Source: an uncultured Methanosarcinales archaeon
GTDB taxonomy: Archaea > Nanobdellota > Nanobdellia > Woesearchaeales > GW2011-AR4
Assembly: GCA_964438385.1 (NCBI GenBank)
Contig: CAYTKI010000011.1
Location: 48,739 to 112,738, forward strand
Reading direction: 5' to 3'
DNA length: 64,000 bases
How positions within the stretch are numbered: the first letter of the stretch is position 1; each line of letters begins with the position of its first letter. The notes under the pieces are model-generated. The model did not search any database and had not been told where the DNA came from. It saw only the letters and a program-made list of their open reading frames with translations. The position numbers were made by a program, and so were the translations under genes. This document shows positions 1 through 64,000 of the stretch, piece after piece.

Positions 1-1100
1 TCCCTAAAGAGCAGAGATTCATCGGCGACCTTGATATGCGTACCTGGAGTGTAGAGCCCAATCTTAAGCGCGCTTTTCTCAAGCATCACATCAAGGATGT
101 CTGAATTGATGTTGCAGTAATTGAGCAGCGTATTCCCTTTTGCAGGCGCTCCAATGCCAACAATCCTCTTGCCTTCTTTCTTGATGTCAATGAGCATCTC
201 TTGAAGTGCAAACTTGTGCGATCGTATTTTTTTCCAAAAGTCCAAAAGGATGGACTCATCATAGAGCCCATGGCGCGTTTCCTCATCAATGATTGTTTGC
301 AGGTTTGGTAAGAGAGGATAGTCCCCAACCCTGCAAACATAGATGCGAAGCGATCCGCCGTGCGTGGATATTTTCTCCGCATCGAAAACTTCAAGCCCGA
401 AGAGTTGGAAGAGGTAGATAAGCGGCTTTAAGCTGTAATAGCGCAGGTGCTCATGGTAAATGGAGTCCCATTGGTTGAATTTGATAATGCTCAGAAGGTG
501 GTGGGATTCGCTTACAAACACCCCTTTCGGCCCGAGCAGTTCCTTGATGCCTTCCACAACTGAATGGAGATTGTCCACATGGGCAAACACGTTGGTTGCC
601 GTGATGACTCTTGCCTTTCCGTGCTTATTGATGATCTGCGGCACGATATCCTTGCTGAAAAATTCCTTGAATGTGGGGATGCCCTTCTCCATGGTTATTT
701 TCGCAACACTGGATGGCTCAACACCAACAACCTTAACTCCATGCGGCAAATAGAATGAAAGCAGTGTTCCATCGTTTGAGCCGATATCAACCACAAGGTC
801 ATCCTTTGAGAGTGAGAAGCGCTTCACAAGCGTATCCGCAAGCCCTGAGAAGTTCTTAATGAGGCTCGTGTTCATGCCCGTGGTATAGACATAATCCGAG
901 AAGATGATTTTTCTATCAACGGTGTAGCCAAGCTGCACAAGATTGCACGTTGGGCAGTAATAGAGATCAAGTGGATAGCGTATTTCCGGCTTATTGAGGT
1001 CTTGCTCCTTAAGGAACGCATTGCTCGGCGGCTGATGGCCAAGCGAGAGGATAGGGTGCAGGCCGGTGTTGCGGCAGATATAGCAGTGTATCTCGCTCAT
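1..1100 (-). CDS. SAM-dependent C-methyltransferase (NDP-hexose C-methyltransferase-like), 3' end beyond window
   Basis: Hand translation of the minus strand from the ATG at 1100: MSEIHCYICRNTGLHPILSLGHQPPSNAFL...CPTCNLVQLGY...VVDIGSNDGTLLSF... This gives an N-terminal CxxC..CxxC zinc-ribbon plus a class I MTase motif I, the typical TylCIII/C-methyltransferase architecture. It is not in the ORF track because the ORF is open at the window edge. Confidence 0.65.
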   Translation of the reverse strand, partial: MSEIHCYICRNTGLHPILSLGHQPPSNAFLKEQDLNKPEIRYPLDLYYCPTCNLVQLGYTVDRKIIFSDYVYTTGMNTSLIKNFSGLADTLVKRFSLSKDDLVVDIGSNDGTLLSFYLPHGVKVVGVEPSSVAKITMEKGIPTFKEFFSKDIVPQIINKHGKARVITATNVFAHVDNLHSVVEGIKELLGPKGVFVSESHHLLSIIKFNQWDSIYHEHLRYYSLKPLIYLFQLFGLEVFDAEKISTHGGSLRIYVCRVGDYPLLPNLQTIIDEETRHGLYDESILLDFWKKIRSHKFALQEMLIDIKKEGKRIVGIGAPAKGNTLLNYCNINSDILDVMLEKSALKIGLYTPGTHIKVADESLLFR

Positions 1101-1291
1101 GGGTTGGGGCCTCTTCTGGCTAGGGGAGCAGTGCTGGAGGGAAAGCGCGCATTTGTCTTCGTCATGGAGAAATCCATCAGAGGGGGGGCTATGGGGGGCT
1201 TTTTAATTTTTTTGATGTTTGGGTCTTGGAGATGAGATTGGAGTAGTTGTCGTAAGAAGGTCAAAGAATTCTGTAGAATATTAGGGGAAGC

Positions 1292-1651
1292 TTAGCTAAT
1301 TGCCAAAGCAGGGCTTGCCTCGGTTATCTGAGGGATGAACATCGGGGTTTCAAGCACCTTGTTGGACTTGAAAAACATGATGACCTTGATGAAGAGGAAA
1401 TTGCTTTTAGAGATGATGTCCAACTTGCACTCTTTAATATCGTTAAGGACTTCCTTGTCGAATCCCTTGGAATCCATGCTCTTAAAGAAAGCGGATGCCT
1501 TGAGCATTTCAATGCCTGAAACCTCTTTTTTGGAGTTGTAATCGATTATAAGATCGTCTATCTCGATGCTTGCCTTGGATTTGGAATTTGGATCGTACAA
1601 AAACAAGCTGTCGTTCTTTTGGTCGTAGTCAAATTTGAAGTTTCTTAGCAT
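1292..1651 (-). CDS. DUF2283-family small protein (antitoxin-like)
   Basis: FDYDQKNDSLFLY...IEIDDLIIDYNSKKEVSGIEMLKAS matches the DUF2283 pattern (YDxExDaLYI ... lidfDkdGklvGIEiLnAS). It sits in an AT-rich islet. Confidence 0.5.
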   Translation of the reverse strand: MLRNFKFDYDQKNDSLFLYDPNSKSKASIEIDDLIIDYNSKKEVSGIEMLKASAFFKSMDSKGFDKEVLNDIKECKLDIISKSNFLFIKVIMFFKSNKVLETPMFIPQITEASPALAIS

Positions 1652-1776
1652 GGTTATCGTCTCATTGATTTTGATAATTTCTTTTCAGCTATCCGTTGCC
1701 ATTTCTTGCTAATCTTTATGACCGTCACGACAATCACCTGGTCGGTGAATTCAATGACGTATCGGTGGCAAAGATT

Positions 1777-2169
1777 TTAGGTATAGCCGAAATAACAATC
1801 AAATTTTTGATCTTGGGATTCTTCCTTTATAGCATACTCCAACCGATTTGGCTTTATAAGGTTTTCTATGACTTCCTTCTCGGAAATCTGGCGTTGGGCG
1901 AGCCGAATTTTGGCATGGGAAGAGAGGCTTATCTGGTCAGCGGAATACTGCTTCAATCTTGAAACCACATAATCTCGTTCATTCATGGGGCATTTTTGAT
2001 GTTGTGATTTATAATCGTTTTCCTGTTGAAAAAGGTCCTGCACATCCGGGATATTACAGCCGCGGGAGCCACCATTATCCCGAACCTCATGCGCTAATGC
2101 GAGTGGCAGGGAGATGATCAGGTAACTTAAGGCGATTGCGATGAGCCCGAGGTATTTCTTGAGCATCAT
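1777..2169 (-). CDS. DUF4258-like protein (toxin-like); the true start may be the internal Met at ~1986
   Basis: The C-terminal half, SSHAKIRLAQRQISEKEVIENLIKP, resembles the DUF4258 HAxERMxERgIseeEVeevL motif. It lies upstream of, and on the same strand as, the DUF2283 gene. The N-terminal 60 aa look like a signal peptide and may not be translated. Confidence 0.4.
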   Translation of the reverse strand: MMLKKYLGLIAIALSYLIISLPLALAHEVRDNGGSRGCNIPDVQDLFQQENDYKSQHQKCPMNERDYVVSRLKQYSADQISLSSHAKIRLAQRQISEKEVIENLIKPNRLEYAIKEESQDQKFDCYFGYT

Positions 2170-2367
2170 GACACGGCAACCCCTGTCGCGTTATCCCCTA
2201 AAGTGGATGAGTTGACCGTGAAATTTAATGGATAGATTCCTGGTGAGGAGAAATTTGTTGCAATCACTATAATCGCTTGTTGAGATGTGGCAAGCTCAAT
2301 CACTCCGTTGGATGATGTCAATTGCTCTGAATTATTCAATTGCCATGAGATGTTCTTCGGCTGGGCA

Positions 2368-3789
2368 CTATGGCGTGAAAGAATGTATTAATCGTTGAGA
2401 AACAACTCCCCTATGCATCCTATACATCATATAGATGCAGAACAGATACAACAGCGGCCCAAAGAGGGAATAAGCAACTACTTCCCTCAAGAAAAGGTTC
2501 TCCGCCCCGGTAGTTCGCAAAAGACCGTGCCCAAGATAGAAGAAGAACGCGACAAAAGAGCCAAGAAAAGTGTATACTGCATAAAAATCAGAGCGGTGCA
2601 GGCAGAGGAAAGGGACAATCCACACCAGGTATTGGGTGCCAAAGCCGGAGAGCAGGACAATAAAAAAGAGCAAGGAGATAAGAATGCCATCAAGCGTCTT
2701 GATATTCCTATAGCGGCTAAAATAAAAAATCATCACAAGGAAAGTCATAATAATCATGAGTTTAGGCAGGTAAGCATGAAGCATCTCCTGGAAGGCAGTC
2801 CATCCAAAAAGAGTAGTAATATACTCAAGAGCGCGCGAATAGCCCCACGTGCCGAAAATGCCGCCGTAGCCAAAGACATTGGAGATTATCTGCGGAAGCG
2901 CTCCAGATAAATAGGGAGTAATCAATAGCCAGAAGGGCACTGATGCGATGAAAAGGAATAACACGGACCTATTGAAGCTTTTTTTCTGCAGCGCAAAAAA
3001 GAAGAGGGGAAACACCGTGACCTGCTTGACCGCAATGGAGCACCCATAGATCACATCCTCAAGGAGCGTGCGTTTCCTCTTGATTTCAGAGCGATAATAG
3101 AATAAAAGAAGCAGCGAGATTGCCGCCATGTCAAACTGCGCGCCCTGCACTGTGACCATGATGCTGATGGGATTGTAGAGGAACTTTGAAACAATAGTGA
3201 ACTGCTCTTTTGCACCAAGCCCTTCCCCTTGGGCAATGCGCAAAAGCAGGATGCCAACAAAGATATCTACTGAAATGAGGAAAAGCTTGACCAGGAAGGG
3301 AAATGCAAGTCCGGTGAAATCACCAAAGGAATCAATGGCGTGGAGGGTGTACGCCCATAAGGGAGAATAATTATAGCGGTCAGTTTCCGCATAGAAATTG
3401 GTGAATGTCCCTTTCTCCATGATGCCAGCGACAGTCTGGTAGGAATCCATGTCAAATGTCCCAAAGAATTGCAGGGCAAGGAAAGTTTTCAGGAGAAATG
3501 ATATGGCAAAAACAGCTACCAGTGCAATGCGGTAATTCTTCCCTGAAAAATAGAGTGTTCCATACACCATATAAAGCAAAAAGGAAAGGAGAATGGAAAA
3601 TGGCAAGGGGTAAGAATGACCGCCGAAAACAGCAAGCCAATAGACAAGTGGAGGCGTGGAAGCAAGAAAAAAAAGCATCACAAGTGATAAGTGCGCTGTA
3701 ACCCAAGTCTTGATTGAAAGGTACAGGCGGGCAGAATGATCGTGCTGCAATTCCTGCTGAAGTCGTTGGGTCATGCTCATGAGAACCAA
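2368..3789 (-). CDS. Polytopic GT-C-fold glycosyltransferase (DUF2029/GT87-like)
   Basis: 473 aa with ~11 predicted TM helices, typical of DUF2029-type mannosyl/arabinosyltransferases. It overlaps the upstream Dpm1-like GT2 gene by 13 nt. Confidence 0.5.
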   Translation of the reverse strand: MVLMSMTQRLQQELQHDHSARLYLSIKTWVTAHLSLVMLFFLASTPPLVYWLAVFGGHSYPLPFSILLSFLLYMVYGTLYFSGKNYRIALVAVFAISFLLKTFLALQFFGTFDMDSYQTVAGIMEKGTFTNFYAETDRYNYSPLWAYTLHAIDSFGDFTGLAFPFLVKLFLISVDIFVGILLLRIAQGEGLGAKEQFTIVSKFLYNPISIMVTVQGAQFDMAAISLLLLFYYRSEIKRKRTLLEDVIYGCSIAVKQVTVFPLFFFALQKKSFNRSVLFLFIASVPFWLLITPYLSGALPQIISNVFGYGGIFGTWGYSRALEYITTLFGWTAFQEMLHAYLPKLMIIMTFLVMIFYFSRYRNIKTLDGILISLLFFIVLLSGFGTQYLVWIVPFLCLHRSDFYAVYTFLGSFVAFFFYLGHGLLRTTGAENLFLREVVAYSLFGPLLYLFCIYMMYRMHRGVVSQRLIHSFTP

Positions 3790-4517
3790 AAGGAGAACCG
3801 CATCCTAAGGATATTGAGGAGGTAATTCGTCACGGTCTGAAAAATCCTAACTTTACTCTTCTTCCTCTCGATCCACACAACCGGTTGCTCAAAGATGTGA
3901 ATGCCCAACCTTTCAGCAAGGAGCAAAAGCTCGGTGTCAAAAAACCATTCCTGGTCCTTTGTCAATGGCAGGAGCCGCAATGCAAGATCTGTTCGTAACG
4001 CCTTGAAGCCGCACTGCGCATCAGTAAATTTTGGGGCGAATAAAACCTTGAGGAGAAAATTGTAGCCCGTGGAAAGTATCTGCCGTTTCATTCCGCGCTC
4101 AACTTCCGCCCCTTTCATGAGCCGCGAACCAACCGCAAGATCATATCCGCGTATGGCTATGGCTTCCACAATCTGCTTGAAATGGGAGAGATTAGTCGAG
4201 AGATCAACATCCATGTACGAGACGATGTCAGCAGAACTTTCCATCCATGCCTTCCGTAGTGCCCTGCCGCGGCCCTTCTGGTAGAGGTGAATGAATGTTA
4301 TGCGTTTGTTTTGTTTCGAAAGCCTTTTTGCGATCTGTAGCGAATGGTCAGTTGACGCGTTGTTCGCGATGATGATGCGATAGGCATAGGGAAAATCCTT
4401 TCGCAGGTAGGCGTCCAGGTCCAGGATATTCTGCTCAAGCTCGGCTTCCTCATTGTAGACGGGGATGACGATGTCAACTGTGGGTTTTCGCTGCGTATTT
4501 TTTTTGTCTTTTGCCAT
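3777..4517 (-). CDS. GT2 polyprenyl-phosphate glycosyltransferase (Dpm1/GtrB-like)
   Basis: VDIVIPVYNEE...IIANNASTD...DVD...GSR...QCGFKA are GT2 DxD/Q(R)xxRW-type motifs. ~246 aa soluble catalytic domain. Confidence 0.8.
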   Translation of the reverse strand: MAKDKKNTQRKPTVDIVIPVYNEEAELEQNILDLDAYLRKDFPYAYRIIIANNASTDHSLQIAKRLSKQNKRITFIHLYQKGRGRALRKAWMESSADIVSYMDVDLSTNLSHFKQIVEAIAIRGYDLAVGSRLMKGAEVERGMKRQILSTGYNFLLKVLFAPKFTDAQCGFKALRTDLALRLLPLTKDQEWFFDTELLLLAERLGIHIFEQPVVWIERKKSKVRIFQTVTNYLLNILRMRFSFWFS

Positions 4518-4539
4518 TGCTCATGCCTTTTGCGATTGC

Positions 4540-5838
4540 CTAGCGCCTTCCTTGGGCATCAATTTTCTCAATAATAGTGGCTGCAATCTCGATGGATTTG
4601 GCAACGCTTCTCTCCGGGTAGCTGTTGAACATGCCGCCAATAAAAAGGTTGCTTATGGGTGTCTGCACATCAGGAATGAGTGATGAAATTCCTTTCTTGT
4701 AGATAAGTCCTGTATTGAAGTCCCGCGCAATCCTCCACCACAGCACGTCTTTTTTTGAAAGGTGAGGATACATCTTTTGCAGGTCATTGAAATAGAAATC
4801 AAACACATCTTTTTCCGGAAGCGTCATGAGTTTTGATTTTGGATTTACATAGCTTGCAAGATAGGCAAGGTGCTCTCCATTATAGGACTCCTTTGGAAGG
4901 AAATTGGTATGCTCGACAAATGCACCGAACGCATTGTCATCCTTGAGCACTGTAACCCAGTAATAGTTTTTGGTTATTGGTTTTTTCAGTCCAAGGAGCA
5001 CACACACAGCCGGCTGGTATTCAAGTTGGTTGAGCCGCTGCGCATACGCTTTTGGAAGGGAGACAAGCTTTGTGAGAACAAAAGGGGGTATGGAGGAAAT
5101 GACGAATTCGCAATTTGCATGAGTGTCATTGAAATGGACCGAGGTTATCTTTCCGTTTTTGGAATCCATCCTCTTCACCTGCGCACCTGTGATGATGCGC
5201 CCGCCCTTTTCGATGATTTTTTCCTTGAGTGTAGTGATGAGCTGCGAAAAGCCGCCCCTGAGGTAGCCAAGGATCTCTCCTTTGCTGTCGGTGTGGCTCC
5301 GAAGTTTGATGCGCTCAACAAACCATGCGGCCGATGCGCGCTCGGCGTCATCTGCGAATTTGCTGCGGAGGAGGATGCGGAAGAATTCATTGTATGCTGC
5401 CCCCCCTCCAAATGCGCTAATCCACTCTTTTGCTGTGTGCCTGTCCAGTTTCTCAAAATCCCGTGCGAGTTTTGCGCGAATCATAAACATCCCAAGCCCG
5501 ATTTTGGCGCGCAGGGAAAGCGGCCTAAAGCGTAGAAGATCGAAGGGGGTGAGTAGGGGATAAATGGCTCCATCATAAAAGAATCCATTGCGCACTGAGC
5601 GAAAAAAGATTTTATCTCCAAGTCCGAGTTTTTTAAGCGCAGCAACAAAGTCCTTGTCAATGGTGAAGAAATGGTGGTAAAACTGCTCAATGTCAAAGCC
5701 GTCAATGGAATAGGATCGCAGCGCTCCGCCGAGCGAATCTGATTTTTCAAGTATCAGGACATCATGCCCGCGCTCCTGCAACTCATGGGCAGCATACAGC
5801 CCAAGTACACCTGCCCCAAGGATGACCACTTTTCCCAT
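4540..5838 (-). CDS. FAD/NAD(P)-binding amine-oxidase/phytoene-desaturase-like oxidoreductase
   Basis: N-terminal Rossmann motif KVVILGAGVLGLYAAHEL...LEKSDSLGG. 432 aa, flavin amine-oxidase-family architecture. Confidence 0.65.
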   Translation of the reverse strand: MGKVVILGAGVLGLYAAHELQERGHDVLILEKSDSLGGALRSYSIDGFDIEQFYHHFFTIDKDFVAALKKLGLGDKIFFRSVRNGFFYDGAIYPLLTPFDLLRFRPLSLRAKIGLGMFMIRAKLARDFEKLDRHTAKEWISAFGGGAAYNEFFRILLRSKFADDAERASAAWFVERIKLRSHTDSKGEILGYLRGGFSQLITTLKEKIIEKGGRIITGAQVKRMDSKNGKITSVHFNDTHANCEFVISSIPPFVLTKLVSLPKAYAQRLNQLEYQPAVCVLLGLKKPITKNYYWVTVLKDDNAFGAFVEHTNFLPKESYNGEHLAYLASYVNPKSKLMTLPEKDVFDFYFNDLQKMYPHLSKKDVLWWRIARDFNTGLIYKKGISSLIPDVQTPISNLFIGGMFNSYPERSVAKSIEIAATIIEKIDAQGRR

Positions 5839-5934
5839 GCAGGGCGCTCATGGCAGCGGATTTAAAAGATTATCTTCTCCTTTAAGCAAAAATTAAAAAG
5901 TAGTGGAGCTGGAGAAATGAATGCAATAGAATCA

Positions 5935-6924
5935 TTATTTCCTAAATCCTTCAGGATGCGTCGTGTGCCACTTCCACGCGCTCCCGATGATTGACTTGAT
6001 AGAGGGGTATTTCGGCTTCCAGCCAAGGTCCTTTTTTATCTTCGCGGAAGAGGCGACGGAAATGGCAACATCCCCTTCCCTTCTTGGCAATAGTTCCCTC
6101 GGGATTTTTCTCTTCGCCTCCCGCTCGGCAGCAGAGATGACTTCAAGAACAGAATGCCCTTTCTCCTTTCCAAGATTGAAGCAGTCAGTGGCATGGCCTT
6201 CCTGTAATGCTTTTAGCGCGAGGATGTGCGCATCCGCAAGGTCGCAGACATGGACATAATCTCGGATTGCAGTGCCATCTTTTGTGGGATAATCGGTGCC
6301 AAATATCCTGATGCAGGGCTTTTTGCCCATCGCGGCAAAGATGACATTGGGGATAAGGTGCGTCTCCGGATGGTGGTCTTCCCCAATCGAGGCAGTAGGG
6401 TGCGCGCCTGCCGCGTTAAAGTAACGCAGTGAGATGGATTTTAGTTGGGATACCTTACCCGTCTGCAAAAGCACCTTCTCAAAGGCGGCCTTTGTCTCTC
6501 CATAAGGATTTTCCGGGGCAATCTGGTTTTTTTCAGTCAGTGGCATCTTTTGCCCGCTGCCATAAACGACAGACGAAGAGGAATAGATAATCCGCTTGAC
6601 ATTGTTTTTGGACATCGCCAAAAGGAGGTTTTTCCCATACTCCACATTGGTTTTCCAATAGCGCCTAGGAAAGCGCACCGACTCCTCGACCTGAATCAAC
6701 GCGGCCATGTGAATGACTGCATTAACGCGATGGCGCTTAATCACATCACTTATCAGTTTCGCATCGCGCAGATCCCCCTTAACAAATACGGCAACGGGAT
6801 CGATCGCCTCAAGATGGCCAAAGGAAAGATTGTCAAGCACAACAACATCCTGCTTTCTCTCGATGAGTAGCTTCACCACATGGCTGCCTACATACCCGGC
6901 CCCGCCGGTCACAAGGATTGTCAT
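5935..6924 (-). CDS. galE: UDP-glucose 4-epimerase
   Basis: ILVTGGAGYVGSHVV...YSSSSVVYG...YGETKAAFE. Extended-SDR GalE signature (TGGAGYIG, YxxxK). Start taken at the Met preceding TILVTGG. Confidence 0.85.
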   Translation of the reverse strand: MTILVTGGAGYVGSHVVKLLIERKQDVVVLDNLSFGHLEAIDPVAVFVKGDLRDAKLISDVIKRHRVNAVIHMAALIQVEESVRFPRRYWKTNVEYGKNLLLAMSKNNVKRIIYSSSSVVYGSGQKMPLTEKNQIAPENPYGETKAAFEKVLLQTGKVSQLKSISLRYFNAAGAHPTASIGEDHHPETHLIPNVIFAAMGKKPCIRIFGTDYPTKDGTAIRDYVHVCDLADAHILALKALQEGHATDCFNLGKEKGHSVLEVISAAEREAKRKIPRELLPRREGDVAISVASSAKIKKDLGWKPKYPSIKSIIGSAWKWHTTHPEGFRK

Positions 6925-7062
6925 AGAGATACTTTGCCGTGGGCATTTCTTAAATGTTTCTTTTGGGGGTGAAGGTGTATTGGGTAGTGACATAGGTCAT
7001 TACCCAGCAAAAGAGCCGGGGTGAACGAAAGACTTTTAAGCGTCGGAGGATGCTCCTGCCGC

Positions 7063-8331
7063 ATGAAAACAGTCGCTATCATCGGCCTTGGATACGTCGG
7101 GCTTCCCCTTGCATGCCTCTGCGCAGAGAAGGGGCTGAAGGTTTATGGCGTTGAGATTGATGAAAAGAAGCGCGAACTCATCTCGCAGGGCATAAGTCCA
7201 ATAGACGATTCCAAGCTCACAGAGCAGCTCAAAAAGCTCAAAGGGAAAATACTGACGACAGGCGATGCCGCAAATGCCGCAAAAAACTCTGATGTCGTAA
7301 TCGTCTGCGTCCCAACGCCGGTGGACAAGGGCCATGCTCCAGATCTTATGCCGCTTATCTCAGCGTGCAAAGCCCTTGAGAAGGGCATCCATGATGGGAT
7401 TGCCATAGTCATTGAATCCACCATCTTCCCGGGAACCGTGGAGGAGATTGTCCTTCCCATTCTGAAAAAATCAGGCAGAAAATTCTTCCTCGGCCACTGC
7501 CCCGAGCGCATTGATCCGGGAAATAAAAAATACACAGTGCGCAACCTGCCAAGGGTAGTTGGAGGCATTGGGAAGGAATCAACAAAGAAGATAGCCGAAT
7601 TCTACCGCTCAATCATCGAAGCGGAAATCCTTGAATTGGGTTCGGTCAAGGCCGCGGAAGCCACAAAGATAATGGAGAACACATTTCGCGATGTCAATAT
7701 CGCCTTTGTCAATGAGATGGCGAAAAGTTTTGACAAGGTGGGAATTGACATCACAGAAGTCATCAGGGGCGCATCCACAAAGCCATTTGGATTTCTCCCC
7801 CACTATCCAGGGGCAGGAGTGGGCGGCCATTGCATCGCAGTTGATCCTTATTACCTCATCGCAAAGGCAAAGGAGATGGGATTCATCCATGATTTTCTCA
7901 TTCTTGCAAGAAAGATTAACGAAGGTATGCCTGGCTACACCATCCATCTGCTCGAAGCGCAGCTCAGTAAATTGGGAAAGCGTATCAGCGGCGCAAAAGT
8001 CGGGGTCCTTGGGCTCGCCTACAAGGGAAATGTTGATGATACAAGAGAGAGCCCGGCATGGGAGATAATCCATATCCTAAAAGGGAAAGGCGCAAAGGTT
8101 GAGGTTTTTGACCCGCACGTCCCTGGCGAATCAACGGCAAAATCATTCGATGAGCTCCTGGATAAGGCGGAGTATCTGGTGCTGGTGACCAACCATAATG
8201 AGTTCAGGGAAATGGATTATGGCCTTTTGAAAAAGAAAGGAATTAAAATCATAATCGATGGCAGAAACTGCCTAGACAGGGAAAAAATCACAAAGCTCGG
8301 CATCCTCTATCACGGCATCGGAAGGGCATAA
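7063..8331 (+). CDS. Nucleotide-sugar 6-dehydrogenase (UDP-glucose / UDP-ManNAc dehydrogenase family)
   Basis: KTVAIIGLGYVGLPLA, GHCIAVDPYY, GLAYKGNVDDTRESPA. Canonical UDPGDH N-terminal, central and C-terminal motifs. Confidence 0.85.
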   Translation: MKTVAIIGLGYVGLPLACLCAEKGLKVYGVEIDEKKRELISQGISPIDDSKLTEQLKKLKGKILTTGDAANAAKNSDVVIVCVPTPVDKGHAPDLMPLISACKALEKGIHDGIAIVIESTIFPGTVEEIVLPILKKSGRKFFLGHCPERIDPGNKKYTVRNLPRVVGGIGKESTKKIAEFYRSIIEAEILELGSVKAAEATKIMENTFRDVNIAFVNEMAKSFDKVGIDITEVIRGASTKPFGFLPHYPGAGVGGHCIAVDPYYLIAKAKEMGFIHDFLILARKINEGMPGYTIHLLEAQLSKLGKRISGAKVGVLGLAYKGNVDDTRESPAWEIIHILKGKGAKVEVFDPHVPGESTAKSFDELLDKAEYLVLVTNHNEFREMDYGLLKKKGIKIIIDGRNCLDREKITKLGILYHGIGRA

Positions 8332-8390
8332 GAAAAAGTGGGTAATGGAAATTCCAGTATTTTTTTGTGATTTGAATAATTCTTTAGCGG

Positions 8391-9806
8391 CTACACAATT
8401 CCTTTGATATCCTCTTTTTTTATTCCGCCTATCAAATAGAGTGCGCCGAAATAGATGAGGGCCGCAATTGGAAGCACGATAAAGAGATTCATGTCCTTTC
8501 CAAGGAAATAGATGAAGGCGCCCATAGCGGCTGACGCAAGGATCGGTTTGGCGCACATCCGCACGATGCCAACGCCATAGTTTTCCTTAAGCGCATAGTA
8601 ATAGAGCAGGCAGAAATTGACAAATGCGGTGATCACAGTCGCTGCCGATGCCCCGATGTAGCTGAACTTCGGGATAAGGAGTGCATTGAGTGCCACATTG
8701 ATGAAAAGGCATATTCCTGTTGTGTAGGCGAAGATGTGCGGCTTCTTGATGGCATTGAGAAACCACCCGACCATGTTGCCAAGGAAGAGAAAAACCGTAG
8801 TCCAGATGAGGATTTGGAGCACAATGATGGACTGCGTGAATCCTTCCTCGTACATAAAGAGAATTATCTTATCCGCAATCAGCGTCGCTCCAACCATCAG
8901 GGGAAAGCTCACAGCAGCCATCGCATACATCCCTTTCTCAAGAACCATCCGAAGAAGCTTCTTTGACATCTTGGCGTGCATCTCGGCCATGATGGGAAAG
9001 AGGACAAAGACAAGTATCCAGGGAATTTTTGATATCACATTGATGAGCTTATACGCCGCGTTGTAGAATCCGCTCGCCTCATAGCCCTTCATGAGGGTGA
9101 GCATGATGGTGTCCACCTGGAAATAGATGATGATAAACACGCTCGAGAGCCAAAACGTCCAGGATGTCTTGAGCATGGTCTTCCACATCGGCACATCAAT
9201 CTTAAGGGAGAAATGGACATCAAGCTTTCTGAGGAGATAAAGGGAGTAAAGCGTTGCAATGGCATTTGATATCACAAGCACAATCATGAAGGGCATAAGC
9301 CCATAGCCCGCAAGGAGCACAGAGATCCCAATCGCAAAGGCGATAGCCCGCTCGGCGATCCGAACAGCGGCCTCGTATTTCATCTGCTGGAATGAGGAGA
9401 AGGTGTTTCGCGCGACGTAGGAATAGTTCTGGAAGAAAAGCGAGATTGCGGCAAGGAAAATAATGAGGTTCACAGTCGGTCCTCGCGCCATGAAGAGAAG
9501 TGAGAGCATCGGGAGCCCCAAGGTGAGAAGGCAGAAGATCAGCTTGAGAGAGGCATACTGCCCAATATACTTATTCGCGTTCGCCCGATCCTTTGAGACG
9601 CTTGTGACATAAAAATAGGAGATCCCAAAATCATAGGCAAAGGTGAAGAATCCTGCGAAAGCAAACGCAAAGGAGTAGATGCCCAGCTGCTCCGCTCCGA
9701 GGTTTCTCGCAAGAAGGACTATCAAGAAATATGAAAGGATGTTGGAAATGACTTCTGCGAACGTCACAAAGCTGATGTTCTTCACGATATGCTTCTTAAG
9801 GGACAT
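8391..9806 (-). CDS. Polysaccharide flippase (Wzx/MOP superfamily)
   Basis: 471 aa, ~12-14 TM helices. Polysacc_synt-like N-terminus (ISNILSYFLIVLLARNLGAEQLGIYSFAFAFAG). Confidence 0.8.
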   Translation of the reverse strand: MSLKKHIVKNISFVTFAEVISNILSYFLIVLLARNLGAEQLGIYSFAFAFAGFFTFAYDFGISYFYVTSVSKDRANANKYIGQYASLKLIFCLLTLGLPMLSLLFMARGPTVNLIIFLAAISLFFQNYSYVARNTFSSFQQMKYEAAVRIAERAIAFAIGISVLLAGYGLMPFMIVLVISNAIATLYSLYLLRKLDVHFSLKIDVPMWKTMLKTSWTFWLSSVFIIIYFQVDTIMLTLMKGYEASGFYNAAYKLINVISKIPWILVFVLFPIMAEMHAKMSKKLLRMVLEKGMYAMAAVSFPLMVGATLIADKIILFMYEEGFTQSIIVLQILIWTTVFLFLGNMVGWFLNAIKKPHIFAYTTGICLFINVALNALLIPKFSYIGASAATVITAFVNFCLLYYYALKENYGVGIVRMCAKPILASAAMGAFIYFLGKDMNLFIVLPIAALIYFGALYLIGGIKKEDIKGIV

Positions 9807-9891
9807 GGACTCAAAAGGGAAATATCTTTATATATAGTTATTGCTTCCATAAGGAGTATTAAAATCAGGAAAAATATTTGGTTTTGGTAAA

Positions 9892-10869
9892 ATGGCAAAA
9901 ATTCTAGTGACTGGCGGTACGGGCTATGTGGGGGCGAACCTAGTCGTTGCGCTGGCAAAGGGGAGGCACCAAATAACCATCTTTGCAAGCCAGCCAATGC
10001 ATCCGTTCCTAAAGGATTTGAATATCAGGATCATCCAAGGGGATATCCGTGACCAGGGGGCAGTCGAGAGCGCGATAAAAGGCAAGGATTATGTCTATCA
10101 CCTTGCCGCGACCGCTATCAACGATCCGAAGAGAAGAAAGGATATCTTCGATATCAACGTACTCGGGACGGAGAGTGTGATGAGGGCCGCTCTCAAGCAC
10201 AAAGTGAAGAAAGTCGTCTACACAAGCTCCAGCGCAGCGCTTGGCTTTTCCAAGAATGAGGTTCCGCTCGATGAAAAAAATTTCCTTGATGAGAAGGATA
10301 ATCTCTATGGCATCTCAAAGAAAAATGGGGAGGACATCGTCCTGGAATATGTCAAGAAAGGCCTTAATGCGGTGATTGTCATGCCCTGCTATGTCGTTGG
10401 CGCAGGAGAGGTGGATCCGCAAAGATACGGGCTCTGGAAAAGCATCCATGCGGGAAGGATCCGCTTCACCTATCCGGGAGGCGGAGGAACCGTTGCCATC
10501 GAGGATCTGGTGGAAGGCATCATGCTTGCGATGAAGAAAGGAAAGGCAGCAGAGCGCTACAATCTCTGCAGCGGCTATATCCGGCTCTTTGATTTCTATA
10601 ATCTCATCGCAAAAGAGATGGGAAGTCCAGGGATACGGTGGAAAATACCGCGCATGGGCTATTATCCCGCCTATTTTCTTGCCGCTATTCTCGAAAAGCT
10701 TTTGAAGAGCCCTCCAATCACAAGGGAAGCGGTGCGATGGCATTTCAATTACAAGATGCCGGATTCCTCGAAAGCAAGGAAGGAGTTGGGGTGGGATCCC
10801 AATGTCCAGCTCAGGGAATCAGTCCAGCGCGCAATCGCGTACTACAAGAAAATCGGGGTGCTTCCATGA
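9892..10869 (+). CDS. NAD-dependent sugar epimerase/dehydratase (extended SDR)
   Basis: KILVTGGTGYVGANLV...YTSSSAA...YGISK (GxxGxxG, YxxxK). Confidence 0.8.
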   Translation: MAKILVTGGTGYVGANLVVALAKGRHQITIFASQPMHPFLKDLNIRIIQGDIRDQGAVESAIKGKDYVYHLAATAINDPKRRKDIFDINVLGTESVMRAALKHKVKKVVYTSSSAALGFSKNEVPLDEKNFLDEKDNLYGISKKNGEDIVLEYVKKGLNAVIVMPCYVVGAGEVDPQRYGLWKSIHAGRIRFTYPGGGGTVAIEDLVEGIMLAMKKGKAAERYNLCSGYIRLFDFYNLIAKEMGSPGIRWKIPRMGYYPAYFLAAILEKLLKSPPITREAVRWHFNYKMPDSSKARKELGWDPNVQLRESVQRAIAYYKKIGVLP

Positions 10870-11351
10870 AAATGGACCTGTTCCAGAAAATCATTAATAT
10901 GATAATCAATAGGATGAGGGTTTTTGTCAATAACGGGACGGCAAAGGTGCTCTCAAAGCCACACTTCATGACAAGAATTTTCGTGAACAGAGGGGCCCAT
11001 CTTGAGATAGGGATGAACACCAGCATCCAGCCCTACACAGTCGTTAATGTCGGAAGAAAAGTCAGCATCGGAAGCGATGTCATGGTCTCGCCGCATTGCT
11101 TCATCTCTGATTTCCAGCACGACTTCAAGCTCACGGGAAAGGAGAGGATGGAGAGCATGAAATACATGGATTGCGTGATAGACGATGGTGCATGGATCGG
11201 CTTTGGAAGCGTCATCATCGGCTCAAAGATCGGAAAGAATGCCGTAATTGGGGCGAATTCGACGCTCATCAACAAGGACATCAAAGACGATCATCTGTTT
11301 TTTGGTGACAGCAGGCTTGAGCAGACCCCAGAGCAGCTTAAGATTCGTTAG
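10866..11351 (+). CDS. Left-handed beta-helix (hexapeptide-repeat) acetyltransferase
   Basis: Hexapeptide repeats (VSIGSDVMV, AWIGFGSVIIGSKIGKNAVIGANSTL). The ATG overlaps the upstream stop (ATGA). Confidence 0.7.
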   Translation: MKMDLFQKIINMIINRMRVFVNNGTAKVLSKPHFMTRIFVNRGAHLEIGMNTSIQPYTVVNVGRKVSIGSDVMVSPHCFISDFQHDFKLTGKERMESMKYMDCVIDDGAWIGFGSVIIGSKIGKNAVIGANSTLINKDIKDDHLFFGDSRLEQTPEQLKIR

Positions 11352-12427
11352 AAGGAAATGACATCCGCAAGGAATTCTGCCGCATATTTGCCATCGGTAA
11401 TGCGGTGGTCAAATGCAATAGTCAGGTTTATTTTTGAGTCATGGGAAAGTTTTCCGCCATGTTGGGCGCAGGAATCATATTCTGAACCGATGCCAACGAT
11501 TGCAGATTGCCTTGCATTGATGAGGGGCTGGAATGAGAGAACGCCTGTTGCGGAGAGATCAGAGACGGTGAAGGTCCCTCCGTCCATGTCTTCCACTATA
11601 AGCGCGTTCTTTACTGTTTTCATGATGTGCTGCTTGTACTCTTCGGCAAATTGCGATAAGGGAATTCCTGATGCATTCTTTATGACCGGCACGAGCAGCT
11701 CATTTCCCACGTTTATGGCAATCCCAAGGTTGACCATCTTATACACCATAAATTTTCCCGCATGAAAATAGCTGTTAAGAAGCGGAAATTTCTTGAGGGA
11801 TAGTGCGATGCGAAATGAGAGGAATTCGCCTGAGCTAAGATTGATACGCAACTCGCTTTTTGCCTTCAAAATCGCCTCCTTGAGTTTGGAGGCAGAGCAT
11901 GTCATAGTAACTGAAGAGACAATATACTCCTTATTATGCGAGATTGCTTCTATCTCAGCAAGCTTCCGCGGAGAAATATCTTGCGCAATTGCATTGGTTT
12001 GCGTCAGTGACGCAATGTACTCTAGAATGTCAGATTCCTTGATAATCTTAGAAATTCCTTTGAACGCTGACAAAATATCTATGCCGTTATCTGCAGCAAG
12101 CTTTTTTGCAGATGGCGTTGCCTTGATATCGGTTGTAGCATCAGTTTTTGCTGTCTGCTGCGTGCGCTTGAAAGGCGCAATGGTTTCACCCGCAGTTCCG
12201 ATGAATCCAAGTTCATCAAGAACGTTATAGCGCTTCCCCAGCTCTGCTTCTAGGGCAAGTACCATTCCCTCACTCTCTGCCTCGATGCCATAGACAGCTT
12301 TCTCAGTCTCCACTTCGAAAAGAATGTCTCCCTTCTTCACAGTATCCCCCTTCCTAGCAAAGAGTTTGACAACAAGCGCCGTTGAGATATTTGCCCCCAT
12401 TTTGGGGATATAAATGAGTGTTCCCAT
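11348..12427 (-). CDS. Dihydrolipoamide acyltransferase (E2) of a 2-oxoacid dehydrogenase complex
   Basis: Lipoyl domain (ILFEVETEKAVYGIEAESEGMV), linker/PSBD region, and C-terminal 2-oxoacid_dh catalytic domain (AFDHRITDG). Confidence 0.85.
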   Translation of the reverse strand: MGTLIYIPKMGANISTALVVKLFARKGDTVKKGDILFEVETEKAVYGIEAESEGMVLALEAELGKRYNVLDELGFIGTAGETIAPFKRTQQTAKTDATTDIKATPSAKKLAADNGIDILSAFKGISKIIKESDILEYIASLTQTNAIAQDISPRKLAEIEAISHNKEYIVSSVTMTCSASKLKEAILKAKSELRINLSSGEFLSFRIALSLKKFPLLNSYFHAGKFMVYKMVNLGIAINVGNELLVPVIKNASGIPLSQFAEEYKQHIMKTVKNALIVEDMDGGTFTVSDLSATGVLSFQPLINARQSAIVGIGSEYDSCAQHGGKLSHDSKINLTIAFDHRITDGKYAAEFLADVISF

Positions 12428-12532
12428 GTCCTATGGTCCCCCAATTCCGTTTAAATAAGTTTGCTCGGGAAAGCCGCCATTCAGTTGCCAATCACTCTCA
12501 TTCTTGCCTGGCAACCAACACCCGCTCCCCAA

Positions 12533-13669
12533 TCATTTATTTTTTGAGGGCATATTGCTTTTCAAAATATTATCTCTGAGAATCTCTGCCACAAGCGTAT
12601 GGCCTTCCACGTTCCAATGACCATCAACAATGAAATAGAATGTGTTGTTGATGTTTTTCTGCCTGAACTCATCTAGGGGGTTGATGGCAGCAATGCCTTC
12701 TTTTTTGAGCCAGGGGACAAGCTCATCCTGCACTCTTGTCCTATTGATATCATTTAGCCCATTTTCCGAAGCGAATTTTTGCATCATCCCCTCATCAACC
12801 TGCTCTTTTGCCGGACTTACAAGAACCATAAAGTGGATATTTCTTTCATCAAGATATTTTTTCATGGCATCAAGCAGAAGCAAGGTCTTTTGGAATGCCT
12901 GCTCATACTCTTTGCTTTGCTCATTGGAATAGATTAGCGTATTGAAGTCCGCTTTTGGATCTTTTGTAGAAGGGTTGAGAAGGTGCATCCCAATGAGGAG
13001 GTTACTGATTTTCTTATTATCAATAACCGAGAAATAGAAAAGTGAATAGAGATGGGAATGCCAGCTCACCATATTCCTCACTTTCAGGGAGAAGCCCACA
13101 TCCTTTTTTGGAGTTTGGATAAGGGTGCTATTTTGTACCTCGAAGAGATTATACTTCACGTTCTCCTTAAGATCATTTGGAAAAAAGCTGAGAACGACCA
13201 TATCTGGGTGGAATGCCGCAACAGTATCCCTGAGAAGGAGGTATTCCTGCTCGGTACCATAGGCCGATATCCCAAAATTCATAACTTCGTATTTTCCTCT
13301 ACTATTATTTCCGTTGAGGAGCCGCTCAAGTACTTTGGCAAATGCCTCATTCTCCTCAACCCCAAACCCGAACACAAATGAGTCGCCGAGAACCGCGATT
13401 CTTTTCACGCCTTCTGGCTTCTGCACAGCATACTCCCTATCCCGAAGTCCTTGGGAGCTAATCCTCACATGCGTCTTGAATTCTAGGCGCTGAAGTACAG
13501 TTGAAATTCCCGGCTTGTGCTCAAATATCTTTTCAGAATCAAGCTGAGTGATATTGAGGTTTTGCGGGAAGAAGAGGCGGAGAAAGATTTCTGTAAGGAG
13601 GAATATAACCAGCAGCGCAGCAATTGCGACTGCAGCATTTTTCAAGAAACCCCCCATGCTCCAATTCAT
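12533..13669 (-). CDS. Membrane-anchored SGNH/GDSL hydrolase (paralog 1), inserted between E1beta and E2
   Basis: N-terminal TM helix, then block I RIAVLGDSFVFGFGV and C-terminal DGHWN (catalytic D/H). Confidence 0.7.
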   Translation of the reverse strand: MNWSMGGFLKNAAVAIAALLVIFLLTEIFLRLFFPQNLNITQLDSEKIFEHKPGISTVLQRLEFKTHVRISSQGLRDREYAVQKPEGVKRIAVLGDSFVFGFGVEENEAFAKVLERLLNGNNSRGKYEVMNFGISAYGTEQEYLLLRDTVAAFHPDMVVLSFFPNDLKENVKYNLFEVQNSTLIQTPKKDVGFSLKVRNMVSWHSHLYSLFYFSVIDNKKISNLLIGMHLLNPSTKDPKADFNTLIYSNEQSKEYEQAFQKTLLLLDAMKKYLDERNIHFMVLVSPAKEQVDEGMMQKFASENGLNDINRTRVQDELVPWLKKEGIAAINPLDEFRQKNINNTFYFIVDGHWNVEGHTLVAEILRDNILKSNMPSKNK

Positions 13670-13901
13670 TGCCTTTCCTTTCCTCCCTTAAAATTCCTTA
13701 CGCCACTCTGCTCTTGCCTAAAAATTGTTTATAAAAGTATCACGCGATGAGGCTGTTGCACTATCTGGATATGCCCAAAAGGAAGAAAACACCAATCCAG
13801 AAGTTTTGGTTCAGTAAAGGAATGCGCGTCCTGTTGCGCGCCACCATTGTGCGAGTGCGCAGTACAAGCGAGATAAAAAATAAACCTATACATAGAGTAA
13901 A

Positions 13902-14876
13902 TCATTCATCCAATAAGGCCAATACTGCCGCCTCTATCCTCTCTTTGTTTGGGATCAGTTTTTTCTCAAAGCTGGGATTGCAGGGAATGGGCGCATCAAA
14001 GGTGGCAATTCTCTTCATGGGAGCGTTAAGCGAATAAAAGCAGGATTCATTGATTCGTGCCATGATTTCTGCCGCAACTCCTGCCTCCTGAAAACCCTCA
14101 TCAACAATGACCACTTTTCCGATTTTCTTGACTGACGCGGAGATTGTCTCAATGTCAAGCGGCTTGATAGTGCGAAGATCAATCACTTCAACAGATACAC
14201 CATGTTTCTCAAGCTCCTGCGCGACTTCAAGGCAGTCATTGACTAGCTTGCTAAAGGAAATGAGTAGGGCATCGCTGCCAATTTTTGCCACCCTGGCTTT
14301 TCCTAACGGAATAAGTGCAGGGGCATTTGTAACATCTGCCTTTACCGAATACAACAATTTATGCTCGACAAATACAACGGGGCTGTTGTCCGCAATCGAC
14401 GCATGAAGCAATGCCTTTGCCTCAAGGGGATTTGAGGGAGCAACGATCTTGATGCCGGGAATATGCATGAGGGGGGCATACAATGATTTGGAATGCGTCG
14501 CCCCATACCCCCGCCCGGCCCCTGCTGCGACGCGGATGACTACGGGAACAGAAGTCTTTCCGTTTGAGAGATAGTGGAAGATGCTCGCATGATTGAATAG
14601 CTGATCATATGCCAATGTCACAAAATCCATGAACATGAGTTCCACAACGGGGCGAAGCCCCTGAATTGCGGCTCCAACGCCAAGCCCAACGATTGCCGCC
14701 TCCGACATCGGCGTGTCGATGACTCTTTTGCTTCCGTATTTGTCAAACAGCCCTTTCGTCATGCCAAAGCACCCGCCATAGACTGCAATGTCCTCCCCTG
14801 CAAGAAAGACATTCTCATCATTTGCAAGTGCCTCATCAAGGCCTTCCCGAATCATCTCCCCATAGGATTTCATCAT
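13902..14876 (-). CDS. 2-oxoacid (pyruvate/acetoin) dehydrogenase E1 beta subunit
   Basis: Transketolase-like pyrimidine-binding and C-terminal domains. Overlaps the E1 alpha gene by 4 nt. Confidence 0.9.
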   Translation of the reverse strand: MMKSYGEMIREGLDEALANDENVFLAGEDIAVYGGCFGMTKGLFDKYGSKRVIDTPMSEAAIVGLGVGAAIQGLRPVVELMFMDFVTLAYDQLFNHASIFHYLSNGKTSVPVVIRVAAGAGRGYGATHSKSLYAPLMHIPGIKIVAPSNPLEAKALLHASIADNSPVVFVEHKLLYSVKADVTNAPALIPLGKARVAKIGSDALLISFSKLVNDCLEVAQELEKHGVSVEVIDLRTIKPLDIETISASVKKIGKVVIVDEGFQEAGVAAEIMARINESCFYSLNAPMKRIATFDAPIPCNPSFEKKLIPNKERIEAAVLALLDE

Positions 14877-15814
14877 GGCGCGTACACATTCTCCAATAAC
14901 CTGCTCTCCTCCTCTTCAGGAAGCGCAATGACTTCGTCCGCTATGGTGTTTACAGTTGCAGTGCATTCTTCTTTGAATGCATTAATCGCTTCCCTCGTGG
15001 TTTTTCCGCTGTCAATAAGTTCATTTTCCATGGCCGGAACAGCATCCTTTCCGAACCAGAACTGCTCTTCTTTCTTGTCGCGGTACAGGTTCTGATCGTT
15101 TTTCGAGTGGCCATGGTGCCTATACGTCTGCACCTCGATGAATCGGGGGGAGGGGGTTTTCCGCATGTCACTGATGAATGTTTTTGCTGCCAAATCGAGC
15201 TTGTTGTAGTTATTTTCAGGTATGGTCTCGCAAATGATGCCAAATCCTTCTACCCTCTTCTTGATAGTTGCAGAAAGAACGCGATTGACATGGGTTGACA
15301 TTGCGTAAAAATTGTTCTCGCACACGAAGAGTACCGGAACGTCAAGGACTTTTGCCATGTTGAGTGCCTCAAGCGCAAATCCCTCATTCATGGTCCCGTC
15401 CCCAAGGTATGCAACAACAATGGAGTCCTTGCCTTTGTACTTGTCCGCAAAGGCCATGCCGTTTGCAACCGGCATCATGCCGCCGGTGATACCATTGGCA
15501 AAGAAATTGTGATCCTTTGAGCTCACGTGCTGCGAGCCTCCTTTGCCCCTGTTATACCCGATTTTCTTGCCCAGAAGCTCTGCGAGAAATAGGCGAACAT
15601 CAAGCCCTTTGGCAAGAGCATGCCCATGGCCGCGGTGCGTGCTCGTGACCGCATCCTCATCAGTGAGGTATTGGGAGATGATGACGGGAATAAACTCCTG
15701 GCCTATGCAAAAGTGCGCAGTTCCATGCACCAACCCTTTTTTGAAGAGCTCATCAAGCTTTTTCTCAACAGTGCGTATGAGAAAAGTCTTCTTATAAACT
15801 TCAAAATCCATGTG
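14873..15814 (-). CDS. 2-oxoacid dehydrogenase E1 alpha subunit (TPP-dependent)
   Basis: GDG TPP-binding motif (YLGDGTMNEG), HGHS phosphorylation-loop-like region (YRHHGHS). Start placed at MDFEVYKK; the 27-aa N-terminal extension in the track is probably not translated. Confidence 0.85.
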   Translation of the reverse strand, partial: HMDFEVYKKTFLIRTVEKKLDELFKKGLVHGTAHFCIGQEFIPVIISQYLTDEDAVTSTHRGHGHALAKGLDVRLFLAELLGKKIGYNRGKGGSQHVSSKDHNFFANGITGGMMPVANGMAFADKYKGKDSIVVAYLGDGTMNEGFALEALNMAKVLDVPVLFVCENNFYAMSTHVNRVLSATIKKRVEGFGIICETIPENNYNKLDLAAKTFISDMRKTPSPRFIEVQTYRHHGHSKNDQNLYRDKKEEQFWFGKDAVPAMENELIDSGKTTREAINAFKEECTATVNTIADEVIALPEEEESRLLENVYAP

Positions 15815-15880
15815 GTCTGGAGAGCCAGAAACGTTTAAATAGGTTTCTGAGGAAGCACTCTGCTTTAAGAGGGAAAATGG

Positions 15881-16099
15881 ATGGATGAAGAGCAACTCAA
15901 GGCGTTCACTGCGGAGTACTGGAAGCTTAAGCCATCAGGGGTACACGAAGGGCTTTCTTTCGATAATGTGCAGATCGCAAATTTTAGCTCCATTAAGTTC
16001 TATCGTTTCATCGCGGAAGTGGAGAAGAGATTCAAGGTCAAGGTGCACAATCTCAGTCAGATAGCCACTCTAAAGGATCTTCTCGCTAACCTGAAATAA
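15881..16099 (+). CDS. Small acyl/aminoacyl carrier protein-like protein (copy 1)
   Basis: 72 aa. The core NFSSIKFYRFIAEVEKRFKVKV aligns residue-by-residue with copy 2 at 47751..47999 (DSFNNLMLISKFEEEYNVRF) and fits a phosphopantetheine-attachment Ser followed by helix II/III. TTTAAATA sits 40 nt upstream. Confidence 0.5.
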   Translation: MDEEQLKAFTAEYWKLKPSGVHEGLSFDNVQIANFSSIKFYRFIAEVEKRFKVKVHNLSQIATLKDLLANLK

Positions 16100-16103
16100 G
16101 GCC

Positions 16104-17432
16104 TTACTTCTTTCCTTTCTGGGCAATTTCGACAAGCGCGGCATCTACCGCTTGCAAAAATGCCTCTGAAAGAGTCGGGTGGGCATGTACGGTCTTATGG
16201 ATATCTTCCAATGTGAGGTTGTTTCTGATGGCAAGCGTTGGCTCTGCTACAAGTTCCGATGCCCAAGGGCCAATGGCGCAAAAACCCTTGAGATAGTTGC
16301 CATCGTGAAATATTTTAACAAACCCATCTATGTCCCCAAGGGCGCGGGCCTTGCCGTTTGCGGCGAATCGGAAGATGCTTGAGGGAAGGGTTGAATTTCG
16401 CACGCCAACAGAGGAGATTTCAGGTAAGGTGAAAATAGCGGCAGGAATAATTGTTCCGTCAAATTCCTTTCTTTTGCCCATGAGAGTTGAGGCAGCGGCT
16501 TCTGCCTGGGCAGAAGCAAAATGCGCAAGCATGGTCAGCCCGGTGACATCACCGACCGCATAGATATTTTCCACGCTGGTCTGCATCATGCTATTGACGT
16601 GAATTCCCTTCGAATAGTTTACACCAAGTTTGTCTAATTCTTTCTTGTCAAAAGATGGCTGAACGCCGATTGCGACAAGAATCCTATCTCCCTTCACACT
16701 CTTTGCTCCATTTTCATGCAGAAATGAGATTTCATCCTCCTTAATGCCCGTTACTTTTGCTTCGGTGAAAACATTTATGCCCTCTCTTCTCATCAGGCGC
16801 AGGATTTCCTCTGAGATATCGGCATCTTCTGTCGGCAGCAGCCGTTGTGCCATCTCAATGATTATCACCTTAGAGCCAAAGGCGCAGAAGAGGGAGGCGA
16901 ATTCACAGCCGATGTATCCTCCACCGATAATGACAAGTGTTGCGGGCAATTCAGTGACTTCAAGTAGCGTTGTGCTGTTAAGGACAAAAGGATTATCTTC
17001 TGTGTGGGGAAGCGCAATTGGCTTCGCTCCGGTAGCGATGACGATATTCTTTGTCTTGAGCTCTTTTCCATTGACAACAACAGTATGCCTGTCTTTGATT
17101 TTCCCTTCTCCGGAAATGACTTCCACATTGTGCTCATTCATCACCATGCCAATACCGCGCGAAAGCAATCCGGAAACCTCATCCTTGCGCTGCATAAGGG
17201 CGGCAAAATCAATCTGCACTTCGCCAGAAATGCCTGTCCCTTGTGCTTTCTTGAGCTTTTGGAGTAGCGTTGCTGTGGCATGCAGGGTCTTTGTCGGGAT
17301 GCATCCGTAATTGGTGCATGCGCCGCCGAGCTTGTCTTTTTCGATAAGTGCAGCTTTTCCACCAAGATCCGCTACAAGGCGCGCACATTCGTATCCACCT
17401 GGCCCTGAGCCGATGATTATTGCGTCATACAT
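16104..17432 (-). CDS. lpd: Dihydrolipoyl dehydrogenase (E3)
   Basis: YDAIIIGSGPGGY...GGACTNYGCIPTK redox-active disulfide motif. 442 aa. Confidence 0.9.
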   Translation of the reverse strand: MYDAIIIGSGPGGYECARLVADLGGKAALIEKDKLGGACTNYGCIPTKTLHATATLLQKLKKAQGTGISGEVQIDFAALMQRKDEVSGLLSRGIGMVMNEHNVEVISGEGKIKDRHTVVVNGKELKTKNIVIATGAKPIALPHTEDNPFVLNSTTLLEVTELPATLVIIGGGYIGCEFASLFCAFGSKVIIIEMAQRLLPTEDADISEEILRLMRREGINVFTEAKVTGIKEDEISFLHENGAKSVKGDRILVAIGVQPSFDKKELDKLGVNYSKGIHVNSMMQTSVENIYAVGDVTGLTMLAHFASAQAEAAASTLMGKRKEFDGTIIPAAIFTLPEISSVGVRNSTLPSSIFRFAANGKARALGDIDGFVKIFHDGNYLKGFCAIGPWASELVAEPTLAIRNNLTLEDIHKTVHAHPTLSEAFLQAVDAALVEIAQKGKK

Positions 17433-17567
17433 GGAAATCAGATAAAAGGTGGAAGTGGTATTTTAAAGATTTTGTGGTGGAAATGTCCGCATAAGGGAAA
17501 AGTGATGGAGGGTAATTGATGGCAAATAATCGTTATATTTATCTATGGAAAGGGATTTTGGCTTGGA

Positions 17568-18596
17568 ATGAAAGAAAAGCAAAAGAACCTCATTGCACTT
17601 GTGGTATCCATTGCTCTCATCCTCTTCCTTGCCGAGATGATGCTGCGTTTTGTGGTGATAGGCCCCCCTCTAAAGGAAACTCCAAACTCCATGCACATTC
17701 CGCTTAACACTTCAGAACGGCTCTGGGGGCTTAAGCCAAACGAGGAAGGCATCCAGGCAGGCGCCTATTACAGGATCAACTCCCAAGGATTCAGGGATTA
17801 TGAATACTCACAAAAGAAGCCGGCAGGTGTTTATAGGATTGCCGTGATTGGTGACTCAGTCACATTTGGCAAGGGGGTTCTTTTGGAGGACACTTATACA
17901 AAGATCCTTGAGAAAGAGCTTCCTTCGCTTTGCAATAAGAAGATAGAGGTGCTCAATTTTGGAGTTTATGGCTACAACACAGAGCAGGAAGTTGCCGTTA
18001 TAAAGGAGCATGTATTGAAGTACCATCCGGACATGATAATCATGCTCTACACCCTTAACGATCCTGATGTTGAGTTCCAATTCATCCTTTCAAGAGTTGA
18101 GGAAAAAAAGACAGTGAGTGGGAGCGTCAAGAAATTCCTAAACGATCACATCTATCTCTATAAGATTGCCGCCCGCATTTACTACACACAGAGCCAAATC
18201 AAGAAAAACAAGAATTTAAGCATTCTAACTTTTTATCCGAAACTCCATAATAAATCATATCCAGGATGGAAGATGGTCGAGCAGAAATTTTCAGAAATGA
18301 GTGATTTAAGTAGATATGAAAGAATTCCGATTGTTCTTTTCATTCAGCCGGAGCTCTATAAGTTAAGCGGAGAGTATCCGTTCGCAGCCATCCATGCGCA
18401 GGTGATCGCAGAGGCCAAGGCAAGGGGAATTCCCGCCTATGATCTCTTCCCCTATTTCAAGGGAGGGAATCCGCGGGAGCTGAGGGTCAGTAATTTCGAG
18501 GATCGGCATCCAAACAAGAGGGGCCATAAGATAATCGCAGAAGGAATTATGGATATCCTCGCCAAAAATAATTTTCTTAAGGGATGCAATGCATAG
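17568..18596 (+). CDS. Membrane-anchored SGNH/GDSL hydrolase (paralog 2)
   Basis: TM anchor plus RIAVIGDSVTFGKGV. Same architecture as 12533..13669 and 19694..20851. Confidence 0.7.
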   Translation: MKEKQKNLIALVVSIALILFLAEMMLRFVVIGPPLKETPNSMHIPLNTSERLWGLKPNEEGIQAGAYYRINSQGFRDYEYSQKKPAGVYRIAVIGDSVTFGKGVLLEDTYTKILEKELPSLCNKKIEVLNFGVYGYNTEQEVAVIKEHVLKYHPDMIIMLYTLNDPDVEFQFILSRVEEKKTVSGSVKKFLNDHIYLYKIAARIYYTQSQIKKNKNLSILTFYPKLHNKSYPGWKMVEQKFSEMSDLSRYERIPIVLFIQPELYKLSGEYPFAAIHAQVIAEAKARGIPAYDLFPYFKGGNPRELRVSNFEDRHPNKRGHKIIAEGIMDILAKNNFLKGCNA

Positions 18597-19677
18597 GGAC
18601 CGAGACAAAAGCATGGAGAAGAATGGCAGCATGTGGAGAGGCAAAAAGGTTGAACTTGGGAAAAGTCCAAGAATGCTCCTCATCGCCCTCAATGGGATAG
18701 GAAATCTGCTGCTCGCAACCCCATTTCTTACAAATGGTAAGAAGATGTATCCGCGATCCGCTGTTTCTGTGCTCGCGCTTGGGGATGCCGTAAGTGTGCT
18801 TAAAGAAAGCCCTTATGTTGATGAAGTCATCATCTATCCGGAAAAGTCCTCATTTCTTGTGCGTATTGGATTTCTCTTATCGCTGAGGAAAAGGAAATTC
18901 GATGTCAGCTTCTATCCCTATCCCAATGTCAATGCCATGAGCGCGATCATCGCATTCATCATAGGGGCCAAAGTGAGGGTAAATTTCGAGTATAGGATGT
19001 TAGGCAGGTGGGCAGGCCTTTTCGACACTATCAGCATTCCTGTTGATTTGTCAAAGCACGATATCGGGAAAAACCTTGATCTTCTTGAGCCGTTCCATGC
19101 AAAAGTACTCTCGAGGGAGTTATTTATTCCAATCACAAAAGAAGACAAGAACGTTGTTGATGGGCTCTTGAAAGGAAAAATCAGGAAAGGCAATATCTTA
19201 ATCGGCATGCACGTTGGCTCAAAGGAGAGCATGCGCATCTGGCCAACAGGGAATTTCGCGAAACTCGCACAGCTCCTTTCTGTCCATAAAAACATCAAAA
19301 TCCTTCTTGTGGGAACTTCAATCGAAGAGGGGCTCATCAAGGGGTTGCAGGAATTTAATGGCAGAAATATCATCAGCCTCCTCAGCAAAGCAACGATTCC
19401 AGAGACTACGGAAGCCATCAGAAGGTGCGCGCTCTTTGTAACTACTGATTCCGGCCCTATGCACATGGCGGTTGCCGCGAAGACAAAAGTGATTGCAGTC
19501 TATCTCGGCCCAAACATCAGAAGGACTGCCCCATATGGAAAGAAGCATGTCGTATTCCTCACCAACAAGGCGACGATGGCAGAAGATGGGAACAAAAAAC
19601 ACCTCTATGTGGATAAGGTGACTCCTGAAATGCTCTATGAGCGCATCAAAAAAGAGCTGGGAAAAAGGTTAAAATAA
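18589..19677 (+). CDS. GT9-family glycosyltransferase (ADP-heptose:LPS heptosyltransferase-like)
   Basis: MLLIALNGIGNLLLATPFL, GMHVGSKESMRIWP, TTDSGPMHMAVA: GT9 (RfaF/RfaC/WaaQ-like) blocks. The true start is probably an internal Met. Confidence 0.7.
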   Translation: MHRDRDKSMEKNGSMWRGKKVELGKSPRMLLIALNGIGNLLLATPFLTNGKKMYPRSAVSVLALGDAVSVLKESPYVDEVIIYPEKSSFLVRIGFLLSLRKRKFDVSFYPYPNVNAMSAIIAFIIGAKVRVNFEYRMLGRWAGLFDTISIPVDLSKHDIGKNLDLLEPFHAKVLSRELFIPITKEDKNVVDGLLKGKIRKGNILIGMHVGSKESMRIWPTGNFAKLAQLLSVHKNIKILLVGTSIEEGLIKGLQEFNGRNIISLLSKATIPETTEAIRRCALFVTTDSGPMHMAVAAKTKVIAVYLGPNIRRTAPYGKKHVVFLTNKATMAEDGNKKHLYVDKVTPEMLYERIKKELGKRLK

Positions 19678-19693
19678 TGTAGTTTTGCGTTGT

Positions 19694-20851
19694 CTACGTT
19701 CTTTGTGCCCTTTCAAGCTCTTCTTTGGCCTGCACGAAAAGCTGCTGCGCGACAAGGGCATGCCCTTCTGCGTTCAGGTGACCGTCAATGGGCAGAAACA
19801 GCGGAGCGGAAGTATCTTTTTCCCTGAAAGCGGTGTAGACATCCACAAAAGTGATGTTGTTTTTTTTTGCGTAGTCGTATAGTTCGTCATTGGGCCGCGT
19901 CCTGCTCACTTTTCCTTCTCCAATCCGCTTCTTGTACATGGTCCATTCCGCATCGCGTATCTGGAAGCGCACCGGCAGGGCAAGGAGGATAAGCGAAATG
20001 TTGTGTTCAAGTGAGAGGGTGTGGATGGCAGAAAGCACTTTCTTGTTTTTCTCCCAATCCTTGGCGATCCCCAGGTTGTATTCAAGATCAAAGATCCGAT
20101 TTGAGGAGGACACATCAACCCATTGCGAGACGCGGGTCTTGGCAAAGACAAAAAGATGGGAATGGGTGAGTAGGCCCTCATAGAGCGAATTCACTATCCT
20201 GTTCTTGAGCAGGGGTAGTGTGCGCTTAGCGCTGCGCAGCCGGTGCTCTTCATCAACAGAATAGTAGGGTGAGGTAATTTTTTGCAGAAGTCCTTGCTCA
20301 TCACTCTCCCAAACATTGAGGGAAACATCAGTGACATCGTTATAGACAAAAAAACCGATAATGATGACATCTGGCTTGAATTTTTCCAAGGCATAATTCT
20401 TGAGATAGAGATAATAGCTGTCAAGTGAGTACCCATCGCTAAATCCGGTGTTGAACACCTGGTACGCGATTCCCTTGGAGTTGAGTATCCTCTCAAGTGA
20501 TTTAGCATAAGTTTCATTCATCTCAACCCCAAAGCCGTAGGTCATGGAATCACCCATCACAAGGACACGGGTCAAGTTGGAATGGATTGGGCGTTCATAG
20601 TCTCGAATCCCATAGGAATTGATCTCAACAGACACGTTGAAATCCCCATACACCCCGATATGGGTGTCTTTTGCCCCAGGCATGAGTGTCCAGGGAAGAT
20701 ACTCGCTCTTCTGGTAGATCTGAGGGGAGCTGTGCCTCGCAGTAGAGTAGGTTACCTGCGGCAAAAAGAGCCGAAGCGCGATCTCAAGTAGGAGAATCGA
20801 AACGAGGAGCGCTGCTGTGAGCGCAAGGATATTTTTGTGGAAGTTTCTCAT
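19694..20851 (-). CDS. Membrane-anchored SGNH/GDSL hydrolase (paralog 3)
   Basis: TM anchor, RVLVMGDSMTYGFGV, DGHLNAEGH. Confidence 0.7.
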   Translation of the reverse strand: MRNFHKNILALTAALLVSILLLEIALRLFLPQVTYSTARHSSPQIYQKSEYLPWTLMPGAKDTHIGVYGDFNVSVEINSYGIRDYERPIHSNLTRVLVMGDSMTYGFGVEMNETYAKSLERILNSKGIAYQVFNTGFSDGYSLDSYYLYLKNYALEKFKPDVIIIGFFVYNDVTDVSLNVWESDEQGLLQKITSPYYSVDEEHRLRSAKRTLPLLKNRIVNSLYEGLLTHSHLFVFAKTRVSQWVDVSSSNRIFDLEYNLGIAKDWEKNKKVLSAIHTLSLEHNISLILLALPVRFQIRDAEWTMYKKRIGEGKVSRTRPNDELYDYAKKNNITFVDVYTAFREKDTSAPLFLPIDGHLNAEGHALVAQQLFVQAKEELERAQRT

Positions 20852-20918
20852 GGAACTTTGCCCCTCAATGAATAAGGAACGCTGCTGTTGATATTGTGAG
20901 GTAAATTCAATTTCTTCC

Positions 20919-20938
20919 GTTTAAAAAGATTGTTGCGG
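20919..20938. promoter_or_regulatory. Recurrent promoter motif GTTTAAAAAGATTGTTGCGG in a divergent intergenic region
   Basis: 18/19 identical to 24337..24355. Both copies lie 63-86 nt upstream of minus-strand starts (SGNH 20851; MBOAT 24277). The reverse complement reads CAACAATC-TTTTTAAAC, a BRE/TATA-like arrangement. Confidence 0.5.
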
Positions 20939-21003
20939 AGTCCCATAAGAAAATTTAAATAAACCTCTAAATTTGGGAAAATAGATGGAAATTCGATAAA
21001 AAC

Positions 21004-21855
21004 GTGAATGCGATGAACCAAAATCTTGAGCAATTGAAGGATGTGTTATCTGCAGAAGTTGTCAGGATCTACGCGGAAGCCTTCGGAGAGCCCAAGCTGA
21101 AAAAAGCCCTTGCGTTCCTGAAAACCTATAACACGGAGTTCCTCTTGGGCCAAAGCAGGCTGAACCGAAGCAAGAATTATGAGAAAGGCAATGAGAAGGA
21201 TTTGCATGCGCTCTATTACACCGATGCGGAGTTTATGCAGTTCTACAATGACTCCCTCTTCCTCTCCTACGCCCATTGGAAGAACCATAATGCCATGCTA
21301 AGGTACTTCATCAAGATAGTCAGGAAAATCAAGCCGGAAACTGTCCTTGACGTTCCCTGCGGATCAGGTTTCTACACGCGCTACCTGAGAAAATCCTCCC
21401 GCTCATTCCCGCACATAACCTGCGTCGATGCGAGCGAGCATTCGCTGCAGTTCGCAAAAAAAATAAACAGGGATTCGCAAAATGTTTTCTATCTCAGGGA
21501 GGATTTCAGGAATATCGGAGGAAAATACGATTTCATCATCTGTGGAGAGCTCCTCGAGCACCTTGAAAAGCCAAAAGAATTGCTCGCATTCCTCCGCAAG
21601 CGCGTCAAGGAAGATGGAAAGGTCTTTTTGACCACGGCTCTTTTTTGTTATGCCCATGATCATATCTATATGTTCAGGAGCGCAAGGGATGTGAGGAGAT
21701 TGCTGAAAAAATACTTCTTCATAGAGAATGAATTGGTCCTGCCTGTCTTTGACAGCCAGAAGCTGGGGCATAATGTCCCCACAAACTATGCCTGCCTTCT
21801 GAGGCCGATAAAGACGGGCGGCAGGCAGAATAATGGGGAAGATGCTTCCTTCTAG
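21004..21855 (+). CDS. Class I SAM-dependent methyltransferase
   Basis: VLDVPCGSGFYTRYL (motif I), DFIICGELLEHL (motif II/III). GTG start in the track. Confidence 0.7.
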   Translation: MNAMNQNLEQLKDVLSAEVVRIYAEAFGEPKLKKALAFLKTYNTEFLLGQSRLNRSKNYEKGNEKDLHALYYTDAEFMQFYNDSLFLSYAHWKNHNAMLRYFIKIVRKIKPETVLDVPCGSGFYTRYLRKSSRSFPHITCVDASEHSLQFAKKINRDSQNVFYLREDFRNIGGKYDFIICGELLEHLEKPKELLAFLRKRVKEDGKVFLTTALFCYAHDHIYMFRSARDVRRLLKKYFFIENELVLPVFDSQKLGHNVPTNYACLLRPIKTGGRQNNGEDASF

Positions 21856-22829
21856 CCGGATCCTGATGCATTCCTCCGGATAATCGCGATATCTGCCGCG
21901 AGCTGCCTGGAAAATTGGGCGCTGCCCTCATCGTTGAGGTGCACGCTGTCTGCGAATAAGAAATGGTTTGTATAGTTCCAGCGTTGATAGTCCAGAAGAT
22001 AGGTATTGGAGACATTGCCGTAATAATCACCGAGAATCCCGTAAAATCCCTTTGTATCGGGAATATACCCTGAAGCGATTGAGAGATAGGTGTCTGTAAC
22101 GGGAAATTTCACCAGGATGACGGTGATGTTTCTCTTTTGCGCAAGGGCAAGCGTTTTTTGGAAGTAGTGGATCATTCCTGGGTGCAGGATGGACGCGTTC
22201 CTGAAGTGGTATGCTGCGCGCTGCGAGGCGATGCCATCCTTATCTGCGGCCATGCTAAAGCGGTCATGCATCGGCAGGTGGCCAAGCGCCATTTCCCGCG
22301 AACCTCCCTCAAAGAGAGAAGCCACGAGCTTTTCTCCCCCTCCGATTATTGGGAACGCCGATTTGATGTACTCCTTGAAGGGGTATACCTCATCAAAATG
22401 ATACCACAACTCTTCATAATCAATGAACTTGTGCCAATACCACACATCCTGTACTCTCGAAGCCCTATAGGAAGAAAAGGAGTGGAGATTAAGCGGCAGG
22501 ACGATCACCTCAGGCTCAAAGCCGGAGTCGTTAAGAAGAAAGCGGAGCTTATAGTATGTCTGCATGTAGGTTTCCCCCGCCAAGCCGTAGTTAAAGGATC
22601 CTGGGATAAACGCCGGATTCACGTCTGCCTGCGTTGATGAATCCCCGAGGAACAGAATCTTCACATCAGGCTTGCTCTTGGAGAACTGCTCATCTTGGAT
22701 CCAAAGCCCGGTTCTCTTCAGCACGTATTCTGCATACAGGGCATTAAGAAGGAGAAAAAGAACAAGAAAGAGGAGCGCAAAGGCGCCTGCATATCCCAAT
22801 GATTTGTACATTTCCTTTTCCATGGTCAA
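21852..22829 (-). CDS. SGNH-like O-acyltransferase partner protein (DltD/AlgJ-like), paralog 4
   Basis: TM anchor, ILFLGDSS block I, adjacent to and co-oriented with the MBOAT gene (4-nt overlap). Confidence 0.6.
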   Translation of the reverse strand: MTMEKEMYKSLGYAGAFALLFLVLFLLLNALYAEYVLKRTGLWIQDEQFSKSKPDVKILFLGDSSTQADVNPAFIPGSFNYGLAGETYMQTYYKLRFLLNDSGFEPEVIVLPLNLHSFSSYRASRVQDVWYWHKFIDYEELWYHFDEVYPFKEYIKSAFPIIGGGEKLVASLFEGGSREMALGHLPMHDRFSMAADKDGIASQRAAYHFRNASILHPGMIHYFQKTLALAQKRNITVILVKFPVTDTYLSIASGYIPDTKGFYGILGDYYGNVSNTYLLDYQRWNYTNHFLFADSVHLNDEGSAQFSRQLAADIAIIRRNASGSG

Positions 22830-24277
22830 AACTGGAAATAAATGAAGGGTGTTTTTTCAAATACGCCAAAGAGCAAAATGAAGAGTATGGCAAGGGCAGA
22901 GACGCTCCATTTCACCACAAGAGATCCTTTGGAAAGAGAATCCTCATGGAGCATGTCTTTCTCCTCAAGCCATTCCCAGAACAGGAGCAGTGTGATGGTG
23001 CCGAAGGAGATGGCAAGGCCATACCAGCTCAGGCCGATAAATGTTCCCCCGACAGAGAGGCTCCAGCCGCTGAGAAGATGAGTGAATATGTAGTAGGCAT
23101 CTCCCAGGGAGTTCGAGCGGAAGAGGATGTTGGAAAGGGAGAACAAAAGGAAGGTGGCAATCACTTTCAGAAGCTGTGGCATGGTATCCCACTGCTTTCT
23201 TGCAAAATAGTAGAGGAAAATCAGCAATGCCATGCACCATCCATAGATGATAAAATTCCAGCTCGCGCCGTGCCACAGGCCAAGAAGCGGCCAGCCGATG
23301 AACAGGCAGAGTGTAAAGGCGAGTGTGTGGAGTATTTTCGCATCCTGCACGAATTCCCTAGATGTTTCCTTAAGCAAAAGATAGAGCGGGATGAAAACAT
23401 AATCCTGGAACCATTTAGTGAGGGAAATATGCCAGCGGTTCCAAAGCTCAGCGATGGACTGCGCAAAAAATGGTCTTCGGAAATTCTGAACTAGGCTATA
23501 GCCCATAATCCCTGCAGTCCCACGTGCGATGTCAGAATACCCGGAGAAATCGCAGTAGATCTGAATCGTGAAGGCAAAAGCCGCCAGAAGCAGCTCCATG
23601 CCATTGTAAGACGAGGGAGAACTGAAGACAGTGACGGTGAGCAGGGAGAGGCGATCCGCGATAACAACTTTCTTGAAAAAACCAAGGGCGATGAGCTGTA
23701 GGCTGCCAAAAATGCGGGAGTTGTCCCATTTCTTTTCCTCATAGAATTGCGGAAGTAGATGTCCAGCGCGCTCGATTGGCCCCGCGACAAGCTGTGGGAA
23801 GAACGCATGGTAGACTGCGTAAATTCCAAAGTGTCTTTCCGCAGTGATTTTTTTACGGTAGACATCGATATTGTAGCTCACGGCCTGGAAAGTGTAAAAT
23901 GAGATGCCGACAGGCAGGATGAGATTGAGGGCAAGGGGAGAGAACTGGATGCCGATGTGGGAGAAGAGTTCCCTGAGCGATTCGCCAAAGAAATTCGCGT
24001 ACTTGAAGGCAAAGAGCATGCCGAAGTTGCCAAATAGCCCAAACAGAAGCAATGTTTTGCGGGTGCGTGGATTTTCCGACTTCTCCATGAAGAGCGAGCA
24101 GAAGTAGCCAATGAGTGTGGAGAGGAAAAGAAGGATGCCATACTCAAGCTTCACGCTCATGTAGAAGTAATAGCTCGCGATGAGGAGCAGCATCCAGCGG
24201 AAGCGGTGGGGAATAGTGAAATGCAGTAGCACCACAATGGTAAAGAACACTAAAAATTCAAGGGAGTTGAAGAGCAT
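22826..24277 (-). CDS. MBOAT-family membrane O-acyltransferase (AlgI/DltB-like)
   Basis: 483 aa polytopic. FYTFQAVSYNIDVYRKK, QLVAGPIER, and a conserved His region, typical of AlgI/DltB. Confidence 0.85.
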   Translation of the reverse strand: MLFNSLEFLVFFTIVVLLHFTIPHRFRWMLLLIASYYFYMSVKLEYGILLFLSTLIGYFCSLFMEKSENPRTRKTLLLFGLFGNFGMLFAFKYANFFGESLRELFSHIGIQFSPLALNLILPVGISFYTFQAVSYNIDVYRKKITAERHFGIYAVYHAFFPQLVAGPIERAGHLLPQFYEEKKWDNSRIFGSLQLIALGFFKKVVIADRLSLLTVTVFSSPSSYNGMELLLAAFAFTIQIYCDFSGYSDIARGTAGIMGYSLVQNFRRPFFAQSIAELWNRWHISLTKWFQDYVFIPLYLLLKETSREFVQDAKILHTLAFTLCLFIGWPLLGLWHGASWNFIIYGWCMALLIFLYYFARKQWDTMPQLLKVIATFLLFSLSNILFRSNSLGDAYYIFTHLLSGWSLSVGGTFIGLSWYGLAISFGTITLLLFWEWLEEKDMLHEDSLSKGSLVVKWSVSALAILFILLFGVFEKTPFIYFQF

Positions 24278-24336
24278 CGTGGTCGTGATAAGTGTAGTTT
24301 TTTGGTGTTTTCTATACGGAGAGCTCGCCTTCTATT

Positions 24337-24355
24337 GTTTAAAAAGATTGCTGCG
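24337..24355. promoter_or_regulatory. Second copy of the recurrent motif GTTTAAAAAGATTGCTGCG
   Basis: See 20919..20938. A TATAAATA box on the opposite side (24400-24409) lies ~25 nt before the ATG at 24433. Confidence 0.5.
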
Positions 24356-24417
24356 TTTAGTCGCAGGGAAAAAAAGTATGGAAGGTGTGGTTAAGGGAAA
24401 CCTATAAATACTGAAAT

Positions 24418-26061
24418 TTGCGCAAGTTTGGCATGGCTTCCAACTGGCTCGGGCTCCGCAGGGAATACGAAAAGGTGCTGCTCTTTGGCATCTTCGCGGT
24501 GTTTCTCATCCTGCGGCTCTTTTCCCTAACGCCTTATTTTTTCATCCAGGGGGGCGATGATGCAAGGTATCTTGCGCTCGCGCAGAGCTTTCCCTCTCAT
24601 CTTCTGGATAACAACCAATTCTACATCACACACCCGCCTCTCTTCTCCTGGATAGTTGCAGTATTCTCTTTTGTCTTTGAGGATTACATCGCAGGCATCC
24701 TGGTTTCCCTCCTATCTTCAATCGCCTCCTTTTTTCTTATATACGCGATTTTTAAAAAAGTCGCCTCCAGCGTTTATGTCGCGCTCACTGTTGTACTCCT
24801 CTATTCGATTTCCCCTTTCTTTATCAGCATTGCAACCCTAGTCTCCAAGGAGTCGCTTGCCCTGATGCTGTTTTTGCTGACAATCCATTATTTCATCTCA
24901 TTTGTTGAGGAGAGAAGCGCAAAGGCAGGTCTCATCGCGAGCGTCTTTGGCGCATTGCATGCAATGACAACCGATCATACCTTGCTTCTCATCCCAGCGC
25001 TCGTGCTCACTGCGTTCTTTTTTTCAAGAAAAAAAGTGTCATGGGGCGTTTTGATCCCAATTTTCGTTACGGTAGTTTTCTATCTTATCTGGATTGGGAT
25101 TCGGGTGTATGTCTACACCCATTATGAGTATTATCCTGCCGCCATGGACGGAACCCCTGTTTCAACCGAAGGGTGGGGTGTGAGGGAGCTTCTCAGCCCG
25201 CATTATTTTGATGAGAAGTACGTGCCATTTGGCATTGTCTTTGAGCTAACGCATTATCTCTATCCGATTTTCTATATGCTTAACGTCCAGTTTTTTCCCT
25301 GGCCGCATTCTCTCACCTTTCAAACCATCGGTACCCTCTTTTCCCTCAAGCTCCTCCCTCAGCTATTAATCTATGCCGGATTGGTTGGGACGGCAATCAT
25401 CGGCATTGTGGCCATTTTCAATGATGCGGTGAAATCAGGATTTAAGCGGAATGCGCTGCTCTGGATGCTTGTCATGTTCGCAATCTTCTTTGCGCCTGCC
25501 GCGCAGATACTGACCTCGACTAGGTATGTGCAGATTGCAAATATCTTCCTCTATGGGATTATCGGGCTTGGCATCGTCTCTTTCTTCAGGGCAGTCAAGC
25601 AGGAAAAGCGTCTGCGGCTCCACTTTGCTGCGGCGGTTGGGATGTGCCTCATCCTGCTCATCCCCTATGTCATCCACAATCATTACTTTATGCTCACCAA
25701 GGAAAAGATTGTGGAGCTACGGAAGACCGCTCCCTTCATCCAGGGGCTTCCAAAAGATGGCATCATGGCGCAGTTTGGCTACTCTCCTGAGCTCAACTAC
25801 CTCACAACAAAGAGAGTGATGACTCTTCCCGAGAGTGTGGAGGATCTTTCACCCATCGATCTCTTCAATATCAGCTATGTGTTGTATGGCGAGTATTACC
25901 TTGATACGTTTGAGACAGGAAAAATGTTCAACTATGACATCATTGACTACATCAGGAAGCACCCGGAGCGTTTCAAGCTCCTGGCAGTGGTTGAGGAGCG
26001 CTATGAGCCAAGAGAGCGGCCGGATCATATCTATATCTATGAAGTTGTTAGGAAGGACTAA
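24418..26061 (+). CDS. Polytopic GT-C-fold glycosyltransferase (PMT/ArnT-like)
   Basis: 547 aa, ~12 TM helices, acidic DD motif in the first loop (IQGGDDARYLALAQ). A likely ATG start is at 24433; the track uses an upstream TTG. Confidence 0.5.
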   Translation: MRKFGMASNWLGLRREYEKVLLFGIFAVFLILRLFSLTPYFFIQGGDDARYLALAQSFPSHLLDNNQFYITHPPLFSWIVAVFSFVFEDYIAGILVSLLSSIASFFLIYAIFKKVASSVYVALTVVLLYSISPFFISIATLVSKESLALMLFLLTIHYFISFVEERSAKAGLIASVFGALHAMTTDHTLLLIPALVLTAFFFSRKKVSWGVLIPIFVTVVFYLIWIGIRVYVYTHYEYYPAAMDGTPVSTEGWGVRELLSPHYFDEKYVPFGIVFELTHYLYPIFYMLNVQFFPWPHSLTFQTIGTLFSLKLLPQLLIYAGLVGTAIIGIVAIFNDAVKSGFKRNALLWMLVMFAIFFAPAAQILTSTRYVQIANIFLYGIIGLGIVSFFRAVKQEKRLRLHFAAAVGMCLILLIPYVIHNHYFMLTKEKIVELRKTAPFIQGLPKDGIMAQFGYSPELNYLTTKRVMTLPESVEDLSPIDLFNISYVLYGEYYLDTFETGKMFNYDIIDYIRKHPERFKLLAVVEERYEPRERPDHIYIYEVVRKD

Positions 26062-26103
26062 GGTTTGTTTTTCTTTACCCTTCCATTGGATAAAATAAGA
26101 ATG

Positions 26104-26796
26104 CTAATGGTTTTTCTTGTGATTTGCGCTTTTGGTGCACACAAACACAAACTGTATCGCAAAGAGCCGCTTCCAAATCATTGTGGAAAGGTAATTCAGA
26201 TGATGGGCAAAGGAGAGTATTCTTCCTTGGGCGAATAGATGGCTTAGTTTTGGCAAAGGAAGGGGAGTTGCCTGCTCTTTTGTTATGGATAGGCCAGCGC
26301 CCAGCAGCAATTGCCTCATGGTCTTCAGGGTATAGAAATGAAGGTGCGTGCAATCAAACACCCCTCGCTCATCATAATCAAAATTGCCGAAAAGCACTCG
26401 CAGGCGCGCATAGAGATGGCCGACATTGGGAAGCGAGATGATGGCAATGCCATCTTTCTTGAGAAACGACGCAAACTTTTTTAGGGCAGCATGGGGGTTC
26501 TTTAGGTGTTCAAGCACATCGCCGATGATGATGGCATCAAATGATCCTTTTGGATAATTTGGTATTTTTGAATCCAGGTCAGCAACCTTGACATCCTTGT
26601 AATGGGCGTGCGCTCGTTTTGCGGAATCTGGGTCATACTCAATGCCATAGAAAGTATGCATGGGAAGGTTCATGCCGATATAGCCATCGTTGCATCCCAC
26701 ATCAAGCACTTTCATGCCAGCAGGCATTCCCGAAAGGGTGGAGATAATCCTCATGTGGCTGCTATACTTATCCGGCTTGAATTCATAGGATGCCAT
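26104..26796 (-). CDS. Class I SAM-dependent methyltransferase
   Basis: KVLDVGCNDGYIG (motif I), DAIIIGDVLEHL. Confidence 0.75.
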   Translation of the reverse strand: MASYEFKPDKYSSHMRIISTLSGMPAGMKVLDVGCNDGYIGMNLPMHTFYGIEYDPDSAKRAHAHYKDVKVADLDSKIPNYPKGSFDAIIIGDVLEHLKNPHAALKKFASFLKKDGIAIISLPNVGHLYARLRVLFGNFDYDERGVFDCTHLHFYTLKTMRQLLLGAGLSITKEQATPLPLPKLSHLFAQGRILSFAHHLNYLSTMIWKRLFAIQFVFVCTKSANHKKNH

Positions 26797-26888
26797 GGGA
26801 ACTGGGGGGGGGATGGTGTTTTAAATGTTTCTTGCGGTGGGAGAGAAAAAAGAAAGTGGATAATAAAGGGAGATTTTAGAGGTTCCCC

Positions 26889-27398
26889 ATGCACAATATT
26901 TTTAAAGCCAAAGGCGATGCCAACAAGAGGGGTGCAGGCATGATTGATGGAGTGAAGATAAAGCATCTGAAGGTCATAAAAGATAACCGCGGCTTTCTCA
27001 TGGAGATGCTGCGCTGCGACGATAGTATTTTCCAGAAATTCGGCCAGGTTTATCTCTCTGTCTGCAATCCAAAAGTAGTCAAGGGATGGCATTACCACAA
27101 GAATCAGGTTGACAATTTTGTCATCGTCAAGGGCAATGCGAAAATTGTGCTTTATGATGATAGGAAGGATTCCCAAACCTATGGCGAAGTGCAGGAAGTC
27201 TTCATGGGCGAGAAGAATCCCATACTGCTCCAGATCCCAACATATGTGGTTCATGGCATGACTCCTGCAGATGACAACCCCATCTATCTTGTCAATAGTC
27301 CAACGCTTCCCTATGACTACAAGCAGCCCGATGAGCACCGCATCCCCTTCAAAAGTAAGGACATCCCCTATGACTGGGGCCTTGAGGAAGGCGGCTGA
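26889..27398 (+). CDS. rmlC: dTDP-4-dehydrorhamnose 3,5-epimerase-like cupin
   Basis: DNRGFLMEM and KGWHYHK match the RmlC DERGFF/RGLHYQ blocks. First gene of the rml operon. Confidence 0.7.
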   Translation: MHNIFKAKGDANKRGAGMIDGVKIKHLKVIKDNRGFLMEMLRCDDSIFQKFGQVYLSVCNPKVVKGWHYHKNQVDNFVIVKGNAKIVLYDDRKDSQTYGEVQEVFMGEKNPILLQIPTYVVHGMTPADDNPIYLVNSPTLPYDYKQPDEHRIPFKSKDIPYDWGLEEGG

Positions 27399-28357
27399 TG
27401 CGCCTTCTCATTACCGGCGGACTAGGGTTCATCGGCAGCCATTTCATTAGGCACATTCTCAAAAAATATCCAACCTATCGCATCACAAATCTCGATAAGA
27501 TCACCTATGCGGGAAATGCCGATAATCTTAAGGATGTTGAGCGCAATAAGAATTATTGCTTTGTCAAGGGCGATATCTGCGATGCCACTCTTGTAAAAAA
27601 ACTGGTGAAAGATGCGGACGCGATCATCAATTTCGCCGCCGAGACCCATGTCGATCGCTCAATTGAGGATGCAAGCTCTTTTGTGCGAACAGATGTCCTG
27701 GGGACATACACGCTCCTCAACGCCGCAAAAGACGCCGGCATAAAAAAATTCCTGCATATCTCAACTGATGAAGTGTATGGAAGCATTGAAAAGGGATCAT
27801 TTACTGAAGTTTCCTCCATGCAGCCAAACAGCCCCTATGCGGCAAGCAAGGCAGGAGGGGATATGTTCGTGCGCGCCTATCACCAGACTTTTGGCCTGCC
27901 AGTAGTCATCACGCGCAGCTCAAATAACTATGGCCCCTTCCAGTATCCTGAGAAGTTCATCCCACTCTTCATCACCAACCTTCTTTTGGGCAAGAAAGTC
28001 CCCTTGTATGGGGATGGGAAGAATGTGCGCGACTGGCTCTTTGTTGAGGATAACTGCAGGGCGATTGATATGGCCTTCCATAAAGGGGTTCTGGGAGAAA
28101 TTTACAATATCGGCGGGGACTGCGAGAAGAGAAATATTGATGTCGTGCGCATGATACTTAAGGAAATGGGCAAGGGGGAGGAGTGCATTGAGCAGGTGAC
28201 CGATCGCCTGGGCCATGACCGCAGGTATTCCCTTGATAACTCAAAAATCAGAAAGCTTGGTTGGAAGCCAAAGATGGATTTTAGGCAAGGGCTCAAATTG
28301 ACAGTTGAATGGTACAAGGGTAATGAGCAATGGTGGAGAAAAACACTCGGAAAATAG
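27398..28357 (+). CDS. rmlB: dTDP-glucose 4,6-dehydratase
   Basis: LLITGGLGFIGSHF...ISTDEVYG...YAASKAGGD. Canonical RmlB. Confidence 0.9.
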   Translation: MRLLITGGLGFIGSHFIRHILKKYPTYRITNLDKITYAGNADNLKDVERNKNYCFVKGDICDATLVKKLVKDADAIINFAAETHVDRSIEDASSFVRTDVLGTYTLLNAAKDAGIKKFLHISTDEVYGSIEKGSFTEVSSMQPNSPYAASKAGGDMFVRAYHQTFGLPVVITRSSNNYGPFQYPEKFIPLFITNLLLGKKVPLYGDGKNVRDWLFVEDNCRAIDMAFHKGVLGEIYNIGGDCEKRNIDVVRMILKEMGKGEECIEQVTDRLGHDRRYSLDNSKIRKLGWKPKMDFRQGLKLTVEWYKGNEQWWRKTLGK

Positions 28358-29178
28358 TTGTAATCGGTAGCAAAGGAATGCTGGGCACCGATATGGCTAC
28401 CGAGCTCTCGCGGCATTCTTTTCAGCTACATTCATTTGATCGAGATGAAGTGGATATCACTAAGCCAAATCAGATTCGCGCGATTTTCGGCAAAATCCGC
28501 CCGGTAGTAGTCATCAACTGCGCCGCTTACACTGATGTGGATGGCAGCGAGTCGCATCGCAAGGAAGCATTTGCGCTCAATGCAGGGGCAGTAAGGGATC
28601 TCGCTATAGCATGCAGGGAAATTAATGCCCTCCTTGTCCACTATTCTACTGATTATGTCTTCAATGGGAAATCCAAAAAAGGGTACAGGGAAGATGGCAA
28701 AAAAGACCCGATAAATTATTACGGCAAAACCAAGTCCATTGGGGAGGATTACCTCAGCGAGGATCTAAAAGAGCATTATCTCATCCGAACCTCCTGGCTT
28801 TTCGGAGAGAACGGAAAGAATTTCATTGAAGCAATCAAAAAGAAAGCAAATGAGCAGGAGATTAGGGTTGTGGACGATCAGCGCGGCTCCCCAACCTACA
28901 CTAAAGACCTCGCAAAGGCAACAGTTAGGCTCATTGTGGGAAAATATCCTTTTGGCACCTATCATCTCACAAATAGCGGCGTTTGCACCTGGCATGAGTT
29001 CGCAAAAGAGGTTCTGGCACAGATAGGATCAAATGCCAAGGTGATTGCAATCAAGTCCATTGAGCTCAAGCGGGCGGCAAAAAGGCCTATCTGCTCCATC
29101 CTTCTGAACACAAAATTTAAAAGCGCCCTGCCATCCTGGAAGGATGCAGTACGAAGGTATATTGGGGGGAGCAAATGA
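28330..29178 (+). CDS. rmlD: dTDP-4-dehydrorhamnose reductase
   Basis: KIVVIGSKGMLG...VINCAAYTDVDGSE...STDYVFNG...YGKTK. RmlD signature. Confidence 0.85.
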   Translation: MVEKNTRKIVVIGSKGMLGTDMATELSRHSFQLHSFDRDEVDITKPNQIRAIFGKIRPVVVINCAAYTDVDGSESHRKEAFALNAGAVRDLAIACREINALLVHYSTDYVFNGKSKKGYREDGKKDPINYYGKTKSIGEDYLSEDLKEHYLIRTSWLFGENGKNFIEAIKKKANEQEIRVVDDQRGSPTYTKDLAKATVRLIVGKYPFGTYHLTNSGVCTWHEFAKEVLAQIGSNAKVIAIKSIELKRAAKRPICSILLNTKFKSALPSWKDAVRRYIGGSK

Positions 29179-29930
29179 AAGGAGTGATTCTTGCTGGCGG
29201 ATTCGGCACTCGCCTTGGCCTTCTCACCAAGGTAACAAACAAGCACCTGCTCCCGGTCTATGATAAGCCCATGATTTTCTATCCGCTCCAGAATCTTCTC
29301 GAGGCGGGAATTAGGGATATCATGATCATCTCAGGGCCTGAGTATTCAGGGCATTTTTTAAGGCTCCTAGGTTCAGGGAAAAACTTCAAGGCGCGCTTCA
29401 CCTACGAGATCCAGGATGACGCAGGAGGAATCGCGCAGGCATTGGGCCTTGCTGAGGACTTTGCCGATGGGGAGGATATTGCGGTCATCTTGGGGGATAA
29501 TATCTTCCAGGACGGCTTTTCAAAAGAGATCGCCTCATTTCGCTACGGGGCAAAGATATTTCTCAAGCCGACAGCCGAGGCAAAAAGGTTTGGCGTGGCG
29601 GAAATCAAGGGGGATCGCGTTGTTCGCATCGAGGAAAAGCCGAAAAAGCCAAAGAGCAATCTCGCGGTCACGGGGTTATATTTATATGACGCAAGGGTGT
29701 TTGACATCATCCGAAAACTCAGGCCCTCTTCACGCGGCGAGCTTGAGATAACAGATGTGAATAACGTGTATATTCGGATGGGGCTCATGAGCTATGCCAC
29801 CGTGCGTGGCTACTGGACTGACGCTGGCACACAGGATACGCTCTTGCGTGCATCAGTTCTGGTTCAGCGCCAGAGCAAGGGAGAGAGAGGGAAATCTTCA
29901 TGGGCAAAAAAATTGCGATTTTCATTATAG
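29175..29930 (+). CDS. rmlA: Glucose-1-phosphate thymidylyltransferase
   Basis: MKGVILAGGFGTRLGLLTK...KHLLPVYDKPMIFYPL. RmlA N-terminal signature. Confidence 0.85.
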   Translation: MKGVILAGGFGTRLGLLTKVTNKHLLPVYDKPMIFYPLQNLLEAGIRDIMIISGPEYSGHFLRLLGSGKNFKARFTYEIQDDAGGIAQALGLAEDFADGEDIAVILGDNIFQDGFSKEIASFRYGAKIFLKPTAEAKRFGVAEIKGDRVVRIEEKPKKPKSNLAVTGLYLYDARVFDIIRKLRPSSRGELEITDVNNVYIRMGLMSYATVRGYWTDAGTQDTLLRASVLVQRQSKGERGKSSWAKKLRFSL

Positions 29931-30664
29931 CATACCAGGCAGTGACCACGTTTGACAAGGTCATTCGGCGCATCCCAAAAAAGGTGTATGATGGGGTGGG
30001 GGAGATCTTCCTGATTGATGATTCCAGCAATGACAATACATACTACGCCGCCATCGGCTATAAGCACCTGCATCATCTCAAAAAACTCAATGTGTTTCGG
30101 AACCCAAAGAACCTCGGCTATGGAGGAAACCAGAAAAGAGGATACAATTACGCGATCTCAAAGGGGCATGACATCGTCGTGATGCTCCATGGCGATGCGC
30201 AGTATGCCCCGGAGCAATTGCCAAGCATCCTTAGGCCCCTTATTGAGGGCAAGGCGGATATGGTTTTTGGCTCGCGCATGCTTGGAAACCCCCTGAAGGG
30301 AAAGATGCCGATTGTCAAATATATAGGTAATAGGATCCTCACATCCATTCAGAATTTCTTCCTCAAGACAAATCTTACCGAGTTCCATTCCGGCTATCGG
30401 GCATATAGCTGCAAGGCGCTTAGAAAAGTTCCCTTCAACAAGTGCGCAGATGACTTCCATTTCGATACCGAGATTCTTATCCAGTTTATCGAGAGAGGCT
30501 TGCGCATACAAGAGGTTCCGATCCCAACCTACTATGGTGATGAGATCTCCCGTGTGAAGATTCTGGAGTATGGCTATAATGTGCTCAAATCAACGATTGA
30601 GTATGTGCTCCACAAGCGCGGGATCATCTATCGGGAGAAGTATGACCTCTCAAAAGACGGCTAG
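29900..30664 (+). CDS. GT2 polyprenyl-phosphate glycosyltransferase (Dpm1-like), copy 2
   Basis: IAIFIIAYQ...LIDDSSNDNT...HGDAQY...GSRML. GT2 motifs. Confidence 0.8.
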   Translation: MGKKIAIFIIAYQAVTTFDKVIRRIPKKVYDGVGEIFLIDDSSNDNTYYAAIGYKHLHHLKKLNVFRNPKNLGYGGNQKRGYNYAISKGHDIVVMLHGDAQYAPEQLPSILRPLIEGKADMVFGSRMLGNPLKGKMPIVKYIGNRILTSIQNFFLKTNLTEFHSGYRAYSCKALRKVPFNKCADDFHFDTEILIQFIERGLRIQEVPIPTYYGDEISRVKILEYGYNVLKSTIEYVLHKRGIIYREKYDLSKDG

Positions 30665-30681
30665 GGTGCCTGGGCAGTCCG

Positions 30682-33264
30682 ATGAAAATAACCCTCAATG
30701 ACATCCTCGCGCTTGCGTTTGTCATCCTGCTCTCCCTTGTACTAAAAAAGTTTCTCCTCATCCCCTTAGTGGCAATTGCCATCGTCTATCTTCTGGGAAA
30801 AGATCTTGATTCCTGCCACAAGAATCTCGCGTATCTTGCTGCCATGATGATTCCATTTCTGCCTTTTTTGGTTTTCTTTCTGTTCTATCTGCCTTTTACG
30901 ATTTTTGGAATCCTGTTGAGCAAACGCTCATTCATCAAAAGCTATGTGCTGGGCCTTTCCATCATTTTGATTCTGCGCATTTTTCTCTACCACCTCACTA
31001 TGCTAGGCGTCCCGTTGACCAAGTGGACTATTCTTTTCACTACCCTTCTCTTCCTCTCCATTTCCTATTCTTTTTTTATCAAAAAGAATGGAATGCAGGA
31101 AGTAAAAAATACCTTTAAGGTGGATGGAAAGGAGTTTAGGATTTTATTGGGAACCCTCTTTTTTCTCTTTTTCGTCTCCCAGGTCATCTACAATAACACA
31201 AGCCTGTATGGCTCAAATGGGACGCAAATCTATGCCAAGCAGAAGTTCGTGATTGATTCCATTGAAAAATACGGCAAGTTCCCCCTCTATGATCCAGGAA
31301 TAGGGATGGGCGAGCAGCTCTTCCTGACTGATTCCCCCACCCATTTCATCAAGGATATCCTGGTGCTTGCGACCATTTGGCTGCGTCCCTGGTTTGGTGA
31401 AGTGCTTATCTATAATGCGTATCACATGTTCATCCTCTGGATGGTGATGCTTGCGGCATCAGTTCTTTTGCGTGAGCTTCTCTCAAGGGAGGGAAAAGAC
31501 AACAGCGCCTTAACCCATTATTTTGTCATCCTGGGAAGCATTGCAATCGCCCTGAGCTTTGTGTTTGTTCGCCTGCTTGAAAGCTTCAAGGCATTCTCCG
31601 CGCATCCGATCAACCTATTGCTCCTCGCGCTTCTTTTCACAAAGCCAAAAAAGCCGCTGGAGTGGCTTGTCATCGGCTATCTTATGCTCTTCAGCTACAT
31701 GGTGCATGCGATCCAGGCCATGGGGGTGTTTGTGCTTGCGGTATCTATCCTAATCGTGATGTATGTGCGGGATTGGGCTTCGGTTAGGAATGGCTTTTCC
31801 TATCTTCTCTCCCACAAGGTGAAGGCAGGAGCAATCGTGCTCATCTTCATCGCGGTCATGTTCGGCTACACCGCGACAGGATATATCACCAAGGATTATC
31901 TGCGCCAGAGCAATCCGGGGATAATCCAGCCAAACCCCTGGCCAAACACCATCGGATGGTTTTTTGGATTCTTTGAGAATCCCGATATCACCATCCTCTC
32001 CATCCACTATCCTGATCTTCGCAGGATCGACACCAAGCACTCCGGCTTTTTCCTCTCGGTGATTGGAGGGATATCATTTCTGATCCTGCTCTTTGCGTTC
32101 AAGCATGATGCCATGGGAAAGTCCTCGCTTTTTTGCTGGGCATTTGTGCTGCAATTCATCCTCTATGGCATTTCAACAAACATCATCAACGTTGGAAACC
32201 TTGAGCCCGGCTATCGCATAGTTCTTCCCTATGCCATTGTCGCGCTTGCCATCTCTTTTTGCGCGCTCTTTGATGCGCTAAAAAACATAAAGATGAAAGC
32301 GGTTATTGCCATTGTTTGTCTTGCATTCCTCGTCCATAGCTTCTATTATGTCAATATCAATATGGGAAACATCCACTCATCCTCAATCATTTCAAAGAAC
32401 GTCTTTCCCGATGTCATCGCGGCAATTGAGAGGCTGCCTATAGATGGGCGCTTCATCACCTACGGCCATTTCTCAAATGAGGTGGATGCGGGAATTGCTT
32501 CATCAACAGGAAGATATTTCACACGCTACCAATACAATCTCTGGAGTTCAAAAAATAACATCTATGAGTTGGTCCATACCCAGCATTCATTTGGTGAGTT
32601 TCCGGAGTTGGCAGGTCTTTCCGGGGCGCAGCTGCATAACTACTGGGCGCTTGGAGGGTATAAGTATATGTTCATCAACGCATGCCATCCGGTGGGAAAC
32701 ACAATTCTCCAAAAGGCATATCCCAATTACACCCAACCATTCTTTCAAAGCGAGCAGAATAAATGCCTCATCCTTGCCAAGGTGAATAATGTGTCCTACG
32801 CGGAAAAAGTGAGCGTTCTCAAAGAAGTGGATGATGTGGTGTACAAGAGGGAAGATGGATATTATTATCTCACCGTGAGCGATCTTTCCCGCTACCATGT
32901 TGATCGGAAAGCTGCTCTCAATGGTGTGTCTAATTCACCCTCACCACCGCAGGAGTTATCGTTCAAGCGCACAACTCCCCAGGAAGTTGAAATCAGCGGC
33001 GATTTCAGGCCCGGTGATTGGGTGAATTTCAAGGAGGAGTATTTCTTCCGCTGGAGAGCATATATGGACGGCAAGGAAGTCCCAGTCTATCCAAGCAACT
33101 TCAACATGATTTTGATAAAAGTGACAGAGCCAGGAACTTCAATCCACTTGGTCTATGACATCCTCCCCTCCGAGAGGATCTTCCACATCATCTCTCTCAT
33201 CGGCACATTCCTCTGCGCTGCATTGTTCCTTCTGCTCCTAAGAAGGCCGGAGTGGCTGGATTAA
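30682..33264 (+). CDS. Large polytopic membrane protein, putative GT-C/YfhO-like glycosyltransferase
   Basis: 860 aa, >15 TM helices, a large C-terminal extracytoplasmic domain, terminal TM. LYDPGIGMGEQLF resembles the YfhO W-x-P-x-x-G-x-P-LF loop. Lies immediately downstream of a Dpm1-like GT2. Confidence 0.45.
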   Translation: MKITLNDILALAFVILLSLVLKKFLLIPLVAIAIVYLLGKDLDSCHKNLAYLAAMMIPFLPFLVFFLFYLPFTIFGILLSKRSFIKSYVLGLSIILILRIFLYHLTMLGVPLTKWTILFTTLLFLSISYSFFIKKNGMQEVKNTFKVDGKEFRILLGTLFFLFFVSQVIYNNTSLYGSNGTQIYAKQKFVIDSIEKYGKFPLYDPGIGMGEQLFLTDSPTHFIKDILVLATIWLRPWFGEVLIYNAYHMFILWMVMLAASVLLRELLSREGKDNSALTHYFVILGSIAIALSFVFVRLLESFKAFSAHPINLLLLALLFTKPKKPLEWLVIGYLMLFSYMVHAIQAMGVFVLAVSILIVMYVRDWASVRNGFSYLLSHKVKAGAIVLIFIAVMFGYTATGYITKDYLRQSNPGIIQPNPWPNTIGWFFGFFENPDITILSIHYPDLRRIDTKHSGFFLSVIGGISFLILLFAFKHDAMGKSSLFCWAFVLQFILYGISTNIINVGNLEPGYRIVLPYAIVALAISFCALFDALKNIKMKAVIAIVCLAFLVHSFYYVNINMGNIHSSSIISKNVFPDVIAAIERLPIDGRFITYGHFSNEVDAGIASSTGRYFTRYQYNLWSSKNNIYELVHTQHSFGEFPELAGLSGAQLHNYWALGGYKYMFINACHPVGNTILQKAYPNYTQPFFQSEQNKCLILAKVNNVSYAEKVSVLKEVDDVVYKREDGYYYLTVSDLSRYHVDRKAALNGVSNSPSPPQELSFKRTTPQEVEISGDFRPGDWVNFKEEYFFRWRAYMDGKEVPVYPSNFNMILIKVTEPGTSIHLVYDILPSERIFHIISLIGTFLCAALFLLLLRRPEWLD

Positions 33265-33424
33265 GAGAAGTGGAAGTGCAGGAGTTCTTTTAACCAAATT
33301 TAAGTTCAATAATTTTTAGTGGCTAACGACTGATAGGGGGCATATGGAACGACTACGACCCAATGTCTCCATGGATATCCATTCTTTATTGCTCACTTTG
33401 TTTACCCGATTCCACAACCAAAAC

Positions 33425-33432
33425 CTTTAAAT
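33425..33432 (+). promoter_or_regulatory. TTTAAATA box (archaeal TATA-like) upstream of the wHTH-NTase gene
   Basis: TTTAAATA lies 37 nt upstream of the ATG at 33469. Similar boxes occur at 15834-15841, 20955-20962, 41121-41128 and 51011-51021. Confidence 0.4.
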
Positions 33433-33468
33433 ACCACTATTAACCATTAGTTAATAACTATTAACAAA

Positions 33469-34068
33469 ATGGAAACAACAAAGCCGACCATCAAAATCCT
33501 GAAAATCCTGCTAAAAGAGATCTCCATAAATCCCACTATAACCTTCTTAGCTAAAGAAATTGGCATGAGCAGGGTAGGAACGTGGAAGATCCTTAAGAAG
33601 CTAGAAGCAGGGAAACTAATTACCCTATCTCCAATAGGTGAAGGCAAAACAAGTGCCAATATCATAAGCCTGAACTGGGAAAATTCCATTATAGAAAAGA
33701 CTTTATCCCTTGCATTAACGCAAGATGCCCTGAAAAATCAGAGATGGCTAAGCAGTTTTGAGGAATTAGAAAATAAAGTCGATTTTCTCTTGATCTATGG
33801 CAGCATTATCCATTCTCCAAAAGAAGCTAATGACATTGATGTCTTAGGGGTAACCAATAAGAATGAATTTTTGGAAATAGAAGAATCAATTAAAATGATA
33901 CAGAAAGTCCAGATCAAAAAAATACATGCCATTAACTTTACACCAGCAGAATTTAAAGGAGAGCTTGAGAAGCCAAACAAGGTGTTTATTGATGCAATAA
34001 AGAAGGGAACGATCTTATTCGGTCAGGAAAAATTTATTGAGTTCATGAAGGGAATTCAGAGAAAATGA
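33469..34068 (+). CDS. wHTH-fused minimal nucleotidyltransferase (MNT-like antitoxin/toxin partner)
   Basis: N-terminal wHTH (ITFLAKEIGMSRVGTWKILKKLE), then the NTase core LLIYGSIIHSPKEANDIDVLGV (GS..DxD). TTTAAATA lies 37 nt upstream. Confidence 0.6.
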   Translation: METTKPTIKILKILLKEISINPTITFLAKEIGMSRVGTWKILKKLEAGKLITLSPIGEGKTSANIISLNWENSIIEKTLSLALTQDALKNQRWLSSFEELENKVDFLLIYGSIIHSPKEANDIDVLGVTNKNEFLEIEESIKMIQKVQIKKIHAINFTPAEFKGELEKPNKVFIDAIKKGTILFGQEKFIEFMKGIQRK

Positions 34069-34600
34069 AAAAAGAAGTAAGAGAGTGCTTTGTACTCGCT
34101 GCAAAGGACGAGAAGAAAGGCAAAAAGCATAAGGGCCTTCTTATTGGAAAACCGGACAACAAAACAGCAGAAGGCTATATTCAAAAAGCAAAAGTAAACT
34201 TACAGCTTTGCGAAGTCTATAAGGAAAAAGGATTTGACTATAAGATCCCTGAAGAATGGTTTTATACGCTTTACTATTGCGCTTTGGCCATACTGTCAAA
34301 GTATGGATTGAGAGCAGAAGCCAGAAGTGCACTGCTTTTTTTCTTAGATATACGAAGGATCTCAAGTTAATAGAGTATGAAGATGAATTTATCGATAGGA
34401 TAACTGTGTACAGCACTAAAGAGGTAAAATCAGATGTGGATGAAAGAGAAACTGCAAGATATAGCTCATCTGTTACCAGCAAAGAAATTGAAAGCAAATA
34501 TAATCATATGACGGATGTATGTAAAAAAGCGATTTCTCAGGCAGAAGAGATAGTTTTTTCTGGCAAAGAGTTTAAAGTTCCTAAAGAATTATATGAATAA
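34065..34600 (+). pseudogene. HEPN-domain protein disrupted by a frameshift at a T7 run (34336-34342)
   Basis: ORF 34065..34370 has a HEPN-like N-terminus (YYCALAILSKYGL...SALLFF). It continues in another frame (34256..34600) as ...ERETARYSSSVTSKEIESKYNH...AISQAEEIV, which matches the HEPN C-terminal aRY...iskeeAeeal block. The junction is a 7-T homopolymer. Confidence 0.45.
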
Positions 34601-34776
34601 TTGACGGAATCCTCAAACGAACGACTTCTAACGAAATGTTCCCTCGAATGTTATTCCGGATTGCTCACCTTGTTCGCCTGATTGGAACGAGCCACTAAAA
34701 ATTACTCTGCGGACGCAGGTTTTCCACACTTGCGTATGGGAAACGAACTTAACAAGAACCAACGTTAAACAAACAG

Positions 34777-35133
34777 CTACTCCCTCGCCCAGAAATAAAT
34801 CCCCAGCCCAATAATCAGAGGAGGGAACACCCACACATGGTACTTGATGTGAAGGCCGAAAATACCAACATAATAGCTAAGTATGCCCATCACGGCAAAC
34901 AAGAGCGCGCAGCCGATTACAAGCCGCTCAAGGAAGTCAAGCTTTTCCTTCCAGTAGAGCATGAGGGCATAGCCGGGAATCACAAAGAGCCAGAAAAGCG
35001 ATGCCACCATCTTCACGATAACGATTATGCTCTCCTTGTAGAAGGCGATCTTAAGCGCGATGAGCAGTCCAAAAAGGGCGATGCCAAGGAAAAGCAGTTC
35101 CCCTTTCAGTTCCTCAAAATGTTTTTTCAGCAA
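34777..35133 (-). CDS. Small 4-TM membrane protein
   Basis: 118 aa with four hydrophobic helices. Overlaps the end of the upstream large membrane protein gene by 20 nt. Confidence 0.4.
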   Translation of the reverse strand: MLKKHFEELKGELLFLGIALFGLLIALKIAFYKESIIVIVKMVASLFWLFVIPGYALMLYWKEKLDFLERLVIGCALLFAVMGILSYYVGIFGLHIKYHVWVFPPLIIGLGIYFWARE

Positions 35134-36757
35134 TGCACTCTCCTCCTACTTTTGTGTTCGTGAGTATCACAACCATATCGTTTTGGAACGCGACTTGGCC
35201 GCCATTCTCTATAAGATCGTTTGCAATTAAAAGGTTATACTGCGCAAGCGCCTCCTGCCTGCTTGCCTTGTCAAGCACAAAATAATCAAACAGGCAGATG
35301 TCATACGAGCCCTTCCACATGAAATCAGAGAGATCCGATCGCTGATGCAGTTTTATTTTCGGAAACGGGGAAAAATACGGCATCCCCGCCCCATGGTCAG
35401 CCGGAGTCTCTGTCTCAAATACGCGATGAATCGATCTGTTCTGCAAGTCAGCAACAAAATCCTCAGGGATTATTTGTGCGTGCGTCCGTTTGGCATTGCG
35501 AAGAATCGCATCCTGGGAATACGGATCGCCATAGAAGAAATAGACCTTCGCATCAGGAGCAGTGTTCTTGCCTATCCATTGCAGCGCCTCCCAGTGCCAG
35601 GGATCCATGATGCCAGGTCCCACAACTTTGTTGTAGGTTGGGATGTGCTTAAGAGAAAAGAGGGGGGAAAACGCGTTTGCAAAGAGGAAGAGAAAAAGGA
35701 TGCCAACCCCAATCATAGAGGGAGAACGAAAATACTGAGGGATCAAATTCAACAATAAATAAAGCCCCATTCCAAAAAAGAACATGAAATACACCGGCCA
35801 TAGTAGGCGCGGCTGAAACGCCCGAATGCCAAAGCCGATGTAGTTTGTATAGCCGACAAGAAGCATGAACACTCCGGCAATCACCAGGAGGTGCATCTTC
35901 CTAAAAAAGAGCATCCCTCCGATTAGGCCAGCCGCAAGGACTATCAGCAAAAGTCCAAAATCAGTGAGATAAAAGATAGGCGTTCCCCCCCAATCGGTTG
36001 AGACCGAGAAGGAATAGGGATTCACTACCTGAAAGCTCTGAACAAAGATGAGTAGGTTGTAGCCGACCAATGCTCCGGCAAGAAGCGCGGCAAAGAGAAT
36101 ACCAAAAAGAAATGATTTGGTGAATTGCTTGGTGAATAATAGATAAATTCCGAAAAGGGTGACAAACCCCGCGCCATAGAGAAGCTCGGAAGTGTGCGAC
36201 AATCCAAGAGCTGCAAAGAACATCCCAAGCAGAAGCCAGCTCTTCGAAAGTTCATTGCGGCACACTGCCCAGAAGATACATATCAGGAAGAGCTGCCCAA
36301 CAATCGACGCCCAATGCCCCCAGAGAAAGCCAATGTAGGATTTGCTGGAAAAGAGGAGCACTGCCAGGGGAAGCGAGAGCAGCGCAATATGCTTATTGAG
36401 AGTCCTGATAATGACATACATCACAAGCGCTGCCATAATTGCGCTCAAAAAAATCATGAAGTAAAGAGTGTCATAGAGCGGAATTCCAGTGGAGAAAGAG
36501 AGCAGAACCCCAAGATGGTGCAAAACAGGCGGGTAATACCCAACAACATCAGTATATCCCTTCACAATATATGGCGGCTCATGGCGGTAATTACCCACAT
36601 CCTTGATGCCTTCAGCCCGAGTCTGCTGCTGGAACGTGTCTGAGGCCATATACCCATAGGGAAAATCATGCGAGAGTTTGTGGTCCCATAGGTTTCCCAC
36701 ACCAAGAAAGAGAAGTACTGTAATCACAATCCAAAGGTAGGACTTTTCAAGGTTCAT
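35114..36757 (-). CDS. Polytopic membrane protein, putative GT-C-fold glycosyltransferase
   Basis: 547 aa, ~13 TM helices plus a C-terminal soluble domain. No specific family recognised. Confidence 0.4.
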   Translation of the reverse strand: MNLEKSYLWIVITVLLFLGVGNLWDHKLSHDFPYGYMASDTFQQQTRAEGIKDVGNYRHEPPYIVKGYTDVVGYYPPVLHHLGVLLSFSTGIPLYDTLYFMIFLSAIMAALVMYVIIRTLNKHIALLSLPLAVLLFSSKSYIGFLWGHWASIVGQLFLICIFWAVCRNELSKSWLLLGMFFAALGLSHTSELLYGAGFVTLFGIYLLFTKQFTKSFLFGILFAALLAGALVGYNLLIFVQSFQVVNPYSFSVSTDWGGTPIFYLTDFGLLLIVLAAGLIGGMLFFRKMHLLVIAGVFMLLVGYTNYIGFGIRAFQPRLLWPVYFMFFFGMGLYLLLNLIPQYFRSPSMIGVGILFLFLFANAFSPLFSLKHIPTYNKVVGPGIMDPWHWEALQWIGKNTAPDAKVYFFYGDPYSQDAILRNAKRTHAQIIPEDFVADLQNRSIHRVFETETPADHGAGMPYFSPFPKIKLHQRSDLSDFMWKGSYDICLFDYFVLDKASRQEALAQYNLLIANDLIENGGQVAFQNDMVVILTNTKVGGECIAEKTF

Positions 36758-36788
36758 GGTGTTCGTCTAGTGTAAAAAAAGGTGCGTT

Positions 36789-37712
36789 TCATCTCTTCCT
36801 CGCATAGATAGTCACCTTATATCGCGGATCGACAAAGACTTTCCTTTTGTCTATCCCAAGGGAGGAGGACAGTGCGCCAAGGAGCGAGAATATCAGCTTG
36901 TTGTAGAGTTTTCCGCGCTCCATGGCCACTCCGATGGAAAAATACCTTCCCGCTGTTTCCACGCGAAGAATCTCAAAGCCAAGCGACTCAAGCATCTTCC
37001 TAAGTGTCTCTTCGGAAAAGAAATAGATGTGTTCGCGGACCCGGCGTACCTCTTCCCAGTTCTTTCCAAGAAGGCGTGCAACAACGCTTCCGATGTTTGG
37101 GGTGGTGATTGATATCACACCTCCTTTTTTCAGCACGCGTCCCATCTCCGCAACAGTCCTCTTAGGATCAGGAAGGTGCTCAATCACATCAAAGAGGGTG
37201 ATGGCATCAAACGATCCGGAAGGGAATTTCACCTGCTCGAGCGTCTTTTTCTGAACGGGAATCTTAAGTACCTTCTTCGTATAGGAATATGCATAATCCG
37301 CGAGCTCAAGTCCCTCAACCTTCCACCCCTGCTCCCGCGCCAATTCCAAAAAGAACCCGAGCGCGCAGCCGATGTCAAGCAGCTTTCCTTTTTTCGCATA
37401 GCGGTTGATCCACTTCAGCCGCAAATTAAATGTCGCGCGGATGTCATCTTTCTCCCGAAGGTACTCGCCATAGCCGAAGAACGTCGTCTTCTTGCCTTTG
37501 AACACGGGGTTGTGATAGTAATTCTTATCATAGATCTCATGGAGCTTCTTTTCCTTTAGCCGCGGATTTTGGTAGATGAGCCCGCATCTTCTGCACTTCA
37601 CAATCGTATAGCCATTGAGCTTCAGATACGCTCTTGCAGAATTCAAACCGCAGAGATTGCAAGAGACAAATTCTAAGGATGCTTCTGCGCCCATAATCTC
37701 CAAAGAAGCCAC
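36789..37712 (-). CDS. Class I SAM-dependent methyltransferase with N-terminal Cys4 zinc ribbon
   Basis: CNLCG...CRRCG zinc ribbon, LLDIGCALGFF motif I, DAITLFDVIEHL. Confidence 0.7.
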   Translation of the reverse strand: MASLEIMGAEASLEFVSCNLCGLNSARAYLKLNGYTIVKCRRCGLIYQNPRLKEKKLHEIYDKNYYHNPVFKGKKTTFFGYGEYLREKDDIRATFNLRLKWINRYAKKGKLLDIGCALGFFLELAREQGWKVEGLELADYAYSYTKKVLKIPVQKKTLEQVKFPSGSFDAITLFDVIEHLPDPKRTVAEMGRVLKKGGVISITTPNIGSVVARLLGKNWEEVRRVREHIYFFSEETLRKMLESLGFEILRVETAGRYFSIGVAMERGKLYNKLIFSLLGALSSSLGIDKRKVFVDPRYKVTIYARKR

Positions 37713-39991
37713 GCGCCATATATAAATATTATGAGCAGGGTGAGAAGGGAGATTGCAGCCCCTTTAACAAACGATGCGGGTCGATAGGAGAAGCGTATCG
37801 TACCCGGCTTTTCAACAATAACGGCGCTGATAACCGTGTCTGCCCTAAGGATTTCAAGTTGCGTTCCATCCTGCATAGCGCTCCAGTCATCAAAAAGGGA
37901 GAATTTCTCGCTTAGAACAAGTATGCCAGGTCCCTTAGGTGTGACTTCAATCGTATTGGGCGATATTCTTTTCGCATCAACAGGCATAAGCGATCCATTA
38001 AGCGAGCCAAGCAAATCCTCAATATCTGCCGCTTCAATGGAGTTTTTTCCTGATAGCATGTCCGGAAGCACAATCCCTCCCCCTTCCTTGTATTTTTGGA
38101 GGATGGCTGCAAAGTTTTGGTCAACCGAGCCCGCAGCAAGAATCACTGCCTTGAAGGAGGAGAGAAAGTCAGCATCATAATCATTGACGCGAGGCATTTT
38201 CCCATGGACAATCACCGTATGTTTAGGATCAAATTTCGAATCAAGGAGCAGCGCATAGGTAAGCTGCTTTGCCGAATCCAAATCACCGATCACAAGCACG
38301 GCATTGGGCGCAAGGTAATAGCGCGGAAGGAAATCCAGGTTCTCGTAGAGATAGGGACCTGCAATCCAGGTTGTCCACCCGGCTTTCTTGCACGGCGCGC
38401 ATTCATTGAATTTCTGCACAAGCCTATAACCGGAAACATTGACAGGCTTTGTGGAGAGCGCATAGCGCAGGTTGAGGATGCCAAGCAACTTTGTGGAACC
38501 ATAATTCTTCGCGATGCCAAGGAATGAGACATAGTCGTTGCTCCACAGGCTTCCTCCTCCATTGAGGGTCTCAAGGCCGTACTGCGCATAATAGCTGCTC
38601 CCATAAAAGGAGATGATGTCATTGACATCAAAGGTAGTGATCCTGAAAAATCCATGCTGCTCGCCCATGAATTTCGCAGCCTCGTTCTGATCAAACTGCT
38701 CTTGGACATTGAAACCCGCAGGCAGCCCTTTCATGAGCAAAAGTTCCGAGAGTATCGCGGCGCTTACTGCCACTACAATAGCAAGTTGCACTGTACTTTT
38801 TCCAGCAGAATGGAATTTTCTGGAAATCATCTGGAGGAAGTAGAAATACCCATATCCCGCAAGGAGGGAAGCGCAGAAGACGAAGACAAACATCACCCTT
38901 ACAATGTGTCTGGTCTGTGGAAAGACTGGAAGATATTTGTAGAACAATGCCGCAAGAAAGCCGCCTGATGCGAGGAGAACGATAAATGCGCATAGGATAA
39001 CCAAAAAGGCGACCATGCGCCTCTTAAATAAGAGAAATGAACACAGCGCCAACAGTGATGCAGCAATGCCAATGTGGATGGGATGGGAGGACGTCTCCCC
39101 TTTCACCACGACAATCTTGAGGAAATCCTTGAGCACAAAGTGATCCTCCCCGATATATTCCTGGTACGAGACTCCCTGCGCGCGGTTGGACTGGGAGATA
39201 AAGTCAGTGCTTGGCATCACCTTGACCGCAGAGAGTCCAAAAAACACTGCAAGAAGGATGGAAAAGACAACGGCAGTCCTGATAAGATTTTTCTTGATGT
39301 CTTTTCTGATGAGATCAAAAAAAAGATATGTGCCGATGAGGAGTATAGTGTAGAGGAAAGTGATTGCGCCTCCGGAGAATATCTGGAATGCGAGGAGCGC
39401 GCCAGCCGCAATGGAGAAGGGAAAGGGACTCTCCGCTTTTTTTGCCTTGAGCACGCATAGGAAGATGAAGGGAATAAGGGCATACGGCTCAAGGATGCTT
39501 GGGTTTCCTGACACGATGAATTGGTAGATGAGCCCATTAAACATGAACACAAGAGAAGCGATGAATGCGGCTCCTGGGTTCCCAAACAGATGCCTTCCGA
39601 GAAGATACATTCCGGCTCCTGCAAGGAAAAAATAAATCAGGATGGAAAGGTTAATCGCGAGAGGGATGATGCCAAAAAGCATCACAAAAAGATGCGTGAG
39701 GTTGAGGAAAAATACCTGGCCGTCGCCAAAGAGGGGCTGTCCCCCATACCAATAGGGTGTCCAGAGGGGAAGCGTTCCTTGCGCAAGCGCTGCTTTGTAA
39801 TTATAACTGAAGAAGGTCTGCTCATGCAGGTGATGCCCATTGTCCATCAAAGTCTGGGTTCCGATGAAGTTCTTGAAGAAAAAAAGCGAGAGTGTAAAAA
39901 GGGCAAGAAAAGCAAGGATATCCGCCTGCCTCTCCCTGCTGCCAAGCCAGGTAAAGTCATGCCAAGTCTTTTGCTGCGTGGATTCCATCAC
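37673..39991 (-). CDS. YfhO-family polytopic membrane glycosyltransferase (GT-C)
   Basis: 772 aa. N-terminal LWTPYWYGGQPLF matches the YfhO signature loop. Many TM helices plus a C-terminal TM. Confidence 0.6.
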   Translation of the reverse strand: MMESTQQKTWHDFTWLGSRERQADILAFLALFTLSLFFFKNFIGTQTLMDNGHHLHEQTFFSYNYKAALAQGTLPLWTPYWYGGQPLFGDGQVFFLNLTHLFVMLFGIIPLAINLSILIYFFLAGAGMYLLGRHLFGNPGAAFIASLVFMFNGLIYQFIVSGNPSILEPYALIPFIFLCVLKAKKAESPFPFSIAAGALLAFQIFSGGAITFLYTILLIGTYLFFDLIRKDIKKNLIRTAVVFSILLAVFFGLSAVKVMPSTDFISQSNRAQGVSYQEYIGEDHFVLKDFLKIVVVKGETSSHPIHIGIAASLLALCSFLLFKRRMVAFLVILCAFIVLLASGGFLAALFYKYLPVFPQTRHIVRVMFVFVFCASLLAGYGYFYFLQMISRKFHSAGKSTVQLAIVVAVSAAILSELLLMKGLPAGFNVQEQFDQNEAAKFMGEQHGFFRITTFDVNDIISFYGSSYYAQYGLETLNGGGSLWSNDYVSFLGIAKNYGSTKLLGILNLRYALSTKPVNVSGYRLVQKFNECAPCKKAGWTTWIAGPYLYENLDFLPRYYLAPNAVLVIGDLDSAKQLTYALLLDSKFDPKHTVIVHGKMPRVNDYDADFLSSFKAVILAAGSVDQNFAAILQKYKEGGGIVLPDMLSGKNSIEAADIEDLLGSLNGSLMPVDAKRISPNTIEVTPKGPGILVLSEKFSLFDDWSAMQDGTQLEILRADTVISAVIVEKPGTIRFSYRPASFVKGAAISLLTLLIIFIYGAWLLWRLWAQKHP

Positions 39992-40000
39992 TAGTGGCCT

Positions 40001-41098
40001 TTATTTGAGCGCATGGCGCAATACCTTGGCTATCCTTTCTGCGGCATTGCCATCCCACAGGGGAGGCATGCTAGCTTTCCGTATGGTTTTCCCATCAAGG
40101 ATGGAGTTAGCGGCGGCAAGGATTTTTGTTTTGTCAGTGCTCACAAGCACATTCGTCCCACATTCAACGGTCGCAGGGCGTTCGGTATTCTCCCGCAGCG
40201 TGATGCAGGGAATGCCAAGGGCTGTGGTCTCTTCCTGGATGCCGCCGGAATCAGTGAGCACAAGCGCGCAATTGTCCATGAGCGAGAGAAAATCCAGATA
40301 TCCAAGCGGCTCGCAAAGTATCACATTATAATTCAAAATTTTCTTTTCAAGTCCGAATTTCCCTATATTCTTCCGAGTGCGCGGGTGGACGGGAAAAACA
40401 ATGGGCATGCGCTTTCCAAGATCTTCCAAAAGAGAGGTGAGGTGGATAAGGGATTTGGCATAGTCCACATTGCCGGGCCTATGTAGGGTAAGCACCACAT
40501 ATTTTTTTTTGGTGAGATGCATTCTCTCCAGCACATCTGATGATGCAGCCTTCTTGCGATGCGCCAAGAGGGAGTCTATCATGACATTGCCGACAAAAAA
40601 TGATTTCTCCTTTGGGATGCGCTCGTTCTCAAGATTGGTAATGGCGCTCTGTTCGGTGGTGAAAAGGTAATCGGAGATGTGATCAATGATGATGCGGTTG
40701 ATCTCTTCTGGCATGCTCCGATCAAAGCTGCGCAGTCCCGCTTCGACATGGCAGAGGGGGATGTTCATTTTTTTCGCGGTGAGCGCTCCGGCAAGCGTTG
40801 AGTTTACGTCCCCAACGACTACAACAAGGTTTGGCTGCTCTTTGAGGAAGATGCTCTCAAGGGCAGTCATCATCTCGGAAAGCTGCTTTACCGTGCTGCC
40901 ATGCTCCACATTAAGGACATAGTCCGGCCTTGGCATCTCAAGATCCGTAAAGAAGAGTTTTGACATGTTGGCGTCAAAATGCTGTCCGGTGTGGATAAGG
41001 ATCTGCCTGATGCCCTTGCTACTTGAGAATGCAGATATGATTGGCGCTATCTTGATGAAATTCGGCCGTGTGCCAACCACGTGGGCAATCTTGATCAT
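40001..41098 (-). CDS. wecB: UDP-N-acetylglucosamine 2-epimerase (non-hydrolysing)
   Basis: KIAHVVGTRPNFIKIAPI...HVEAGLRSFD...PEEINR...DSGGIQEE. Canonical WecB/MnaA blocks. Confidence 0.9.
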   Translation of the reverse strand: MIKIAHVVGTRPNFIKIAPIISAFSSSKGIRQILIHTGQHFDANMSKLFFTDLEMPRPDYVLNVEHGSTVKQLSEMMTALESIFLKEQPNLVVVVGDVNSTLAGALTAKKMNIPLCHVEAGLRSFDRSMPEEINRIIIDHISDYLFTTEQSAITNLENERIPKEKSFFVGNVMIDSLLAHRKKAASSDVLERMHLTKKKYVVLTLHRPGNVDYAKSLIHLTSLLEDLGKRMPIVFPVHPRTRKNIGKFGLEKKILNYNVILCEPLGYLDFLSLMDNCALVLTDSGGIQEETTALGIPCITLRENTERPATVECGTNVLVSTDKTKILAAANSILDGKTIRKASMPPLWDGNAAERIAKVLRHALK

Positions 41099-41178
41099 GC
41101 TCCAATGAAAGAAAAGCTATTTAAATAATTTCCCATGAGAGAGTGATAAGGCCGCTAGATTAGTGGCTCAGAGGAAAT

Positions 41179-42324
41179 ATGGCAAAACAGGGCAAAAAAA
41201 AGATTCTGAAGGTGGCATCGGTCATCCCACCTCATGTCACCACTGCATCCATGGTGAATCTGCTCAAGGCGTATCGATACATCGCAAAAAAACACCAGGT
41301 TGAGTTTACCATCTTTGTGGATGAAGGCATTCAGGCAAATTTCCCAGGCTTTAGGGTAAAAAAAGTAAGGGGAATGGATAGCAAATGGTTCTACAAGGCG
41401 CTCTTTGTACTCGGATTACCAAGGTTCTACTATCCCTCATTAGTGAAAGAATTGGAGGGCTTTGATGTGATTGAGACCAGCACCCCGGAATTCTACATTT
41501 ACGCATACCAATCATACCTTGCTGCGAAAAAATACGGCTCGCGCCTGGTGCTAAGGACAAGCCAAACCATCCATGATTTTTTCCTCTTCCCCTATACTAA
41601 ATGGGTTGCGCTGCCTTTCGCAAGGAAAACATGCGAGTTTGCGAAATGGCTCTGCTTCACAAATCCTGAGTCCAGGGATTCCTATGTCAAGCTTGGGATT
41701 CTGAAGAAGGACGCGAAGAATGTCATCATTCTTGGCCATGGCGTTGATACAGCCATATTCAGGCCGATAAAAGTGAGGAAAGGTGGAAGCAAAAAAGTGC
41801 TGCTCTCAGTCGGCGCGCTCATGCAGCTTAAGGGCCATCAAAATATCATCAGGGCTCTTGCGTTTCTAAATGGGAAAGGCCATAAAAATCTTGAGTTGTG
41901 GATTGTGGGTAAGGGTGATTACCAAAAAACGCTTGAAGACCTTGCCTCGGAACTTGGATGCACAAGTCAGGTGAAATTCCTTGGAGCAATGGGACATGAG
42001 CAGCTCGCGCTCACATACAACAAATCGGATATTTTTGTCCTCGGTAATATCCACGACGTCACTCCGGCAGTGAGCGAGGCCATGCTCTGCAATCTCCCAG
42101 TGGTTGCAAGCAGGTGCGGTGGCATTGATTTTGTCATTCCTTCGGAAAAAATAGGAATCATCACTGGGTATAATGATCCAAAGGATTTAGCGGTCGGAAT
42201 TGAGCGAATTCTTGGGGACAGGCAGCTGAGGCAAAAGCTGGCAAAAAACAGCAGGAATTTCATCCTAAAGAATTTTTCAATCCAGAAAGTGGCAGAACGG
42301 CTCTACAGGGCTTACACTAGGTAG
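41179..42324 (+). CDS. GT4-family glycosyltransferase
   Basis: C-terminal GT-B/GT4 pattern: LLSVGALMQLKGHQNIIRA...ELWIVGKGD...FVLGNIHD...SEAMLCNLPVVAS (EX7E-like). Confidence 0.8.
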   Translation: MAKQGKKKILKVASVIPPHVTTASMVNLLKAYRYIAKKHQVEFTIFVDEGIQANFPGFRVKKVRGMDSKWFYKALFVLGLPRFYYPSLVKELEGFDVIETSTPEFYIYAYQSYLAAKKYGSRLVLRTSQTIHDFFLFPYTKWVALPFARKTCEFAKWLCFTNPESRDSYVKLGILKKDAKNVIILGHGVDTAIFRPIKVRKGGSKKVLLSVGALMQLKGHQNIIRALAFLNGKGHKNLELWIVGKGDYQKTLEDLASELGCTSQVKFLGAMGHEQLALTYNKSDIFVLGNIHDVTPAVSEAMLCNLPVVASRCGGIDFVIPSEKIGIITGYNDPKDLAVGIERILGDRQLRQKLAKNSRNFILKNFSIQKVAERLYRAYTR

Positions 42325-43604
42325 CGAATCGAGTGTTTCATGTTCTTAGGCGGGTGAAGGTACATCCCAAGCGCCTGGGCAGCAAACATGGTGACCCAGG
42401 AATTGACGTGTTTTCCGGTGTGGTCGTGCTTTTCCCCATAGAACCATGCATCGCCGCTCAGAAAACCGCCATAAGAATGATTTCCTTTTAACAGGCATTG
42501 GTGGGAGAGGATATTGCCTAGCGCATCTTGGAAAAAATCTTTGGGCTGCGGCATCTCGCCTAGGGCATGGAGCAGGATGACTAATCGAATCGCCTGGGCA
42601 TTGATGTCTGCGCTTTCCCGCTCAAGTGCAGTGCCGTCGACATGATGCGCGGAGAATCCATGGCTCTTAAGCCGCGCGGAGAGTATCCAACTAACGCTTC
42701 GCTTCACCGCTTCAAGGTATTTTTTCTCATCAAGCATGACCGCTGCGGTGAGCAGCCCTTCATTGGTATAACAGAATGGATGGAGAAAAGTGTTTCCTGT
42801 CAACTCATCGGTAATGAATCTCCCATCGGGCTGCTGAAAGCGCAGTGCCAGATCGCAGAGCCGAATAGCGGAAATTCTGTATTTTTCTTCTCCTAAGAGG
42901 TCATACAGGTTGAGAAGCCCGATTGCAAGCTTCGCGTGAAACGAGCCGGATTGCTTTGACCATTTGTCTCCCTTATGCTCAAATTCTCCTGTGGTGAGCA
43001 GGTGGCGCGTGAAAAACGATCCGTCCTCTTTTTGCATGGAGAGGAGCCAATCGCCAAGCTGAATGGCAAAATCCTTATGGCGCTGATCTGTTGTCTGCCG
43101 ATAGAGGTTTGCCACACCATTAAGGCACATCCCATTATCAAAGGTGCACGCCCTGGGAGAGAGTTGCCCATCTTTGTGCTCAAGCCGGCACAGGATTGCC
43201 TTTTCCCGATGGTCAAATGCAGTGGCCAAAAGCCAGTCTGCAGCCCGCGCCGCCCTTTCGACAAGAATTTTCTCCGGAGCGATACTGTTAAGATATAGAA
43301 GCGTTGTAATGCCGTAGCCGGTTATCTCGGAATAGGAGAAGGAAAAGGTGTTTGATGAAAGATCATGCCACGCATGAAAGCTGCCATCCATTTTCCCGCC
43401 ATCAAGGTTCTGGATGCCAGAATGCAAAAGCCATTCTTTCGCAATCTCAAGGCGGCTTTGGACATGGCCCTCAACGACTTCATGCGCCAAGGGTATCTCC
43501 CTCTTTGAGATGCAACTCGGGCGCAAGATCGTCCGCCCACACTTCAACTCCCTGTTCTGTTTGGGCACGGATAATAAGGATGCTGCCTTCTCCAGTTCCC
43601 GCAA
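42312..43604 (-). CDS. Hypothetical protein, possible (alpha/alpha)6-toroid fold (AGE/glucuronyl C5-epimerase-like). The N-terminal ~40 codons overlap the upstream gene and are probably not translated.
   Basis: ~430 aa, helix-rich, with repeated aromatic/Gly motifs. No firm family match. Overlaps the formyltransferase gene by 125 nt unless an internal start (~43391) is used. Confidence 0.35.
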   Translation of the reverse strand: MRELEKAASLLSVPKQNRELKCGRTILRPSCISKREIPLAHEVVEGHVQSRLEIAKEWLLHSGIQNLDGGKMDGSFHAWHDLSSNTFSFSYSEITGYGITTLLYLNSIAPEKILVERAARAADWLLATAFDHREKAILCRLEHKDGQLSPRACTFDNGMCLNGVANLYRQTTDQRHKDFAIQLGDWLLSMQKEDGSFFTRHLLTTGEFEHKGDKWSKQSGSFHAKLAIGLLNLYDLLGEEKYRISAIRLCDLALRFQQPDGRFITDELTGNTFLHPFCYTNEGLLTAAVMLDEKKYLEAVKRSVSWILSARLKSHGFSAHHVDGTALERESADINAQAIRLVILLHALGEMPQPKDFFQDALGNILSHQCLLKGNHSYGGFLSGDAWFYGEKHDHTGKHVNSWVTMFAAQALGMYLHPPKNMKHSIRYLV

Positions 43605-44409
43605 GTATCCCTTTTCCTTTCATGATGGCAAGGATGGCACCCGGCTTTCCTTTCTGCGCATGCTGTTCCGCTTTCCACACAAGGATTTTTGTGTTTTTGA
43701 AGGAGGTGAATGCTCCGGGATAGGGTTTGGTGAGAGCCCGCACAAGGTTGAAAATCTCTCGGGAAGGGGACTTCCAGTTGATTTTTCCATCCTCCGGCTT
43801 TCTGCGTGGGAGATAGGTGGCATCTTCCTTGTTCTGTTTTATTCTTGGCGCAGTGTTTTTTGCGAGGAGTGGAAGGTTCTTATGCAGCATCTCAACCGCC
43901 AAAAAATCCGCCTTATCAAAGAGGGTATTGACATCGTCCCTATCATTGATGGGAAAATTCCGCTGCTCGATGATATCGCCCTCATCCACTTTTGCCGTCA
44001 GGTAAAAGAGCGACACTCCCCATTTCTTCTCATCCTTAATCAGTGCCCAGTTAATGGAGGCGGCTCCCTGGTTTTTGGGAAGAAAAGAGCAGTGCACGCC
44101 AATGGTTCCAAGGCGAGGAATATTCAGGATGCTAAAAGGTATAATCTGAGACCATCCGGACTCAAGAATGATATCTGGCTTCAGTTCTTTCACCCTCTGG
44201 ATAATTGTGGGATTAGAGATTTTATCAAGCTTGTAGAGGGGGATGCCATGGGAAGCGCAGAAATCATCAAGCAGGACATGGCGCGATTTGGCAACTGCAT
44301 ACTTGTCTTCAAGGGTAAAAATGGAGGTAATGCGGCAATCCTTATGGCGCACAATCTCCTCCATGAAGCGTTTTGTTGAGAGTGTGCACCCAATGACGAC
44401 AATGTCCAT
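43480..44409 (-). CDS. Formyltransferase-fold enzyme (Fmt/ArnA-N-like sugar N-formyl/acyl-transferase)
   Basis: MDIVVIGCT...GIPLY...PDIILESGWSQIIP...GTIGVHCSFLPKNQGAASINWALI. Formyl_trans_N motifs (catalytic HxSLLPxxxG region). Start placed at the internal Met. Confidence 0.7.
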   Translation of the reverse strand: MDIVVIGCTLSTKRFMEEIVRHKDCRITSIFTLEDKYAVAKSRHVLLDDFCASHGIPLYKLDKISNPTIIQRVKELKPDIILESGWSQIIPFSILNIPRLGTIGVHCSFLPKNQGAASINWALIKDEKKWGVSLFYLTAKVDEGDIIEQRNFPINDRDDVNTLFDKADFLAVEMLHKNLPLLAKNTAPRIKQNKEDATYLPRRKPEDGKINWKSPSREIFNLVRALTKPYPGAFTSFKNTKILVWKAEQHAQKGKPGAILAIMKGKGILAGTGEGSILIIRAQTEQGVEVWADDLAPELHLKEGDTLGA

Positions 44410-44588
44410 GAGCCCTGGAGAGTTCGCTGTTTTAAAAGAGTTGTGGAGAGAATGTTTTTGTGTAAAAATCTCCTGCATAAAAAGTGGGTGGGTATGAGGT
44501 GGGTGAGGTTTAGGATTTATCTTACAAAGCTTCCTTCTACGCAAAACATTTAAAGCTTCTTCAGTAGCCATTCGCCAGGGGAATCATC

Positions 44589-45005
44589 GTGAATAGCTAC
44601 ACCTATGGGGAGATTGAAGTTGGGCAATCTGCGTCATTTGAAAAAACAATCACAAAAGAGGACATTCTTTTATTCTCAAAATTGACAGGGGACAAAAATC
44701 CGCTTCATGTGGATGAAGAGTACGCAAAGCAGACAAAATTCAAGAAACCAGTTGCATTCGGGCTCCTCATCAGTTCCCTGTGGTCTACAATTGCCGGAAT
44801 GCATCTTCCAGGGAAGCATTCGCTGATACTTTCTGTGCAGTCTAGTTTCAGAAAGCCCTGCTTCGTAGGGGATACCCTGACAGTAGAGGGTGTGGTGAGG
44901 CAGAAAGTGGATGTTGGAAGCATCCTCGTCCTGGGCCTCTCAGTGAAAAACCAGACTCGCGCGATTGTTGCTGATGGGGAGATGAAAGTGCAGGTGCTAA
45001 AGTGA
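44589..45005 (+). CDS. MaoC-like (R)-specific enoyl-thioester hydratase/dehydratase (hot-dog fold)
   Basis: 138 aa. LTGDKNPLHVDEEYA...FGLL is the MaoC hot-dog signature. Confidence 0.75.
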   Translation: MNSYTYGEIEVGQSASFEKTITKEDILLFSKLTGDKNPLHVDEEYAKQTKFKKPVAFGLLISSLWSTIAGMHLPGKHSLILSVQSSFRKPCFVGDTLTVEGVVRQKVDVGSILVLGLSVKNQTRAIVADGEMKVQVLK

Positions 45006-45709
45006 AGCAGGCAGTCATCCTTGGGATAAGCGGGGATCTTGGAAAAGCGATAGCGCGGATGCTGTTGAAAAAGGGGTATCGTATTCTGGGGACCTCCCAC
45101 ACCCATCAAGCGGAGGAGTTTGCAGGTAATGGGAATGTCGAGGTCGTTTCCCTCGACCTTTCCGACGCAAACCAGGTGGAAAAATTTTGCAGCCAGATTG
45201 GGAAGCTGGAGGGCATTGATTTCATGGTGAATACCATAGGAAGCTACACCATGGGCCGCTTTGAGCAGATCCCATTTGAGACATTCCAAAAAGATTTCAA
45301 CCTCAACGTGCTGCTTTATATTCAGGTGCTTCAGAAGGCATTTCCAAAATTCAGAAAAGATGCAAATCTCATCTTCATATTGACGGAGATGGTAGTTGGT
45401 GACCCGAGCTATTTTCTCACGCCTTACGTATCATCAAAGTACGCCCTCCTTGGGCTTATGAGGGCGCTCGCAGGAGAGCTGAAGCAGCGTGGCATTCGAG
45501 TAAATGGAGTCTCTCCGGGGATGATGGATACAAGATTCATAGCTTCAGTTCCGCGCATCGTAAAGGAGCAATACCTGAGAAATTCCCCCTTGGGTAAGTT
45601 TGTGGATCCAAAAGAAGTTGCCAATGTTATTGAGAATATCGTGGATGATCCTTCCATGAACGGAGAAAATATTCCTCTCTTGGGAAAGAAAATGCCGCAG
45701 GGAAAATGA
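45002..45709 (+). CDS. Short-chain dehydrogenase/reductase (SDR)
   Basis: AVILGISGDLGKAIA (TGxxxGxG-like), YVSSKYAL (YxxxK). 4-nt overlap with the MaoC gene. Confidence 0.75.
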   Translation: MKQAVILGISGDLGKAIARMLLKKGYRILGTSHTHQAEEFAGNGNVEVVSLDLSDANQVEKFCSQIGKLEGIDFMVNTIGSYTMGRFEQIPFETFQKDFNLNVLLYIQVLQKAFPKFRKDANLIFILTEMVVGDPSYFLTPYVSSKYALLGLMRALAGELKQRGIRVNGVSPGMMDTRFIASVPRIVKEQYLRNSPLGKFVDPKEVANVIENIVDDPSMNGENIPLLGKKMPQGK

Positions 45710-46041
45710 GGATTGGAATAGATATCGAGGAAGTGAAGCGTTTTGTGCTCAGTAGAAATCACCCTTTTATCAGGCATGCATTCACAAAAAAAGAAATGAG
45801 GTATGCGTTTTCAAGGAAAAATCCTGCAATGCACCTGTGCGGGTTCTTCTGCGCAAAGGAGGCGCTCATAAAGGCCCTCTGCCCTGCTTCGCTTCTTCTC
45901 AGGGAGATAGAGATTACGCACGGAAGGAATGATGAACCAAAGATGAGCATTCTCAAGAAAAGTTTAAAAATTCGGAAGGGGATTGATGTAAGCATCTCCC
46001 ACACGGAAAAATACGCAGTGGCAGTTGTGATGGGGAAGTGA
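45706..46041 (+). CDS. acpS: Holo-ACP synthase (4'-phosphopantetheinyl transferase, AcpS type)
   Basis: 111 aa. MRIGIDIEEVKRF...FTKKEMRY...FCAKEALIKAL...VSISHTEKYAVAVV. Classic AcpS blocks. Confidence 0.75.
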   Translation: MRIGIDIEEVKRFVLSRNHPFIRHAFTKKEMRYAFSRKNPAMHLCGFFCAKEALIKALCPASLLLREIEITHGRNDEPKMSILKKSLKIRKGIDVSISHTEKYAVAVVMGK

Positions 46042-46054
46042 GTGGGGAAGTCTC

Positions 46055-47758
46055 ATGAAAAAGATTAAGGTCGCGATTCTTTGCTCATACACCATCAACA
46101 ACCTTGTTCCTCCGCTAAAGGACGTTCTCTTGGAAAAGGGGTTTGATCCGGAGATCAGGTTTGGCGGGTATAACCAGTTTATCCAGGAACTGATGGATAA
46201 GTCCTCCTGGCTCGCAGATTTTAAGCCGGAAATCATTGTCGTTGCCCTCAGCGCAAGAACCTATCTTCAGGATCTTGAATATTATCTGTTGGATCTTTCA
46301 GAAACCGAGATAAATGGTCTCATTGATGAAAAATCCTCTTTTCTTCTCAGCGCAATTCAGGCATACCGGGAGCCGGCAAAGATTATCCTCACCACTTTAG
46401 ACTACCCCAATTACTCTCCGCTCGGCATAATGGACCTCATTTCTGACGTTGGGATGAAACATGGTATCGACCGATTCAATTATGCGCTCGTGTCATTCGC
46501 AAGGAAAAATCGCCAAGTTATCCTCATTGATTTTGATAAAGTGCTCTCTGGCATGGGAAAGGTGGAAGCGACCGACGAGAAGATGTATTATCTGGGAAAG
46601 CTTCTCCTACGCAATAATGCGGCAGCCGCCTTTGCTTGGGAGATTGCCGGCTGCATAGCGGCAACCTTTGGCCAGAGGAAGAAATGTATCGTTGTGGATC
46701 TTGATAATACCTTATGGGGAGGGGTGATTGGGGAGGATGGGGCAAATGGGATTGTGATTGGCGATGATGGGGTGGGCAGCGTCTATCGCGACATCCAAAG
46801 AATCCTTTTGAATTGGAAAAAATCCGGCGTGCTCCTTGCCATCGCCTCCAAGAATAACCCTGACGACGCCATCTCCGCGTTCAGGGAGAATGGGGCAATG
46901 GTGCTTAAGGAAGAGGATTTTGTGGCGACAAGGATCTGCTGGGAGAGCAAGTCAAAGGGGATCGCCTCCATCTCAGAGGAGCTCAATATCGGACTTGAGA
47001 GCTTTGTCTTTCTCGATGACAACCCTGCCGAGCGGCTGGAGGTGAGGACGCACCTTCCGATGGTTGAGGTCATTGATGTCCCGCAGGATATTGCCCTTCT
47101 TCCGGAAATGCTCAAGGGGCTCCGGCTCTTTTGGGCGCTCGCGCTCACAGAGGAGGATAAGCAGCGCCATGGGCTGTATATGCAGGAAAAAAGCAGGGCG
47201 GTGCTGAAGGAGAAAGTGTCTGTTGATGATTATCTTAGGGAGCTTGGCACATCAATAGTGGTGAAGAAAAATGATCTCTCCTCGCTTGAGCGGATAACGC
47301 AGCTCATCAACAAGACCAACCAATTCAATCTGCGCACCCAGCGCTACTCTCAGGAGCAGGTAAAAGCGCTTATGGAGTCAAAAAACAGCATGGTACTCTC
47401 GCTCCATGCTGCGGACAAATTCGGAGATCTTGGTCTCACCGGAATTATCATCATCAATAGGCAGAAAGAGAATGAATATTTTCTGGAAGGCCTTCTCATG
47501 AGCTGCAGGATTCTGGGGAGAAATATTGAGCGCCAGTTCTTCATCGAAGCGATAAAAGTGCTGAAAGGGGTGGACCCCTTGGCCATCCTGCATGCGGAAT
47601 ACGTCCCGACACAAAAGAACGGCATGATAAAGGATTTTTGCGCTCAGATGGGTTTTAAGATGATGGGGGAAGGGGATGGCAAACTATCATATTCCCTATC
47701 GCTTGGACAGTATCAGATTCACGATGTGCAGTCAATTGAGGTGAAACACTATGGATAA
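46055..47758 (+). CDS. FkbH-like HAD-superfamily (subfamily IIIC) enzyme; predicted (glyceryl-)acyl loader onto a carrier protein
   Basis: 567 aa. Central HAD core CIVVDLDNTLWGGVIGEDG...ASKNN...FLDDNP with a C-terminal FkbH-like region. Immediately upstream of an ACP gene, overlapping it by 8 nt. Confidence 0.65.
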   Translation: MKKIKVAILCSYTINNLVPPLKDVLLEKGFDPEIRFGGYNQFIQELMDKSSWLADFKPEIIVVALSARTYLQDLEYYLLDLSETEINGLIDEKSSFLLSAIQAYREPAKIILTTLDYPNYSPLGIMDLISDVGMKHGIDRFNYALVSFARKNRQVILIDFDKVLSGMGKVEATDEKMYYLGKLLLRNNAAAAFAWEIAGCIAATFGQRKKCIVVDLDNTLWGGVIGEDGANGIVIGDDGVGSVYRDIQRILLNWKKSGVLLAIASKNNPDDAISAFRENGAMVLKEEDFVATRICWESKSKGIASISEELNIGLESFVFLDDNPAERLEVRTHLPMVEVIDVPQDIALLPEMLKGLRLFWALALTEEDKQRHGLYMQEKSRAVLKEKVSVDDYLRELGTSIVVKKNDLSSLERITQLINKTNQFNLRTQRYSQEQVKALMESKNSMVLSLHAADKFGDLGLTGIIIINRQKENEYFLEGLLMSCRILGRNIERQFFIEAIKVLKGVDPLAILHAEYVPTQKNGMIKDFCAQMGFKMMGEGDGKLSYSLSLGQYQIHDVQSIEVKHYG

Positions 47759-47999
47759 GAACCTGGAAGAAAATGTAAGAAAGACAGTGGAAACAGTCAT
47801 GGGTGTTGATATCGGGGCTATGGACAGTGAAACTAAGTTTAGTAGCATCTCCGCATGGGATTCATTCAACAACCTCATGCTCATTTCCAAGTTTGAGGAG
47901 GAGTACAATGTGCGCTTCACCGCAGTAGAGATCGAGCAGACGCAGACAGTGGGCGATCTGCTTATCTTGATGGAGAGAAAAGTCGAAAAAGCGCAATAA
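47751..47999 (+). CDS. Acyl carrier protein (copy 2)
   Basis: 82 aa. SAWDSFNNLMLISKFEEEY is a DSL-type phosphopantetheine attachment site plus helix II. Homologous to the 15881..16099 ORF. Confidence 0.6.
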   Translation: MDKNLEENVRKTVETVMGVDIGAMDSETKFSSISAWDSFNNLMLISKFEEEYNVRFTAVEIEQTQTVGDLLILMERKVEKAQ

Positions 48000-48069
48000 T
48001 TCCTTTGTATCCTGGGAGGGAGTTGAATCCAAAATTAGTTGTCAGGAATTGGTTGGTTATTCCCTTCCC

Positions 48070-50151
48070 TTAGCCCTTTGAAACAGCAAGCACGACCATG
48101 CCCTGGTTCTGGAATGCCGGGGTGAATTTTTGGCTGGAGATGAGCTCCTGCACTTTCATGTTTGTTGCGTTCATGCCGAATTTGCGCGCGGCCTGCCCAT
48201 CAATGACAACGTATTCATAGTTGTGCTGCGCAGCCCAATCGTGGATTTCCTGTGCTGATAAATTAAAGCCGTTTTTCTCAAAATCCTTTATCTCAGGGCA
48301 CCATGCGCAGGTATATTTGTCAAAGGCAAGTAGAAGCGCATCATTGGAGAACGAAAAGATCGCGGAATTTGTAGGCAATGCCTGGTGCAGCCACAGGTAG
48401 CCGGATATCTCTTCATTTGACGTCCAGAAACCCCCTGGCCCCCATTGCGCCGTATTGACGGCATATTTCTGGACAAATGATGTCTGGATGATCCCATAGC
48501 CAAGCAGTGCGATAAGAATGCTCGAGCCAACAAGCGCGATAGCGGGGTTTGAGATGCTGCGAATTGATGATCGGGCTAAAGTCAAAAGTGTAAAAATACC
48601 TTCCCCGGCAAGAATCGCGACGGGAATTGCAAGCAGCATCCACGCTCGGAAGGGGGAGAGCCGAAGAGCAAAGGGGGAGGCGTTCACGGCGTAAAAGCTG
48701 AAGGCAAGCCAGCCAAGGGAAAGCAAAAGGTGCGTATCGCCAAAATCCTTGTTCTTCCAGCATGAGAATGCGAGCGTGACGAGGAGGAAAAGCATGATTC
48801 CAAGGAAGAATATCAAAAAGAGCTGGTCAGTGAAGAATTCCATGAAAGGGATGCTTCCCGGCTGAAGTTTTGCAAATGTTCTTTTTTCAGGGTATTTGAC
48901 ATAGGACTTCCACAGGATGAGGATGATAAAAAGGAAGAGTGCGGGAAAAACAAGCAGAATTGGCTTCGCGTGCTGGGTTATTTCCGTTCTGTATTTGAAA
49001 AAAAGAACTGTCAGTGAAAACGTGAGAAGAAGAGTGATTACGAGCCCAAGCCCGGTGGGATTATTGATGAGGTTTTGACTCTGCGCAAAGAGAAAATCTG
49101 AAAGGTAATATTGGCGATCCGCAGTGCCGCTTACTGAAATCGCATCAGAGGCATTGGAGAGCCCAAGTCCTGCGAGCGTGCCGGAAAGTCCGTGGCGGAC
49201 TAGTGCAGGAAGCCACCACAGCAAAAAGGAAAGGAATATTCCTAGTAACGCCGCTGCATATTCATTCCAAAGAAACCTGCGCGCAGCAAGTGTCCTGATG
49301 CCTATCCAGATAATGAGAAAAAATCCAAAGTAGGCGCTGTGGCTCGGGGAGGTGGTGAGCGTCGCAAAAATGAGAACTGCCGCACTTATGCCCCACCACT
49401 TATCTTCCCGCATGCGCTCAAGGCAGTAGAATGAAGTGAAGAAAAGAGGCATGGTGAGCGCAATCGCCCAGATGAAATGGCTCATGAACGCAGGCAGGGC
49501 AAAGAGTGCAAACGCGGAAAAAAATGCTTTCTTCGAGCTTGAGGTGAGCTGGCGCACAAGGAAATAGAAGATGATGATGTAGAGGGATATAATGAGCGCG
49601 TTGAAAAACTTAAGCGTCCAGTAGAGGGAGTCATTGGTCTGGTGTATTACTCCCATCACCATATCATACGCGGGTGGATAAGGGTCCATATAGCGAAGCG
49701 ACGCTCCCTCTGGGCGAAACAGTGACTTCTCCAATGAGACATATTTTGCACCGACCGCATGTCCCCAGGGATCGTCATCTTCAAGGTAGGGATAGGCAAA
49801 CGCGCCCTTGTGGTACATAAAAAAGGTGAGGCTAAAGAGAATAAGCATTCCGATGATGTAAGGATTGATGTTGAAGGAAATTGGAACTGCAAGGAGTTTC
49901 TTTGTTTTCCATAATCTGAATCCGAATGCCATGATGATTCCAGTTAATGTGATGGTAAGGAAAATTCGGTAATCGATTGGAACGTGCAGCAGATTGAGTA
50001 GGTATCCTAGCGAGACAAGTCCCCCCAGGCCGATTCCCAGGCGCATAAGATGCCGCTCAAGAAAGCTCTCAGAGTTCTTTGCGGAAAATGTCAGCAGATA
50101 GCCAAGGCCGTAGCAGAGCGCAAGGAAGACGATGATGCTGAGGGGATACAT
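48070..50151 (-). CDS. Polytopic GT-C-fold glycosyltransferase (PMT/ArnT/AglB-like)
   Basis: 693 aa, >14 TM helices, acidic first-loop motif YPYLEDDDPWGHA. Confidence 0.5.
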   Translation of the reverse strand: MYPLSIIVFLALCYGLGYLLTFSAKNSESFLERHLMRLGIGLGGLVSLGYLLNLLHVPIDYRIFLTITLTGIIMAFGFRLWKTKKLLAVPISFNINPYIIGMLILFSLTFFMYHKGAFAYPYLEDDDPWGHAVGAKYVSLEKSLFRPEGASLRYMDPYPPAYDMVMGVIHQTNDSLYWTLKFFNALIISLYIIIFYFLVRQLTSSSKKAFFSAFALFALPAFMSHFIWAIALTMPLFFTSFYCLERMREDKWWGISAAVLIFATLTTSPSHSAYFGFFLIIWIGIRTLAARRFLWNEYAAALLGIFLSFLLWWLPALVRHGLSGTLAGLGLSNASDAISVSGTADRQYYLSDFLFAQSQNLINNPTGLGLVITLLLTFSLTVLFFKYRTEITQHAKPILLVFPALFLFIILILWKSYVKYPEKRTFAKLQPGSIPFMEFFTDQLFLIFFLGIMLFLLVTLAFSCWKNKDFGDTHLLLSLGWLAFSFYAVNASPFALRLSPFRAWMLLAIPVAILAGEGIFTLLTLARSSIRSISNPAIALVGSSILIALLGYGIIQTSFVQKYAVNTAQWGPGGFWTSNEEISGYLWLHQALPTNSAIFSFSNDALLLAFDKYTCAWCPEIKDFEKNGFNLSAQEIHDWAAQHNYEYVVIDGQAARKFGMNATNMKVQELISSQKFTPAFQNQGMVVLAVSKG

Positions 50152-50207
50152 TTCAAAAAATAAGGAAATTGTGTTTAAGAAGTTTTTGCTTTGTGCCTTG
50201 TTCGGAT

Positions 50208-50930
50208 TTATTTTTTCTTCAGGATGAAAACAAAAGTTGGCGTGAAGGGGGTGAGCAGCTTGAGGAGCGGAAATGGTACTAATTTAATTGCTTTCTGGAG
50301 ATAGGGATAGGCATCGACGCCATAGCGCGAGGGGTATTTCATGAGCCGGGGGGTGATATCAACCATATCAAAATGAGGGCGTGCAATCTTTTTAAGGGAA
50401 AGGTAGGATAGAGAATATATGTCCCAGTTTTCTTTTTTCCTTGCCCATCTGATGTAATGCGCTGCAATTTTTGCCGGGAGCCAGGTGATGAAAGGGAGCT
50501 TGTAGTGCGGATCCATCACCCACCACCGATTCGGAGTCGCAAGATACAGGATCCCTTTTTTTTTAAGCACGCGATGAATTTCGGAGAGATGGGTTTTTTG
50601 GTTTGGGATATGTTCAAGGACATGGTTGGAGAGCGCGATGTCAAAAGTATTATTTTTAAAGGGGAGCTTTTCGCTTGGGATTTTCCTGAATTCATAGCCC
50701 TTTTTTGAGGTGCGCTCATCATACAAATCGACGCTCACCGCCTTCTTAGTATGCCTTGCTATCCTTGCGATAATATGGCCGGAGCCGGTTCCGATGTCTA
50801 GCAGCAGGGAGGTTGTGAGATTCTTGTGCTCGCGAAGGACGCTGAGTATTTTCTGCGCTTTTTTATCCCTGCTCGCCCCATCGAGCCGTGCGTGAGAGGT
50901 ATCTGATTTTATCGCCTTTTGTAGTGCCAT
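50208..50930 (-). CDS. Class I SAM-dependent methyltransferase
   Basis: LLLDIGTGSGHI (motif I), DIALSNHVLEHI. Confidence 0.75.
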   Translation of the reverse strand: MALQKAIKSDTSHARLDGASRDKKAQKILSVLREHKNLTTSLLLDIGTGSGHIIARIARHTKKAVSVDLYDERTSKKGYEFRKIPSEKLPFKNNTFDIALSNHVLEHIPNQKTHLSEIHRVLKKKGILYLATPNRWWVMDPHYKLPFITWLPAKIAAHYIRWARKKENWDIYSLSYLSLKKIARPHFDMVDITPRLMKYPSRYGVDAYPYLQKAIKLVPFPLLKLLTPFTPTFVFILKKK

Positions 50931-51044
50931 TGCACCATTTGCATTGTTGTTATTCTTAAAGATTTGCTGAATTGTGTAAAAATCTTCTTTGGAATATTTT
51001 CTTCTGGTAGAAATATATTTAAACCATCCTCCATTGGTCTCCCT

Positions 51045-51935
51045 ATGCTCATCATCATCACCATTCCCGCCTACAATGAAGGCAAGACCCTAGGTGCGAT
51101 CATCCGCGAGATTAAAAGGGTGATGGATGGATCTTCCTATGGCTACAAGTACAAGGTGCTGGTCGTGGATGACGGATCGCAGGACGACACCGCAGAGGTT
51201 GCAAGAAAAGCGGGCGCAGTTGTGCAGTCCCATCCCAGGAATTGCGGGCTTGCTGAGACATTCAGAACAGAAGTGAAAAAGAGTGTTGATCTGGGAGCGG
51301 ATATCATCGTCCATATTGATGCTGACGGCCAATACCTCCCAAAAGAAATTCCCCTTCTTATCAAGGAAGTACAGGAGGGAAATGACCTTGTCCTGGGGAG
51401 CAGGTTCAAGGGGACAATTGAGCACATGTCCCTGACGAAAAGATGGGGTAATAAGGCGTTCTCAAGGGTAATATCTCATATCACCGGCGTTCAGATTTCA
51501 GATGGGCAGACCGGGTTTCGCGCATTTACAAAGGAAGTGGCAAAGCGGGTGGATATCATCTCAAGCCACACCTACACCCAGGAGCAGATTATCAAGGCAG
51601 TCCGTGAGAAATTCAGGGTGAAGGAAGTCCCTATATATTTTGCCAGGCGCAAGGACAAGAGCAGGCTCATCAGTAATCCCTTTGAATACGCGCTCAAGGC
51701 ATGGATAAACATCCTGCGTATCTACCGCGATTACGAGCCGTTGAGGTTTTTTGGCATGAGTGGCGGCTTGATTTTCTGCCTCGGTTTTCTTCTGGGGCTC
51801 TATCTGGTGTACATCCAGTTCTTCGGTGAGGGGGTAAATCGCCATTTCGGACTCATGATGATGGATATCCTCATCCTCAGTATAGGTCTGCAGCTCATCA
51901 TTTTCGGCTTCCTTGCAGATATGCAAAAAAAGTGA
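51045..51935 (+). CDS. GT2 polyprenyl-phosphate glycosyltransferase (Dpm1-like) with C-terminal TM helices, copy 3
   Basis: IIITIPAYNEG...VVDDGSQDDT...HIDADGQY...GSRF, then two C-terminal TM helices. Start set at the in-frame ATG at 51045, which is preceded by ATATATTTAAA. Confidence 0.8.
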   Translation: MLIIITIPAYNEGKTLGAIIREIKRVMDGSSYGYKYKVLVVDDGSQDDTAEVARKAGAVVQSHPRNCGLAETFRTEVKKSVDLGADIIVHIDADGQYLPKEIPLLIKEVQEGNDLVLGSRFKGTIEHMSLTKRWGNKAFSRVISHITGVQISDGQTGFRAFTKEVAKRVDIISSHTYTQEQIIKAVREKFRVKEVPIYFARRKDKSRLISNPFEYALKAWINILRIYRDYEPLRFFGMSGGLIFCLGFLLGLYLVYIQFFGEGVNRHFGLMMMDILILSIGLQLIIFGFLADMQKK

Positions 51936-51939
51936 TCCC

Positions 51940-52581
51940 ATGTTTTTCCTGATCAATGTGCAGATGAGGCGGCAATGGCGCGGCCTGTTTTCAAGGTCTG
52001 ACCGGATTCTTGACATCGGCTGCGGAGATGCCCCAAGGTATCATCGGTATTTCTCAGGTAAAGTTGTGTGCGCAGACATCATCCCGACAAGGGCTTCGCA
52101 TCTTGTGTCCAAAGCAGAATCACTGCCGCTTAGGAGCAGATCCTTTGATGGGATCGTCTGCGTGAATTCCCTCTATTGTTATGGTAATCCTGGGATGGCG
52201 CTTGGGGAGTTCAAGAGGGTTCTCAGAGAGAAGGGCATCCTTGTTCTTGTGACACCGTTCATGTATCCCATCCATGATGCGCCATATGACAAATACCGCT
52301 TTACCAGATATGGCCTCGAAGAGCTGCTGAGAAAGGATTTCATGGTGCAGAAAATGGTTCCTGTGGGTGGCGTCTTTAGCATTCCCTTGGTCCTTGTGCA
52401 TTCCATTCGGAAAGGGGTGCCGCTCCTTGCTCCAAGATCAGCAAGGGTAATAGTTGGACTCTTAAGCACTGTCGTATTTTTTATTCCGGGAATAGTGGCA
52501 GAAATTTTTAGTATCCTTGATGTGCTGGATAGAAGCGGCAGATGGCCGGTGTATTATTTTACCATCGCAAGGAAAAAATAA
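51940..52581 (+). CDS. Class I SAM-dependent methyltransferase
   Basis: ILDIGCGDAP (motif I), DGIVCVNSLYCY. Start taken at the first Met after the upstream stop. Confidence 0.65.
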   Translation: MFFLINVQMRRQWRGLFSRSDRILDIGCGDAPRYHRYFSGKVVCADIIPTRASHLVSKAESLPLRSRSFDGIVCVNSLYCYGNPGMALGEFKRVLREKGILVLVTPFMYPIHDAPYDKYRFTRYGLEELLRKDFMVQKMVPVGGVFSIPLVLVHSIRKGVPLLAPRSARVIVGLLSTVVFFIPGIVAEIFSILDVLDRSGRWPVYYFTIARKK

Positions 52582-52592
52582 GGAAGCATCAT

Positions 52593-53702
52593 CTATCGGG
52601 AATACATCTTGCGTGCATTCTCAACCGTCACAAATTTCACACCTGAGAATTGTTTCACAAAAAGTATAAATTTCTCGATATCGGAAAGTACCTGCGTCTT
52701 CTTTCCATCCTGCATCGTGGCTTCGCAGCTGTGCGTGGTCACGACAAAGGGAAATGGCCTCTCTGAGCGATCTGTTTGGTGATAATACTCAAGGAACGCA
52801 TTGCTGAGCAGGGCAGAATATTGCGGGTCCGCTCGCATGATTTTTCCGAAGAAGGAGAAAGTCGCGATTGGAATCTCCAGGGTCTGTTTTTTTCCTTTTT
52901 GGGTTTTAATTGGTGCTTTTTTCCAGTTATTGCCTTCCCTTGTTGATTGGTAGTCGGTAGTGCTTAATAGCCAGGGATAATGTTCCTTCGCCTTACTCCA
53001 GTCATATTTTCTTCCATCATCCAAATGCCCCTTAATCCCAGGAGTTGCGGAGCTGTCAACCAATAGTCCTGCCTCGTTGATCGCTTTTGCGCCTTCGGTA
53101 TTGAGCGCCCAATTCCCCCAGCGGATACTTGTAATTTTTTCACCATTCTTCCCAATAAGGTTCGTATTCTCTTTTCCTAAGTGTGTTCCAATAATTTTCC
53201 TGGAGGTATCGATAAATTCAAGCAATTGCTTTTCATCATGGAAAAAGCAGCTCGTTGCGGGGAATGACTGTCCCAATTCTTTTTGAAGCGCCTTATCGGA
53301 ATCAGGATGGAGATGCAATCCGATCTCATGGCCATCCCTAAGAAGTCCAAAAAGTTCAGCCATAATCCTCTTGTAATCTTCTCCTTGAGCTGAAAAGCAG
53401 TGCGTAGAGAGAAAAAACGTCGCCTCCACCCCATGCCTCTTGAATAGTTCCCGTAGGTTTTTGATGCCAGCGTAGTATCCCAAATAGGCATCCGGCGCTT
53501 CCTTCTGCCACACTCTTCTCTGGTTCACGGCAACATAGCCGGATTCAGTATCGATTGTGAGGGAAATCAAAAAGGGTTTTTTGTTTGGTTTCTTTGGTGA
53601 TTTTTTTATGTAAGGGATGGAGACGCCAAAAGAAAGGCCGCGCGCAATTGCCCCTCCAAGCTTGGTCATGGAAAAGCGATAGGCGAGCAGCTTAAGGCTC
53701 AT
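52593..53702 (-). CDS. Polysaccharide deacetylase-like (divergent CE4/NodB-like) protein
   Basis: LTIDTESG (TFDDG-like), HEIGLHLH (His motif), RWGNW. Divergent, hence modest confidence. Confidence 0.45.
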   Translation of the reverse strand: MSLKLLAYRFSMTKLGGAIARGLSFGVSIPYIKKSPKKPNKKPFLISLTIDTESGYVAVNQRRVWQKEAPDAYLGYYAGIKNLRELFKRHGVEATFFLSTHCFSAQGEDYKRIMAELFGLLRDGHEIGLHLHPDSDKALQKELGQSFPATSCFFHDEKQLLEFIDTSRKIIGTHLGKENTNLIGKNGEKITSIRWGNWALNTEGAKAINEAGLLVDSSATPGIKGHLDDGRKYDWSKAKEHYPWLLSTTDYQSTREGNNWKKAPIKTQKGKKQTLEIPIATFSFFGKIMRADPQYSALLSNAFLEYYHQTDRSERPFPFVVTTHSCEATMQDGKKTQVLSDIEKFILFVKQFSGVKFVTVENARKMYSR

Positions 53703-54907
53703 CTGAGCACCTCCCCATACACTTCAGCGAATTTCTTTGAGACAAATTTCCATGAGTAGTTCTTCTTGACGGACTCCCGCGCGCACTTTCCAAGCACCTT
53801 CGCTTTTTTGGGGCTGTAGAGGAGAGAGGAGATGGCATGTGAGAGCTCCTTTGGATTTTTTTGCTCAATAAGAATGCCATTCTTCCCATTGGAAACAACT
53901 GTTGGGATGCCGCCGACATTTGTCCCGACAACCGCGCAGCCAGAGGCCATGGCTTCCAAAAGTGAGAGTCCTAAGGCCTCTGTTCCGGTCTCATTCGAAA
54001 GGGCTGGCAAAACAAACACATCGCAGATATTATGAAAATAGGCAATCTCATCCTGCTGCAATGCGCCGAGAAATTTTACCGCGCCATTCACTTTTTTTTC
54101 AGTAATTTTCTCCTCAAGTTCCTGCCTGTAAGGCCCATCACCTATGATTAGCAAGAGGGAGTTCTTGTGTTTCTTAAGGATTGCAGGCATGGCCTCGATG
54201 AGATACTGCACTCCCTTCTGATCGCTCAGTCTGCCAACAAAGAGGATAATCTTCTTGCCTTTGTATTCGGGCGGCTTTGCAATCTTTCTTGGCTTGAAGC
54301 AATCGGTATTGACACCCATGGGGATCAGGATGGTCTTTTTCTTCGCTTCTGGAAATCTTCTCAGCAGCTCTTCCTGTGTTGCCGCACTGTTCACCGTTAT
54401 CAAATCCGCCTTCTTCACTACGTTTTTCTGCAATTTCAAAAATATGCTATTTTTCAATGGAAATAAATCACTCCCATGGATGGTTACAATGAGCGGTTTT
54501 CCCGTTAGTCTCTTGAGCCACGTTCCAACAACTCCTTGGGGGAGTATCCAATGCGCGTGGATAAACTCGATGTTTTTTTCCCCCATTATATACCACGCAG
54601 AAAAGAACTCGGAAATAATCAAAAGAGGCAATTGCATTTTTGCAAGGAAGCTCTTCCCCATATTAGGGATAATCCCGCCGCCATAGCACAGCTTCTGTAG
54701 CGATTCCGGCTTGAAATAGGAAAAGCGGTGCACATCAAGATTTCCCATAACCTCCTGCTTCTTCGCTCCAGGATGGTGAGGCGCAAGGATCGTCATAGCA
54801 TAGGAAGAAGTAAGTCGTTCAGAAAGTTCAAGGACAAATCGTGGCGTGGTGTCGTTCACCCAGCGCGGAAAGGTCGTTGCCAGCGCAAGAACCCTTGGTT
54901 TTGCCAT
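53699..54907 (-). CDS. GT4-family glycosyltransferase
   Basis: GT-B fold. ...ILFVGRLSDQKGVQYLIEA...LLIIGDGP...VFVLPALSNETGTEALGLSLLEAMASGCAVVGT (EX7E). Confidence 0.85.
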   Translation of the reverse strand: MAKPRVLALATTFPRWVNDTTPRFVLELSERLTSSYAMTILAPHHPGAKKQEVMGNLDVHRFSYFKPESLQKLCYGGGIIPNMGKSFLAKMQLPLLIISEFFSAWYIMGEKNIEFIHAHWILPQGVVGTWLKRLTGKPLIVTIHGSDLFPLKNSIFLKLQKNVVKKADLITVNSAATQEELLRRFPEAKKKTILIPMGVNTDCFKPRKIAKPPEYKGKKIILFVGRLSDQKGVQYLIEAMPAILKKHKNSLLLIIGDGPYRQELEEKITEKKVNGAVKFLGALQQDEIAYFHNICDVFVLPALSNETGTEALGLSLLEAMASGCAVVGTNVGGIPTVVSNGKNGILIEQKNPKELSHAISSLLYSPKKAKVLGKCARESVKKNYSWKFVSKKFAEVYGEVLR

Positions 54908-54955
54908 GCCACAGCAAGAGCAAATCCGCTTTAAAAAAGTATGGTCGGGTTTCCT

Positions 54956-55264
54956 TCAATTCAAAAAATACGAGAAGATTATTTTCTGTTCTTGAATTTT
55001 TTTTGCGAGATATGCCGATAGAATAGAGAAGAGAATAATGAAAGGCGAAAGGAGTAATAGGACAAAAACAATCCATAAGTTCAATGAATCAATGAAATAA
55101 GACTTCACGATAAAAAATACAATGATACTTCCCCATAAAATTGTGCTTGCCATCACTCCTCGGAAAATATGTCTATTCTCCGGCCAGTAAGAAACTATAA
55201 AGCTAGGTAGTAATGGGAGGATATAAAACATCCAATCGAATGTGCCACGAAAATAATATGTCAA
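54956..55264 (-). CDS. Possible small membrane protein (low confidence)
   Basis: 102-aa ORF with 2-3 hydrophobic segments in a very AT-rich spacer. Could be non-coding. Confidence 0.2.
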   Translation of the reverse strand: MTYYFRGTFDWMFYILPLLPSFIVSYWPENRHIFRGVMASTILWGSIIVFFIVKSYFIDSLNLWIVFVLLLLSPFIILFSILSAYLAKKIQEQKIIFSYFLN

Positions 55265-55399
55265 AAAAAACTAAGAGAGATGATGAAACGACAATAATTC
55301 CCAGTCATATGTTCTTTGAGAAGTGTTACCCTTTGCAGTGATTGTTAGTGGGTTTGCCATCTGAAGTAAACCTTCAAAATAGAGGAAAAAAGGGAAACC

Positions 55400-55723
55400 C
55401 TACTCCTTCCCTTCATCCTTCTCAGAGTATGCAGGAACTGCAGCCCGGGAAATTATCATGATATCTCCCATGCTCTTCACAAGCTGGTGCGGGACAATTA
55501 CCCCTTTTGCAGAGCCGAGGACCTTATTGAGAAACGAGCTCTTGGTCGCCCGAACCCTCCAGGCATGGATTTTATTCTTGGTCAAAATAAGCTCCTCAAC
55601 ATCGCCAAAATACTCTCCGTTGTCCGTAAAGACCTTCATGTCATAGCATTCAGAAATGGGTTTCATTTTCAGCATATGTCTCACCTTACTACTTCTTTTA
55701 AATCTACCTATTTTTCTAACCAC
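55400..55723 (-). CDS. PRC-barrel domain protein
   Basis: VFTDNGEYFGDVEELILTKNKIHAWRV fits the PRC-barrel GxxVxdxxGxxiGxVxDl pattern. The start is probably an internal Met. Confidence 0.5.
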   Translation of the reverse strand: MVRKIGRFKRSSKVRHMLKMKPISECYDMKVFTDNGEYFGDVEELILTKNKIHAWRVRATKSSFLNKVLGSAKGVIVPHQLVKSMGDIMIISRAAVPAYSEKDEGKE

Positions 55724-55840
55724 TGGATAGTATTTAAACTTTTTGCTTGGGTTGGCTTGTAGGTGGGTTTGTGGTGTATTTTTAGGGGAGGGATCTTATT
55801 GTGTGCGCCTAATATACCAGAAACTTTTCTACCCTCCGAT

Positions 55841-56602
55841 ATGAATAGGAAGGGAATCATTAAAAATAAGGTTTCTGTCCCAGCCAGTATGGTAATAACC
55901 ATCATAGGCACCTCCCACATCGCAAAGCAGAGCATAAAGGATGTGCAGGAGGCGATAGAGCAGGGAAAGCCCGATATCATTGCATTGGAGCTGGATAGAA
56001 AGCGCCTGCCTGCGCTCTTAGCAAAGGAGAGGCAGAAGGTAAGAATATCGGACATCGGAAGGATTGGGATCAAGGGGTTTCTCTTCGCTGCTTTGGGGAG
56101 CTGGGCAGAGCGAAAGCTTGGCGAGTCAGTCGGAGTAAAACCGGGAGCTGAGATGAAGCTGGCGTTTCGGCTTGCGAAGAAAAACAGCATCAGGATTGCC
56201 CTAATTGATCAGGATATTGACATCACCCTCAGGCGCATATCAACAAGTTTGACCTGGAAGGAGAAGTTCCGCTTCCTAGGAGATGTATGCGGTGGGTTTT
56301 TCGGCAAAAAGCATGATTTTTTGTTTGATCTTAGCACAGTCCCAAAAAATGAGCTCATAGCAAGGATGCTCGAAAAAGTGCGTACGAGATATCCAAGCAT
56401 CCATCGGGTGTTGATTGATGAGCGCAATATGGTGATGATAAAAAACATCAAAAGGCTCAGGGATCAGAACCAGGGGAAGAAAATTCTTGTGATTGTGGGG
56501 GCAGGCCATAAAGTTGCTATTGAGGGGGCGCTCGATAAGGAAAACAATGTATCAGTATCCTATTCGCTGCCCCAAGGAATGGCTCTTTCAATGGATGGGT
56601 GA
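55841..56602 (+). CDS. TraB/PrgY/GumN-family protein
   Basis: ITIIGTSHIAKQSIKDVQEAIEQGKPDIIALELD matches the TraB-family N-terminus (GTAHVS..S...V.....PD.VavEL). Exact start uncertain. Confidence 0.6.
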   Translation: MNRKGIIKNKVSVPASMVITIIGTSHIAKQSIKDVQEAIEQGKPDIIALELDRKRLPALLAKERQKVRISDIGRIGIKGFLFAALGSWAERKLGESVGVKPGAEMKLAFRLAKKNSIRIALIDQDIDITLRRISTSLTWKEKFRFLGDVCGGFFGKKHDFLFDLSTVPKNELIARMLEKVRTRYPSIHRVLIDERNMVMIKNIKRLRDQNQGKKILVIVGAGHKVAIEGALDKENNVSVSYSLPQGMALSMDG

Positions 56603-56770
56603 GAAGTTGCCTGTTACTCATAATTTATTTTTAAGTCTATTGCATATAACGGTCCATAGAGAAAACGCGAAATGTTTTTAAACGAGGCGGCGTTCTTTGG
56701 GAAGGGTGAATGCGTGGATTCCATCGACAAATTCAAGGATTCAGAAGGGAGAATTAGCAGGGAAAATATC

Positions 56771-57211
56771 ATGAAGATTATCCCATACAACGAGCATTTC
56801 CTTTTCATAGATGAAGTGGTCTCTTTGGATAAGAAGAGGATTGTCGCAAGAAAGAAAATTACGGGAAAAGAAGATTTCCTCAAAGGTCATTTTGTGGATT
56901 TTCCAATTACCCCGGGGGCATTGATTGTCGAAGGGCTTGGCCAGGCAGCGACTCTACTCGCACGCTACAGTATTCCAAATCACCAGAAAAAAGATGTGCT
57001 CGCATACAAGATCCGCGATGCGAAATTCATGGCTCCGGTGCTTCCGGGCAGTGAGATGACCTATGAGGTGGTCTCGCAGGGGCAGATGGAGAAATTTGCC
57101 ATGATGCAGGGCAAGGTATTTGTGGATGGGAATCTCACTGCGGAAGCGTTCATGATGCTTGCGATAGTCGATCGTGATGCGTTTAGGGGTAAGCACTCCT
57201 CCGCGAAATAA
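56771..57211 (+). CDS. fabZ: 3-hydroxyacyl-thioester dehydratase (FabZ-like hot-dog fold)
   Basis: IIPYNEHFLFIDEVVSLD...GHFVDFPITPGALIVEGLGQAA matches the FabZ IPHRyPFLLiD...GHFPg.PvmPGvL..EamaQ block. Confidence 0.75.
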   Translation: MKIIPYNEHFLFIDEVVSLDKKRIVARKKITGKEDFLKGHFVDFPITPGALIVEGLGQAATLLARYSIPNHQKKDVLAYKIRDAKFMAPVLPGSEMTYEVVSQGQMEKFAMMQGKVFVDGNLTAEAFMMLAIVDRDAFRGKHSSAK

Positions 57212-57225
57212 AAGATTGTTCTTCC

Positions 57226-58350
57226 ATGATGCATGTAAAAGGAATTGGAATGACGAAATTTGGAATCCATAGTAAGACAACCCATGAGCTGTGCTATGAG
57301 GCGGCAATGGAGGCATTCGATGATGCAAATATAACTCCGGACCAGATAGATGCCGTTGTCATCTCCCGTAGTGATAGCGCAATTGATGGGGAGCGGCAGC
57401 GCCTCTTTCCCTCTCTTATCAGCAGCATCCTGCAGAAAGAGGGAATCCCCATGGTGCATGTGATTGCCGCGTGCGCGGGAGGCGGAGCTGCATTGTGGAA
57501 TGCAGTGCACTTGGATTATGGGAATGTACTTGTGCTTGGGGTTGAGAAGCTCACACCTCCTCCGACGCCGCAGGTGACTGAAGACCTCATGACTGCATCT
57601 GAGCACCTCTACGAGCAGTCAGAAGGGATGAATTTTCCAGCCCAGAATGCACTGATAGCGCAGCAGTACATGCGCAGGTATGGGGTTTCCACTGATGATC
57701 TTGCATTGGTTGCCCTAAAAAACCATGAAAATGCAAACCTTAACCCAAAAGCAAGATTTTACGGAAAAACTGTGACGCTCGCCATGATCAAAAAATCACC
57801 CATCATCTGCTCCCCCTTGCGCCTCTTTGACTGCAGTATCTCCGTGGATGGCGCGGCTGCCGTAATAGTCACCAAGGAAAAAACAGATATTGAAATCGCT
57901 GGATCTGCATTGTACGCTGATCGCCTTCCTGCCTTTGAAGCGCCGGATATGACCTCATGGGAAGGGACAAAACTTGCTGCGGAGCAGGCATATAGGGAAG
58001 CAGGAATCACTCCAAAGGATCTTGATTGTGTGGAATTGCACGACGCGTTTACTTCTGTTGAATTGATGGCGTATGAGGATCTTGGCTTGTGTGGAAAAGG
58101 CGAGGGGAAAAAACTCATCCGCAAAGGACATACAAAGCTCAATGGAGCGCTTCCAGTCAACATGTCTGGAGGCCTCAAGGCAAAAGGGCATCCCATTTCC
58201 GCGACAGGTATATCGCAAATTTATGAGATCGTAAAGCAGTTGCGCAATCAGGCAGGAAAACGCCAGGTGGATGGAGCGAAAATCGGAATCGCGCATAATG
58301 TGGGCGGCGTTGGCAGTTCAGTGACTGTCCATGTGCTCAAAAAAGTATAG
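57226..58350 (+). CDS. Archaeal-type thiolase (acetyl-CoA C-acyltransferase, SCP-x/thiolase fold)
   Basis: GIGMTKFG, active-site VIAACAGGG, C-terminal HNVGG. The family that partners DUF35 proteins. Confidence 0.8.
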   Translation: MMHVKGIGMTKFGIHSKTTHELCYEAAMEAFDDANITPDQIDAVVISRSDSAIDGERQRLFPSLISSILQKEGIPMVHVIAACAGGGAALWNAVHLDYGNVLVLGVEKLTPPPTPQVTEDLMTASEHLYEQSEGMNFPAQNALIAQQYMRRYGVSTDDLALVALKNHENANLNPKARFYGKTVTLAMIKKSPIICSPLRLFDCSISVDGAAAVIVTKEKTDIEIAGSALYADRLPAFEAPDMTSWEGTKLAAEQAYREAGITPKDLDCVELHDAFTSVELMAYEDLGLCGKGEGKKLIRKGHTKLNGALPVNMSGGLKAKGHPISATGISQIYEIVKQLRNQAGKRQVDGAKIGIAHNVGGVGSSVTVHVLKKV

Positions 58351-58363
58351 AAAATGAATGTAG

Positions 58364-59830
58364 GTGAATGACATGATTATCAGATGGATATGCGAGATAT
58401 GCAGTAAGAAATGGATATATCCCGTGCAGAAATGCCTCTATTGCAAAGGACCAATAGTAAAGCAGAAGGGCACAAAGGTGAAAATCATTGGCATCACCAA
58501 AGTGAATATCCCCTCACCAATGCACCCAATCATTCCCTATAATATTATCCTTCTCGAGGATGAGTTTGGCAACCGCATGCCTAAAAAAACAATGAAAGAA
58601 TACCACATTGGGGATGCCTACCAGCTCGAGCAGGCAAAGACAGATGGCGCAGTTATCATTTGCAAGGTAAAGTATGATATTGAGGAAGCATTGCAAGAAT
58701 CCCTTGGCCTTTTGAGATCAGTTGATTTGGCGCCGGATGATAAGGTGCTCATTAAGGTAAGTTGCATTGAGTCAGTATATCCATACCAGGCGGTAACGAC
58801 AAACCCCGTGCTTCTTGAATCCATCATCCATATTCTGAGGGGGAGGGGCATCTCTAATATTATTATTGGGGAGCAGGCAATGCTCGGTAATGACACCATG
58901 GACGCAGCTTCAAAGGCAGGAATCCTTGAAGTCTGCAAGAAGGCGGATATTGCATTCGTTGATTTAGGCAAGGCAGAGTATGTGGAGAAGAAGCATGGCA
59001 CAACAACCTTTAGCATTGCGAAAGATGCAGTGGAGAGAAAAATCATTGATGTGCCCGTCCTAAAGACCCATTCCCAACTTGGCGTTGCAGGGGCCATGGA
59101 GAATTTGCTTCGTGTATGCTCCGCAGAAACGCAGAAGAATATGTATGCTGAAGGCATTGAGAAATCACTTGCAAAACTTGCGCTGGTCGCAAGGCCCATA
59201 CTCATCATCGGAGATGCGACAAATGGGCTTCAGGGCAATGGCCCTACTTCCCTTGGCGAGCCGGCGTTTCTGAATATGCTGCTTGTGGGAAAAGACATTG
59301 TTTCAGTTGACCGAATATTTTCTGAGCTGGGGATGTTTTCCTTGCCGGAACATGTCAGGGAAGCCGGGATTCTTGGGGCTGGTGAATCTGATCTCAAGAA
59401 AATTGAAGTGGTAAATTGTGAAGTGAATGCGGCAAAGTACTCCCTCAAGAAACCGGAAAAAGTGGTAACAGCTCATCCCAACATCCGGCTGGTTGATGGC
59501 CAGGCAGATCCTTATGTGCTCAATACTGCACTCAGGATGGCGCAGAAGCTGGTTGGAATTGCCGGGGAAGAAGTGCATATCGTGGTGGGCTCCCATCTTT
59601 CATCGGAGATGGTTGAGGGCAAGCAGCGCTTGGTGCTATACGGCCGTGACGCCATCAGGAAGGGAAAGGAGATAGGTATCCAGGCGGTCGCTGAGCTTAC
59701 TGAAGAGATGCCGGATATCCAAAAAGTCGTGTTCTTGAAAAGCATACTTGAGAATCCAGACAAGAAGAAACTTGGTATCGCGGACGTCTTCAAGGCAAAG
59801 CTTGCGATGTTCTCGCAGAAAAAGAAATGA
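58364..59830 (+). CDS. Fusion protein: N-terminal DUF35 (Zn-ribbon + OB-fold) and C-terminal DUF362-like domain
   Basis: N-terminus CEICSKKWIYPVQKCLYCKG...KVKIIGITKV is the DUF35 rubredoxin-like ribbon plus OB fold. From ~aa 120, DDKVLIKVSCIESVYPYQAVTTNPVLLESIIHILRGRG fits the DUF362 kVlIKPN...tThP.vv.avv motif. 488 aa in total. Confidence 0.55.
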   Translation: MNDMIIRWICEICSKKWIYPVQKCLYCKGPIVKQKGTKVKIIGITKVNIPSPMHPIIPYNIILLEDEFGNRMPKKTMKEYHIGDAYQLEQAKTDGAVIICKVKYDIEEALQESLGLLRSVDLAPDDKVLIKVSCIESVYPYQAVTTNPVLLESIIHILRGRGISNIIIGEQAMLGNDTMDAASKAGILEVCKKADIAFVDLGKAEYVEKKHGTTTFSIAKDAVERKIIDVPVLKTHSQLGVAGAMENLLRVCSAETQKNMYAEGIEKSLAKLALVARPILIIGDATNGLQGNGPTSLGEPAFLNMLLVGKDIVSVDRIFSELGMFSLPEHVREAGILGAGESDLKKIEVVNCEVNAAKYSLKKPEKVVTAHPNIRLVDGQADPYVLNTALRMAQKLVGIAGEEVHIVVGSHLSSEMVEGKQRLVLYGRDAIRKGKEIGIQAVAELTEEMPDIQKVVFLKSILENPDKKKLGIADVFKAKLAMFSQKKK

Positions 59831-59867
59831 ACGTAGTCCCAAGATCCGGGCTGAATGGTATAAAATC

Positions 59868-60602
59868 ATGCTGACTGGAAAAATTGCATTGGTCACCGGC
59901 TCCTCACGGGGCATTGGAAAGGCAATTGCCCTTGAGCTTGCAAAGAAAGGGGCAGATGTCGCAATTAATTATAGCAGTGATGAGAATGGCGCGCGGGCAG
60001 TTGCCGAGGAAATTGAAAAGATTGGGAGAAAGGCGATTGTGGTCAAGGCGAATGTTTCCAACACAGAGCAGACAAAAAAGATGGTGCAGGAAATATGTGA
60101 GAAACTTGGAAAAATCGACTTGCTGGTCAATAATGCGGGAATCGCACGCGATAAGACCTTAAAGAACATGAGTGTAGAGAAATGGAACTTAGTGATTGAC
60201 ACCAACCTCACTGGCACCTTCAATGTCACCAAGAGCGTGCTTGAAGTTATGCCTGAGGGCGGGAGCATTGTCAACATTTCTTCTGTAGTGGGGCTCAACG
60301 GCAATTTCGGGCAGACAAACTATTCTGCATCCAAGGCAGGCATAATCGGATTCACCAAATCATTGGCAAAAGAGGTGGCGAAGAGAAGGATAAGGGTGAA
60401 CGCAGTCGCTCCTGGATTTATCGAGACAGAGATGACAAAAGGCATCCCGTTCATCAGGAAGCTCATCGTGAAGAGATTCATTCCGCTTGGGCGGTTGGGA
60501 GCAGCAGAGGATGTTGCGCACTTAGTGGCATTTTTACTTTCTGAGGATGCAGGATACATCAGCGGCCAAGTCGTGAGAATAGATGGGGGGTTGATGTTCT
60601 GA
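59868..60602 (+). CDS. fabG: 3-oxoacyl-thioester reductase (FabG-type SDR)
   Basis: KIALVTGSSRGIGKAIA...NNAG...SSVVG...YSASKAG...APGFIETEM. Classical FabG motifs. Confidence 0.85.
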   Translation: MLTGKIALVTGSSRGIGKAIALELAKKGADVAINYSSDENGARAVAEEIEKIGRKAIVVKANVSNTEQTKKMVQEICEKLGKIDLLVNNAGIARDKTLKNMSVEKWNLVIDTNLTGTFNVTKSVLEVMPEGGSIVNISSVVGLNGNFGQTNYSASKAGIIGFTKSLAKEVAKRRIRVNAVAPGFIETEMTKGIPFIRKLIVKRFIPLGRLGAAEDVAHLVAFLLSEDAGYISGQVVRIDGGLMF

Positions 60603-61735
60603 TGTTTGTTAGGGGAGTTGGCATGACCTCATTTGATTTTGATCAAACACCCTCATTTGAGAGAATTTCACAGTGCGTGTCTGAAGCGCTTGAGGATGCG
60701 GAACTTGGGCTTGAGCAGCTTGATGCAGTTTTCATATCAAACACAGAGACAGGAGGGAATAGCGAGCGCCAGCGCCACATGTCTCCTCTCGTAAGCAGTC
60801 TGTTTGAGAGGAGGATCCCAATAATCAATCTCCCATGGGGATGTGGTGGTGGTGGGGTTGCTTTATGGGATGCGCTGCGGTTCTTGATGGCCACGCCAAA
60901 GGAAAATGTTCTCGTTATCGGCTGCGATAAAGTGGTGGGAAACACTTCAGAGCGGCTCACAGATGAGATCCTAATGGGCGGTGAGAGAAAATATGAGCAG
61001 ATTGAGGGAGTTGTCTTTCCCGCCCAGAACGCGCTTGTGGCGCAGCAGTACATGCTCAAGTTCAATGCTGTGGAGGGGGATTTTGCGCTTGTTGCCCTGA
61101 AAAATCACGAGAATGGGTTTCTCAATCCGAAAGCAAGATTTTACAATAAAAAAGTAACTCTTGAGATGATTGAGAAGTCCCAGGTTGTTGCCTCTCCTCT
61201 TCGCCTCTTTGACTGCAGTATCTCGTGTAATGGGGCTGCTGCTGTAGTGGTAAGTAGGGAAAAAAGTGATATAGAGATTGTGGGGAGTAGCGTCGCAACA
61301 AGCAATCTCTCAACATTTGAGAGAAAAAATATGCTCTCTTGGGAATCAACAAAGATTGCCGCGAAGAACGCGTACTCACAGGCAGGGATTAGCCATGAGG
61401 AAGTGGATATTGCGGAGCTTCATGATGCTTTTACTCCTGTTGAAATCATTTCGTATGAGGATCTTGGATTTTGCGGGCCTGGAGAAGGCATTCAGCTTAT
61501 CAGGGAAGGCGCGACAAAGCTGAACGGAAAACTGCCGGTAAACACTTCAGGCGGGCTCAAGGCGCGTGGGCATCCTATTAGTCCGACCGGCATCGCGCAG
61601 ATATATGAGATTGCATGCCAGATGAGAGGAGATGCCGGCAAGAGGCAGATTGAGAAGCCAACCTATGGGCTGGCCCAGAATATTGGAGGGGCGGGAAGCA
61701 TGGCTGCCGTGCACATCCTGAAAAACAATGGCTAA
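60602..61735 (+). CDS. Thiolase-fold protein, paralog of 57226..58350
   Basis: GVGMTSFD, WGCGGGG (Cys retained), QNIGGAG. ~40-45% identical to the upstream thiolase by eye. Confidence 0.7.
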   Translation: MFVRGVGMTSFDFDQTPSFERISQCVSEALEDAELGLEQLDAVFISNTETGGNSERQRHMSPLVSSLFERRIPIINLPWGCGGGGVALWDALRFLMATPKENVLVIGCDKVVGNTSERLTDEILMGGERKYEQIEGVVFPAQNALVAQQYMLKFNAVEGDFALVALKNHENGFLNPKARFYNKKVTLEMIEKSQVVASPLRLFDCSISCNGAAAVVVSREKSDIEIVGSSVATSNLSTFERKNMLSWESTKIAAKNAYSQAGISHEEVDIAELHDAFTPVEIISYEDLGFCGPGEGIQLIREGATKLNGKLPVNTSGGLKARGHPISPTGIAQIYEIACQMRGDAGKRQIEKPTYGLAQNIGGAGSMAAVHILKNNG

Positions 61736-62804
61736 AGGAATGCTTTCCGGGATACGGGTACTTGACTGTTCTTCTCTTATTCCGGGGCCGTTTTGCGCGA
61801 TGATGCTTGCTGATCTTGGTGCGGATGTCACCAAGGTGGAGAGTCCAAAGGGTGATGGTTTACGCTCCTTTGGGACAATCAATGGGGTGAGTCCTTATTT
61901 TGTGGTCATAAACAGGGGCAAGAAAATCGTGGTGCTCAACCTCAAGACAAAGGAAGGAAAAGGCAAGCTTCATCAGCTCGTTAAGGGAACAGATGTCATA
62001 ATTATCGGGACAAGACCGATGAAAGCAGCAGATCTTGGCCTTGCATACTCACAAATAAGGAAAATGAACAAGAGGATTGTGTATTGCTCAATCACTGGCT
62101 ATGGGATGCGTGGAAGAAAGAGCAAATTGGCAGGACATGACATAAATTATCTCGCCCATAGCGGAATGCTCCCTGCGCTTTCAGGAAATTCAGTTTCAGT
62201 ACCAGGGGTGCAGCATGCGGATCTTGCCGCAGGAACGCTTGCGTGTTCTGTGATACTCGCGGCGCTTTTCTCCAGGCAAAAAACAGGGAAAGGTGTATGT
62301 CTGGACCTTAGTATGGCGGATGCCACTTCCTATTTTTTTGGGATGTATCTTTCGCATGACTCTCTTGCCGGAATGGATAGATTTCTTGCAGGAGCATGCC
62401 CATGCTACAATGTGTACAAGACCAAGGATCATAAGTGGGTTGCTCTCGGTGCCGTAGAGGAAAAATTTTGGAAAGCGTGGTGCGGTGCGTCAAAAATGAT
62501 TTCATTGGAAAAGAAGCAATGGTCGATGGAGAAAGATGTAATTGAGAAAGTGCGTGATGTGTTCATGAACAAGACTGCAAAAGAGTGGGTGATGCTCGGT
62601 AATCTTCATGATTTTTGCTGCGAAGAAGTTCTGGATGCAAAAAGCGCCGTCTCCTTGGGCATGGAGCAAAAAAAATGGGAGGAGGTGCAAAGAATACCTG
62701 TTCCTAGTCTGGGATTTGGTGTTTTTGGGATTCCTGTTTCACAACCATCATGGAAAAAAAAGCCAACTTTCCTCAACTCAGGAATAGAGCGGGAGGGTAA
62801 GTGA
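61728..62804 (+). CDS. Family III CoA-transferase (CaiB/BaiF / alpha-methylacyl-CoA racemase family)
   Basis: GIRVLDCSSLIPGPFCAMMLADLGADVTKVE is the hallmark N-terminal block of CoA-transferase family III. Confidence 0.85.
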   Translation: MAKGMLSGIRVLDCSSLIPGPFCAMMLADLGADVTKVESPKGDGLRSFGTINGVSPYFVVINRGKKIVVLNLKTKEGKGKLHQLVKGTDVIIIGTRPMKAADLGLAYSQIRKMNKRIVYCSITGYGMRGRKSKLAGHDINYLAHSGMLPALSGNSVSVPGVQHADLAAGTLACSVILAALFSRQKTGKGVCLDLSMADATSYFFGMYLSHDSLAGMDRFLAGACPCYNVYKTKDHKWVALGAVEEKFWKAWCGASKMISLEKKQWSMEKDVIEKVRDVFMNKTAKEWVMLGNLHDFCCEEVLDAKSAVSLGMEQKKWEEVQRIPVPSLGFGVFGIPVSQPSWKKKPTFLNSGIEREGK

Positions 62805-62809
62805 CATTA

Positions 62810-64000
62810 ATGGAAATCAAAAGACATTCCTGGAAACCGACAGCGCCAATCTCAAAAGGAGCGAGCGCGTACCATGATGCAGTCTGCAACGCCAAGTATT
62901 ATGTGACTATTCTTGATGAGCTCATGATGAACGCTGCTCAGAAGATCGTGGAAGGTCAGATCGTTGTTGATTTTGGCGCAGGAACAGGAGTTTCTGCTCT
63001 TCGGCTCTTAAAGCAGGCATCCGATCATTTTGATTTGTGGATGGTGGACAATTCTCCTGCGTGGCTCGGCAAGGCCTATGAGATTCTGCACGATCGCAAG
63101 GGCACTGATTTTTTTATCGTTGGGAAAAAAGGAGAGACTCATGCGACGCTCTCCCAGACCATTGGGGAAGGTATTGCGGACCACGTGGTCTGCGCAAATA
63201 CCATCCACCTCATTCCAGATATTGCAGAGGTATTCGAGGGGGTCTCATGCGCGCTTAAGGAGGGGGGGATGTTTTTTGTCGAGAGTGGAAATGTCCTCTA
63301 TGACGATACTCCAAAAGGAGCGCTTCTGGTCGATGACACCGTCAAGCGGGTACATGATATCGCCCTGGACATGGTGAGGTATAATCCTTCATTCTCATCC
63401 TATAAGGCGGATCTCGATGCGGATATCAGGAAGTATGCGGCTCAGAGAAAATTTGTCTTTCCTGATCCTCGGCCGTTAAGCTTCTATTGTGAAATGCTCC
63501 AAAAGTCCGGGTTTGTAGTTGAGCGCTCCTATGCAAAGCTTTTCAAGGTTGAATATGGGGATTGGCTTACATTTCTCCGCGTTAAGCGGCTGCAGGCAGG
63601 AATCCTTCCCGAAATCGGCGGCAATGATCCATCCAATAAGGAAGAGGAGGATCGTGACAATCTCATTTCATTGGCCACCCATAAGCTCTTTGACGAATTG
63701 CGCGCTGAGAATCCGCTTGCTGACAAGCAGGGGTTCACTATTGAGGTAGTGTATATCATCGCCCACAAAAAAGAGCGCACGCTTGCCGGAAAAAAAGCTC
63801 TGGTCACTGGCGCATCACGCGGCATTGGAAGGGCAATCGCACTTGAATTGGCTTCCGAAGGGGCAGAGATCATCATTAACTACAATAGCAGCAAAGAGAA
63901 GGCGCAGGAAGTTGTGGAGGAGATTGCTTCGATTGGCTCGCGCGGAATCGCGGTCAAAGCGGATGTAGCAATCCATTCTGATGTGACGCATCTTGCTGCG
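62810..64000 (+). CDS. Didomain protein: class I SAM methyltransferase-like domain fused to an SDR (FabG-like ketoreductase) domain; 3' end beyond window
   Basis: Hand translation from the ATG at 62810 is open through 64000 with no stop, checked codon by codon. VVDFGAGTGVSALRL (MTase motif I) is followed ~330 codons later, in the same frame, by KKALVTGASRGIGRAIALELASEGAEIIINYNSS (SDR TGxxxGxG). Missing from the ORF track because it runs off the edge. Confidence 0.65.
   Translation, partial: MEIKRHSWKPTAPISKGASAYHDAVCNAKYYVTILDELMMNAAQKIVEGQIVVDFGAGTGVSALRLLKQASDHFDLWMVDNSPAWLGKAYEILHDRKGTDFFIVGKKGETHATLSQTIGEGIADHVVCANTIHLIPDIAEVFEGVSCALKEGGMFFVESGNVLYDDTPKGALLVDDTVKRVHDIALDMVRYNPSFSSYKADLDADIRKYAAQRKFVFPDPRPLSFYCEMLQKSGFVVERSYAKLFKVEYGDWLTFLRVKRLQAGILPEIGGNDPSNKEEEDRDNLISLATHKLFDELRAENPLADKQGFTIEVVYIIAHKKERTLAGKKALVTGASRGIGRAIALELASEGAEIIINYNSSKEKAQEVVEEIASIGSRGIAVKADVAIHSDVTHLAA

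Follow-up and report, generated by a model that had tools for sequence, protein, structure and literature searches.

The 64,000-nucleotide stretch of DNA analyzed here (the window) probably holds a surface-glycan cluster with several parallel routes of multi-component transmembrane glycosylation in a DPANN archaeon. Within this cluster, which exceeds 50 kb, three GT2 enzymes (G1, G2, and G3) most likely charge a membrane lipid with single sugars, and six large membrane enzymes (A to F) are predicted to transfer the lipid-borne sugars to surface molecules on the cell exterior. The first-pass annotation had described three Dpm1-like GT2s and six large GT-Cs in one island; all nine open reading frames were confirmed, as three GT2s and six GT-Cs, and the repeated logic of a Dpm1-like GT2 with an extracytoplasmic GT-C, also proposed there, appears to fit the evidence. 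This scheme of donor synthase and extracytoplasmic transferase is already well known, and most of the protein families here are unclassified. The host can be taken as a Woesearchaeota-like DPANN archaeon on the basis of the named relatives, which are Candidatus Woesearchaeota and Nanoarchaeota, and not of a marker gene in the window. Because these relatives are DPANN archaea, the expected carrier is dolichyl phosphate, and the wording "periplasmic" and "lipoglycan" used at first should give way to the outer face of the archaeal membrane, with AglD/AglR/AglS as the comparator.

The six large proteins, each with roughly 9-14 predicted transmembrane (TM) helices, could each be assigned to GT-C on at least one line of evidence, and they appear to fall into six mutually very divergent families, in every one of which conserved acidic residues were found in the first outer loop. 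Four of them (A to D) were themselves unmatched by Pfam and NCBIfam models. F (547 residues; 24418..26061, forward strand) belongs to the PMT_2 family (4e-13, above the curated cut-off) and carries the first-loop motif GGDDARY (residue 45), with no GT2 adjoining it. Transporter, ligase, and STT3 identities were rejected for all six. A scan of the window for further GT-C candidates found none beyond A to F, and the only other polytopic proteins were a Wzx-type flippase and an MBOAT protein (22826..24277).

A (470 residues; 2368..3780, reverse strand) represents a remote GT87/PIG-M-like clade; its start at 3780 follows the public gene call, whereas residue numbers below refer to a 473-residue version. 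A itself matched no Pfam or NCBIfam model, and the label "DUF2029-like" holds only remotely, through GT87 matches in 6 of 38 relatives, among which PIG-U (four), PIG-M (three), Alg6_Alg8 (three), and PMT_2 (one) were also matched. The first-loop Asp (D113; motif FDMDSY) is kept in 97% of the relatives. It lies 101-109 residues in, after three TM helices, compared with about 28 residues and one helix in most remote relatives, and A carries two extra N-terminal TM helices. Its neighbor G1 (246 residues; 3777..4517, reverse strand) is a GT2 with a DxD motif (MDVD; PF00535, 2e-25), and A is translationally coupled to it through an ATGA overlap. The closest solved structure to G1 was 5mlz (6.8e-14), followed by ArnC and GtrB, and its NCBIfam matches were mixed generic GT2 families, PgaC and PgfS ranking above Dol-P-hexose transferase. 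A G1-like GT2 also lies near an A homologue in locus L010; no GT2 was seen by the A homologue of L011, but that contig ends at A.

B (860 residues; 30682..33264, forward strand) represents a very rare, unclassified GT-C family. Its N terminus forms an additional helical bundle (about 148 residues); the GT-C core starts near residue 149 and leads to an outside domain of alpha/beta and beta-sandwich type and a last TM helix. The bundle, pointed out in the first-pass annotation, was modeled confidently and is conserved in all 15 aligned relatives, but such an extension is not peculiar to B: the GT2-paired proteins A, B, and C all have extra N-terminal helices ahead of the canonical first helix, and D, E, and F do not. 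The suggested YfhO identity of B was not supported: B had no Pfam or NCBIfam match at a threshold as loose as E<=10, its 18 relatives had none either, and the likeness to YfhO is confined to the architecture; AftD was the second-best fold match, with 558 residues aligned. It seems highly improbable that any of the GT-C-fold proteins serves as a non-catalytic scaffold or lipid-binding subunit, like PIG-U in the GPI transamidase. In favor of such a role, A relatives match PIG-U as well as catalytic families, and, in a low-confidence alignment of B and D, the invariant Asp of D faces an invariant Asn (N179) of B. However, first-outer-loop acidic residues are strongly conserved in each family, in this loop of B, E211 is invariant, position 217 (D217) is always acidic, and D204 is kept in 87%, and the tight pairing with donor-making GT2s favors catalysis.

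G2 (254 residues; 29900..30664, forward strand), a GT2 matching PF00535 at 3e-20, ends 17 nt upstream of B; inspection of its sequence found no literal DxD motif. Its NCBIfam matches were AglJ (2.8e-23), PpgS (1.6e-12), and Dol-P-hexose transferase (3.6e-12), and its closest solved relative was 5mlz (4.2e-6). A GT2 lies less than 1 kb from the B homologue in five of seven loci; the G2-B pairing is kept in L002, L004, and L007, and also in L006 with an 800-nt gap. In L002, a 78% identical G2 orthologue precedes a 61% identical B orthologue. Upstream of the pair are genes for a dTDP-6-deoxyhexose (26751..29930), namely RmlC-like (26751..27338, reverse strand; assigned solely by 26% identity, E 1e-8, to the RmlC of L002) and, by Pfam, RmlB (27398..28357), RmlD (28330..29178), and RmlA (29175..29930), all three on the forward strand. 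The order RmlB-D-A-GT2-B recurs in L002, and heptose-type genes occupy the place of the Rml genes in L004; this variation in the adjoining nucleotide-sugar operon fits a modular donor-plus-transferase unit, for which the sugar could here be, for example, a 6-deoxyhexose.

C (693 residues; 48070..50151, reverse strand) was placed in a divergent PMT_2-like family from its relatives and an hhalign comparison with D (98.7% probability; C117-392 on D15-294, in profile columns). C itself had no Pfam match, and PMT_2 was matched by 7 of 42 relatives, the named ones being Woesearchaeota and Nanoarchaeota, so that the earlier term "PMT-like" is right in a remote sense. An N-terminal extension of about 95 residues precedes the first-loop motif LEDDDPWGH (E124-D127, H131), whose acidic residues are conserved. 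All GT2s had been described as adjacent to or overlapping a GT-C, which holds for G1/A and G2/B but not for G3/C: a SAM methyltransferase gene (50208..50930, reverse strand; Methyltransf_11, 2e-18) in an operon with C separates the two, and G3 (296 residues; 51045..51935, forward strand) runs away from this operon, making C and G3 divergent neighbors. The divergent arrangement recurs in L008, where the methyltransferase slot is also occupied, and in L009, with G3 orthologues 69-70% and C orthologues 46-50% identical. The ATG at 51045 proposed as the G3 start stands, with orthologues aligning from residue 1 there. G3 has a DAD motif and two C-terminal TM helices and matched PF00535 and, at 4.7e-44, the AglJ model (positions 3-282 of 293); its solved relatives were ArnC (1.3e-19 over residues 4-292), 5mlz (3e-15), and GtrB (1.9e-8). 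G3 resembles GtrB, ArnC, and AglJ along its whole length, and its alignments to ArnC and to the AglJ model take in both C-terminal helices. Beyond G3 lie a methyltransferase with two TM helices (51913..52581, forward strand; Pfam), an unannotated 369-residue protein (52593..53702, reverse strand) with only a weak Polysacc_deac_1 match (3.6e-3), and a GT4 (53699..54907, reverse strand; Pfam). In L009, these genes recur together with the GT2 as a four-gene unit, GT4-u350-MTase-GT2, that adjoins C, with identities of 58%, 52%, 51%, and 69%, respectively.

Among solved structures, all three GT2s have polyprenyl-phosphate glycosyltransferases (the archaeal Dol-P-Man synthase 5mlz, ArnC, and GtrB) as their closest relatives, and G1, G2, and G3 are most likely synthases that load one sugar on what we infer to be dolichyl phosphate. 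Alternatively, they could be ordinary cytoplasmic enzymes extending a lipid-linked oligosaccharide, like AglG/I/E and PglI, with the proximity of GT-C genes incidental and the GT-C donors coming from elsewhere, which we consider unlikely. It would accord with the lack of TM helices in G1 and G2, the generic top NCBIfam matches of G1, and the co-occurrence of a Wzx flippase with GT4 and GT9 enzymes, a typical oligosaccharide-assembly set. Moreover, every NCBIfam match of the GT2s, including PpgS for G2 and G3 (4e-28 for the latter), lies far below the equivalog cut-off, and the best model for both G2 and G3, AglJ, carries the NCBIfam name of an S-layer glycoprotein N-glycosyltransferase. However, those closest solved relatives are monosaccharide synthases, G3 shares its two C-terminal helices with GtrB and ArnC, and AglJ itself reportedly loads the first hexose onto dolichyl phosphate, as credited to Kaminski et al. 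2010. The specific GT2/GT-C pairs also persist in distant contigs while the remaining neighbors vary, the GT2 being the better conserved member (G3 70% and G2 78% identical).

Under the donor-synthase reading, nucleotide sugars would be made in the cytoplasm by cluster-encoded enzymes, the products including dTDP-6-deoxyhexose (RmlA/B/D and RmlC-like), UDP-glucuronate (UDP-sugar dehydrogenase), and UDP-ManNAc (2-epimerase). G1, G2, and G3, as Dpm1/GtrB-type enzymes, would each attach a single sugar to dolichyl phosphate on the inner face of the membrane, and the charged lipid would be flipped across the membrane. The GT-Cs, in their presumed topology, would then use the conserved first-outer-loop acidic residue to pass the sugar to outside acceptors, likely glycans carried by protein or lipid, or else surface proteins themselves, and the glycan could be tailored by the five methyltransferases, the MBOAT, and the SGNH acyltransferase-like genes of the cluster. 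The sole recognizable flippase family in the window is of the Wzx/AglR type (8391..9806, reverse strand; Polysacc_synt, 7e-37, about 11 TM helices). A GtrA-family flippase was sought across the window without a match, so that the "three-component Gtr" label is incomplete. As neither a priming phosphoglycosyltransferase nor AglB is present in the window either, the acceptor pathway is not visible there. With three GT2s for six GT-Cs, at least some GT-Cs must take donors from elsewhere or use another kind of donor.

The closest known system is AglD/AglR/AglS of Haloferax. In Haloferax volcanii, a GT2 loads one sugar onto a separate dolichyl phosphate at the cytoplasmic face, and, after flipping, the polytopic AglS adds the sugar outside to a glycan already attached; the Wzx-type AglR is involved, and methyltransferase and UDP-sugar dehydrogenase helpers belong to the pathway (PMC3871713). 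The window is likewise archaeal, with a Wzx-type gene and both kinds of helper, but it holds three GT2s, two of them without TM helices, and GT-Cs from six families in place of one set, and its pairs are physically linked in a DPANN host, whereas aglD lies outside the agl cluster. The likeness is one of scheme, with no claim of sequence-level orthology. Firmicutes also have several GT-A/GT-C pairs per genome, with some GT-Cs lacking a Pfam domain (PMC8035078), and bacterial systems include GtrA/GtrB/Gtr(type), CsbB/GtcA/YfhO, and the pairs YkcBC, YkoST, and CsdAB/CD/EF; a TM-less GT-A can act with a small membrane partner, as in GacI/GacJ (PMC8035078, PMC5836110). These systems share with the window a GT2 polyprenyl-P-sugar synthase gene beside a GT-C, several pairs, and Pfam-less GT-Cs, and they differ in their undecaprenyl-P carrier, where dolichyl-P would be expected here, in GtrA/GtcA, a family not found in the window, and in teichoic acids or LPS as acceptors, which are ruled out here; extra N-terminal helices such as those of A, B, and C are not described for their enzymes. 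Among mycobacterial proteins, PpgS (Rv3631) is short and TM-less like G2 and of the same length class, B fold-matches AftD, and A relatives match GT87, the PimE family (the GT-Cs compared being AftA, AftD, and PimE), but all scores are under the curated cut-offs and the arabinogalactan/PIM context is absent from the archaeal window.

The remaining two GT-Cs lie in an Epimerase-E-MTase-D-Sm operon on the reverse strand, which begins with a UDP-GlcNAc 2-epimerase (40001..41098; Epimerase_2, 4e-110). E (772 residues; 37673..39991) matched PTPS_related (2.6e-7; 30.0 bits against a cut-off of 26.4) and not YfhO, as had been suggested; it shares with B only the YfhO-like layout of TM core, outside domain, and final TM helix. 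E57 is acidic in 89% of its relatives, and the E and D families align over the GT-C core (95.7% probability, E 9.5e-9). A SAM methyltransferase (36789..37712; Methyltransf_23, 3e-29) between E and D keeps this place in L002 and L007 and in several loci of the D family. An E-like gene lies immediately upstream of D in 32 of 52 loci, and the gene directly upstream of E is epimerase-like in 14 of 25 and a Dpm1-like GT2 in six. D (547 residues; 35114..36757), which itself matched no Pfam or NCBIfam model, has an ArnT/AglB-like fold, and its first outer loop holds the invariant D40. This fold, the large outside domain of B, the shortage of donor synthases, and the absence of AglB from the window would be compatible with some GT-Cs, especially D or B, being unconventional enzymes of OST-like or polymerase-like type, with dolichyl-diphosphate-linked glycans as donors. 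We regard this as quite improbable, given that WWDYG, or even WWD, was found in none of the six, no STT3 Pfam match was obtained, the top matches are equally ArnT, ALG12, AftD, and Pmt4, users of polyprenyl-P-monosaccharide donors, and the sister family of D, C, shows tight linkage with a GT2 of the GtrB/ArnC type.

Within the preferred transferase scheme, D would work with Sm, a 118-residue protein (34777..35133, reverse strand) whose gene overlaps the D stop codon. Sm is the obligate partner gene of D, a homologue directly following D in all 69 assessable loci. It has four hydrophobic helices by eye and three by hydropathy scan, and its members (118-145 residues) share the motif PGY...F.ER..G...SYY.GL.GLN.KYH. 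Sm had no match to the GtrA, SMR, or EamA families, in the latter two respects differing from ArnE/F of the Arn pathway (ArnC, ArnT, ArnE/F), from which the window also departs in that the sugar aminotransferase is missing, lipid A is absent in archaea, and G3 is linked to C, not D. DUF1616 was weakly matched by 7 of 20 Sm members and DUF6541 by five. Sm weakly resembles the N-terminal extensions of B and C, and the extra N-terminal helices of A, B, and C may do the job of Sm in fused form.

All nine ORFs named in a first-pass annotation of this DNA, made from sequence alone, were found to be present in the window. They encode six large polytopic proteins, A (2368..3789, minus strand, 470 aa; the public gene call begins at ATG 3780), B (30682..33264, plus strand, 860 aa), C (48070..50151, minus strand, 693 aa), D (35114..36757, minus strand, 547 aa), E (37673..39991, minus strand, 772 aa), and F (24418..26061, plus strand, 547 aa), and three GT2 proteins, G1 (3777..4517, minus strand, 246 aa), G2 (29900..30664, plus strand, 254 aa), and G3 (51045..51935, plus strand, 296 aa). 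The ATG at 51045 originally chosen as the start of G3 was also appropriate, as orthologues align from residue 1 there. A simple hydropathy scan indicated about 9–14 TM helices in each of A–F, and besides these the window has just two polytopic proteins, a Wzx-type flippase (8391..9806) and an MBOAT protein (22826..24277), so that the count of six GT-C candidates is complete. The glycan-biosynthesis cluster, which occupies the window up to about 54.9 kb, also encodes a sugar C-methyltransferase (1..1100), a UDP-sugar dehydrogenase, several SDR epimerases/dehydratases, the Wzx flippase, three SGNH/AlgX-like proteins together with the MBOAT protein, one GT9 and two GT4 glycosyltransferases, RmlB/D/A with a weak RmlC-like gene, a UDP-GlcNAc 2-epimerase, a formyltransferase, an AcpS-FkbH-ACP trio, and five SAM methyltransferases, and neither AglB nor a priming phosphoglycosyltransferase was present in the window. 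Because GC content was uniform along the window, and no tRNA genes or Rfam matches that could serve as a taxonomic or mobile-element marker were found in it, the proposed island is a gene cluster and not demonstrably a mobile element.

All six large proteins were assigned to the GT-C superfamily by one or more kinds of evidence, among them superposition of a predicted polytopic core on solved GT-C enzymes and conserved acidic residues in the predicted first extracytoplasmic loop, after core TM1. The loop acids were D113 of A, in FDMDSY and 97% conserved among relatives; E211 of B, which is invariant, along with the D217 position, acidic in all, and D204, present in 87%; E124–D127 of C, in the essentially invariant motif LEDDDPWGH; D40 of D; E57 of E, acidic in 89% of the family; and the D47/D48 motif of F, which was seen in a single sequence only. 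Direct family recognition was restricted to F, which matched PMT_2 (PF13231; ArnT/GT83- and PMT-like) at 4e-13 with 50.3 bits against a gathering score of 26.1, and E, which matched PTPS_related at 30.0 bits against a cut-off of 26.4, because A, B, C, and D had no match in Pfam (E≤10) or NCBIfam (E≤1). We take both matched families to be filed in the Pfam GT-C clan. The family profiles of A–D gave no real matches to all PDB sequences, and an all-against-all BLASTP comparison of A–F gave no usable similarity, indicating that they are not recent paralogues. Comparing a profile with a single sequence (C with F, C with D) was not informative, and links between families needed profile-profile comparison. 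By this comparison, C was linked to D with a probability of 98.7% (E 2.6e-16) and E to D over the N-terminal core (95.7%, E 9.5e-9), B and E were found to have a C-terminal beta-rich domain and the last TM helix in common (94.7%), and B was colinear with D from residue 161, if weakly (E 2e-4).

These results revise the family names that had been given earlier. The label DUF2029-like for A holds remotely, in that GT87/DUF2029 (PF09594) was matched by 6 of 38 aligned relatives (best 1.8e-8), but not for A itself; the same relatives also matched PIG-U (4), PIG-M (3), Alg6_Alg8 (3), and PMT_2 (1). The relatives number 42 in total, five of them close and the others being proteins of about 370 aa. 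By its relatives, A is a predicted GT-C of the general GT87/PIG-M/PIG-U/Alg6_Alg8 branch and not a demonstrable GT87 member. The label PMT-like for C is likewise valid at a distance, with PMT_2 matched by 7 of 42 sampled sequences among its 592 relatives (best 1.5e-7) but not by C itself; for D, 3 of 50 relatives matched PMT_2 and D did not. The name YfhO had to be withdrawn for both B, which has no Pfam match at E≤10, YfhO (PF09586) included, and E, for which PTPS_related is the sole Pfam match; B and E resemble YfhO in layout alone. None of the 18 relatives of B carried any Pfam domain. A–F contain neither WWD nor W[WYF]D[YWF]G, and none of them matched the STT3 HMM, indicating that none of them is a canonical STT3/AglB. 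The alternative that the large proteins would be transporters or O-antigen polymerases/ligases (Wzy/WaaL) was not borne out, as none of A–F had a family or fold match of that kind. Exact copies of the proteins were present on a 120-kb NCBI contig and in a metagenome run. The named relatives of C were all from Candidatus Woesearchaeota or Nanoarchaeota. The B family, which is extremely rare, was seen in two Woesearchaeota MAGs and one MAG labelled Methanosarcinales. On this basis, the source is most likely a Woesearchaeota-like DPANN archaeon.

G1, G2, and G3 all matched PF00535, and the closest group for their GT2 domain was that of the polyprenyl-phosphate glycosyltransferases (Dpm1/GtrB/ArnC/AglJ). 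Against the sequences of all solved structures, G3 matched ArnC over residues 4–292 (1.3e-19), the Pyrococcus Dol-P-Man synthase 5mlz (3e-15), and GtrB (1.9e-8), the best match of G1 was 5mlz (6.8e-14), followed by ArnC and GtrB, and that of G2 was also 5mlz (4.2e-6), followed by ArnC. In NCBIfam, where every score was far under the equivalog cut-off, G3 matched AglJ over nearly its full length (4.7e-44) as well as Dol-P-hexose transferase, PpgS, and ArnC, G2 matched AglJ, PpgS, and Dol-P-hexose transferase, and G1 was ambiguous. The designation Dpm1/GtrB-like is thus well supported for G3, reasonably so for G2, and moderately so for G1. The DxD motif is MDVD in G1 and IDAD in G3, and G2 has HGDAQ, with no literal DxD. 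The C-terminal membrane anchor of GtrB and ArnC consists of two TM helices. Two such helices were found in G3 by the hydropathy scan, and none in G1 and G2, which in this respect are like the short PpgS and halobacterial Dol-P-hexose transferase models. A bacterial precedent for a TM-less GT-A protein with a small membrane partner is GacI/GacJ (PMC8035078).

The proposed pairing of each GT2 with a GT-C was examined with respect to gene arrangement and its conservation in other contigs. G1 and A overlap at an ATGA junction and G2 and B are separated by 17 nt, as had been described, but G3 is neither adjacent to nor overlapping C; C shares a minus-strand operon with a methyltransferase gene, and G3 is transcribed divergently from this operon. 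In contig L002, the order RmlB-RmlD-RmlA-GT2-B is kept, with GT2 78% and B 61% identical; the GT2 directly adjoins the B homologue in L004 and L007 and lies 800 nt off in L006, and none was found beside it in L003 and L005. An orthologue of G3 (69–70% identical) is divergent from that of C (46–50% identical) in both L008 and L009; in L009, the unit of GT4, unannotated protein, and methyltransferase genes behind G3 is likewise retained. L010 has the order G1-like GT2, radical SAM gene, and A, and in L011 the contig ends at A with no GT2 seen upstream. This conservation of gene neighbourhood supports a functional linkage of G1-A, G2-B, and G3-C. Furthermore, the nucleotide-sugar genes beside the pairs differ, being of the Rml type in the window and L002 and of a heptose type in L004 and L011, so that one transferase family apparently can be joined to more than one donor pathway, a pattern to be expected of a modular donor-plus-transferase unit. 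In the latter two (L004 3326..7517 and L011 789..4974), the heptose-type genes, which encode an SIS isomerase, a sugar kinase, an HAD phosphatase, and a nucleotidyltransferase, stand beside a B-type GT-C in L004 and an A-type GT-C in L011.

The extra N-terminal bundle that had been noticed in B is real, with helices at residues 5–134 preceding a helix at 149–169 that aligns with TM1 of D. Its pLDDT was 73–94 in all blocks, and it contains the invariant residues K22, N48, Y69, and K86. This feature is not peculiar to B, as A and C have extensions too. In the A clade, the conserved Asp is 101–109 residues in, past three TM helices, compared with about 28 residues and one helix in most of the remote relatives, and in C the conserved acidic motif is about 123 residues in, past 3–4 helices, compared with about 44 residues and one helix in the homologous D family. 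In D, E, and F, the canonical TM1 is the first helix. Thus, the GT-Cs with an extension are exactly the three that are paired with a GT2. The three-component Gtr arrangement suggested in the first-pass annotation is incomplete, since no GtrA match was found among ORFs of at least 150 aa and selected small ORFs; a fused GtrA as the extension of B was also considered, and it is unsupported by sequence, B residues 1–150 having no Pfam match.

A small protein of 118 aa that belongs to no known family, Sm (34777..35133, minus strand), is encoded next to D, overlapping its stop codon. Four hydrophobic helices can be recognized in Sm by eye and three at the hydropathy-scan threshold. Among 80 metagenome loci of the D family (L012–L091), 69 had enough sequence to judge, and a Sm homologue directly follows D in every one of them (69/69). 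D is immediately preceded by an E-like GT-C (32 of 52 loci), and E in turn by a UDP-GlcNAc 2-epimerase-like gene (14 of 25 loci) or a Dpm1-like GT2 (6 of 25); in L002 and L007, a GT2 occupies this slot before E, where the window has the epimerase. The conserved module can be described as [UDP-GlcNAc 2-epimerase or Dpm1-like GT2]-E-(methyltransferase)-D-Sm (window 37673..41098 and 34777..37712; L002, L007, and L012–L091), of which the order seen in the window, with the epimerase, is the common form. GT9-like genes were also observed near 13 of the 80 D-family loci.

The Sm family, with 66 distinct sequences and a strong motif, was compared as a profile with the N-terminal extensions. It aligned with that of C (C17–66 to Sm54–103, P 2.8e-4) and the same part of that of B (B80–122 to Sm63–106, P 1.3–2.6e-3); in 27 TM-rich control windows taken from the GT-C cores, P was no better than 0.017. 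The direct alignment of B77–139 to C23–84 (P 0.017) was exactly in the register implied by both Sm alignments. No similarity of the Sm profile to the A extension was found. Members of the Sm family showed weak matches to DUF6541, a family also matched by relatives of D and C, and to DUF1616, for neither of which was anything functional found in the literature; GtrA, SMR, and EamA were unmatched by the family in Pfam and PDB, and its match to MerF in this search was meaningless. Although the alignment probabilities are modest, these results are suggestive of a Sm-like module that may occur as a separate protein alongside D and as a fusion in B and C. Simple gene fission does not explain Sm, because the gene order is D and then Sm, whereas the fused form is N-terminal. 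A tentative and rather speculative possibility is that these archaeal GT-Cs may need an extra small membrane module, supplied by Sm for D, by the N-terminal fusion in B and C, and perhaps independently in A, which would deliver the lipid-linked sugar or dock the GT2. The Sm-type module could be the missing dolichyl-P-sugar flippase and pass the donor on to the transferase directly, or else a membrane dock for TM-less GT2 partners. Candidate roles of Sm itself are those of a flippase, an anchor, or a subunit. To our knowledge, such a module is undescribed for GT-C enzymes.

With respect to mechanism, the carrier lipid should be dolichyl phosphate rather than undecaprenyl phosphate, judging from what is known of archaeal glycosylation and from the source being most likely a DPANN archaeon. 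Nucleotide sugars would be made by the cluster-encoded enzymes, and G1, G2, and G3 would each charge dolichyl phosphate with a single sugar at the inner membrane face. The lipid-sugar would then be flipped, and the partner GT-C, through the acidic residue of its first loop, would transfer the sugar to an outside acceptor, for which S-layer or other surface proteins, protein-bound glycans, and glycolipids are candidates; methyl and acyl tailoring would come last. From its operon, the G2-B pair is predicted to handle a dTDP-derived 6-deoxyhexose. As D, E, and F have no dedicated GT2 in the window, their donors would come from one of G1–G3 or elsewhere.

The cluster follows the same logic as Haloferax AglD/AglR/AglS (PMC3871713) and the bacterial multi-component transmembrane glycosylation systems (PMC8035078, PMC5836110), and several GT-A/GT-C pairs per genome, with GT-Cs lacking a Pfam domain, are already documented in bacteria (PMC8035078, PMC5836110). 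Because this logic is already known, the cluster represents a further set of members of a known scheme; current understanding is not overturned, and the scheme is extended to new families and a new lineage. Beyond it go the four GT-C families outside curated libraries, the B family for its extreme rarity, the pairing of D with Sm, which is obligate, and the extra N-terminal helices. The original observation is thus confirmed and its interpretation partly supported. DPANN archaea are tiny, mostly host-dependent cells, whose surface is probably what touches the host; we know of no experimental work on how this surface is glycosylated, and nothing functional was found in the literature on GT-Cs of DPANN/Woesearchaeota. 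One such archaeon devotes more than 50 kb to surface-sugar chemistry and uses the lipid-phosphate-sugar and GT-C scheme several times over in the cluster, and four of its GT-C families are invisible to Pfam and NCBIfam and will therefore be missed by annotation pipelines. The D-Sm pair and the extensions of A, B, and C are concrete candidates for the poorly defined step of flipping or delivering lipid-linked sugars.

Several other features of the cluster were observed. In addition to G3, which is ArnC-like, and D, whose fold is ArnT-like, pieces reminiscent of the Arn (aminoarabinose) pathway include a formyltransferase with N- and C-terminal domains (43480..44571), a 369-aa protein with a weak polysaccharide-deacetylase match (52593..53702) that is conserved beside G3 in L009, a UDP-sugar dehydrogenase (7021..8331), and a decarboxylase-like SDR (5935..6993). 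A full Arn-like pathway was rejected, since the window contains no aminotransferase and the gene to which G3 is linked is C rather than the formyltransferase gene. A complete 2-oxoacid dehydrogenase set (E2, E1 beta, E1 alpha, and E3) is encoded inside the glycan cluster at 11348..17432, a stretch that also holds a weak ACP-like 72-aa ORF (15881..16099), and E1 alpha and beta genes adjoin GT2/A-type genes in an unrelated contig too (L010 6751..8771). Instead of serving central metabolism, this set may contribute to making an acyl or keto-acid-derived sugar substituent. An AcpS-type phosphopantetheinyl transferase (45706..46041), an FkbH-like protein (46055..47758), and an acyl carrier protein (47751..47999) are encoded in a row just upstream of C, an arrangement suggestive of a carrier-protein-dependent unit that would supply an unusual glycan substituent. 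In the stretch 12533..24277, SGNH/AlgX-like proteins (12533, 17568, and 19694) and a GT9 heptosyltransferase-like protein (18589..19677) are encoded, and the MBOAT gene stands alongside one for a DUF1574-like protein (21852..22829); this toolkit of an archaeal genome is bacterial in style, with O-acylation and LPS-core-like components. The region 33469..34370, which separates the B module from the D module, holds a Pol-beta-type nucleotidyltransferase-like ORF (199 aa, weak match) followed by an overlapping 101-aa ORF; the two may represent an MNT/HEPN-type toxin-antitoxin pair. Downstream of the glycan genes (56672..64000), there is an acyl-metabolism cluster with genes for a FabA-like dehydratase, two thiolase-like proteins, a DUF362 protein, an SDR, a family III CoA-transferase, and a methyltransferase-SDR fusion that extends past the window end.

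Follow-up and report, generated by a model that had tools for sequence, protein, structure and literature searches.

The 2-oxoacid dehydrogenase genes at 11348-17432 of the window, the 64,000-nucleotide stretch of DPANN archaeal DNA analyzed here, are read, with a slight lean in favor, as encoding a dedicated lipoate-dependent acyl-loading machine and not a housekeeping pyruvate dehydrogenase. With a similarly modest degree of confidence, their sequences suggest that the E1, E2 and E3 components load a short acyl group onto a small carrier protein (CP), feeding an LbH acyltransferase and an MBOAT-to-SGNH relay. The ORFs are arranged as the initial annotation had stated, all on the minus strand and falling exactly inside the span: E3, E1alpha, E1beta, a membrane-anchored SGNH protein and E2 (Table 1). 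The catalytic motifs are intact throughout. The glycan island around them was also correctly recognized, and contains GT2, GT4/GT1, GT9 and RmlA/B/D-type genes, epimerases, methyltransferases, two flippase-type Polysacc_synt genes, and the LbH and MBOAT genes. Missing from the earlier inventory of the complex was a 72-aa plus-strand gene between E3 and E1alpha, encoding the CP, a member of the ACP family.

Table 1. Features of the window (coordinates in nucleotides of the window).
Feature	Position	Strand	Size	Evidence and remarks
LbH hexapeptide-repeat acyltransferase	10866..11351	+	161 aa	PF00132 Hexapep E 4e-10; convergent with E2, stop codons overlap
E2	11348..12427	-	359 aa	PF00198 144 bits; PF00364 lipoyl
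TATA-box-like element, E2	12450..12457	-		TATTTAAA with A-rich BRE-like flank; E2 ATG 22 nt downstream; motif only
SGNH1, N-terminal TM helix + Lipase_GDSL_2/ALGX	12533..13669	-		PF13472, PF16822; GDS at 95, DGH at 349
E1beta	13902..14876	-	324 aa	PF02779, PF02780; start overlaps E1alpha stop by 4 nt
E1alpha	14873..15811	-	312 aa	PF00676 193 bits; ATG 15811
TATA-box-like element, E1alpha	15834..15841	-		TATTTAAA with GAAAC flank; 23 nt upstream of E1alpha ATG; motif only
Carrier protein (CP), ACP family	15881..16099	+	72 aa	Invariant Ser37 at start of helix 2
E3 dihydrolipoyl dehydrogenase	16104..17432	-	442 aa	TIGR01350 454 bits, cutoff 409
SGNH2, TM-anchored	17568..18596	+		PF13472; 33% identity to SGNH1; GDS, DRH motifs
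SGNH3, TM-anchored	19694..20851	-		PF13472, ALGX; 30% identity to SGNH1, full length
X, TM-anchored DUF1574-like, SGNH clan	21852..22829	-		PF07611 E 1e-3; GDS at 62, DSVH at 294
MBOAT	22826..24277	-	483 aa	PF03062; WHISL and GLWHG histidines; C-terminal hexapeptide FIYFQF
Second carrier module (MaoC dehydratase, SDR, ACPS, FkbH-like loader, second ACP)	44589..47999	+		Pfam, carrier HMM
ACPS-type phosphopantetheinyl transferase	45706..46041	+	111 aa	PF01648 E 9e-16; TIGR00556 60 bits, cutoff 45
Second ACP, FkbH module	47751..47999	+		Carrier HMM

Similar to the canonical pyruvate dehydrogenase (PDH) complex, with its E1alpha-beta heterotetramer, and to acetoin dehydrogenase (AcoABCL), the system has all four catalytic components and the textbook motifs: the ThDP motif GDG...NN and YRHHGHS in E1alpha, the redox Cys pair (CxxxxC) and His-Glu (HxxxxE) in E3, and the lipoyl-Lys in ETEKA and DHRITDG in E2. 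The E1alpha ORF (14873-15895) extends to a TTG at 15895, and its start is most likely the ATG at 15811, judging from the gene call of an identical contig and from all relatives. E1beta exceeded the PRK09212 cutoff (332 bits, cutoff 321) and is 61-72% identical to its archaeal relatives; E3 shares only 29-33% identity with the E3s that relatives encode inside the operon. In contrast to canonical PDH components, E1alpha and E2 scored well below the curated equivalog cutoffs, E1alpha with 271 bits against TIGR03182 (cutoff 394), and E2 reaching no NCBIfam E2 cutoff (142 bits versus 445). E2 is short, with a lipoyl domain, a short and weakly matched E3-binding domain and a 2-oxoacid_dh catalytic domain, and forms part of its own clade, split from ordinary PDH E2s in 60/60 bootstraps and separated from them by a score gap from 279 to 171 bits. 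The lipoyl-bearing Lys43 and DHR..DG are invariant across this clade, which also includes many bacteria. Among solved structures, E1alpha and E2 are closest to mitochondrial-type PDH subunits, the best relative of E1alpha being human PDH E1alpha (166 bits; BCKDH 86). The suggested acetoin-type complex finds no support, as the acetoin E2 model covers the lipoyl domain only (48 bits, cutoff 307).

A single operon of the five genes is not supported by their arrangement. E3 is convergent with the carrier gene and thus lies outside the E1 operon, and the archaeal TATA/BRE-like elements preceding E1alpha, E2, E3 and SGNH, together with an oligo-T run 3' of E1beta, suggest, by motif, four or five transcription units. 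The element upstream of E2 is probably a promoter of its own giving a leaderless mRNA, and that of E1alpha is located inside a 69-nt divergent region common to E1alpha and the carrier gene. At least nine genes of the window are preceded, at roughly -27 to -35, by TATA-like elements of the same type.

The initial annotation had taken a central-metabolism setting in related genomes as the sign of a fortuitous rearrangement; every archaeal relative with readable flanks lies in a glycan cluster, among glycosyltransferases, flippases and sugar-modifying genes, which favors the glycan context. In the window the CP gene adjoins E1alpha divergently, as it does in L001, L003, L005, L006, L007, L009, L011, L090, L101 and L102, and in L010 it lies within the same module, not adjacent to E1alpha. 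An SGNH gene between E1beta and E2, whose conservation the initial annotation had wanted checked, was found in 0 of about 13 archaeal relatives, including the two closest (E2 identities of 54% and 52%), which have 29-38 nt between E1beta and E2. SGNH1, a putative extracytoplasmic O-acyltransferase, is thus a lineage-specific insertion. That nothing is interposed in such operons is not a rule either, as relatives often carry E3-LplA-(LipA) between E1beta and E2. The 7.5-kb contig of the closest relative encodes DUF1574, E1alpha, E1beta, E2, ACPS, MBOAT and little else. Published DPANN reconstructions take these genes as converting pyruvate to acetyl-CoA (PMC5994134, PMC8421398), and a housekeeping PDH brought into the glycan island by chance rearrangement, with SGNH1 and the CP gene as unrelated passengers, would agree with the lineage-specific SGNH insertion. 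This is nevertheless disfavored as highly improbable, given the glycan context and carrier gene kept across about 13 archaeal loci at 40-54% E2 identity, the E2 clade apart from canonical E2s, and the dedicated LplA, LipA and E3 within the glycan clusters of relatives.

A CP profile built from six orthologues gave top matches in the PDB that were all ACPs (best E 9e-7), with the invariant Ser aligned with the DSL serine of these proteins, and PF00550 was detected in 2/6 family members (best E 2.7e-7). With a pI of 9.0, the CP of the window is basic, which is atypical of ACPs and counts against carrier loading. The ACPS, the sole phosphopantetheinyl transferase (PPTase) of the window, is 40% identical to the L001 ACPS that adjoins E2. 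In most archaeal relatives ACPS comes right after E2; in the window it is 30 kb off in the FkbH operon with the second ACP, and the PPTase link is thus indirect here. CP, ACPS or MBOAT was found nearby in 38/45 clade loci as compared to 0/38 loci of other E2s (Fisher p = 7e-17, the comparison and its p-value counting related loci with no phylogenetic correction). In bacterial clade members, a fused E1alpha-beta and E2 are followed by a carrier, either alone or fused to ACPS, or are flanked by MBOAT. An AMP-ligase is present in just 2-3/45 clade loci, and the window is the one E1-containing locus with an FkbH homologue, so these loci offer no alternative loader. The partners conserved with the complex, an ACP-family protein and a PPTase, point to acyl-S-carrier protein rather than acyl-CoA being made. 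The complex had been annotated as a local acetyl- or acyl-CoA source for glycan acylation; the acylation part stands, and the CoA route gives way, as we infer, to the overlooked carrier.

The CP family is also found without E1 modules (10/14 metagenome loci retrieved with the carrier as query), and the carrier could hence be charged by another route. In the E1-less loci L091-L100, an FkbH-ACP-MaoC-SDR operon, divergent from a CP-LbH pair, takes the place of E1/E2, which fits the view that the E1/E2 position beside CP-LbH is an acyl-supply slot. Some E1-less CP loci have only a stand-alone E2-type catalytic domain with the catalytic His replaced (DAR/DSR/DAM for DHR). Counting against carrier loading are this occurrence outside E1 modules, the resemblance of LbH to acetyl-CoA-dependent sugar acetyltransferases, the reported use of acyl-CoA (acetyl-CoA) by MBOATs of the PatA type, in which the Tyr motif is fused, and the scores of E1beta and E3, which meet curated thresholds as ordinary PDH/Lpd components. 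The same points, along with the closeness of E1alpha to PDH E1alpha and the canonical DHR..DG site kept in E2, would suit a local acyl-CoA factory, where a CoA-dependent dehydrogenase for pyruvate or another 2-oxoacid supplies acetyl-CoA to LbH and MBOAT, and the carrier is charged otherwise (e.g. by the FkbH module) or used elsewhere. Such a factory, possible though rather unlikely, leaves unexplained why the carrier and ACPS track the E2 clade, and why a carrier-ACPS fusion directly follows E2 in bacteria with no other loader nearby; the scores of E2 and E1alpha, far below the curated PDH cutoffs, also argue against it.

In the favored carrier-loading pathway, where each transfer step, the acyl group and its acceptor are what we infer, E1 would decarboxylate a small 2-oxoacid, with pyruvate the favored substrate from E1 similarity, and reductively acylate the lipoyl arm of E2. 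From the E2 catalytic domain, the acyl group would go to the thiol of phosphopantetheine on CP, with the carrier either replacing free CoA as acceptor or preferred over it; E3 would re-oxidize the lipoyl arm, and the ACPS would produce the holo-carrier. The transfer from E2 to the carrier is suggested by the gene neighborhood and one precedent. According to the summary in PMC6335953, which cites Peng et al. 2012 PNAS, E1/E2-type systems for quinocarcin (QncN/QncL/QncM), naphthyridinomycin (NapB/NapD) and scleric acid (SclQ1-4 plus SclP) yield glycolicacyl-S-ACP, the Scl set comprising an ACP (76 aa), E1alpha-like (305 aa), E1beta-like (338 aa) and E2-like (386 aa) proteins and a PPTase. QncN/QncL/QncM, with glycolyl-ACP as its product, is the sole characterized precedent for E1/E2 acyl loading of a carrier. 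Both kinds of system have ThDP-type E1alpha-like, E1beta-like and lipoyl/acyltransferase E2-like proteins, a small ACP and a PPTase, and the logic proposed here is the same, with a lipoyl-bound acyl group, a C2 unit in Qnc and Scl, going to ACP and not to CoA. The Qnc/Nap/Scl systems differ in feeding actinomycete NRPS lines and in using ketose phosphates, whereas the window system has a glycan context, is spread over DPANN archaea and many bacterial phyla, and has no NRPS; its clusters include E3 and lipoylation genes, and its E1 is most similar to pyruvate E1s, Qnc being compared by parts list.

A strict version of this precedent, in which a transketolase-like E1 acts on a ketose phosphate, a glycolaldehyde unit reaches the lipoyl arm and E2 gives glycolyl to the carrier, so that the glycan is glycolylated and not acetylated, is distinctly unlikely. 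Components and protein sizes agree with those of SclQ1-4 plus SclP, and E1alpha has weak Transketolase_N and DXP_synthase_N matches, but E1alpha is nearest to pyruvate-specific E1alphas and has a PDH-like YRHHGHS loop, NRPS genes are absent here, and the likeness to QncN/QncL is drawn from the parts list. In L001 a PIG-L de-N-acetylase beside an LbH-like gene hints at a new acyl group other than acetyl. In L003, transaldolase and sugar-isomerase genes in the vicinity speak for this version, and the pyruvate kinase gene that adjoins the carrier gene speaks against it.

Acyl-S-carrier formed by the proposed loading would be the donor for glycan acylation along two routes. In the cytoplasm, the LbH next to E2 is a candidate user. 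Its sub-threshold NCBIfam matches are WbbJ/NeuD/WcaF-type sugar acetyltransferases, and in archaea (5 loci) and bacteria (4 loci) its family adjoins the E1/E2 module; in E1-less loci it is encoded directly 3' of the carrier gene. LpxA and LpxD are LbH acyltransferases with acyl-ACP donors. They resemble the proposed route in combining a left-handed beta-helix enzyme with an acyl-carrier donor to acylate a sugar, and LbH directly follows CP in several loci; the WbbJ/NeuD-like LbH of the window, however, has no above-noise similarity to LpxA/LpxD models.

At the membrane, the acyl group would move from the catalytic His of MBOAT to the Tyr of its C-terminal FIYFQF, then to the Ser of X and/or of the three SGNH/AlgX-like paralogues (SGNH2 and SGNH3 are 30-33% identical to SGNH1), and finally to a glycan hydroxyl. 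The sole NCBIfam match of the MBOAT is the DltB model, below threshold (138 bits). A C-terminal F(I/L)YF(Q/N)F is common to all MBOATs beside these E1/E2 modules, and the same motif serves as the acyl-Tyr relay of PatA/DltX (PMC12148441). The gene for X overlaps the MBOAT stop, and X is 27% identical (E 9e-36) to its L011 orthologue (1662-2642), which reached 32.4 bits against PF07611 (cutoff 29.1). The SGNH clan includes DUF1574 (PMC9487903), and X is a candidate PatB/DltD-equivalent partner of MBOAT. Two of the tightest arrangements are those of L011 and L102, where E1alpha-E1beta-E3-LplA-LipA-E2, followed by ACPS, runs divergently from a same-strand set of X, MBOAT and CP.

The proposed route from carrier thioester via MBOAT, an acyl-Tyr hexapeptide and an SGNH-clan protein to an envelope polymer is analogous to teichoic acid D-alanylation by DltA, DltC, DltB, DltX and DltD. 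Dlt differs in its adenylating DltA loader, for which a ThDP/lipoate E1/E2 loader is proposed here, in placing the Tyr motif on the DltX microprotein and not, as here and in PatA, fused to MBOAT, and in using D-alanine and DltD, where the window system would use another acyl group and a DUF1574/AlgX-like partner. Also comparable are the O-acetylation systems PatA/PatB, AlgI/AlgJ/AlgX and WssH/WssI, where the MBOAT carries FxYxxF fused at its C terminus and the gene of an SGNH-clan partner comes next; the AlgX-like domains of the window SGNH paralogues recall these systems too. Those systems are reportedly carrier-free acyl-CoA users, whereas a carrier, ACPS and E1/E2 loader co-occur with MBOAT here, the carrier gene of L011/L102 pointing the same way as MBOAT and X.

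The partners of the complex, a carrier, ACPS, LbH and MBOAT, also set it apart from canonical PDH. The separate E2 clade and the glycan context of the archaeal relatives support the original suggestion of glycan acylation over central metabolism. As the pairing of E1/E2 with a carrier recurs in many archaea and bacteria, the acyl groups are probably destined for the decoration of surface glycans and not for central metabolism.

Pfam and NCBIfam models confirmed each of the five minus-strand genes that the initial annotation had placed, in the order E3, E1alpha, E1beta, a membrane-anchored SGNH hydrolase (SGNH1) and E2, in a putative 2-oxoacid dehydrogenase cluster, and the textbook catalytic motifs are intact in all of them. 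Measured against canonical pyruvate dehydrogenase (PDH), E3 and E1beta pass the models of that complex, E3 with its redox-active CxxxxC and its HxxxxE motif and E1beta with 332 bits against the subfamily model NF006667 (cutoff 321). E1alpha and E2 fall short. E1alpha matches E1_dh in Pfam and keeps the ThDP motif GDG...NN, but stays below the E1alpha equivalog level (TIGR03182, 271 bits against a cutoff of 394; TIGR03181, 165 against 411), and E2, which has lipoyl, weak E3-binding and acyltransferase domains and carries the lipoyl-Lys and DHRxxDG motifs, reaches at best 142 bits against a PDH E2 equivalog (TIGR01349, cutoff 445). An acetoin-type complex (AcoABCL), also considered initially, was ruled out on the E2 model NF011457, which covers the lipoyl domain only (residues 4-118, 48 bits against 307). 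SGNH1 combines an N-terminal transmembrane helix with GDSL and AlgX-type SGNH matches. The start codon of E1alpha is most likely the ATG at 15811, giving a predicted product of 312 aa as in the relatives. The window E3 is 29-33% identical to the in-operon E3s of relatives, against 56-72% for E1alpha and E1beta, which suggests a non-orthologous replacement of the E3 gene. No LplA or LipA gene was found within the 64-kb window.

Features of the window and of loci from relatives (positions refer to the window unless a locus, L plus number, is named)
Feature	Position	Strand	Remarks
ORFs without significant Pfam match	2368-3789, 30682-33264, 35114-36757		large
LbH	10866-11351	+	hexapeptide-repeat acyltransferase gene, adjoins E2
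E3 to E2 cluster	11348-17432	-	five genes
TTTAAATA/TATTTAAA elements, examples	12450-12457, 15834-15841, ~20954, 41118-41127		upstream of starts
CP	15881-16099	+	between E3 and E1alpha
E3	16104-17432	-	dihydrolipoyl dehydrogenase, TIGR01350 454 bits (cutoff 409)
GT9	18589-19677		archaeal member of the heptosyltransferase family; a TM-anchored SGNH paralogue on either side
X	21852-22829	-	overlaps MBOAT stop; membrane-anchored; GDS and DxxH motifs; DUF1574-like
MBOAT	22826-24277
Formyltransferase	43480-44571		adjoins FkbH module
FkbH module	44589-47999	+	MaoC dehydratase, SDR, ACPS (111 aa), FkbH-like loader (567 aa), second ACP (82 aa)
Large ORF	48070-50151		693-aa multi-TM protein, no significant Pfam match
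Large ORF	52593-53702		faint polysaccharide-deacetylase match, not significant in Pfam
Predicted acyl-CoA or lipid-type cluster	56672-62804	+	adjoins glycan island; FabA-like dehydratase, two archaeal-type thiolases, DUF362, FabG-like SDR, family III CoA-transferase
L001, CP	4381-4611
L011 (Pacearchaeota), extra ORF	9271-9501		76 aa, no Pfam match
L011, gap	9501-10001		500 nt, between LipA and E2
L021, carrier-ACPS fusion	11136-11864		242 aa
L078 (SAR86), operon	6499-14157		fatty-acyl-CoA-ligase-like AMP-binding enzyme, E1alpha-beta, E2, ACP, MBOAT, 393-aa protein; two possible loaders (ligase, E1/E2) for a single carrier
L095, stand-alone catalytic domain	7668-8285
L091, stand-alone catalytic domain	5020-5631
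L097, stand-alone catalytic domain	4727-5335

The initial annotation missed a small open reading frame within the cluster, encoding a protein of 72 aa (CP). Orthologues are equivalently placed in the archaeal relatives (in L010, an archaeal locus with the same module, E1alpha is not adjacent), and an alignment of six of them shows one serine, Ser37 in the window protein, to be invariant. When the family profile was compared with PDB sequences, 55 of the 56 matches were acyl carrier proteins (ACPs; best E 9e-7), with Ser37 aligned to their phosphopantetheine-bearing DSL serine. The PP-binding domain PF00550 was matched directly by two of the six members, the window protein alone remaining sub-threshold at 15 bits (cutoff 20.8). 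On the strength of the PDB profile matches, the serine alignment and the PF00550 matches of two members, CP is assigned to the ACP family as a carrier protein. A single-sequence AlphaFold model (pLDDT 65) has helices at residues 3-16, 19-23, 37-51 and 58-70, so that Ser37 opens a helix in this low-confidence structure, and a Foldseek search of the model against the PDB gave no significant match; the assignment thus rests on the sequence profiles. The carrier proteins of the window and of L001 are basic (pI 9.0), and the other family members, like typical ACPs, are acidic (pI 4.4-5.1).

E3 is convergent with CP and therefore cannot share a transcript with E1alpha. A TATA-box-like TATTTAAA with an A-rich upstream flank lies 22-23 nt before the start codons of E1alpha and E2, E3 and six or more further genes of the window have similar elements upstream, and an oligo-T run follows E1beta. 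At the motif level, this suggests that the genes are transcribed not as one operon but as several leaderless archaeal mRNAs. Across the window, TTTAAATA/TATTTAAA recurs, with a (G/C)AAAC flank, ~27-35 nt upstream of the start codons of at least nine genes, which would fit archaeal BRE/TATA promoters and leaderless mRNAs. A scan of 11000-18000 for bacterial promoters and terminators gave counts not above those of shuffled sequences, and no tRNA or Rfam match was found in the window.

Searched against 5.8 billion proteins, E2 has 13 close relatives (40-54% identity, 350-397 aa). The next matches are ordinary PDH E2s (28% identity), and between the two sets the score drops sharply, from 279 to 171 bits. 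In species-representative genomes, archaeal relatives came from two Woesearchaeota, one Pacearchaeota and a short contig that carries the label Methanosarcinales. The named best matches of the thiolase at the far end of the window (65-86% identity) all belong to Woesearchaeota, Nanoarchaeia or Nanoarchaeota and, in agreement with the promoter motifs and the E2 relatives, indicate a DPANN origin of the window. The archaeal loci share a common module in which CP is divergent from E1alpha-E1beta, usually followed by E3, LplA and often LipA (lipoyl synthase), and then by E2. Past E2, the opposite strand encodes a 111-aa phosphopantetheinyl transferase (ACPS) or an acyltransferase of the LbH or GNAT type. 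ACPS lies directly 3' of E2 in most relatives; in the window, 30 kb separate the two and ACPS belongs to the FkbH operon. The Pacearchaeota locus L011 has an additional small open reading frame and a long gap before E2.

The interruption of the complex by an SGNH gene, which the initial annotation had pointed out, was not found in any relative. Genes interposed between E1beta and E2 are indeed common in the family, but they are E3 and the lipoylation genes rather than SGNH, and 29-38 nt separate E1beta from E2 in the two closest relatives. No archaeal relative has an SGNH gene at this position: the insertion occurs in the window lineage only and is, like the gene order, a lineage-specific detail; the substantive finding is the overlooked carrier gene together with the conserved module. 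The surrounding glycan island, by comparison, was borne out: it comprises GT2, GT4 and GT9 glycosyltransferases, two flippase-type genes, RmlA/B/D-type genes, epimerases, several methyltransferases, LbH and an MBOAT, and every archaeal relative read likewise sits among glycosyltransferases, flippases and sugar-modifying genes. This context argues against a central-metabolic role of the complex, and a housekeeping PDH that came to lie in the island by chance is highly improbable.

The genome scan with E2 also yielded ~70 bacterial loci, which were mapped by tblastn and a carrier HMM and showed three patterns. In the first, a fused E1alpha-beta (642-690 aa) and a short E2 are followed by the carrier, often fused to ACPS; it occurs in Elusimicrobia, Planctomycetes, Verrucomicrobia, relatives of Thermoanaerobaculia and others. 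In the second, E1 and E2 genes of the same kind have a carrier and an MBOAT as neighbours (Steroidobacteraceae, Opitutaceae, SAR86, Pirellulales; one example, L078, was confirmed by Pfam). The third consists of canonical-looking E2-E3-E1alpha-E1beta loci with no carrier, ACPS or MBOAT. Fused E1alpha-beta genes are present in L012, L019, L021, L052, L078 and other bacterial loci. For the proteins of the carrier-associated module, NCBIfam has no dedicated model. Phylogeny had been proposed at the outset as a way to place the complex, and a neighbour-joining tree built on the catalytic domain places the window E2 in a clade of carrier-associated E2s, archaeal and bacterial, that separates from all other E2s in 60/60 bootstraps, with an archaeal clade recovered in 52/60. 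A carrier, ACPS or MBOAT gene accompanies 38 of the 45 loci of the E2 clade and none of the 38 other E2 loci (Fisher p = 7e-17, kinship among loci ignored).

The MBOAT of the window belongs to PF03062, has the histidine motifs WNRWHISL and GLWHGA, and ends in ...TPFIYFQF, an ending shared with the module MBOATs in L011 and eight bacterial loci. In PatA/PatB, acyl transfer from the MBOAT to its SGNH partner goes through the tyrosine of a C-terminal FxYxxF hexapeptide, as it does via DltX in the Dlt system (PMC12148441). DUF1574 is an uncharacterised family of the SGNH clan (PMC9487903), and the adjoining X gene probably encodes a membrane-anchored SGNH-clan partner of the MBOAT. The window thus resembles PatA/PatB and Dlt in having an MBOAT with these histidines, a C-terminal FxYxxF and an adjoining membrane-anchored SGNH-clan gene. 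Unlike Dlt, it lacks an AMP-binding (DltA-type) gene, and the tyrosine motif is fused to the MBOAT rather than carried by a DltX microprotein; the MBOAT scores 138 bits against the DltB equivalog TIGR04091 (cutoff 375). In the archaeal loci L011 and L102, X, MBOAT and CP share one strand, divergent from E1alpha-E1beta-E3-LplA-LipA-E2, with ACPS past E2, and the 7.5-kb contig of the closest relative holds DUF1574, E1alpha, E1beta, E2, ACPS and MBOAT. Some bacterial operons have an SGNH-like gene immediately before the carrier gene. Three paralogous TM-anchored GDSL/AlgX-like genes are found in the window, one being the interrupting SGNH1, and LbH-family genes neighbour the module in five archaeal loci and in four bacterial ones.

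These gene neighbourhoods suggest a pathway in which E1 would decarboxylate a small 2-oxoacid and acylate the lipoyl arm of E2, and E2 would hand the acyl group to the phosphopantetheine thiol of CP, the lipoyl arm being regenerated by E3. The acyl-carrier could then supply LbH in the cytoplasm and, through the MBOAT and its tyrosine, SGNH-clan proteins outside the membrane. Loading of the carrier by E1/E2 is the step towards which we lean, with some reserve. More broadly, and tentatively, a ThDP/lipoate module that charges a dedicated carrier directly may be a widespread source of acyl donors for glycan acylation by LbH and by PatA-like MBOAT-SGNH systems, in DPANN archaea, Elusimicrobia, Planctomycetes, Verrucomicrobia, Gammaproteobacteria and other bacteria. 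According to a 2025 paper, no MBOAT-SGNH pathway except Dlt has a carrier protein, and all the others are acyl-CoA-dependent (PMC12148441). Plain acyl-CoA supply from the complex, as initially proposed, would agree with that design and is an unlikely reading of a module that comes with its own carrier.

The carrier is also found in other company. A metagenome search with the carrier family gave 14 loci, two of which have the full E1/E2 module, and in most of the others an LbH gene lies directly 3' of CP. In these E1-less loci an FkbH-ACP-MaoC-SDR operon, divergent from CP, takes the place of E1/E2, and the CP-LbH pair can thus be served by another supply module. As the carrier is not exclusive to E1/E2, our confidence in the E1/E2 loading step is lowered, while the positional swap between E1/E2 and FkbH fits the view that the operon divergent from CP is the acyl source. 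The window carries this module too, the one that stands in for E1/E2 beside CP-LbH in the E1-less loci L091-L100. It looks like a supply of the glyceryl- or lactyl-ACP type; its second ACP has a WDS motif and it contains the only ACPS of the window. Other candidate loaders are nearly absent from the loci that do contain E1, with an AMP-ligase in 2-3 loci and FkbH together with E1 only in the window, and both were rejected as general loaders of the carrier. In L095 and L097, CP-LbH is followed on its strand by ACPS and a stand-alone 2-oxoacid_dh catalytic domain of 200 aa; in L091 and L092 this pair lies ~3.4 kb upstream, also on that strand. These stand-alone proteins have no lipoyl domain, are translationally coupled to ACPS and have lost the catalytic His (DHR to DAR, DSR or DAM); a role as pseudo-enzymes or scaffolds is possible, and their value as support for E2-carrier chemistry was downgraded on account of the replaced His.

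Among characterised systems, the only precedent for an E1/E2 pair loading an ACP is Qnc/Scl, where QncN/QncL/QncM, or the homologues SclQ1-4 with the PPTase SclP, transfer a glycolyl unit from a ketose phosphate onto an ACP (PMC6335953). By parts list, the window resembles Qnc/Nap/Scl in its split E1alpha-like and E1beta-like proteins, its lipoyl/acyltransferase E2-like protein and its small ACP (PMC6335953); those systems feed NRPSs, and the window has no NRPS gene. A strict Qnc-like glycolyl system is quite improbable. The precedent counts against acetyl as the group transferred, as does a de-N-acetylase beside an LbH-like gene in L001, whereas E1alpha is closer to pyruvate E1alpha (166 bits) than to BCKDH (86) and a pyruvate kinase gene adjoins the carrier gene in L003, both of which favour acetyl.

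Each kind of component is known, and their combination is not described in the literature searched: a 2-oxoacid dehydrogenase module that brings its own carrier, PPTase and lipoylation genes, lies within glycan clusters and is associated with acyltransferases of the LbH and MBOAT-SGNH kinds. The search, whose partial coverage makes it weak evidence of novelty, returned no relevant system joining E1/E2 and an ACP with an MBOAT or glycans. If carrier charging by the module is correct, it would constitute a third MBOAT-SGNH design, and would raise the question of which acyl groups are installed. The logic of E1/E2-to-ACP transfer, known only from a few actinomycete antibiotic pathways, would then be a broad cell-envelope module across two domains of life. 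Reconstructions of Woesearchaeota and other DPANN archaea have read this gene set as a pyruvate dehydrogenase yielding acetyl-CoA, in an aerobic-type pyruvate oxidation (PMC5994134, PMC8421398). Should their 'pyruvate dehydrogenase', and with it all of the lipoylation machinery, serve cell-surface decoration in these archaea, reconstructions that count this conversion would need revision, and inferences on DPANN energy and carbon metabolism, as well as on the retention of lipoate enzymes, would change.

What the first reader, a model, noticed from the sequence alone, without database searches (positions are those of the whole stretch)
12533..24277. MBOAT O-acyltransferase with four paralogous N-terminally anchored SGNH hydrolases (Dlt/Alg-like acylation system)
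The MBOAT (AlgI/DltB-like, 22826..24277) is translationally coupled to an SGNH partner (21852..22829). Three further SGNH paralogs with the same TM-anchor / GDS(x) / DGH architecture lie at 19694..20851, 17568..18596 and 12533..13669, and a carrier-protein-like ORF is nearby. Multiple DltD/AlgJ/AlgX-like paralogs suggest several distinct O-acylation or deacylation targets on the surface glycan, or an expanded family specific to this lineage.
Basis: partly seen in the sequence, partly recalled or inferred. Interest (0 to 1): 0.6.

Follow-up and report, generated by a model that had tools for sequence, protein, structure and literature searches.

The report
Membrane acyltransferase pair plus three esterase-fold relatives
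Inside a very large sugar-polymer gene cluster sits an ordinary two-protein machine that moves acyl groups across the membrane onto a surface glycan, next to three more distant, uncharacterised relatives of its outer half whose link to the machine is possible but unproven.

Summary
All five ORFs exist at the stated coordinates. The 483-aa MBOAT (22826-24277, -) keeps both conserved His residues and ends in FIYFQF, the FXYXXF acyl-Tyr shuttle motif of PatA/AlgI-type MBOATs, which DltB lacks. The next gene, S1 (21852-22829), is tightly coupled to it. S1 is a membrane-anchored SGNH protein with Ser62, Asp292 and His295, distantly DltD/DUF1574-like, and its relatives followed an MBOAT wherever the upstream gene was readable. 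This pair is a new member of the known MBOAT-SGNH O-acylation kind.

S2, S3 and S4 are true paralogs of one another (30-33% identity) with complete S-G-N-H blocks and an AlgX-like D-x-H block V in canonical order. They relate to S1 only at profile level (hhalign 97.9%). They are old subfamilies, not a lineage-specific expansion. Each lies in its own apparent transcription unit. Only 2 of 32 long homolog loci carry an MBOAT within 10 kb, though in both it lies co-directionally nearby. Whether they are transferases or esterases is undecided.

The carrier-like ORF (15881-16099) is real, but more likely serves the embedded E1/E2/E3 set and a hexapeptide transferase. No DltA was found. One metagenomic locus fuses SGNH-SGNH-AcpS-FkbH-ACP-MaoC-SDR-MBOAT-partner, hinting at a carrier-borne C3 acyl donor.

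The parts
22826..24277 (-). MBOAT, 483 aa, PatA/AlgI-type trans-membrane O-acyltransferase
   Evidence: Pfam MBOAT, E 1e-12. NCBIfam DltB model, 138 bits, below its cutoff. DltB structures 6bug and 8jem, E 8e-26. Closest relatives are 36-51% identical, in Desulfococcus, Calditrichaceae, Omnitrophus and Bacteroidota MAGs.
23267..23275 (-). WHG, containing the universally conserved MBOAT catalytic His336. A second conserved His lies in WNRWH at 23429-23443.
   Evidence: Aligned to GFWHG and WNRWH of DltB. Coordinates.
22829..22846 (-). C-terminal hexapeptide FIYFQF (residues 478-483), the FXYXXF acyl-shuttle motif with Tyr480
   Evidence: Translation. The same F[IL]YF[QN]F* end occurs in 12 homologous MBOATs. 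The motif is defined in PMC12148441.
21852..22829 (-). S1, the MBOAT partner: an N-terminally anchored SGNH protein of about 323 aa, counted from the ATG at 22823. Ser62 lies in GDS (22638-22646). Asp292 and His295 lie in DSVHLN (21933-21950).
19694..20851 (-). S2, an anchored SGNH paralog of 385 aa: GDS100, N134-x-G136, N171-D172, D356-G-H358. Appears monocistronic between two + strand genes.
17568..18596 (+). S3, an anchored SGNH paralog of 342 aa: GDS95 and D312-R-H314. Overlaps the downstream GT9 gene by 8 nt.
   Evidence: Pfam GDSL_2, E 2e-10. BLASTP to S4 6e-31 and to S2 8e-17. Coordinates.
12533..13669 (-). S4, an anchored SGNH paralog of 378 aa (374 aa in the Logan gene calls): GDS95 and D349-G-H351-W. 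Lies between the E1beta and E2 genes on the same strand.
   Evidence: Pfam ALGX, 39 bits, above its cutoff, and GDSL_2. BLASTP to S2, 5e-42. Gene calls in L096 and L097.
21004..21855 (+). SAM methyltransferase convergent on S1, with a 4-nt 3' overlap. A conserved neighbour of the MBOAT-S1 pair.
   Evidence: Pfam. In L099 the same MBOAT-S1-convergent-methyltransferase arrangement recurs, at 51%, 50% and 60% identity.
18589..19677 (+). GT9 (heptosyltransferase-like) glycosyltransferase, translationally coupled to S3
   Evidence: Pfam Glyco_transf_9, E 2e-23. GT9 also lies near S-family genes in L024, L027 and L087.
24418..26061 (+). PMT_2/ArnT-like GT-C glycosyltransferase, divergent from the MBOAT
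   Evidence: Pfam PMT_2, E 4e-13.
15881..16099 (+). ACP1, a divergent 72-aa carrier protein with an invariant Ser37 in FSSI
   Evidence: No Pfam or PDB hit of its own. It has 20 relatives with an invariant Ser. Seven are fused to an ACPS domain and one to a hexapeptide transferase.
44589..47999 (+). Second carrier module: MaoC-like dehydratase (44589-45005), SDR (45002-45709), AcpS (45706-46041), FkbH (46055-47758) and ACP2 (47751-47999). A candidate acyl-donor pathway.
   Evidence: ORFs. FkbH domain, 301 bits vs cutoff 147; AcpS, 66 bits vs cutoff 45. PP-binding, E 2.7e-5. The same genes lie directly upstream of the MBOAT-partner pair in L057.
10866..17432 (.). Embedded 2-oxoacid dehydrogenase set: hexapeptide acyltransferase (10866-11351, +), E2 (11348-12427, -), E1beta (13902-14876, -), E1alpha (14873-15811/15895, -) and E3 (16104-17432, -). 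It surrounds S4 and ACP1.
   Evidence: Pfam and NCBIfam. E2 has the ETEKA lipoyl site and the DHRITDG catalytic motif.

Best explanation
The region is the acyl-decoration part of a roughly 50-kb envelope-glycan (LPS/O-antigen- or EPS-type) locus.

The MBOAT-S1 pair. Genes 22826-24277 and 21852-22829 form a two-gene MBOAT-SGNH module of the PatA/PatB and AlgI/AlgJ kind. The proposed steps below are inferred from the published PatAB and Dlt mechanism, not shown here:
1. The MBOAT takes an acyl group from a cytoplasmic thioester donor, using His336.
2. It parks the acyl group on Tyr480 of its own C-terminal FIYFQF shuttle.
3. It hands the acyl group, on the outer face of the membrane, to Ser62 of the anchored DltD-like protein S1.
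4. S1 esterifies a hydroxyl of the glycan.

The three other SGNH proteins. S2, S3 and S4 belong to a different, old and widespread family of N-terminally anchored SGNH enzymes. They are remote homologs of the S1/DltD group with the same architecture and a complete Ser-Asp-His set. They most likely act on the same or related glycans outside the cytoplasm, as position-specific O-acyl transferases or esterases. They are independent units that can be, but usually are not, genetically tied to an MBOAT.

The acyl donor. It is unknown. Acetyl-CoA is the default. A carrier-protein-borne C3 acyl group from the FkbH module is a serious alternative.
For: - MBOAT identity and both His motifs.
- FXYXXF at the extreme C-terminus, here and in 12 homologs. 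Its meaning is established for PatA and DltX in PMC12148441.
- Tight coupling to S1.
- S1 has the SGNH fold and is DltD-like. Ser and Asp are invariant in its family.
- S1 relatives lay directly downstream of an MBOAT wherever the upstream gene could be read, across several phyla.
- S2-4 are mutually paralogous, keep all SGNH blocks and give a confident SGNH model.
- S2-4 are remote homologs of the S1 family over the full length, including the anchor helix.
- Relatives of S2-4 sit in glycan loci. Among 112 neighbours in 32 loci the commonest families were GT4, carbamoyltransferase, extra GDSL, Wzx and PMT_2.
- The surrounding window is a glycan locus with rmlABCD, Wzx, GT2, GT4, GT9 and GT-C genes and methyltransferases.
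Against: - No biochemical data exist, and the acceptor glycan and acyl group are unknown.
- The periplasmic orientation of all four anchors is by analogy only. The positive-inside rule is ambiguous.
- The S1 family has His at the block V position in only 43 of 66 members, with Tyr in the rest, so its chemistry may differ from the textbook triad, although S1 itself has His.
- Sequence or fold cannot decide between transferase and esterase for S2-4. Their best structural match, CgnD, is a slow amide hydrolase.
- Independence of S2-4 from the MBOAT rests on absence within +/-10 kb in distant relatives (21-34% identity). A distal translocase cannot be excluded.
Confidence: 0.62

Rival explanations
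1. One reading: a single MBOAT feeds all four SGNH proteins. The acyl-Tyr shuttle, or S1, relays the acyl group to S2, S3 and S4, each of which decorates a different sugar or position. This would resemble AlgI passing acetyl through AlgJ to AlgX.
For: - All four lie within 12 kb of the only MBOAT seen in the window.
- S2-4 share the whole architecture of the S1/DltD group, including the anchor helix.
- The anchor helix carries an invariant Glu and a conserved Arg one turn later, which suggests a specific intramembrane contact.
- In L087 an S-family gene follows two MBOAT-partner pairs with 7-nt gaps. In L057 two S-family genes open the same co-directional row that ends in MBOAT-partner.
- There is precedent for one MBOAT working with two SGNH-like proteins (PMC4148444, PMC9487903).
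Against: - Only 2 of 32 long loci with S-family genes have any MBOAT within 10 kb.
- MBOAT and AT3 are not among the 25 commonest neighbour families.
- MBOAT-partner loci L001-L010 and L098-L102 show no S-family gene, by tblastn or by the recorded Pfam hits.
- S2, S3 and S4 sit in three separate apparent transcription units: alone, with GT9, and with E1/E2.
- In the closest relative of the pair (L099), S2 is not at the corresponding position.
Confidence: 0.25
2. S2-4 are hydrolases, not transferases. They would be membrane-anchored periplasmic O-acyl esterases, analogous to Ape1, that trim or proof-read ester groups on the lipid-linked or nascent glycan. These groups could be acetyl, carbamoyl-adjacent or other esters. 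No acyl translocase would be needed.
For: - They have canonical GDS / N-x-G / N-D / D-x-H blocks typical of GDSL esterases.
- Most homolog loci lack a membrane acyl translocase nearby. This fits enzymes that remove groups installed in the cytoplasm by LbH or carbamoyl transferases.
Against: - The DltD-like architecture and the AlgX-like DxH[WL]N motif are features of transferases (PMC9487903).
- Two loci do show tight MBOAT linkage.
Confidence: 0.3
3. Carrier-dependent variant. This PatA-type MBOAT does not use acetyl-CoA. It would use an acyl-carrier-protein thioester, as DltB does, carrying a C3 acyl group such as glyceryl, pyruvyl or lactyl. That group would be made by FkbH, ACP2, the MaoC-like dehydratase and the SDR encoded at 44.6-48.0 kb. 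The glycan would then carry an unusual hydroxyacyl ester.
For: - L057 has one translationally coupled row: AcpS, FkbH, ACP, MaoC, SDR, MBOAT, partner. The SDR stop lies 2 nt before the MBOAT ATG. Two S-family genes precede the row.
- L006 has MBOAT, partner, methyltransferase, ACP (GLDSMDL) and SDR in order.
- The window holds the same five-gene module, with the FkbH domain well above its curated cutoff.
- FkbH loads glyceryl onto a stand-alone ACP from 1,3-bisphosphoglycerate (PMC7489565).
- DltB shows that an MBOAT can take its acyl group from a carrier protein (PMC12148441).
Against: - In the window the module is 20 kb from the MBOAT.
- Most MBOAT-partner loci examined have no ACP.
- The published generalisation is that shuttle-fused MBOATs use acyl-CoA.
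- The acyl-ACP could instead feed a cytoplasmic acyltransferase.
- Conversion of glyceryl-ACP to pyruvyl- or lactyl-ACP by a dehydratase and a ketoreductase is recalled from polyketide loading modules and was not verified here.
Confidence: 0.25
4. A genuine Dlt-type aminoacylation system, in which a DltA-like ligase loads an amino acid on a carrier that is then passed through DltB, DltX and DltD.
For: - The best curated and structural hits of the MBOAT are DltB.
- The S1 family profile touches DltD.
- Carrier proteins exist in the locus.
Against: - No AMP-binding/DltA-like ORF appears among the window ORFs of at least 150 aa that were scanned.
- The MBOAT has the fused FXYXXF tail that DltB lacks, so no DltX is needed.
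- The DltB NCBIfam score is 138 bits against a cutoff of 375.
- ACP1 is embedded in the E1/E2/E3 set, and one of its relatives is fused to a hexapeptide transferase.
Confidence: 0.04

Closest known systems
PatA/PatB (peptidoglycan O-acetylation, Neisseria and Campylobacter), and the same MBOAT-SGNH logic in AlgI/AlgJ/AlgX, WssH/WssI and PatA1/PatB1
   Same: - An MBOAT of about 480 aa with the catalytic His and a C-terminal FXYXXF Tyr shuttle.
- The adjacent gene encodes a single-pass anchored SGNH protein with a Ser/His/Asp set.
- It lies in an envelope-polymer locus.
   Different: - S1 is not a PatB (DUF459), AlgJ/AlgX or DHHW family member. It belongs to the uncharacterised DUF1574 / LB_356 / DltD-like group.
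- The acceptor is presumably an LPS- or EPS-type glycan, not peptidoglycan, alginate or cellulose.
- The donor is unverified.
DltB/DltD/DltC/DltX/DltA (teichoic acid D-alanylation)
   Same: - The MBOAT's best sequence relatives with solved structures are DltB.
- Carrier proteins are present in the locus.
   Different: - No DltA was found.
- No DltX is needed, because the shuttle motif is fused to the MBOAT.
- The carrier proteins are not adjacent to the MBOAT.
- The organism has LPS-type genes (GT9, ArnA-like and ArnT-like).
AlgX/AlgJ family (Pfam PF16822)
   Same: - S2-4 share the block V D-x-H-[WL]-N-x-x-G signature.
- S4 passes the Pfam ALGX threshold over profile positions 18-133.
- All are predicted extracytoplasmic glycan-modifying SGNH proteins.
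   Different: - AlgX and AlgJ are circularly permuted (H-S-G-N), with a GTSYS block I and a Tyr in block III.
- S2-4 have the canonical order, a GDS block I and an N-D block III.
- They look like non-permuted cousins and have no carbohydrate-binding module.
CgnD (crocagin pathway hydrolase, PDB 8a2n)
   Different: CgnD is a soluble, slow leader-peptide hydrolase in a RiPP pathway. It has no membrane anchor and no glycan context.
NCBIfam LA_2486 / LA_2490 families of Leptospira SGNH/GDSL-type esterases
   Same: They are the only curated families that S2-4 hit over the N-terminal anchor and block I region (E 1e-9 to 1e-13).
   Different: Scores of 36-48 bits are far below the cutoffs of 300-325. 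Those families are themselves of unknown function.

Membership tests
Bacterial MBOAT-SGNH polymer O-acyltransferase pair (PatAB / AlgIJ / WssHI type) | MBOAT-fold membrane protein with the universally conserved catalytic His | tested here: met
   Pfam MBOAT, E 1e-12. GLWHG and WNRWH align to the DltB His motifs.
Bacterial MBOAT-SGNH polymer O-acyltransferase pair (PatAB / AlgIJ / WssHI type) | C-terminal FXYXXF acyl-shuttle hexapeptide fused to the MBOAT (absent from DltB) | tested here: met
   The protein ends ...TPFIYFQF*. Twelve homologs end F[IL]YF[QN]F*. The motif is defined in PMC12148441.
Bacterial MBOAT-SGNH polymer O-acyltransferase pair (PatAB / AlgIJ / WssHI type) | Adjacent gene for a membrane-anchored SGNH protein with a Ser-His-Asp set | tested here: met
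   S1 overlaps or abuts the MBOAT stop. It has an anchor helix, GDS60-62 and D292/H295. It has the SGNH fold at pLDDT 93.6. The adjacency held in every relative where the upstream gene could be read.
Bacterial MBOAT-SGNH polymer O-acyltransferase pair (PatAB / AlgIJ / WssHI type) | Extracytoplasmic location of the SGNH domain | tested here: inconclusive
   The K/R counts on the two flanks of the anchors are equal. Orientation is assumed by analogy to DltD and PatB.
Bacterial MBOAT-SGNH polymer O-acyltransferase pair (PatAB / AlgIJ / WssHI type) | Acyl-CoA donor, acyl-Tyr and acyl-Ser intermediates, and an O-acylated polymer product | not testable with these tools
   This needs biochemistry and glycan analysis.
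Dlt D-alanylation system | DltA-type adenylating ligase in the operon | tested here: not met
   No AMP-binding hit in any scanned window ORF of at least 150 aa.
Dlt D-alanylation system | DltB without a C-terminal shuttle, plus a separate DltX microprotein | tested here: not met
   The shuttle motif is fused to the MBOAT. The DltB equivalog model scores 138 bits against a cutoff of 375.
Dlt D-alanylation system | Dedicated carrier protein (DltC) serving the MBOAT | tested here: inconclusive
   Two carrier proteins lie in the locus: ACP1 at 15881-16099 and ACP2 at 47751-47999. Neither is adjacent here. In L057 and L006 an ACP lies in the same co-directional gene row as the MBOAT-partner pair.
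DltD / DUF1574 / LB_356 group of SGNH proteins (for S1) | Significant match to the family models | tested here: inconclusive
   S1 alone gives DUF1574 at E 1e-3, 19 bits against a cutoff of 29. Its profile-detected relatives carry precomputed PF27429, PF07611 and PF04914 hits. The profile hits DltD structures at E 3e-4.
AlgX/AlgJ family (PF16822) (for S2-4) | Circularly permuted block order H-S-G-N | tested here: not met
   Block I (GDS) lies at about residue 95-100 and block V (DxH) at about residue 312-358. The ALGX profile N-terminal part (positions 18-133) matches the C-terminal part of S4 and S2. The definition is in PMC9487903.
AlgX/AlgJ family (PF16822) (for S2-4) | Block V DXH instead of DXXH | tested here: met
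   S4 has DGHWN, S2 has DGHLN and S3 has DRHPN. D356 and H358 are invariant in A1.
AlgX/AlgJ family (PF16822) (for S2-4) | Block I GTSYS and block III Tyr | tested here: not met
   S2-4 have a GDS block I and an N-D block III.
SGNH/GDSL hydrolase superfamily (for S1-S4) | SGNH fold with block I Ser, block II Gly, block III Asn and block V Asp/His | tested here: met

The most novel reading that the evidence does not exclude
A hybrid between the two known MBOAT-SGNH logics. A PatA/AlgI-type MBOAT with its own fused Tyr shuttle would be fed by a carrier protein rather than by acetyl-CoA. The carrier would hold a C3 hydroxyacyl group (glyceryl, pyruvyl or lactyl) made by a discrete FkbH-ACP-dehydratase-ketoreductase module. 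The MBOAT would then relay that group to several membrane-anchored DltD-like SGNH enzymes (S1 plus S2-4), which place it on different positions of a diderm surface glycan. The contiguous L057 operon (SGNH-SGNH-AcpS-FkbH-ACP-MaoC-SDR-MBOAT-partner) would be the compact form of this system, and the window its dispersed form.
Probability: 0.15. Interest if true: 0.75.

Novelty: new variant of a known kind. Interest (0 to 1): 0.42.

Why it matters
The MBOAT-S1 pair extends the recently established acyl-Tyr shuttle mechanism to a partner family (DUF1574 / LB_356 / DltD-like) that has no characterised member.

The S2-4 family looks like a non-permuted cousin of AlgX/AlgJ. It is common in glycan loci across metagenomes but has no known function, so assigning it as transferase or esterase would annotate hundreds of genes.

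If the FkbH/ACP link is real, it would show that shuttle-fused MBOATs are not restricted to acyl-CoA donors. It would also point to new ester decorations on Gram-negative surface glycans, which matter for serotype, phage and immune recognition.

If none of this holds, the region is an ordinary O-acylation module in a large O-antigen-like locus.

Tried and rejected
- Exact-sequence look-ups of the window MBOAT and S2 in the assembly index found nothing.
- Cluster look-ups gave no organism names or accessions, so the taxon stays unknown. The best clue is that several weak NCBIfam hits are to Leptospira-named families, while the closest MBOATs are in Desulfobacterota and Calditrichota MAGs.
- The genome-contig scan did not contain the source genome.
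- ACP1 gave no Pfam hit and only a non-significant ACP hit in PDB (E 0.49). It was rescued only through domain fusions in its relatives.
- The promoter and terminator scan was no better than shuffled sequence, so operon statements rest on strand, spacing and overlaps only.
- The AFDB Foldseek library was unavailable.
- Literature searches found nothing useful for 2-oxoacid dehydrogenase genes in O-antigen or rfb loci, or for FkbH together with MBOAT in glycan systems.
- I rejected S2-4 as AlgX/AlgJ family members (wrong block order), a true Dlt system (no DltA, fused shuttle) and a recent lineage-specific expansion (orthologs elsewhere are closer than the paralogs are to each other).
- A carbohydrate-binding module in S2 was looked for in the AF2 model. 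I saw only a lower-confidence insertion of short strands and helices at roughly residues 180-250 (pLDDT 63-76), which I read as a cap or lid rather than a separate domain.

Full report
**1. What is there**

The window from about 2.3 to 55 kb is one very large glycan-biosynthesis locus. It holds:
- a Wzx-type flippase, UDP-glucose dehydrogenase, several epimerases and dehydratases, and rmlCBDA;
- GT2, GT4, GT9 and ArnT-like/GT-C glycosyltransferases;
- an ArnA-like formyltransferase, UDP-GlcNAc 2-epimerase and several SAM methyltransferases.

All five ORFs named in the finding exist with the stated coordinates and strands.

**2. The MBOAT and its partner**

MBOAT (22826-24277, -; 483 aa):
- It matches Pfam MBOAT (E 1e-12).
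- It matches the DltB equivalog model at 138 bits, far below that model's cutoff of 375.
- It matches DltB crystal structures at E 8e-26. Both conserved His motifs align: WNRWH, and GLWHG with His336.

The acyl-shuttle motif. The protein ends in ...TPFIYFQF*. This is the FXYXXF motif that Anderson et al. (PMC12148441) showed to carry the acyl-Tyr intermediate in PatA. They report it fused to the C-terminus of AlgI-, WssH- and PatA1-type MBOATs. DltB lacks it and uses the microprotein DltX instead. Twelve homologous MBOATs fetched from other genomes and metagenomes all end F[IL]YF[QN]F*. The enzyme is therefore of the PatA/AlgI architectural type, not the DltB type.

Coupling to S1. The S1 ORF starts either at a TTG overlapping the MBOAT stop or at an ATG 2 nt after it.

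S1 properties:
- It has one N-terminal hydrophobic helix, GDS at residues 60-62 and DSVHLN at 292-297.
- Alone it gives only a sub-threshold DUF1574 hit.
- A profile of its relatives finds 246 proteins. Their precomputed Pfam hits include LB_356 (PF27429), DUF1574, DltD and Lipase_GDSL_2.
- The profile matches DltD crystal structures at E 3e-4 to 4e-3.
- In the 66-sequence alignment Gly60, Ser62 and Asp292 are invariant. Position 295 is His in 43 and Tyr in 23 members. S1 itself has His.

Conserved adjacency. Wherever the upstream gene of an S1 relative could be read, it was an MBOAT, often abutting or overlapping. This holds in Desulfobacterota, Calditrichota, Bacteroidota and unassigned metagenomic contigs. 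In the closest relative (L099; S1 50%, MBOAT C-terminus 51%) even the convergent methyltransferase is conserved at 60% identity.

The pair is therefore a conserved two-gene module and a new member of the known MBOAT-SGNH kind.

**3. The three other SGNH proteins**

Relationship to each other and to S1:
- S2 (19694-20851, -), S3 (17568-18596, +) and S4 (12533-13669, -) are clear paralogs of one another (BLASTP 8e-17 to 5e-42, 30-33% identity).
- None has BLASTP-level similarity to S1.
- Profile-profile comparison of the two families gives 97.9% probability (E 6e-13) over 298 columns. The match covers the anchor helix, block I, block II and block V.
- 'Four paralogs' is therefore true only as remote homology with a shared architecture.

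Catalytic residues. In a 15-sequence alignment the GDS triplet, N134, G136, D172, D356 and H358 (S2 numbering) are invariant. All three window proteins have them, so the first refutation criterion is not met either.

Relationship to AlgX/AlgJ:
- Block V is D-x-H-[WLP]-N-x-x-G, the AlgX/AlgJ-type spacing. The Pfam ALGX model matches the C-terminal third of S4 (39 bits, above its cutoff) and of S2 (26.0 bits against 26.5), using profile positions 18-133.
- The AlgX family is defined by a circularly permuted H-S-G-N order, a GTSYS block I and a Tyr in block III (PMC9487903).
- S2-4 have the canonical order, GDS and N-D. They are not AlgX family members. They look like non-permuted cousins.

**4. 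Are S2-4 partners of the MBOAT?**

Against:
- S2 has relatives of 43-63% identity elsewhere.
- The 98 S-family gene hits in the fetched loci split 22/27/49 by best match to S2, S3 and S4. The paralogs are old subfamilies, not a local expansion.
- Of 32 loci of at least 8 kb around S-family genes, only two have an MBOAT within 10 kb.
- A census of 112 nearest neighbours is dominated by GT4 glycosyltransferases, carbamoyltransferases, further GDSL genes, Wzx and PMT_2. Neither MBOAT nor AT3 is among the 25 commonest families.
- Loci fetched through the MBOAT or through S1 relatives show no S-family gene, by tblastn or by the recorded Pfam hits.
- In the window the three genes lie in three different units. 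S3 overlaps a GT9 gene by 8 nt. S2 stands alone between two + strand genes. S4 lies between the E1beta and E2 genes.

For:
- In the two loci that do have an MBOAT, the S-family genes lie co-directionally close to it. L087 reads MBOAT-partner-MBOAT-partner-S-family with 7-nt gaps. L057 opens its long co-directional row with two S-family genes.
- The family's anchor helix carries an invariant Glu and a conserved Arg one turn later. This hints at a specific intramembrane contact.
- One MBOAT serving two SGNH-like proteins has precedent in AlgI/AlgJ/AlgX (PMC4148444, PMC9487903).

My reading is that the association is facultative. S2-4 are most likely autonomous, glycan-directed O-acyl transferases or esterases. 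Some lineages have recruited them next to an MBOAT.

**5. Carrier proteins and the acyl donor**

ACP1 (15881-16099, +; 72 aa):
- It has no Pfam hit and only an insignificant ACP match in PDB.
- It has 20 relatives among 1.8 billion representative proteins, with an invariant Ser in an FSSIRF motif.
- Seven relatives are fused to a 4'-phosphopantetheinyl transferase domain, and one to a hexapeptide acyltransferase.
- It is therefore a genuine, divergent carrier protein.

ACP1's setting:
- It is wedged between the E3 and E1alpha genes of a complete 2-oxoacid dehydrogenase set. E2 has the ETEKA lipoyl site and the DHRITDG active site.
- That set also encloses S4 and faces a hexapeptide acyltransferase at 10866-11351.
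- ACP1 more plausibly serves that cytoplasmic acylation route than the MBOAT.

The second module (44589-47999, +):
- It encodes a MaoC-like dehydratase, an SDR, AcpS, an FkbH-domain protein (301 bits against a cutoff of 147) and a conventional ACP.
- FkbH enzymes load a glyceryl unit from 1,3-bisphosphoglycerate onto a stand-alone ACP (PMC7489565).
- From my own knowledge of polyketide loading modules, not verified here, a dehydratase plus a ketoreductase can convert glyceryl-ACP to pyruvyl- or lactyl-ACP.

Links between this module and the MBOAT:
- In L057 the same genes lie immediately upstream of, and translationally coupled to, the MBOAT-partner pair. The order is AcpS-FkbH-ACP-MaoC-SDR-MBOAT-partner.
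- L006 has an ACP and an SDR just after its MBOAT-partner pair.
- This is the basis for the most novel reading, that a shuttle-fused MBOAT takes a carrier-borne C3 acyl group.

Limits on that reading:
- It rests on two loci plus a 20-kb-distant co-occurrence in the window.
- Most MBOAT-partner loci examined lack an ACP.
- Published work treats shuttle-fused MBOATs as acyl-CoA users.
- No DltA-like ligase was found in the window, so a true Dlt system is excluded.

**6. Mechanism, with shown and inferred steps**

Shown by sequence, structure prediction and context:
- MBOAT with His336 and Tyr480 in FIYFQF.
- A coupled, anchored, DltD-like SGNH partner with Ser62, Asp292 and His295.
- Three further anchored SGNH enzymes with full catalytic sets.
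- A glycan-locus setting.

Inferred from PatAB and Dlt biochemistry:
- Thioester donor, then acyl-Tyr480, then acyl-Ser62 of S1, then a glycan hydroxyl on the outer face of the inner membrane.

Unknown:
- The donor (acetyl-CoA by default, acyl-ACP possible) and the acceptor.
- Whether S2-4 add or remove acyl groups.
- The topology of the anchors, for which the positive-inside rule is ambiguous.

**7. Verdict**

- Correct: this is an MBOAT-SGNH O-acylation module.
- Overstated or wrong: 'Dlt-like', 'AlgX/AlgJ-like paralogs', 'lineage-specific expansion', and the implied four-partner system.

The core is a new member of a known kind. The S2-4 family and the possible carrier-fed variant lift it to a new variant of a known kind at best. 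Interest is moderate.

Noticed in passing
window 10866-17432: A complete and apparently functional 2-oxoacid dehydrogenase set sits inside the glycan locus. It comprises E3, E1alpha, E1beta and E2, with an intact lipoyl-Lys site and DHRxxDG motif in E2. A divergent carrier protein (ACP1) and a hexapeptide acyltransferase accompany it. One possibility is that E2 loads the carrier instead of CoA and that the LbH enzyme then acylates a sugar. One ACP1 relative is fused to a hexapeptide transferase. No other S-family locus fetched has E1, E2 or E3.
   Followed up: partly
window 44589-47999: A five-gene module on the + strand: MaoC-like dehydratase, SDR, AcpS, FkbH and ACP. It suggests synthesis of a glyceryl-derived C3 acyl-ACP for glycan decoration. 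An ArnA-like formyltransferase lies just upstream at 43480-44571 (-).
   Followed up: partly
L057 9953-20466 (metagenome contig Ga0076053_15, 635 kb): One co-directional, largely overlapping gene row: SGNH, SGNH, AcpS, FkbH, ACP, MaoC, SDR, MBOAT, anchored partner, then a carbamoyltransferase and a third S-family fragment. It is a compact version of parts that are dispersed in the window.
   Followed up: partly
L002, L003, L010, L100, L101 (Calditrichota/Desulfobacterota-type loci): In these EPS loci the MBOAT-partner pair is flanked by a FemAB/Acetyltransf_6-like gene upstream. Downstream lie a gene with only a faint D-Ala-D-Ala-ligase-C (ATP-grasp-type) Pfam hit and an unannotated gene of about 390 aa. 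This might point to an aminoacyl or peptide-type decoration route different from the one in the window.
   Followed up: no
S2-4 family alignment A1 (S2 residues 23 and 27; 78-86): An invariant Glu and a conserved Arg four residues later lie in or near the N-terminal transmembrane helix. An invariant N-S-x-G-x-R-x-x-E motif lies about 15 residues before block I. Neither is explained.
   Followed up: no
L013-L015, L057 and other S-family loci: NodU/CmcH-type carbamoyltransferase genes are recurrent immediate neighbours of S-family SGNH genes: 5 of 112 neighbours, including three near-identical contigs. In L013 the carbamoyltransferase gene overlaps the first of two tandem SGNH genes.
   Followed up: no
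L011/L012 5111-7115: The closest S2 relative found on a long contig (44% identity) overlaps a downstream LpxC-family deacetylase gene by 41 nt. It lies next to a Wzx flippase and an AcpS gene.
   Followed up: no
window 30682-33264, 35114-36757, 37673-39991, 48070-50151: Four large ORFs (547-860 aa) have no Pfam hit or only a weak one (PTPS_related). The one read in full (48070-50151) looks like a polytopic membrane protein. They may be GT-C-type glycosyltransferases or polymerases, in addition to the PMT_2 protein at 24418-26061.
   Followed up: no
window, whole: The source organism could not be named. Identical proteins occur on a 120-kb NCBI contig and in Logan assemblies of runs ERR4904393 and ERR3478687. 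Several proteins give their only curated hits to Leptospira-named NCBIfam families (LA_2486, LA_2490, LA_1612, LA_3751/3752), all far below cutoff. G+C content is about 47%.
   Followed up: partly
window 13747-14037 (+): A 96-aa ORF is called as a gene in the Logan assemblies, but it overlaps the 3' end of the E1beta gene on the opposite strand and has no Pfam hit. It is probably a spurious call.
   Followed up: no
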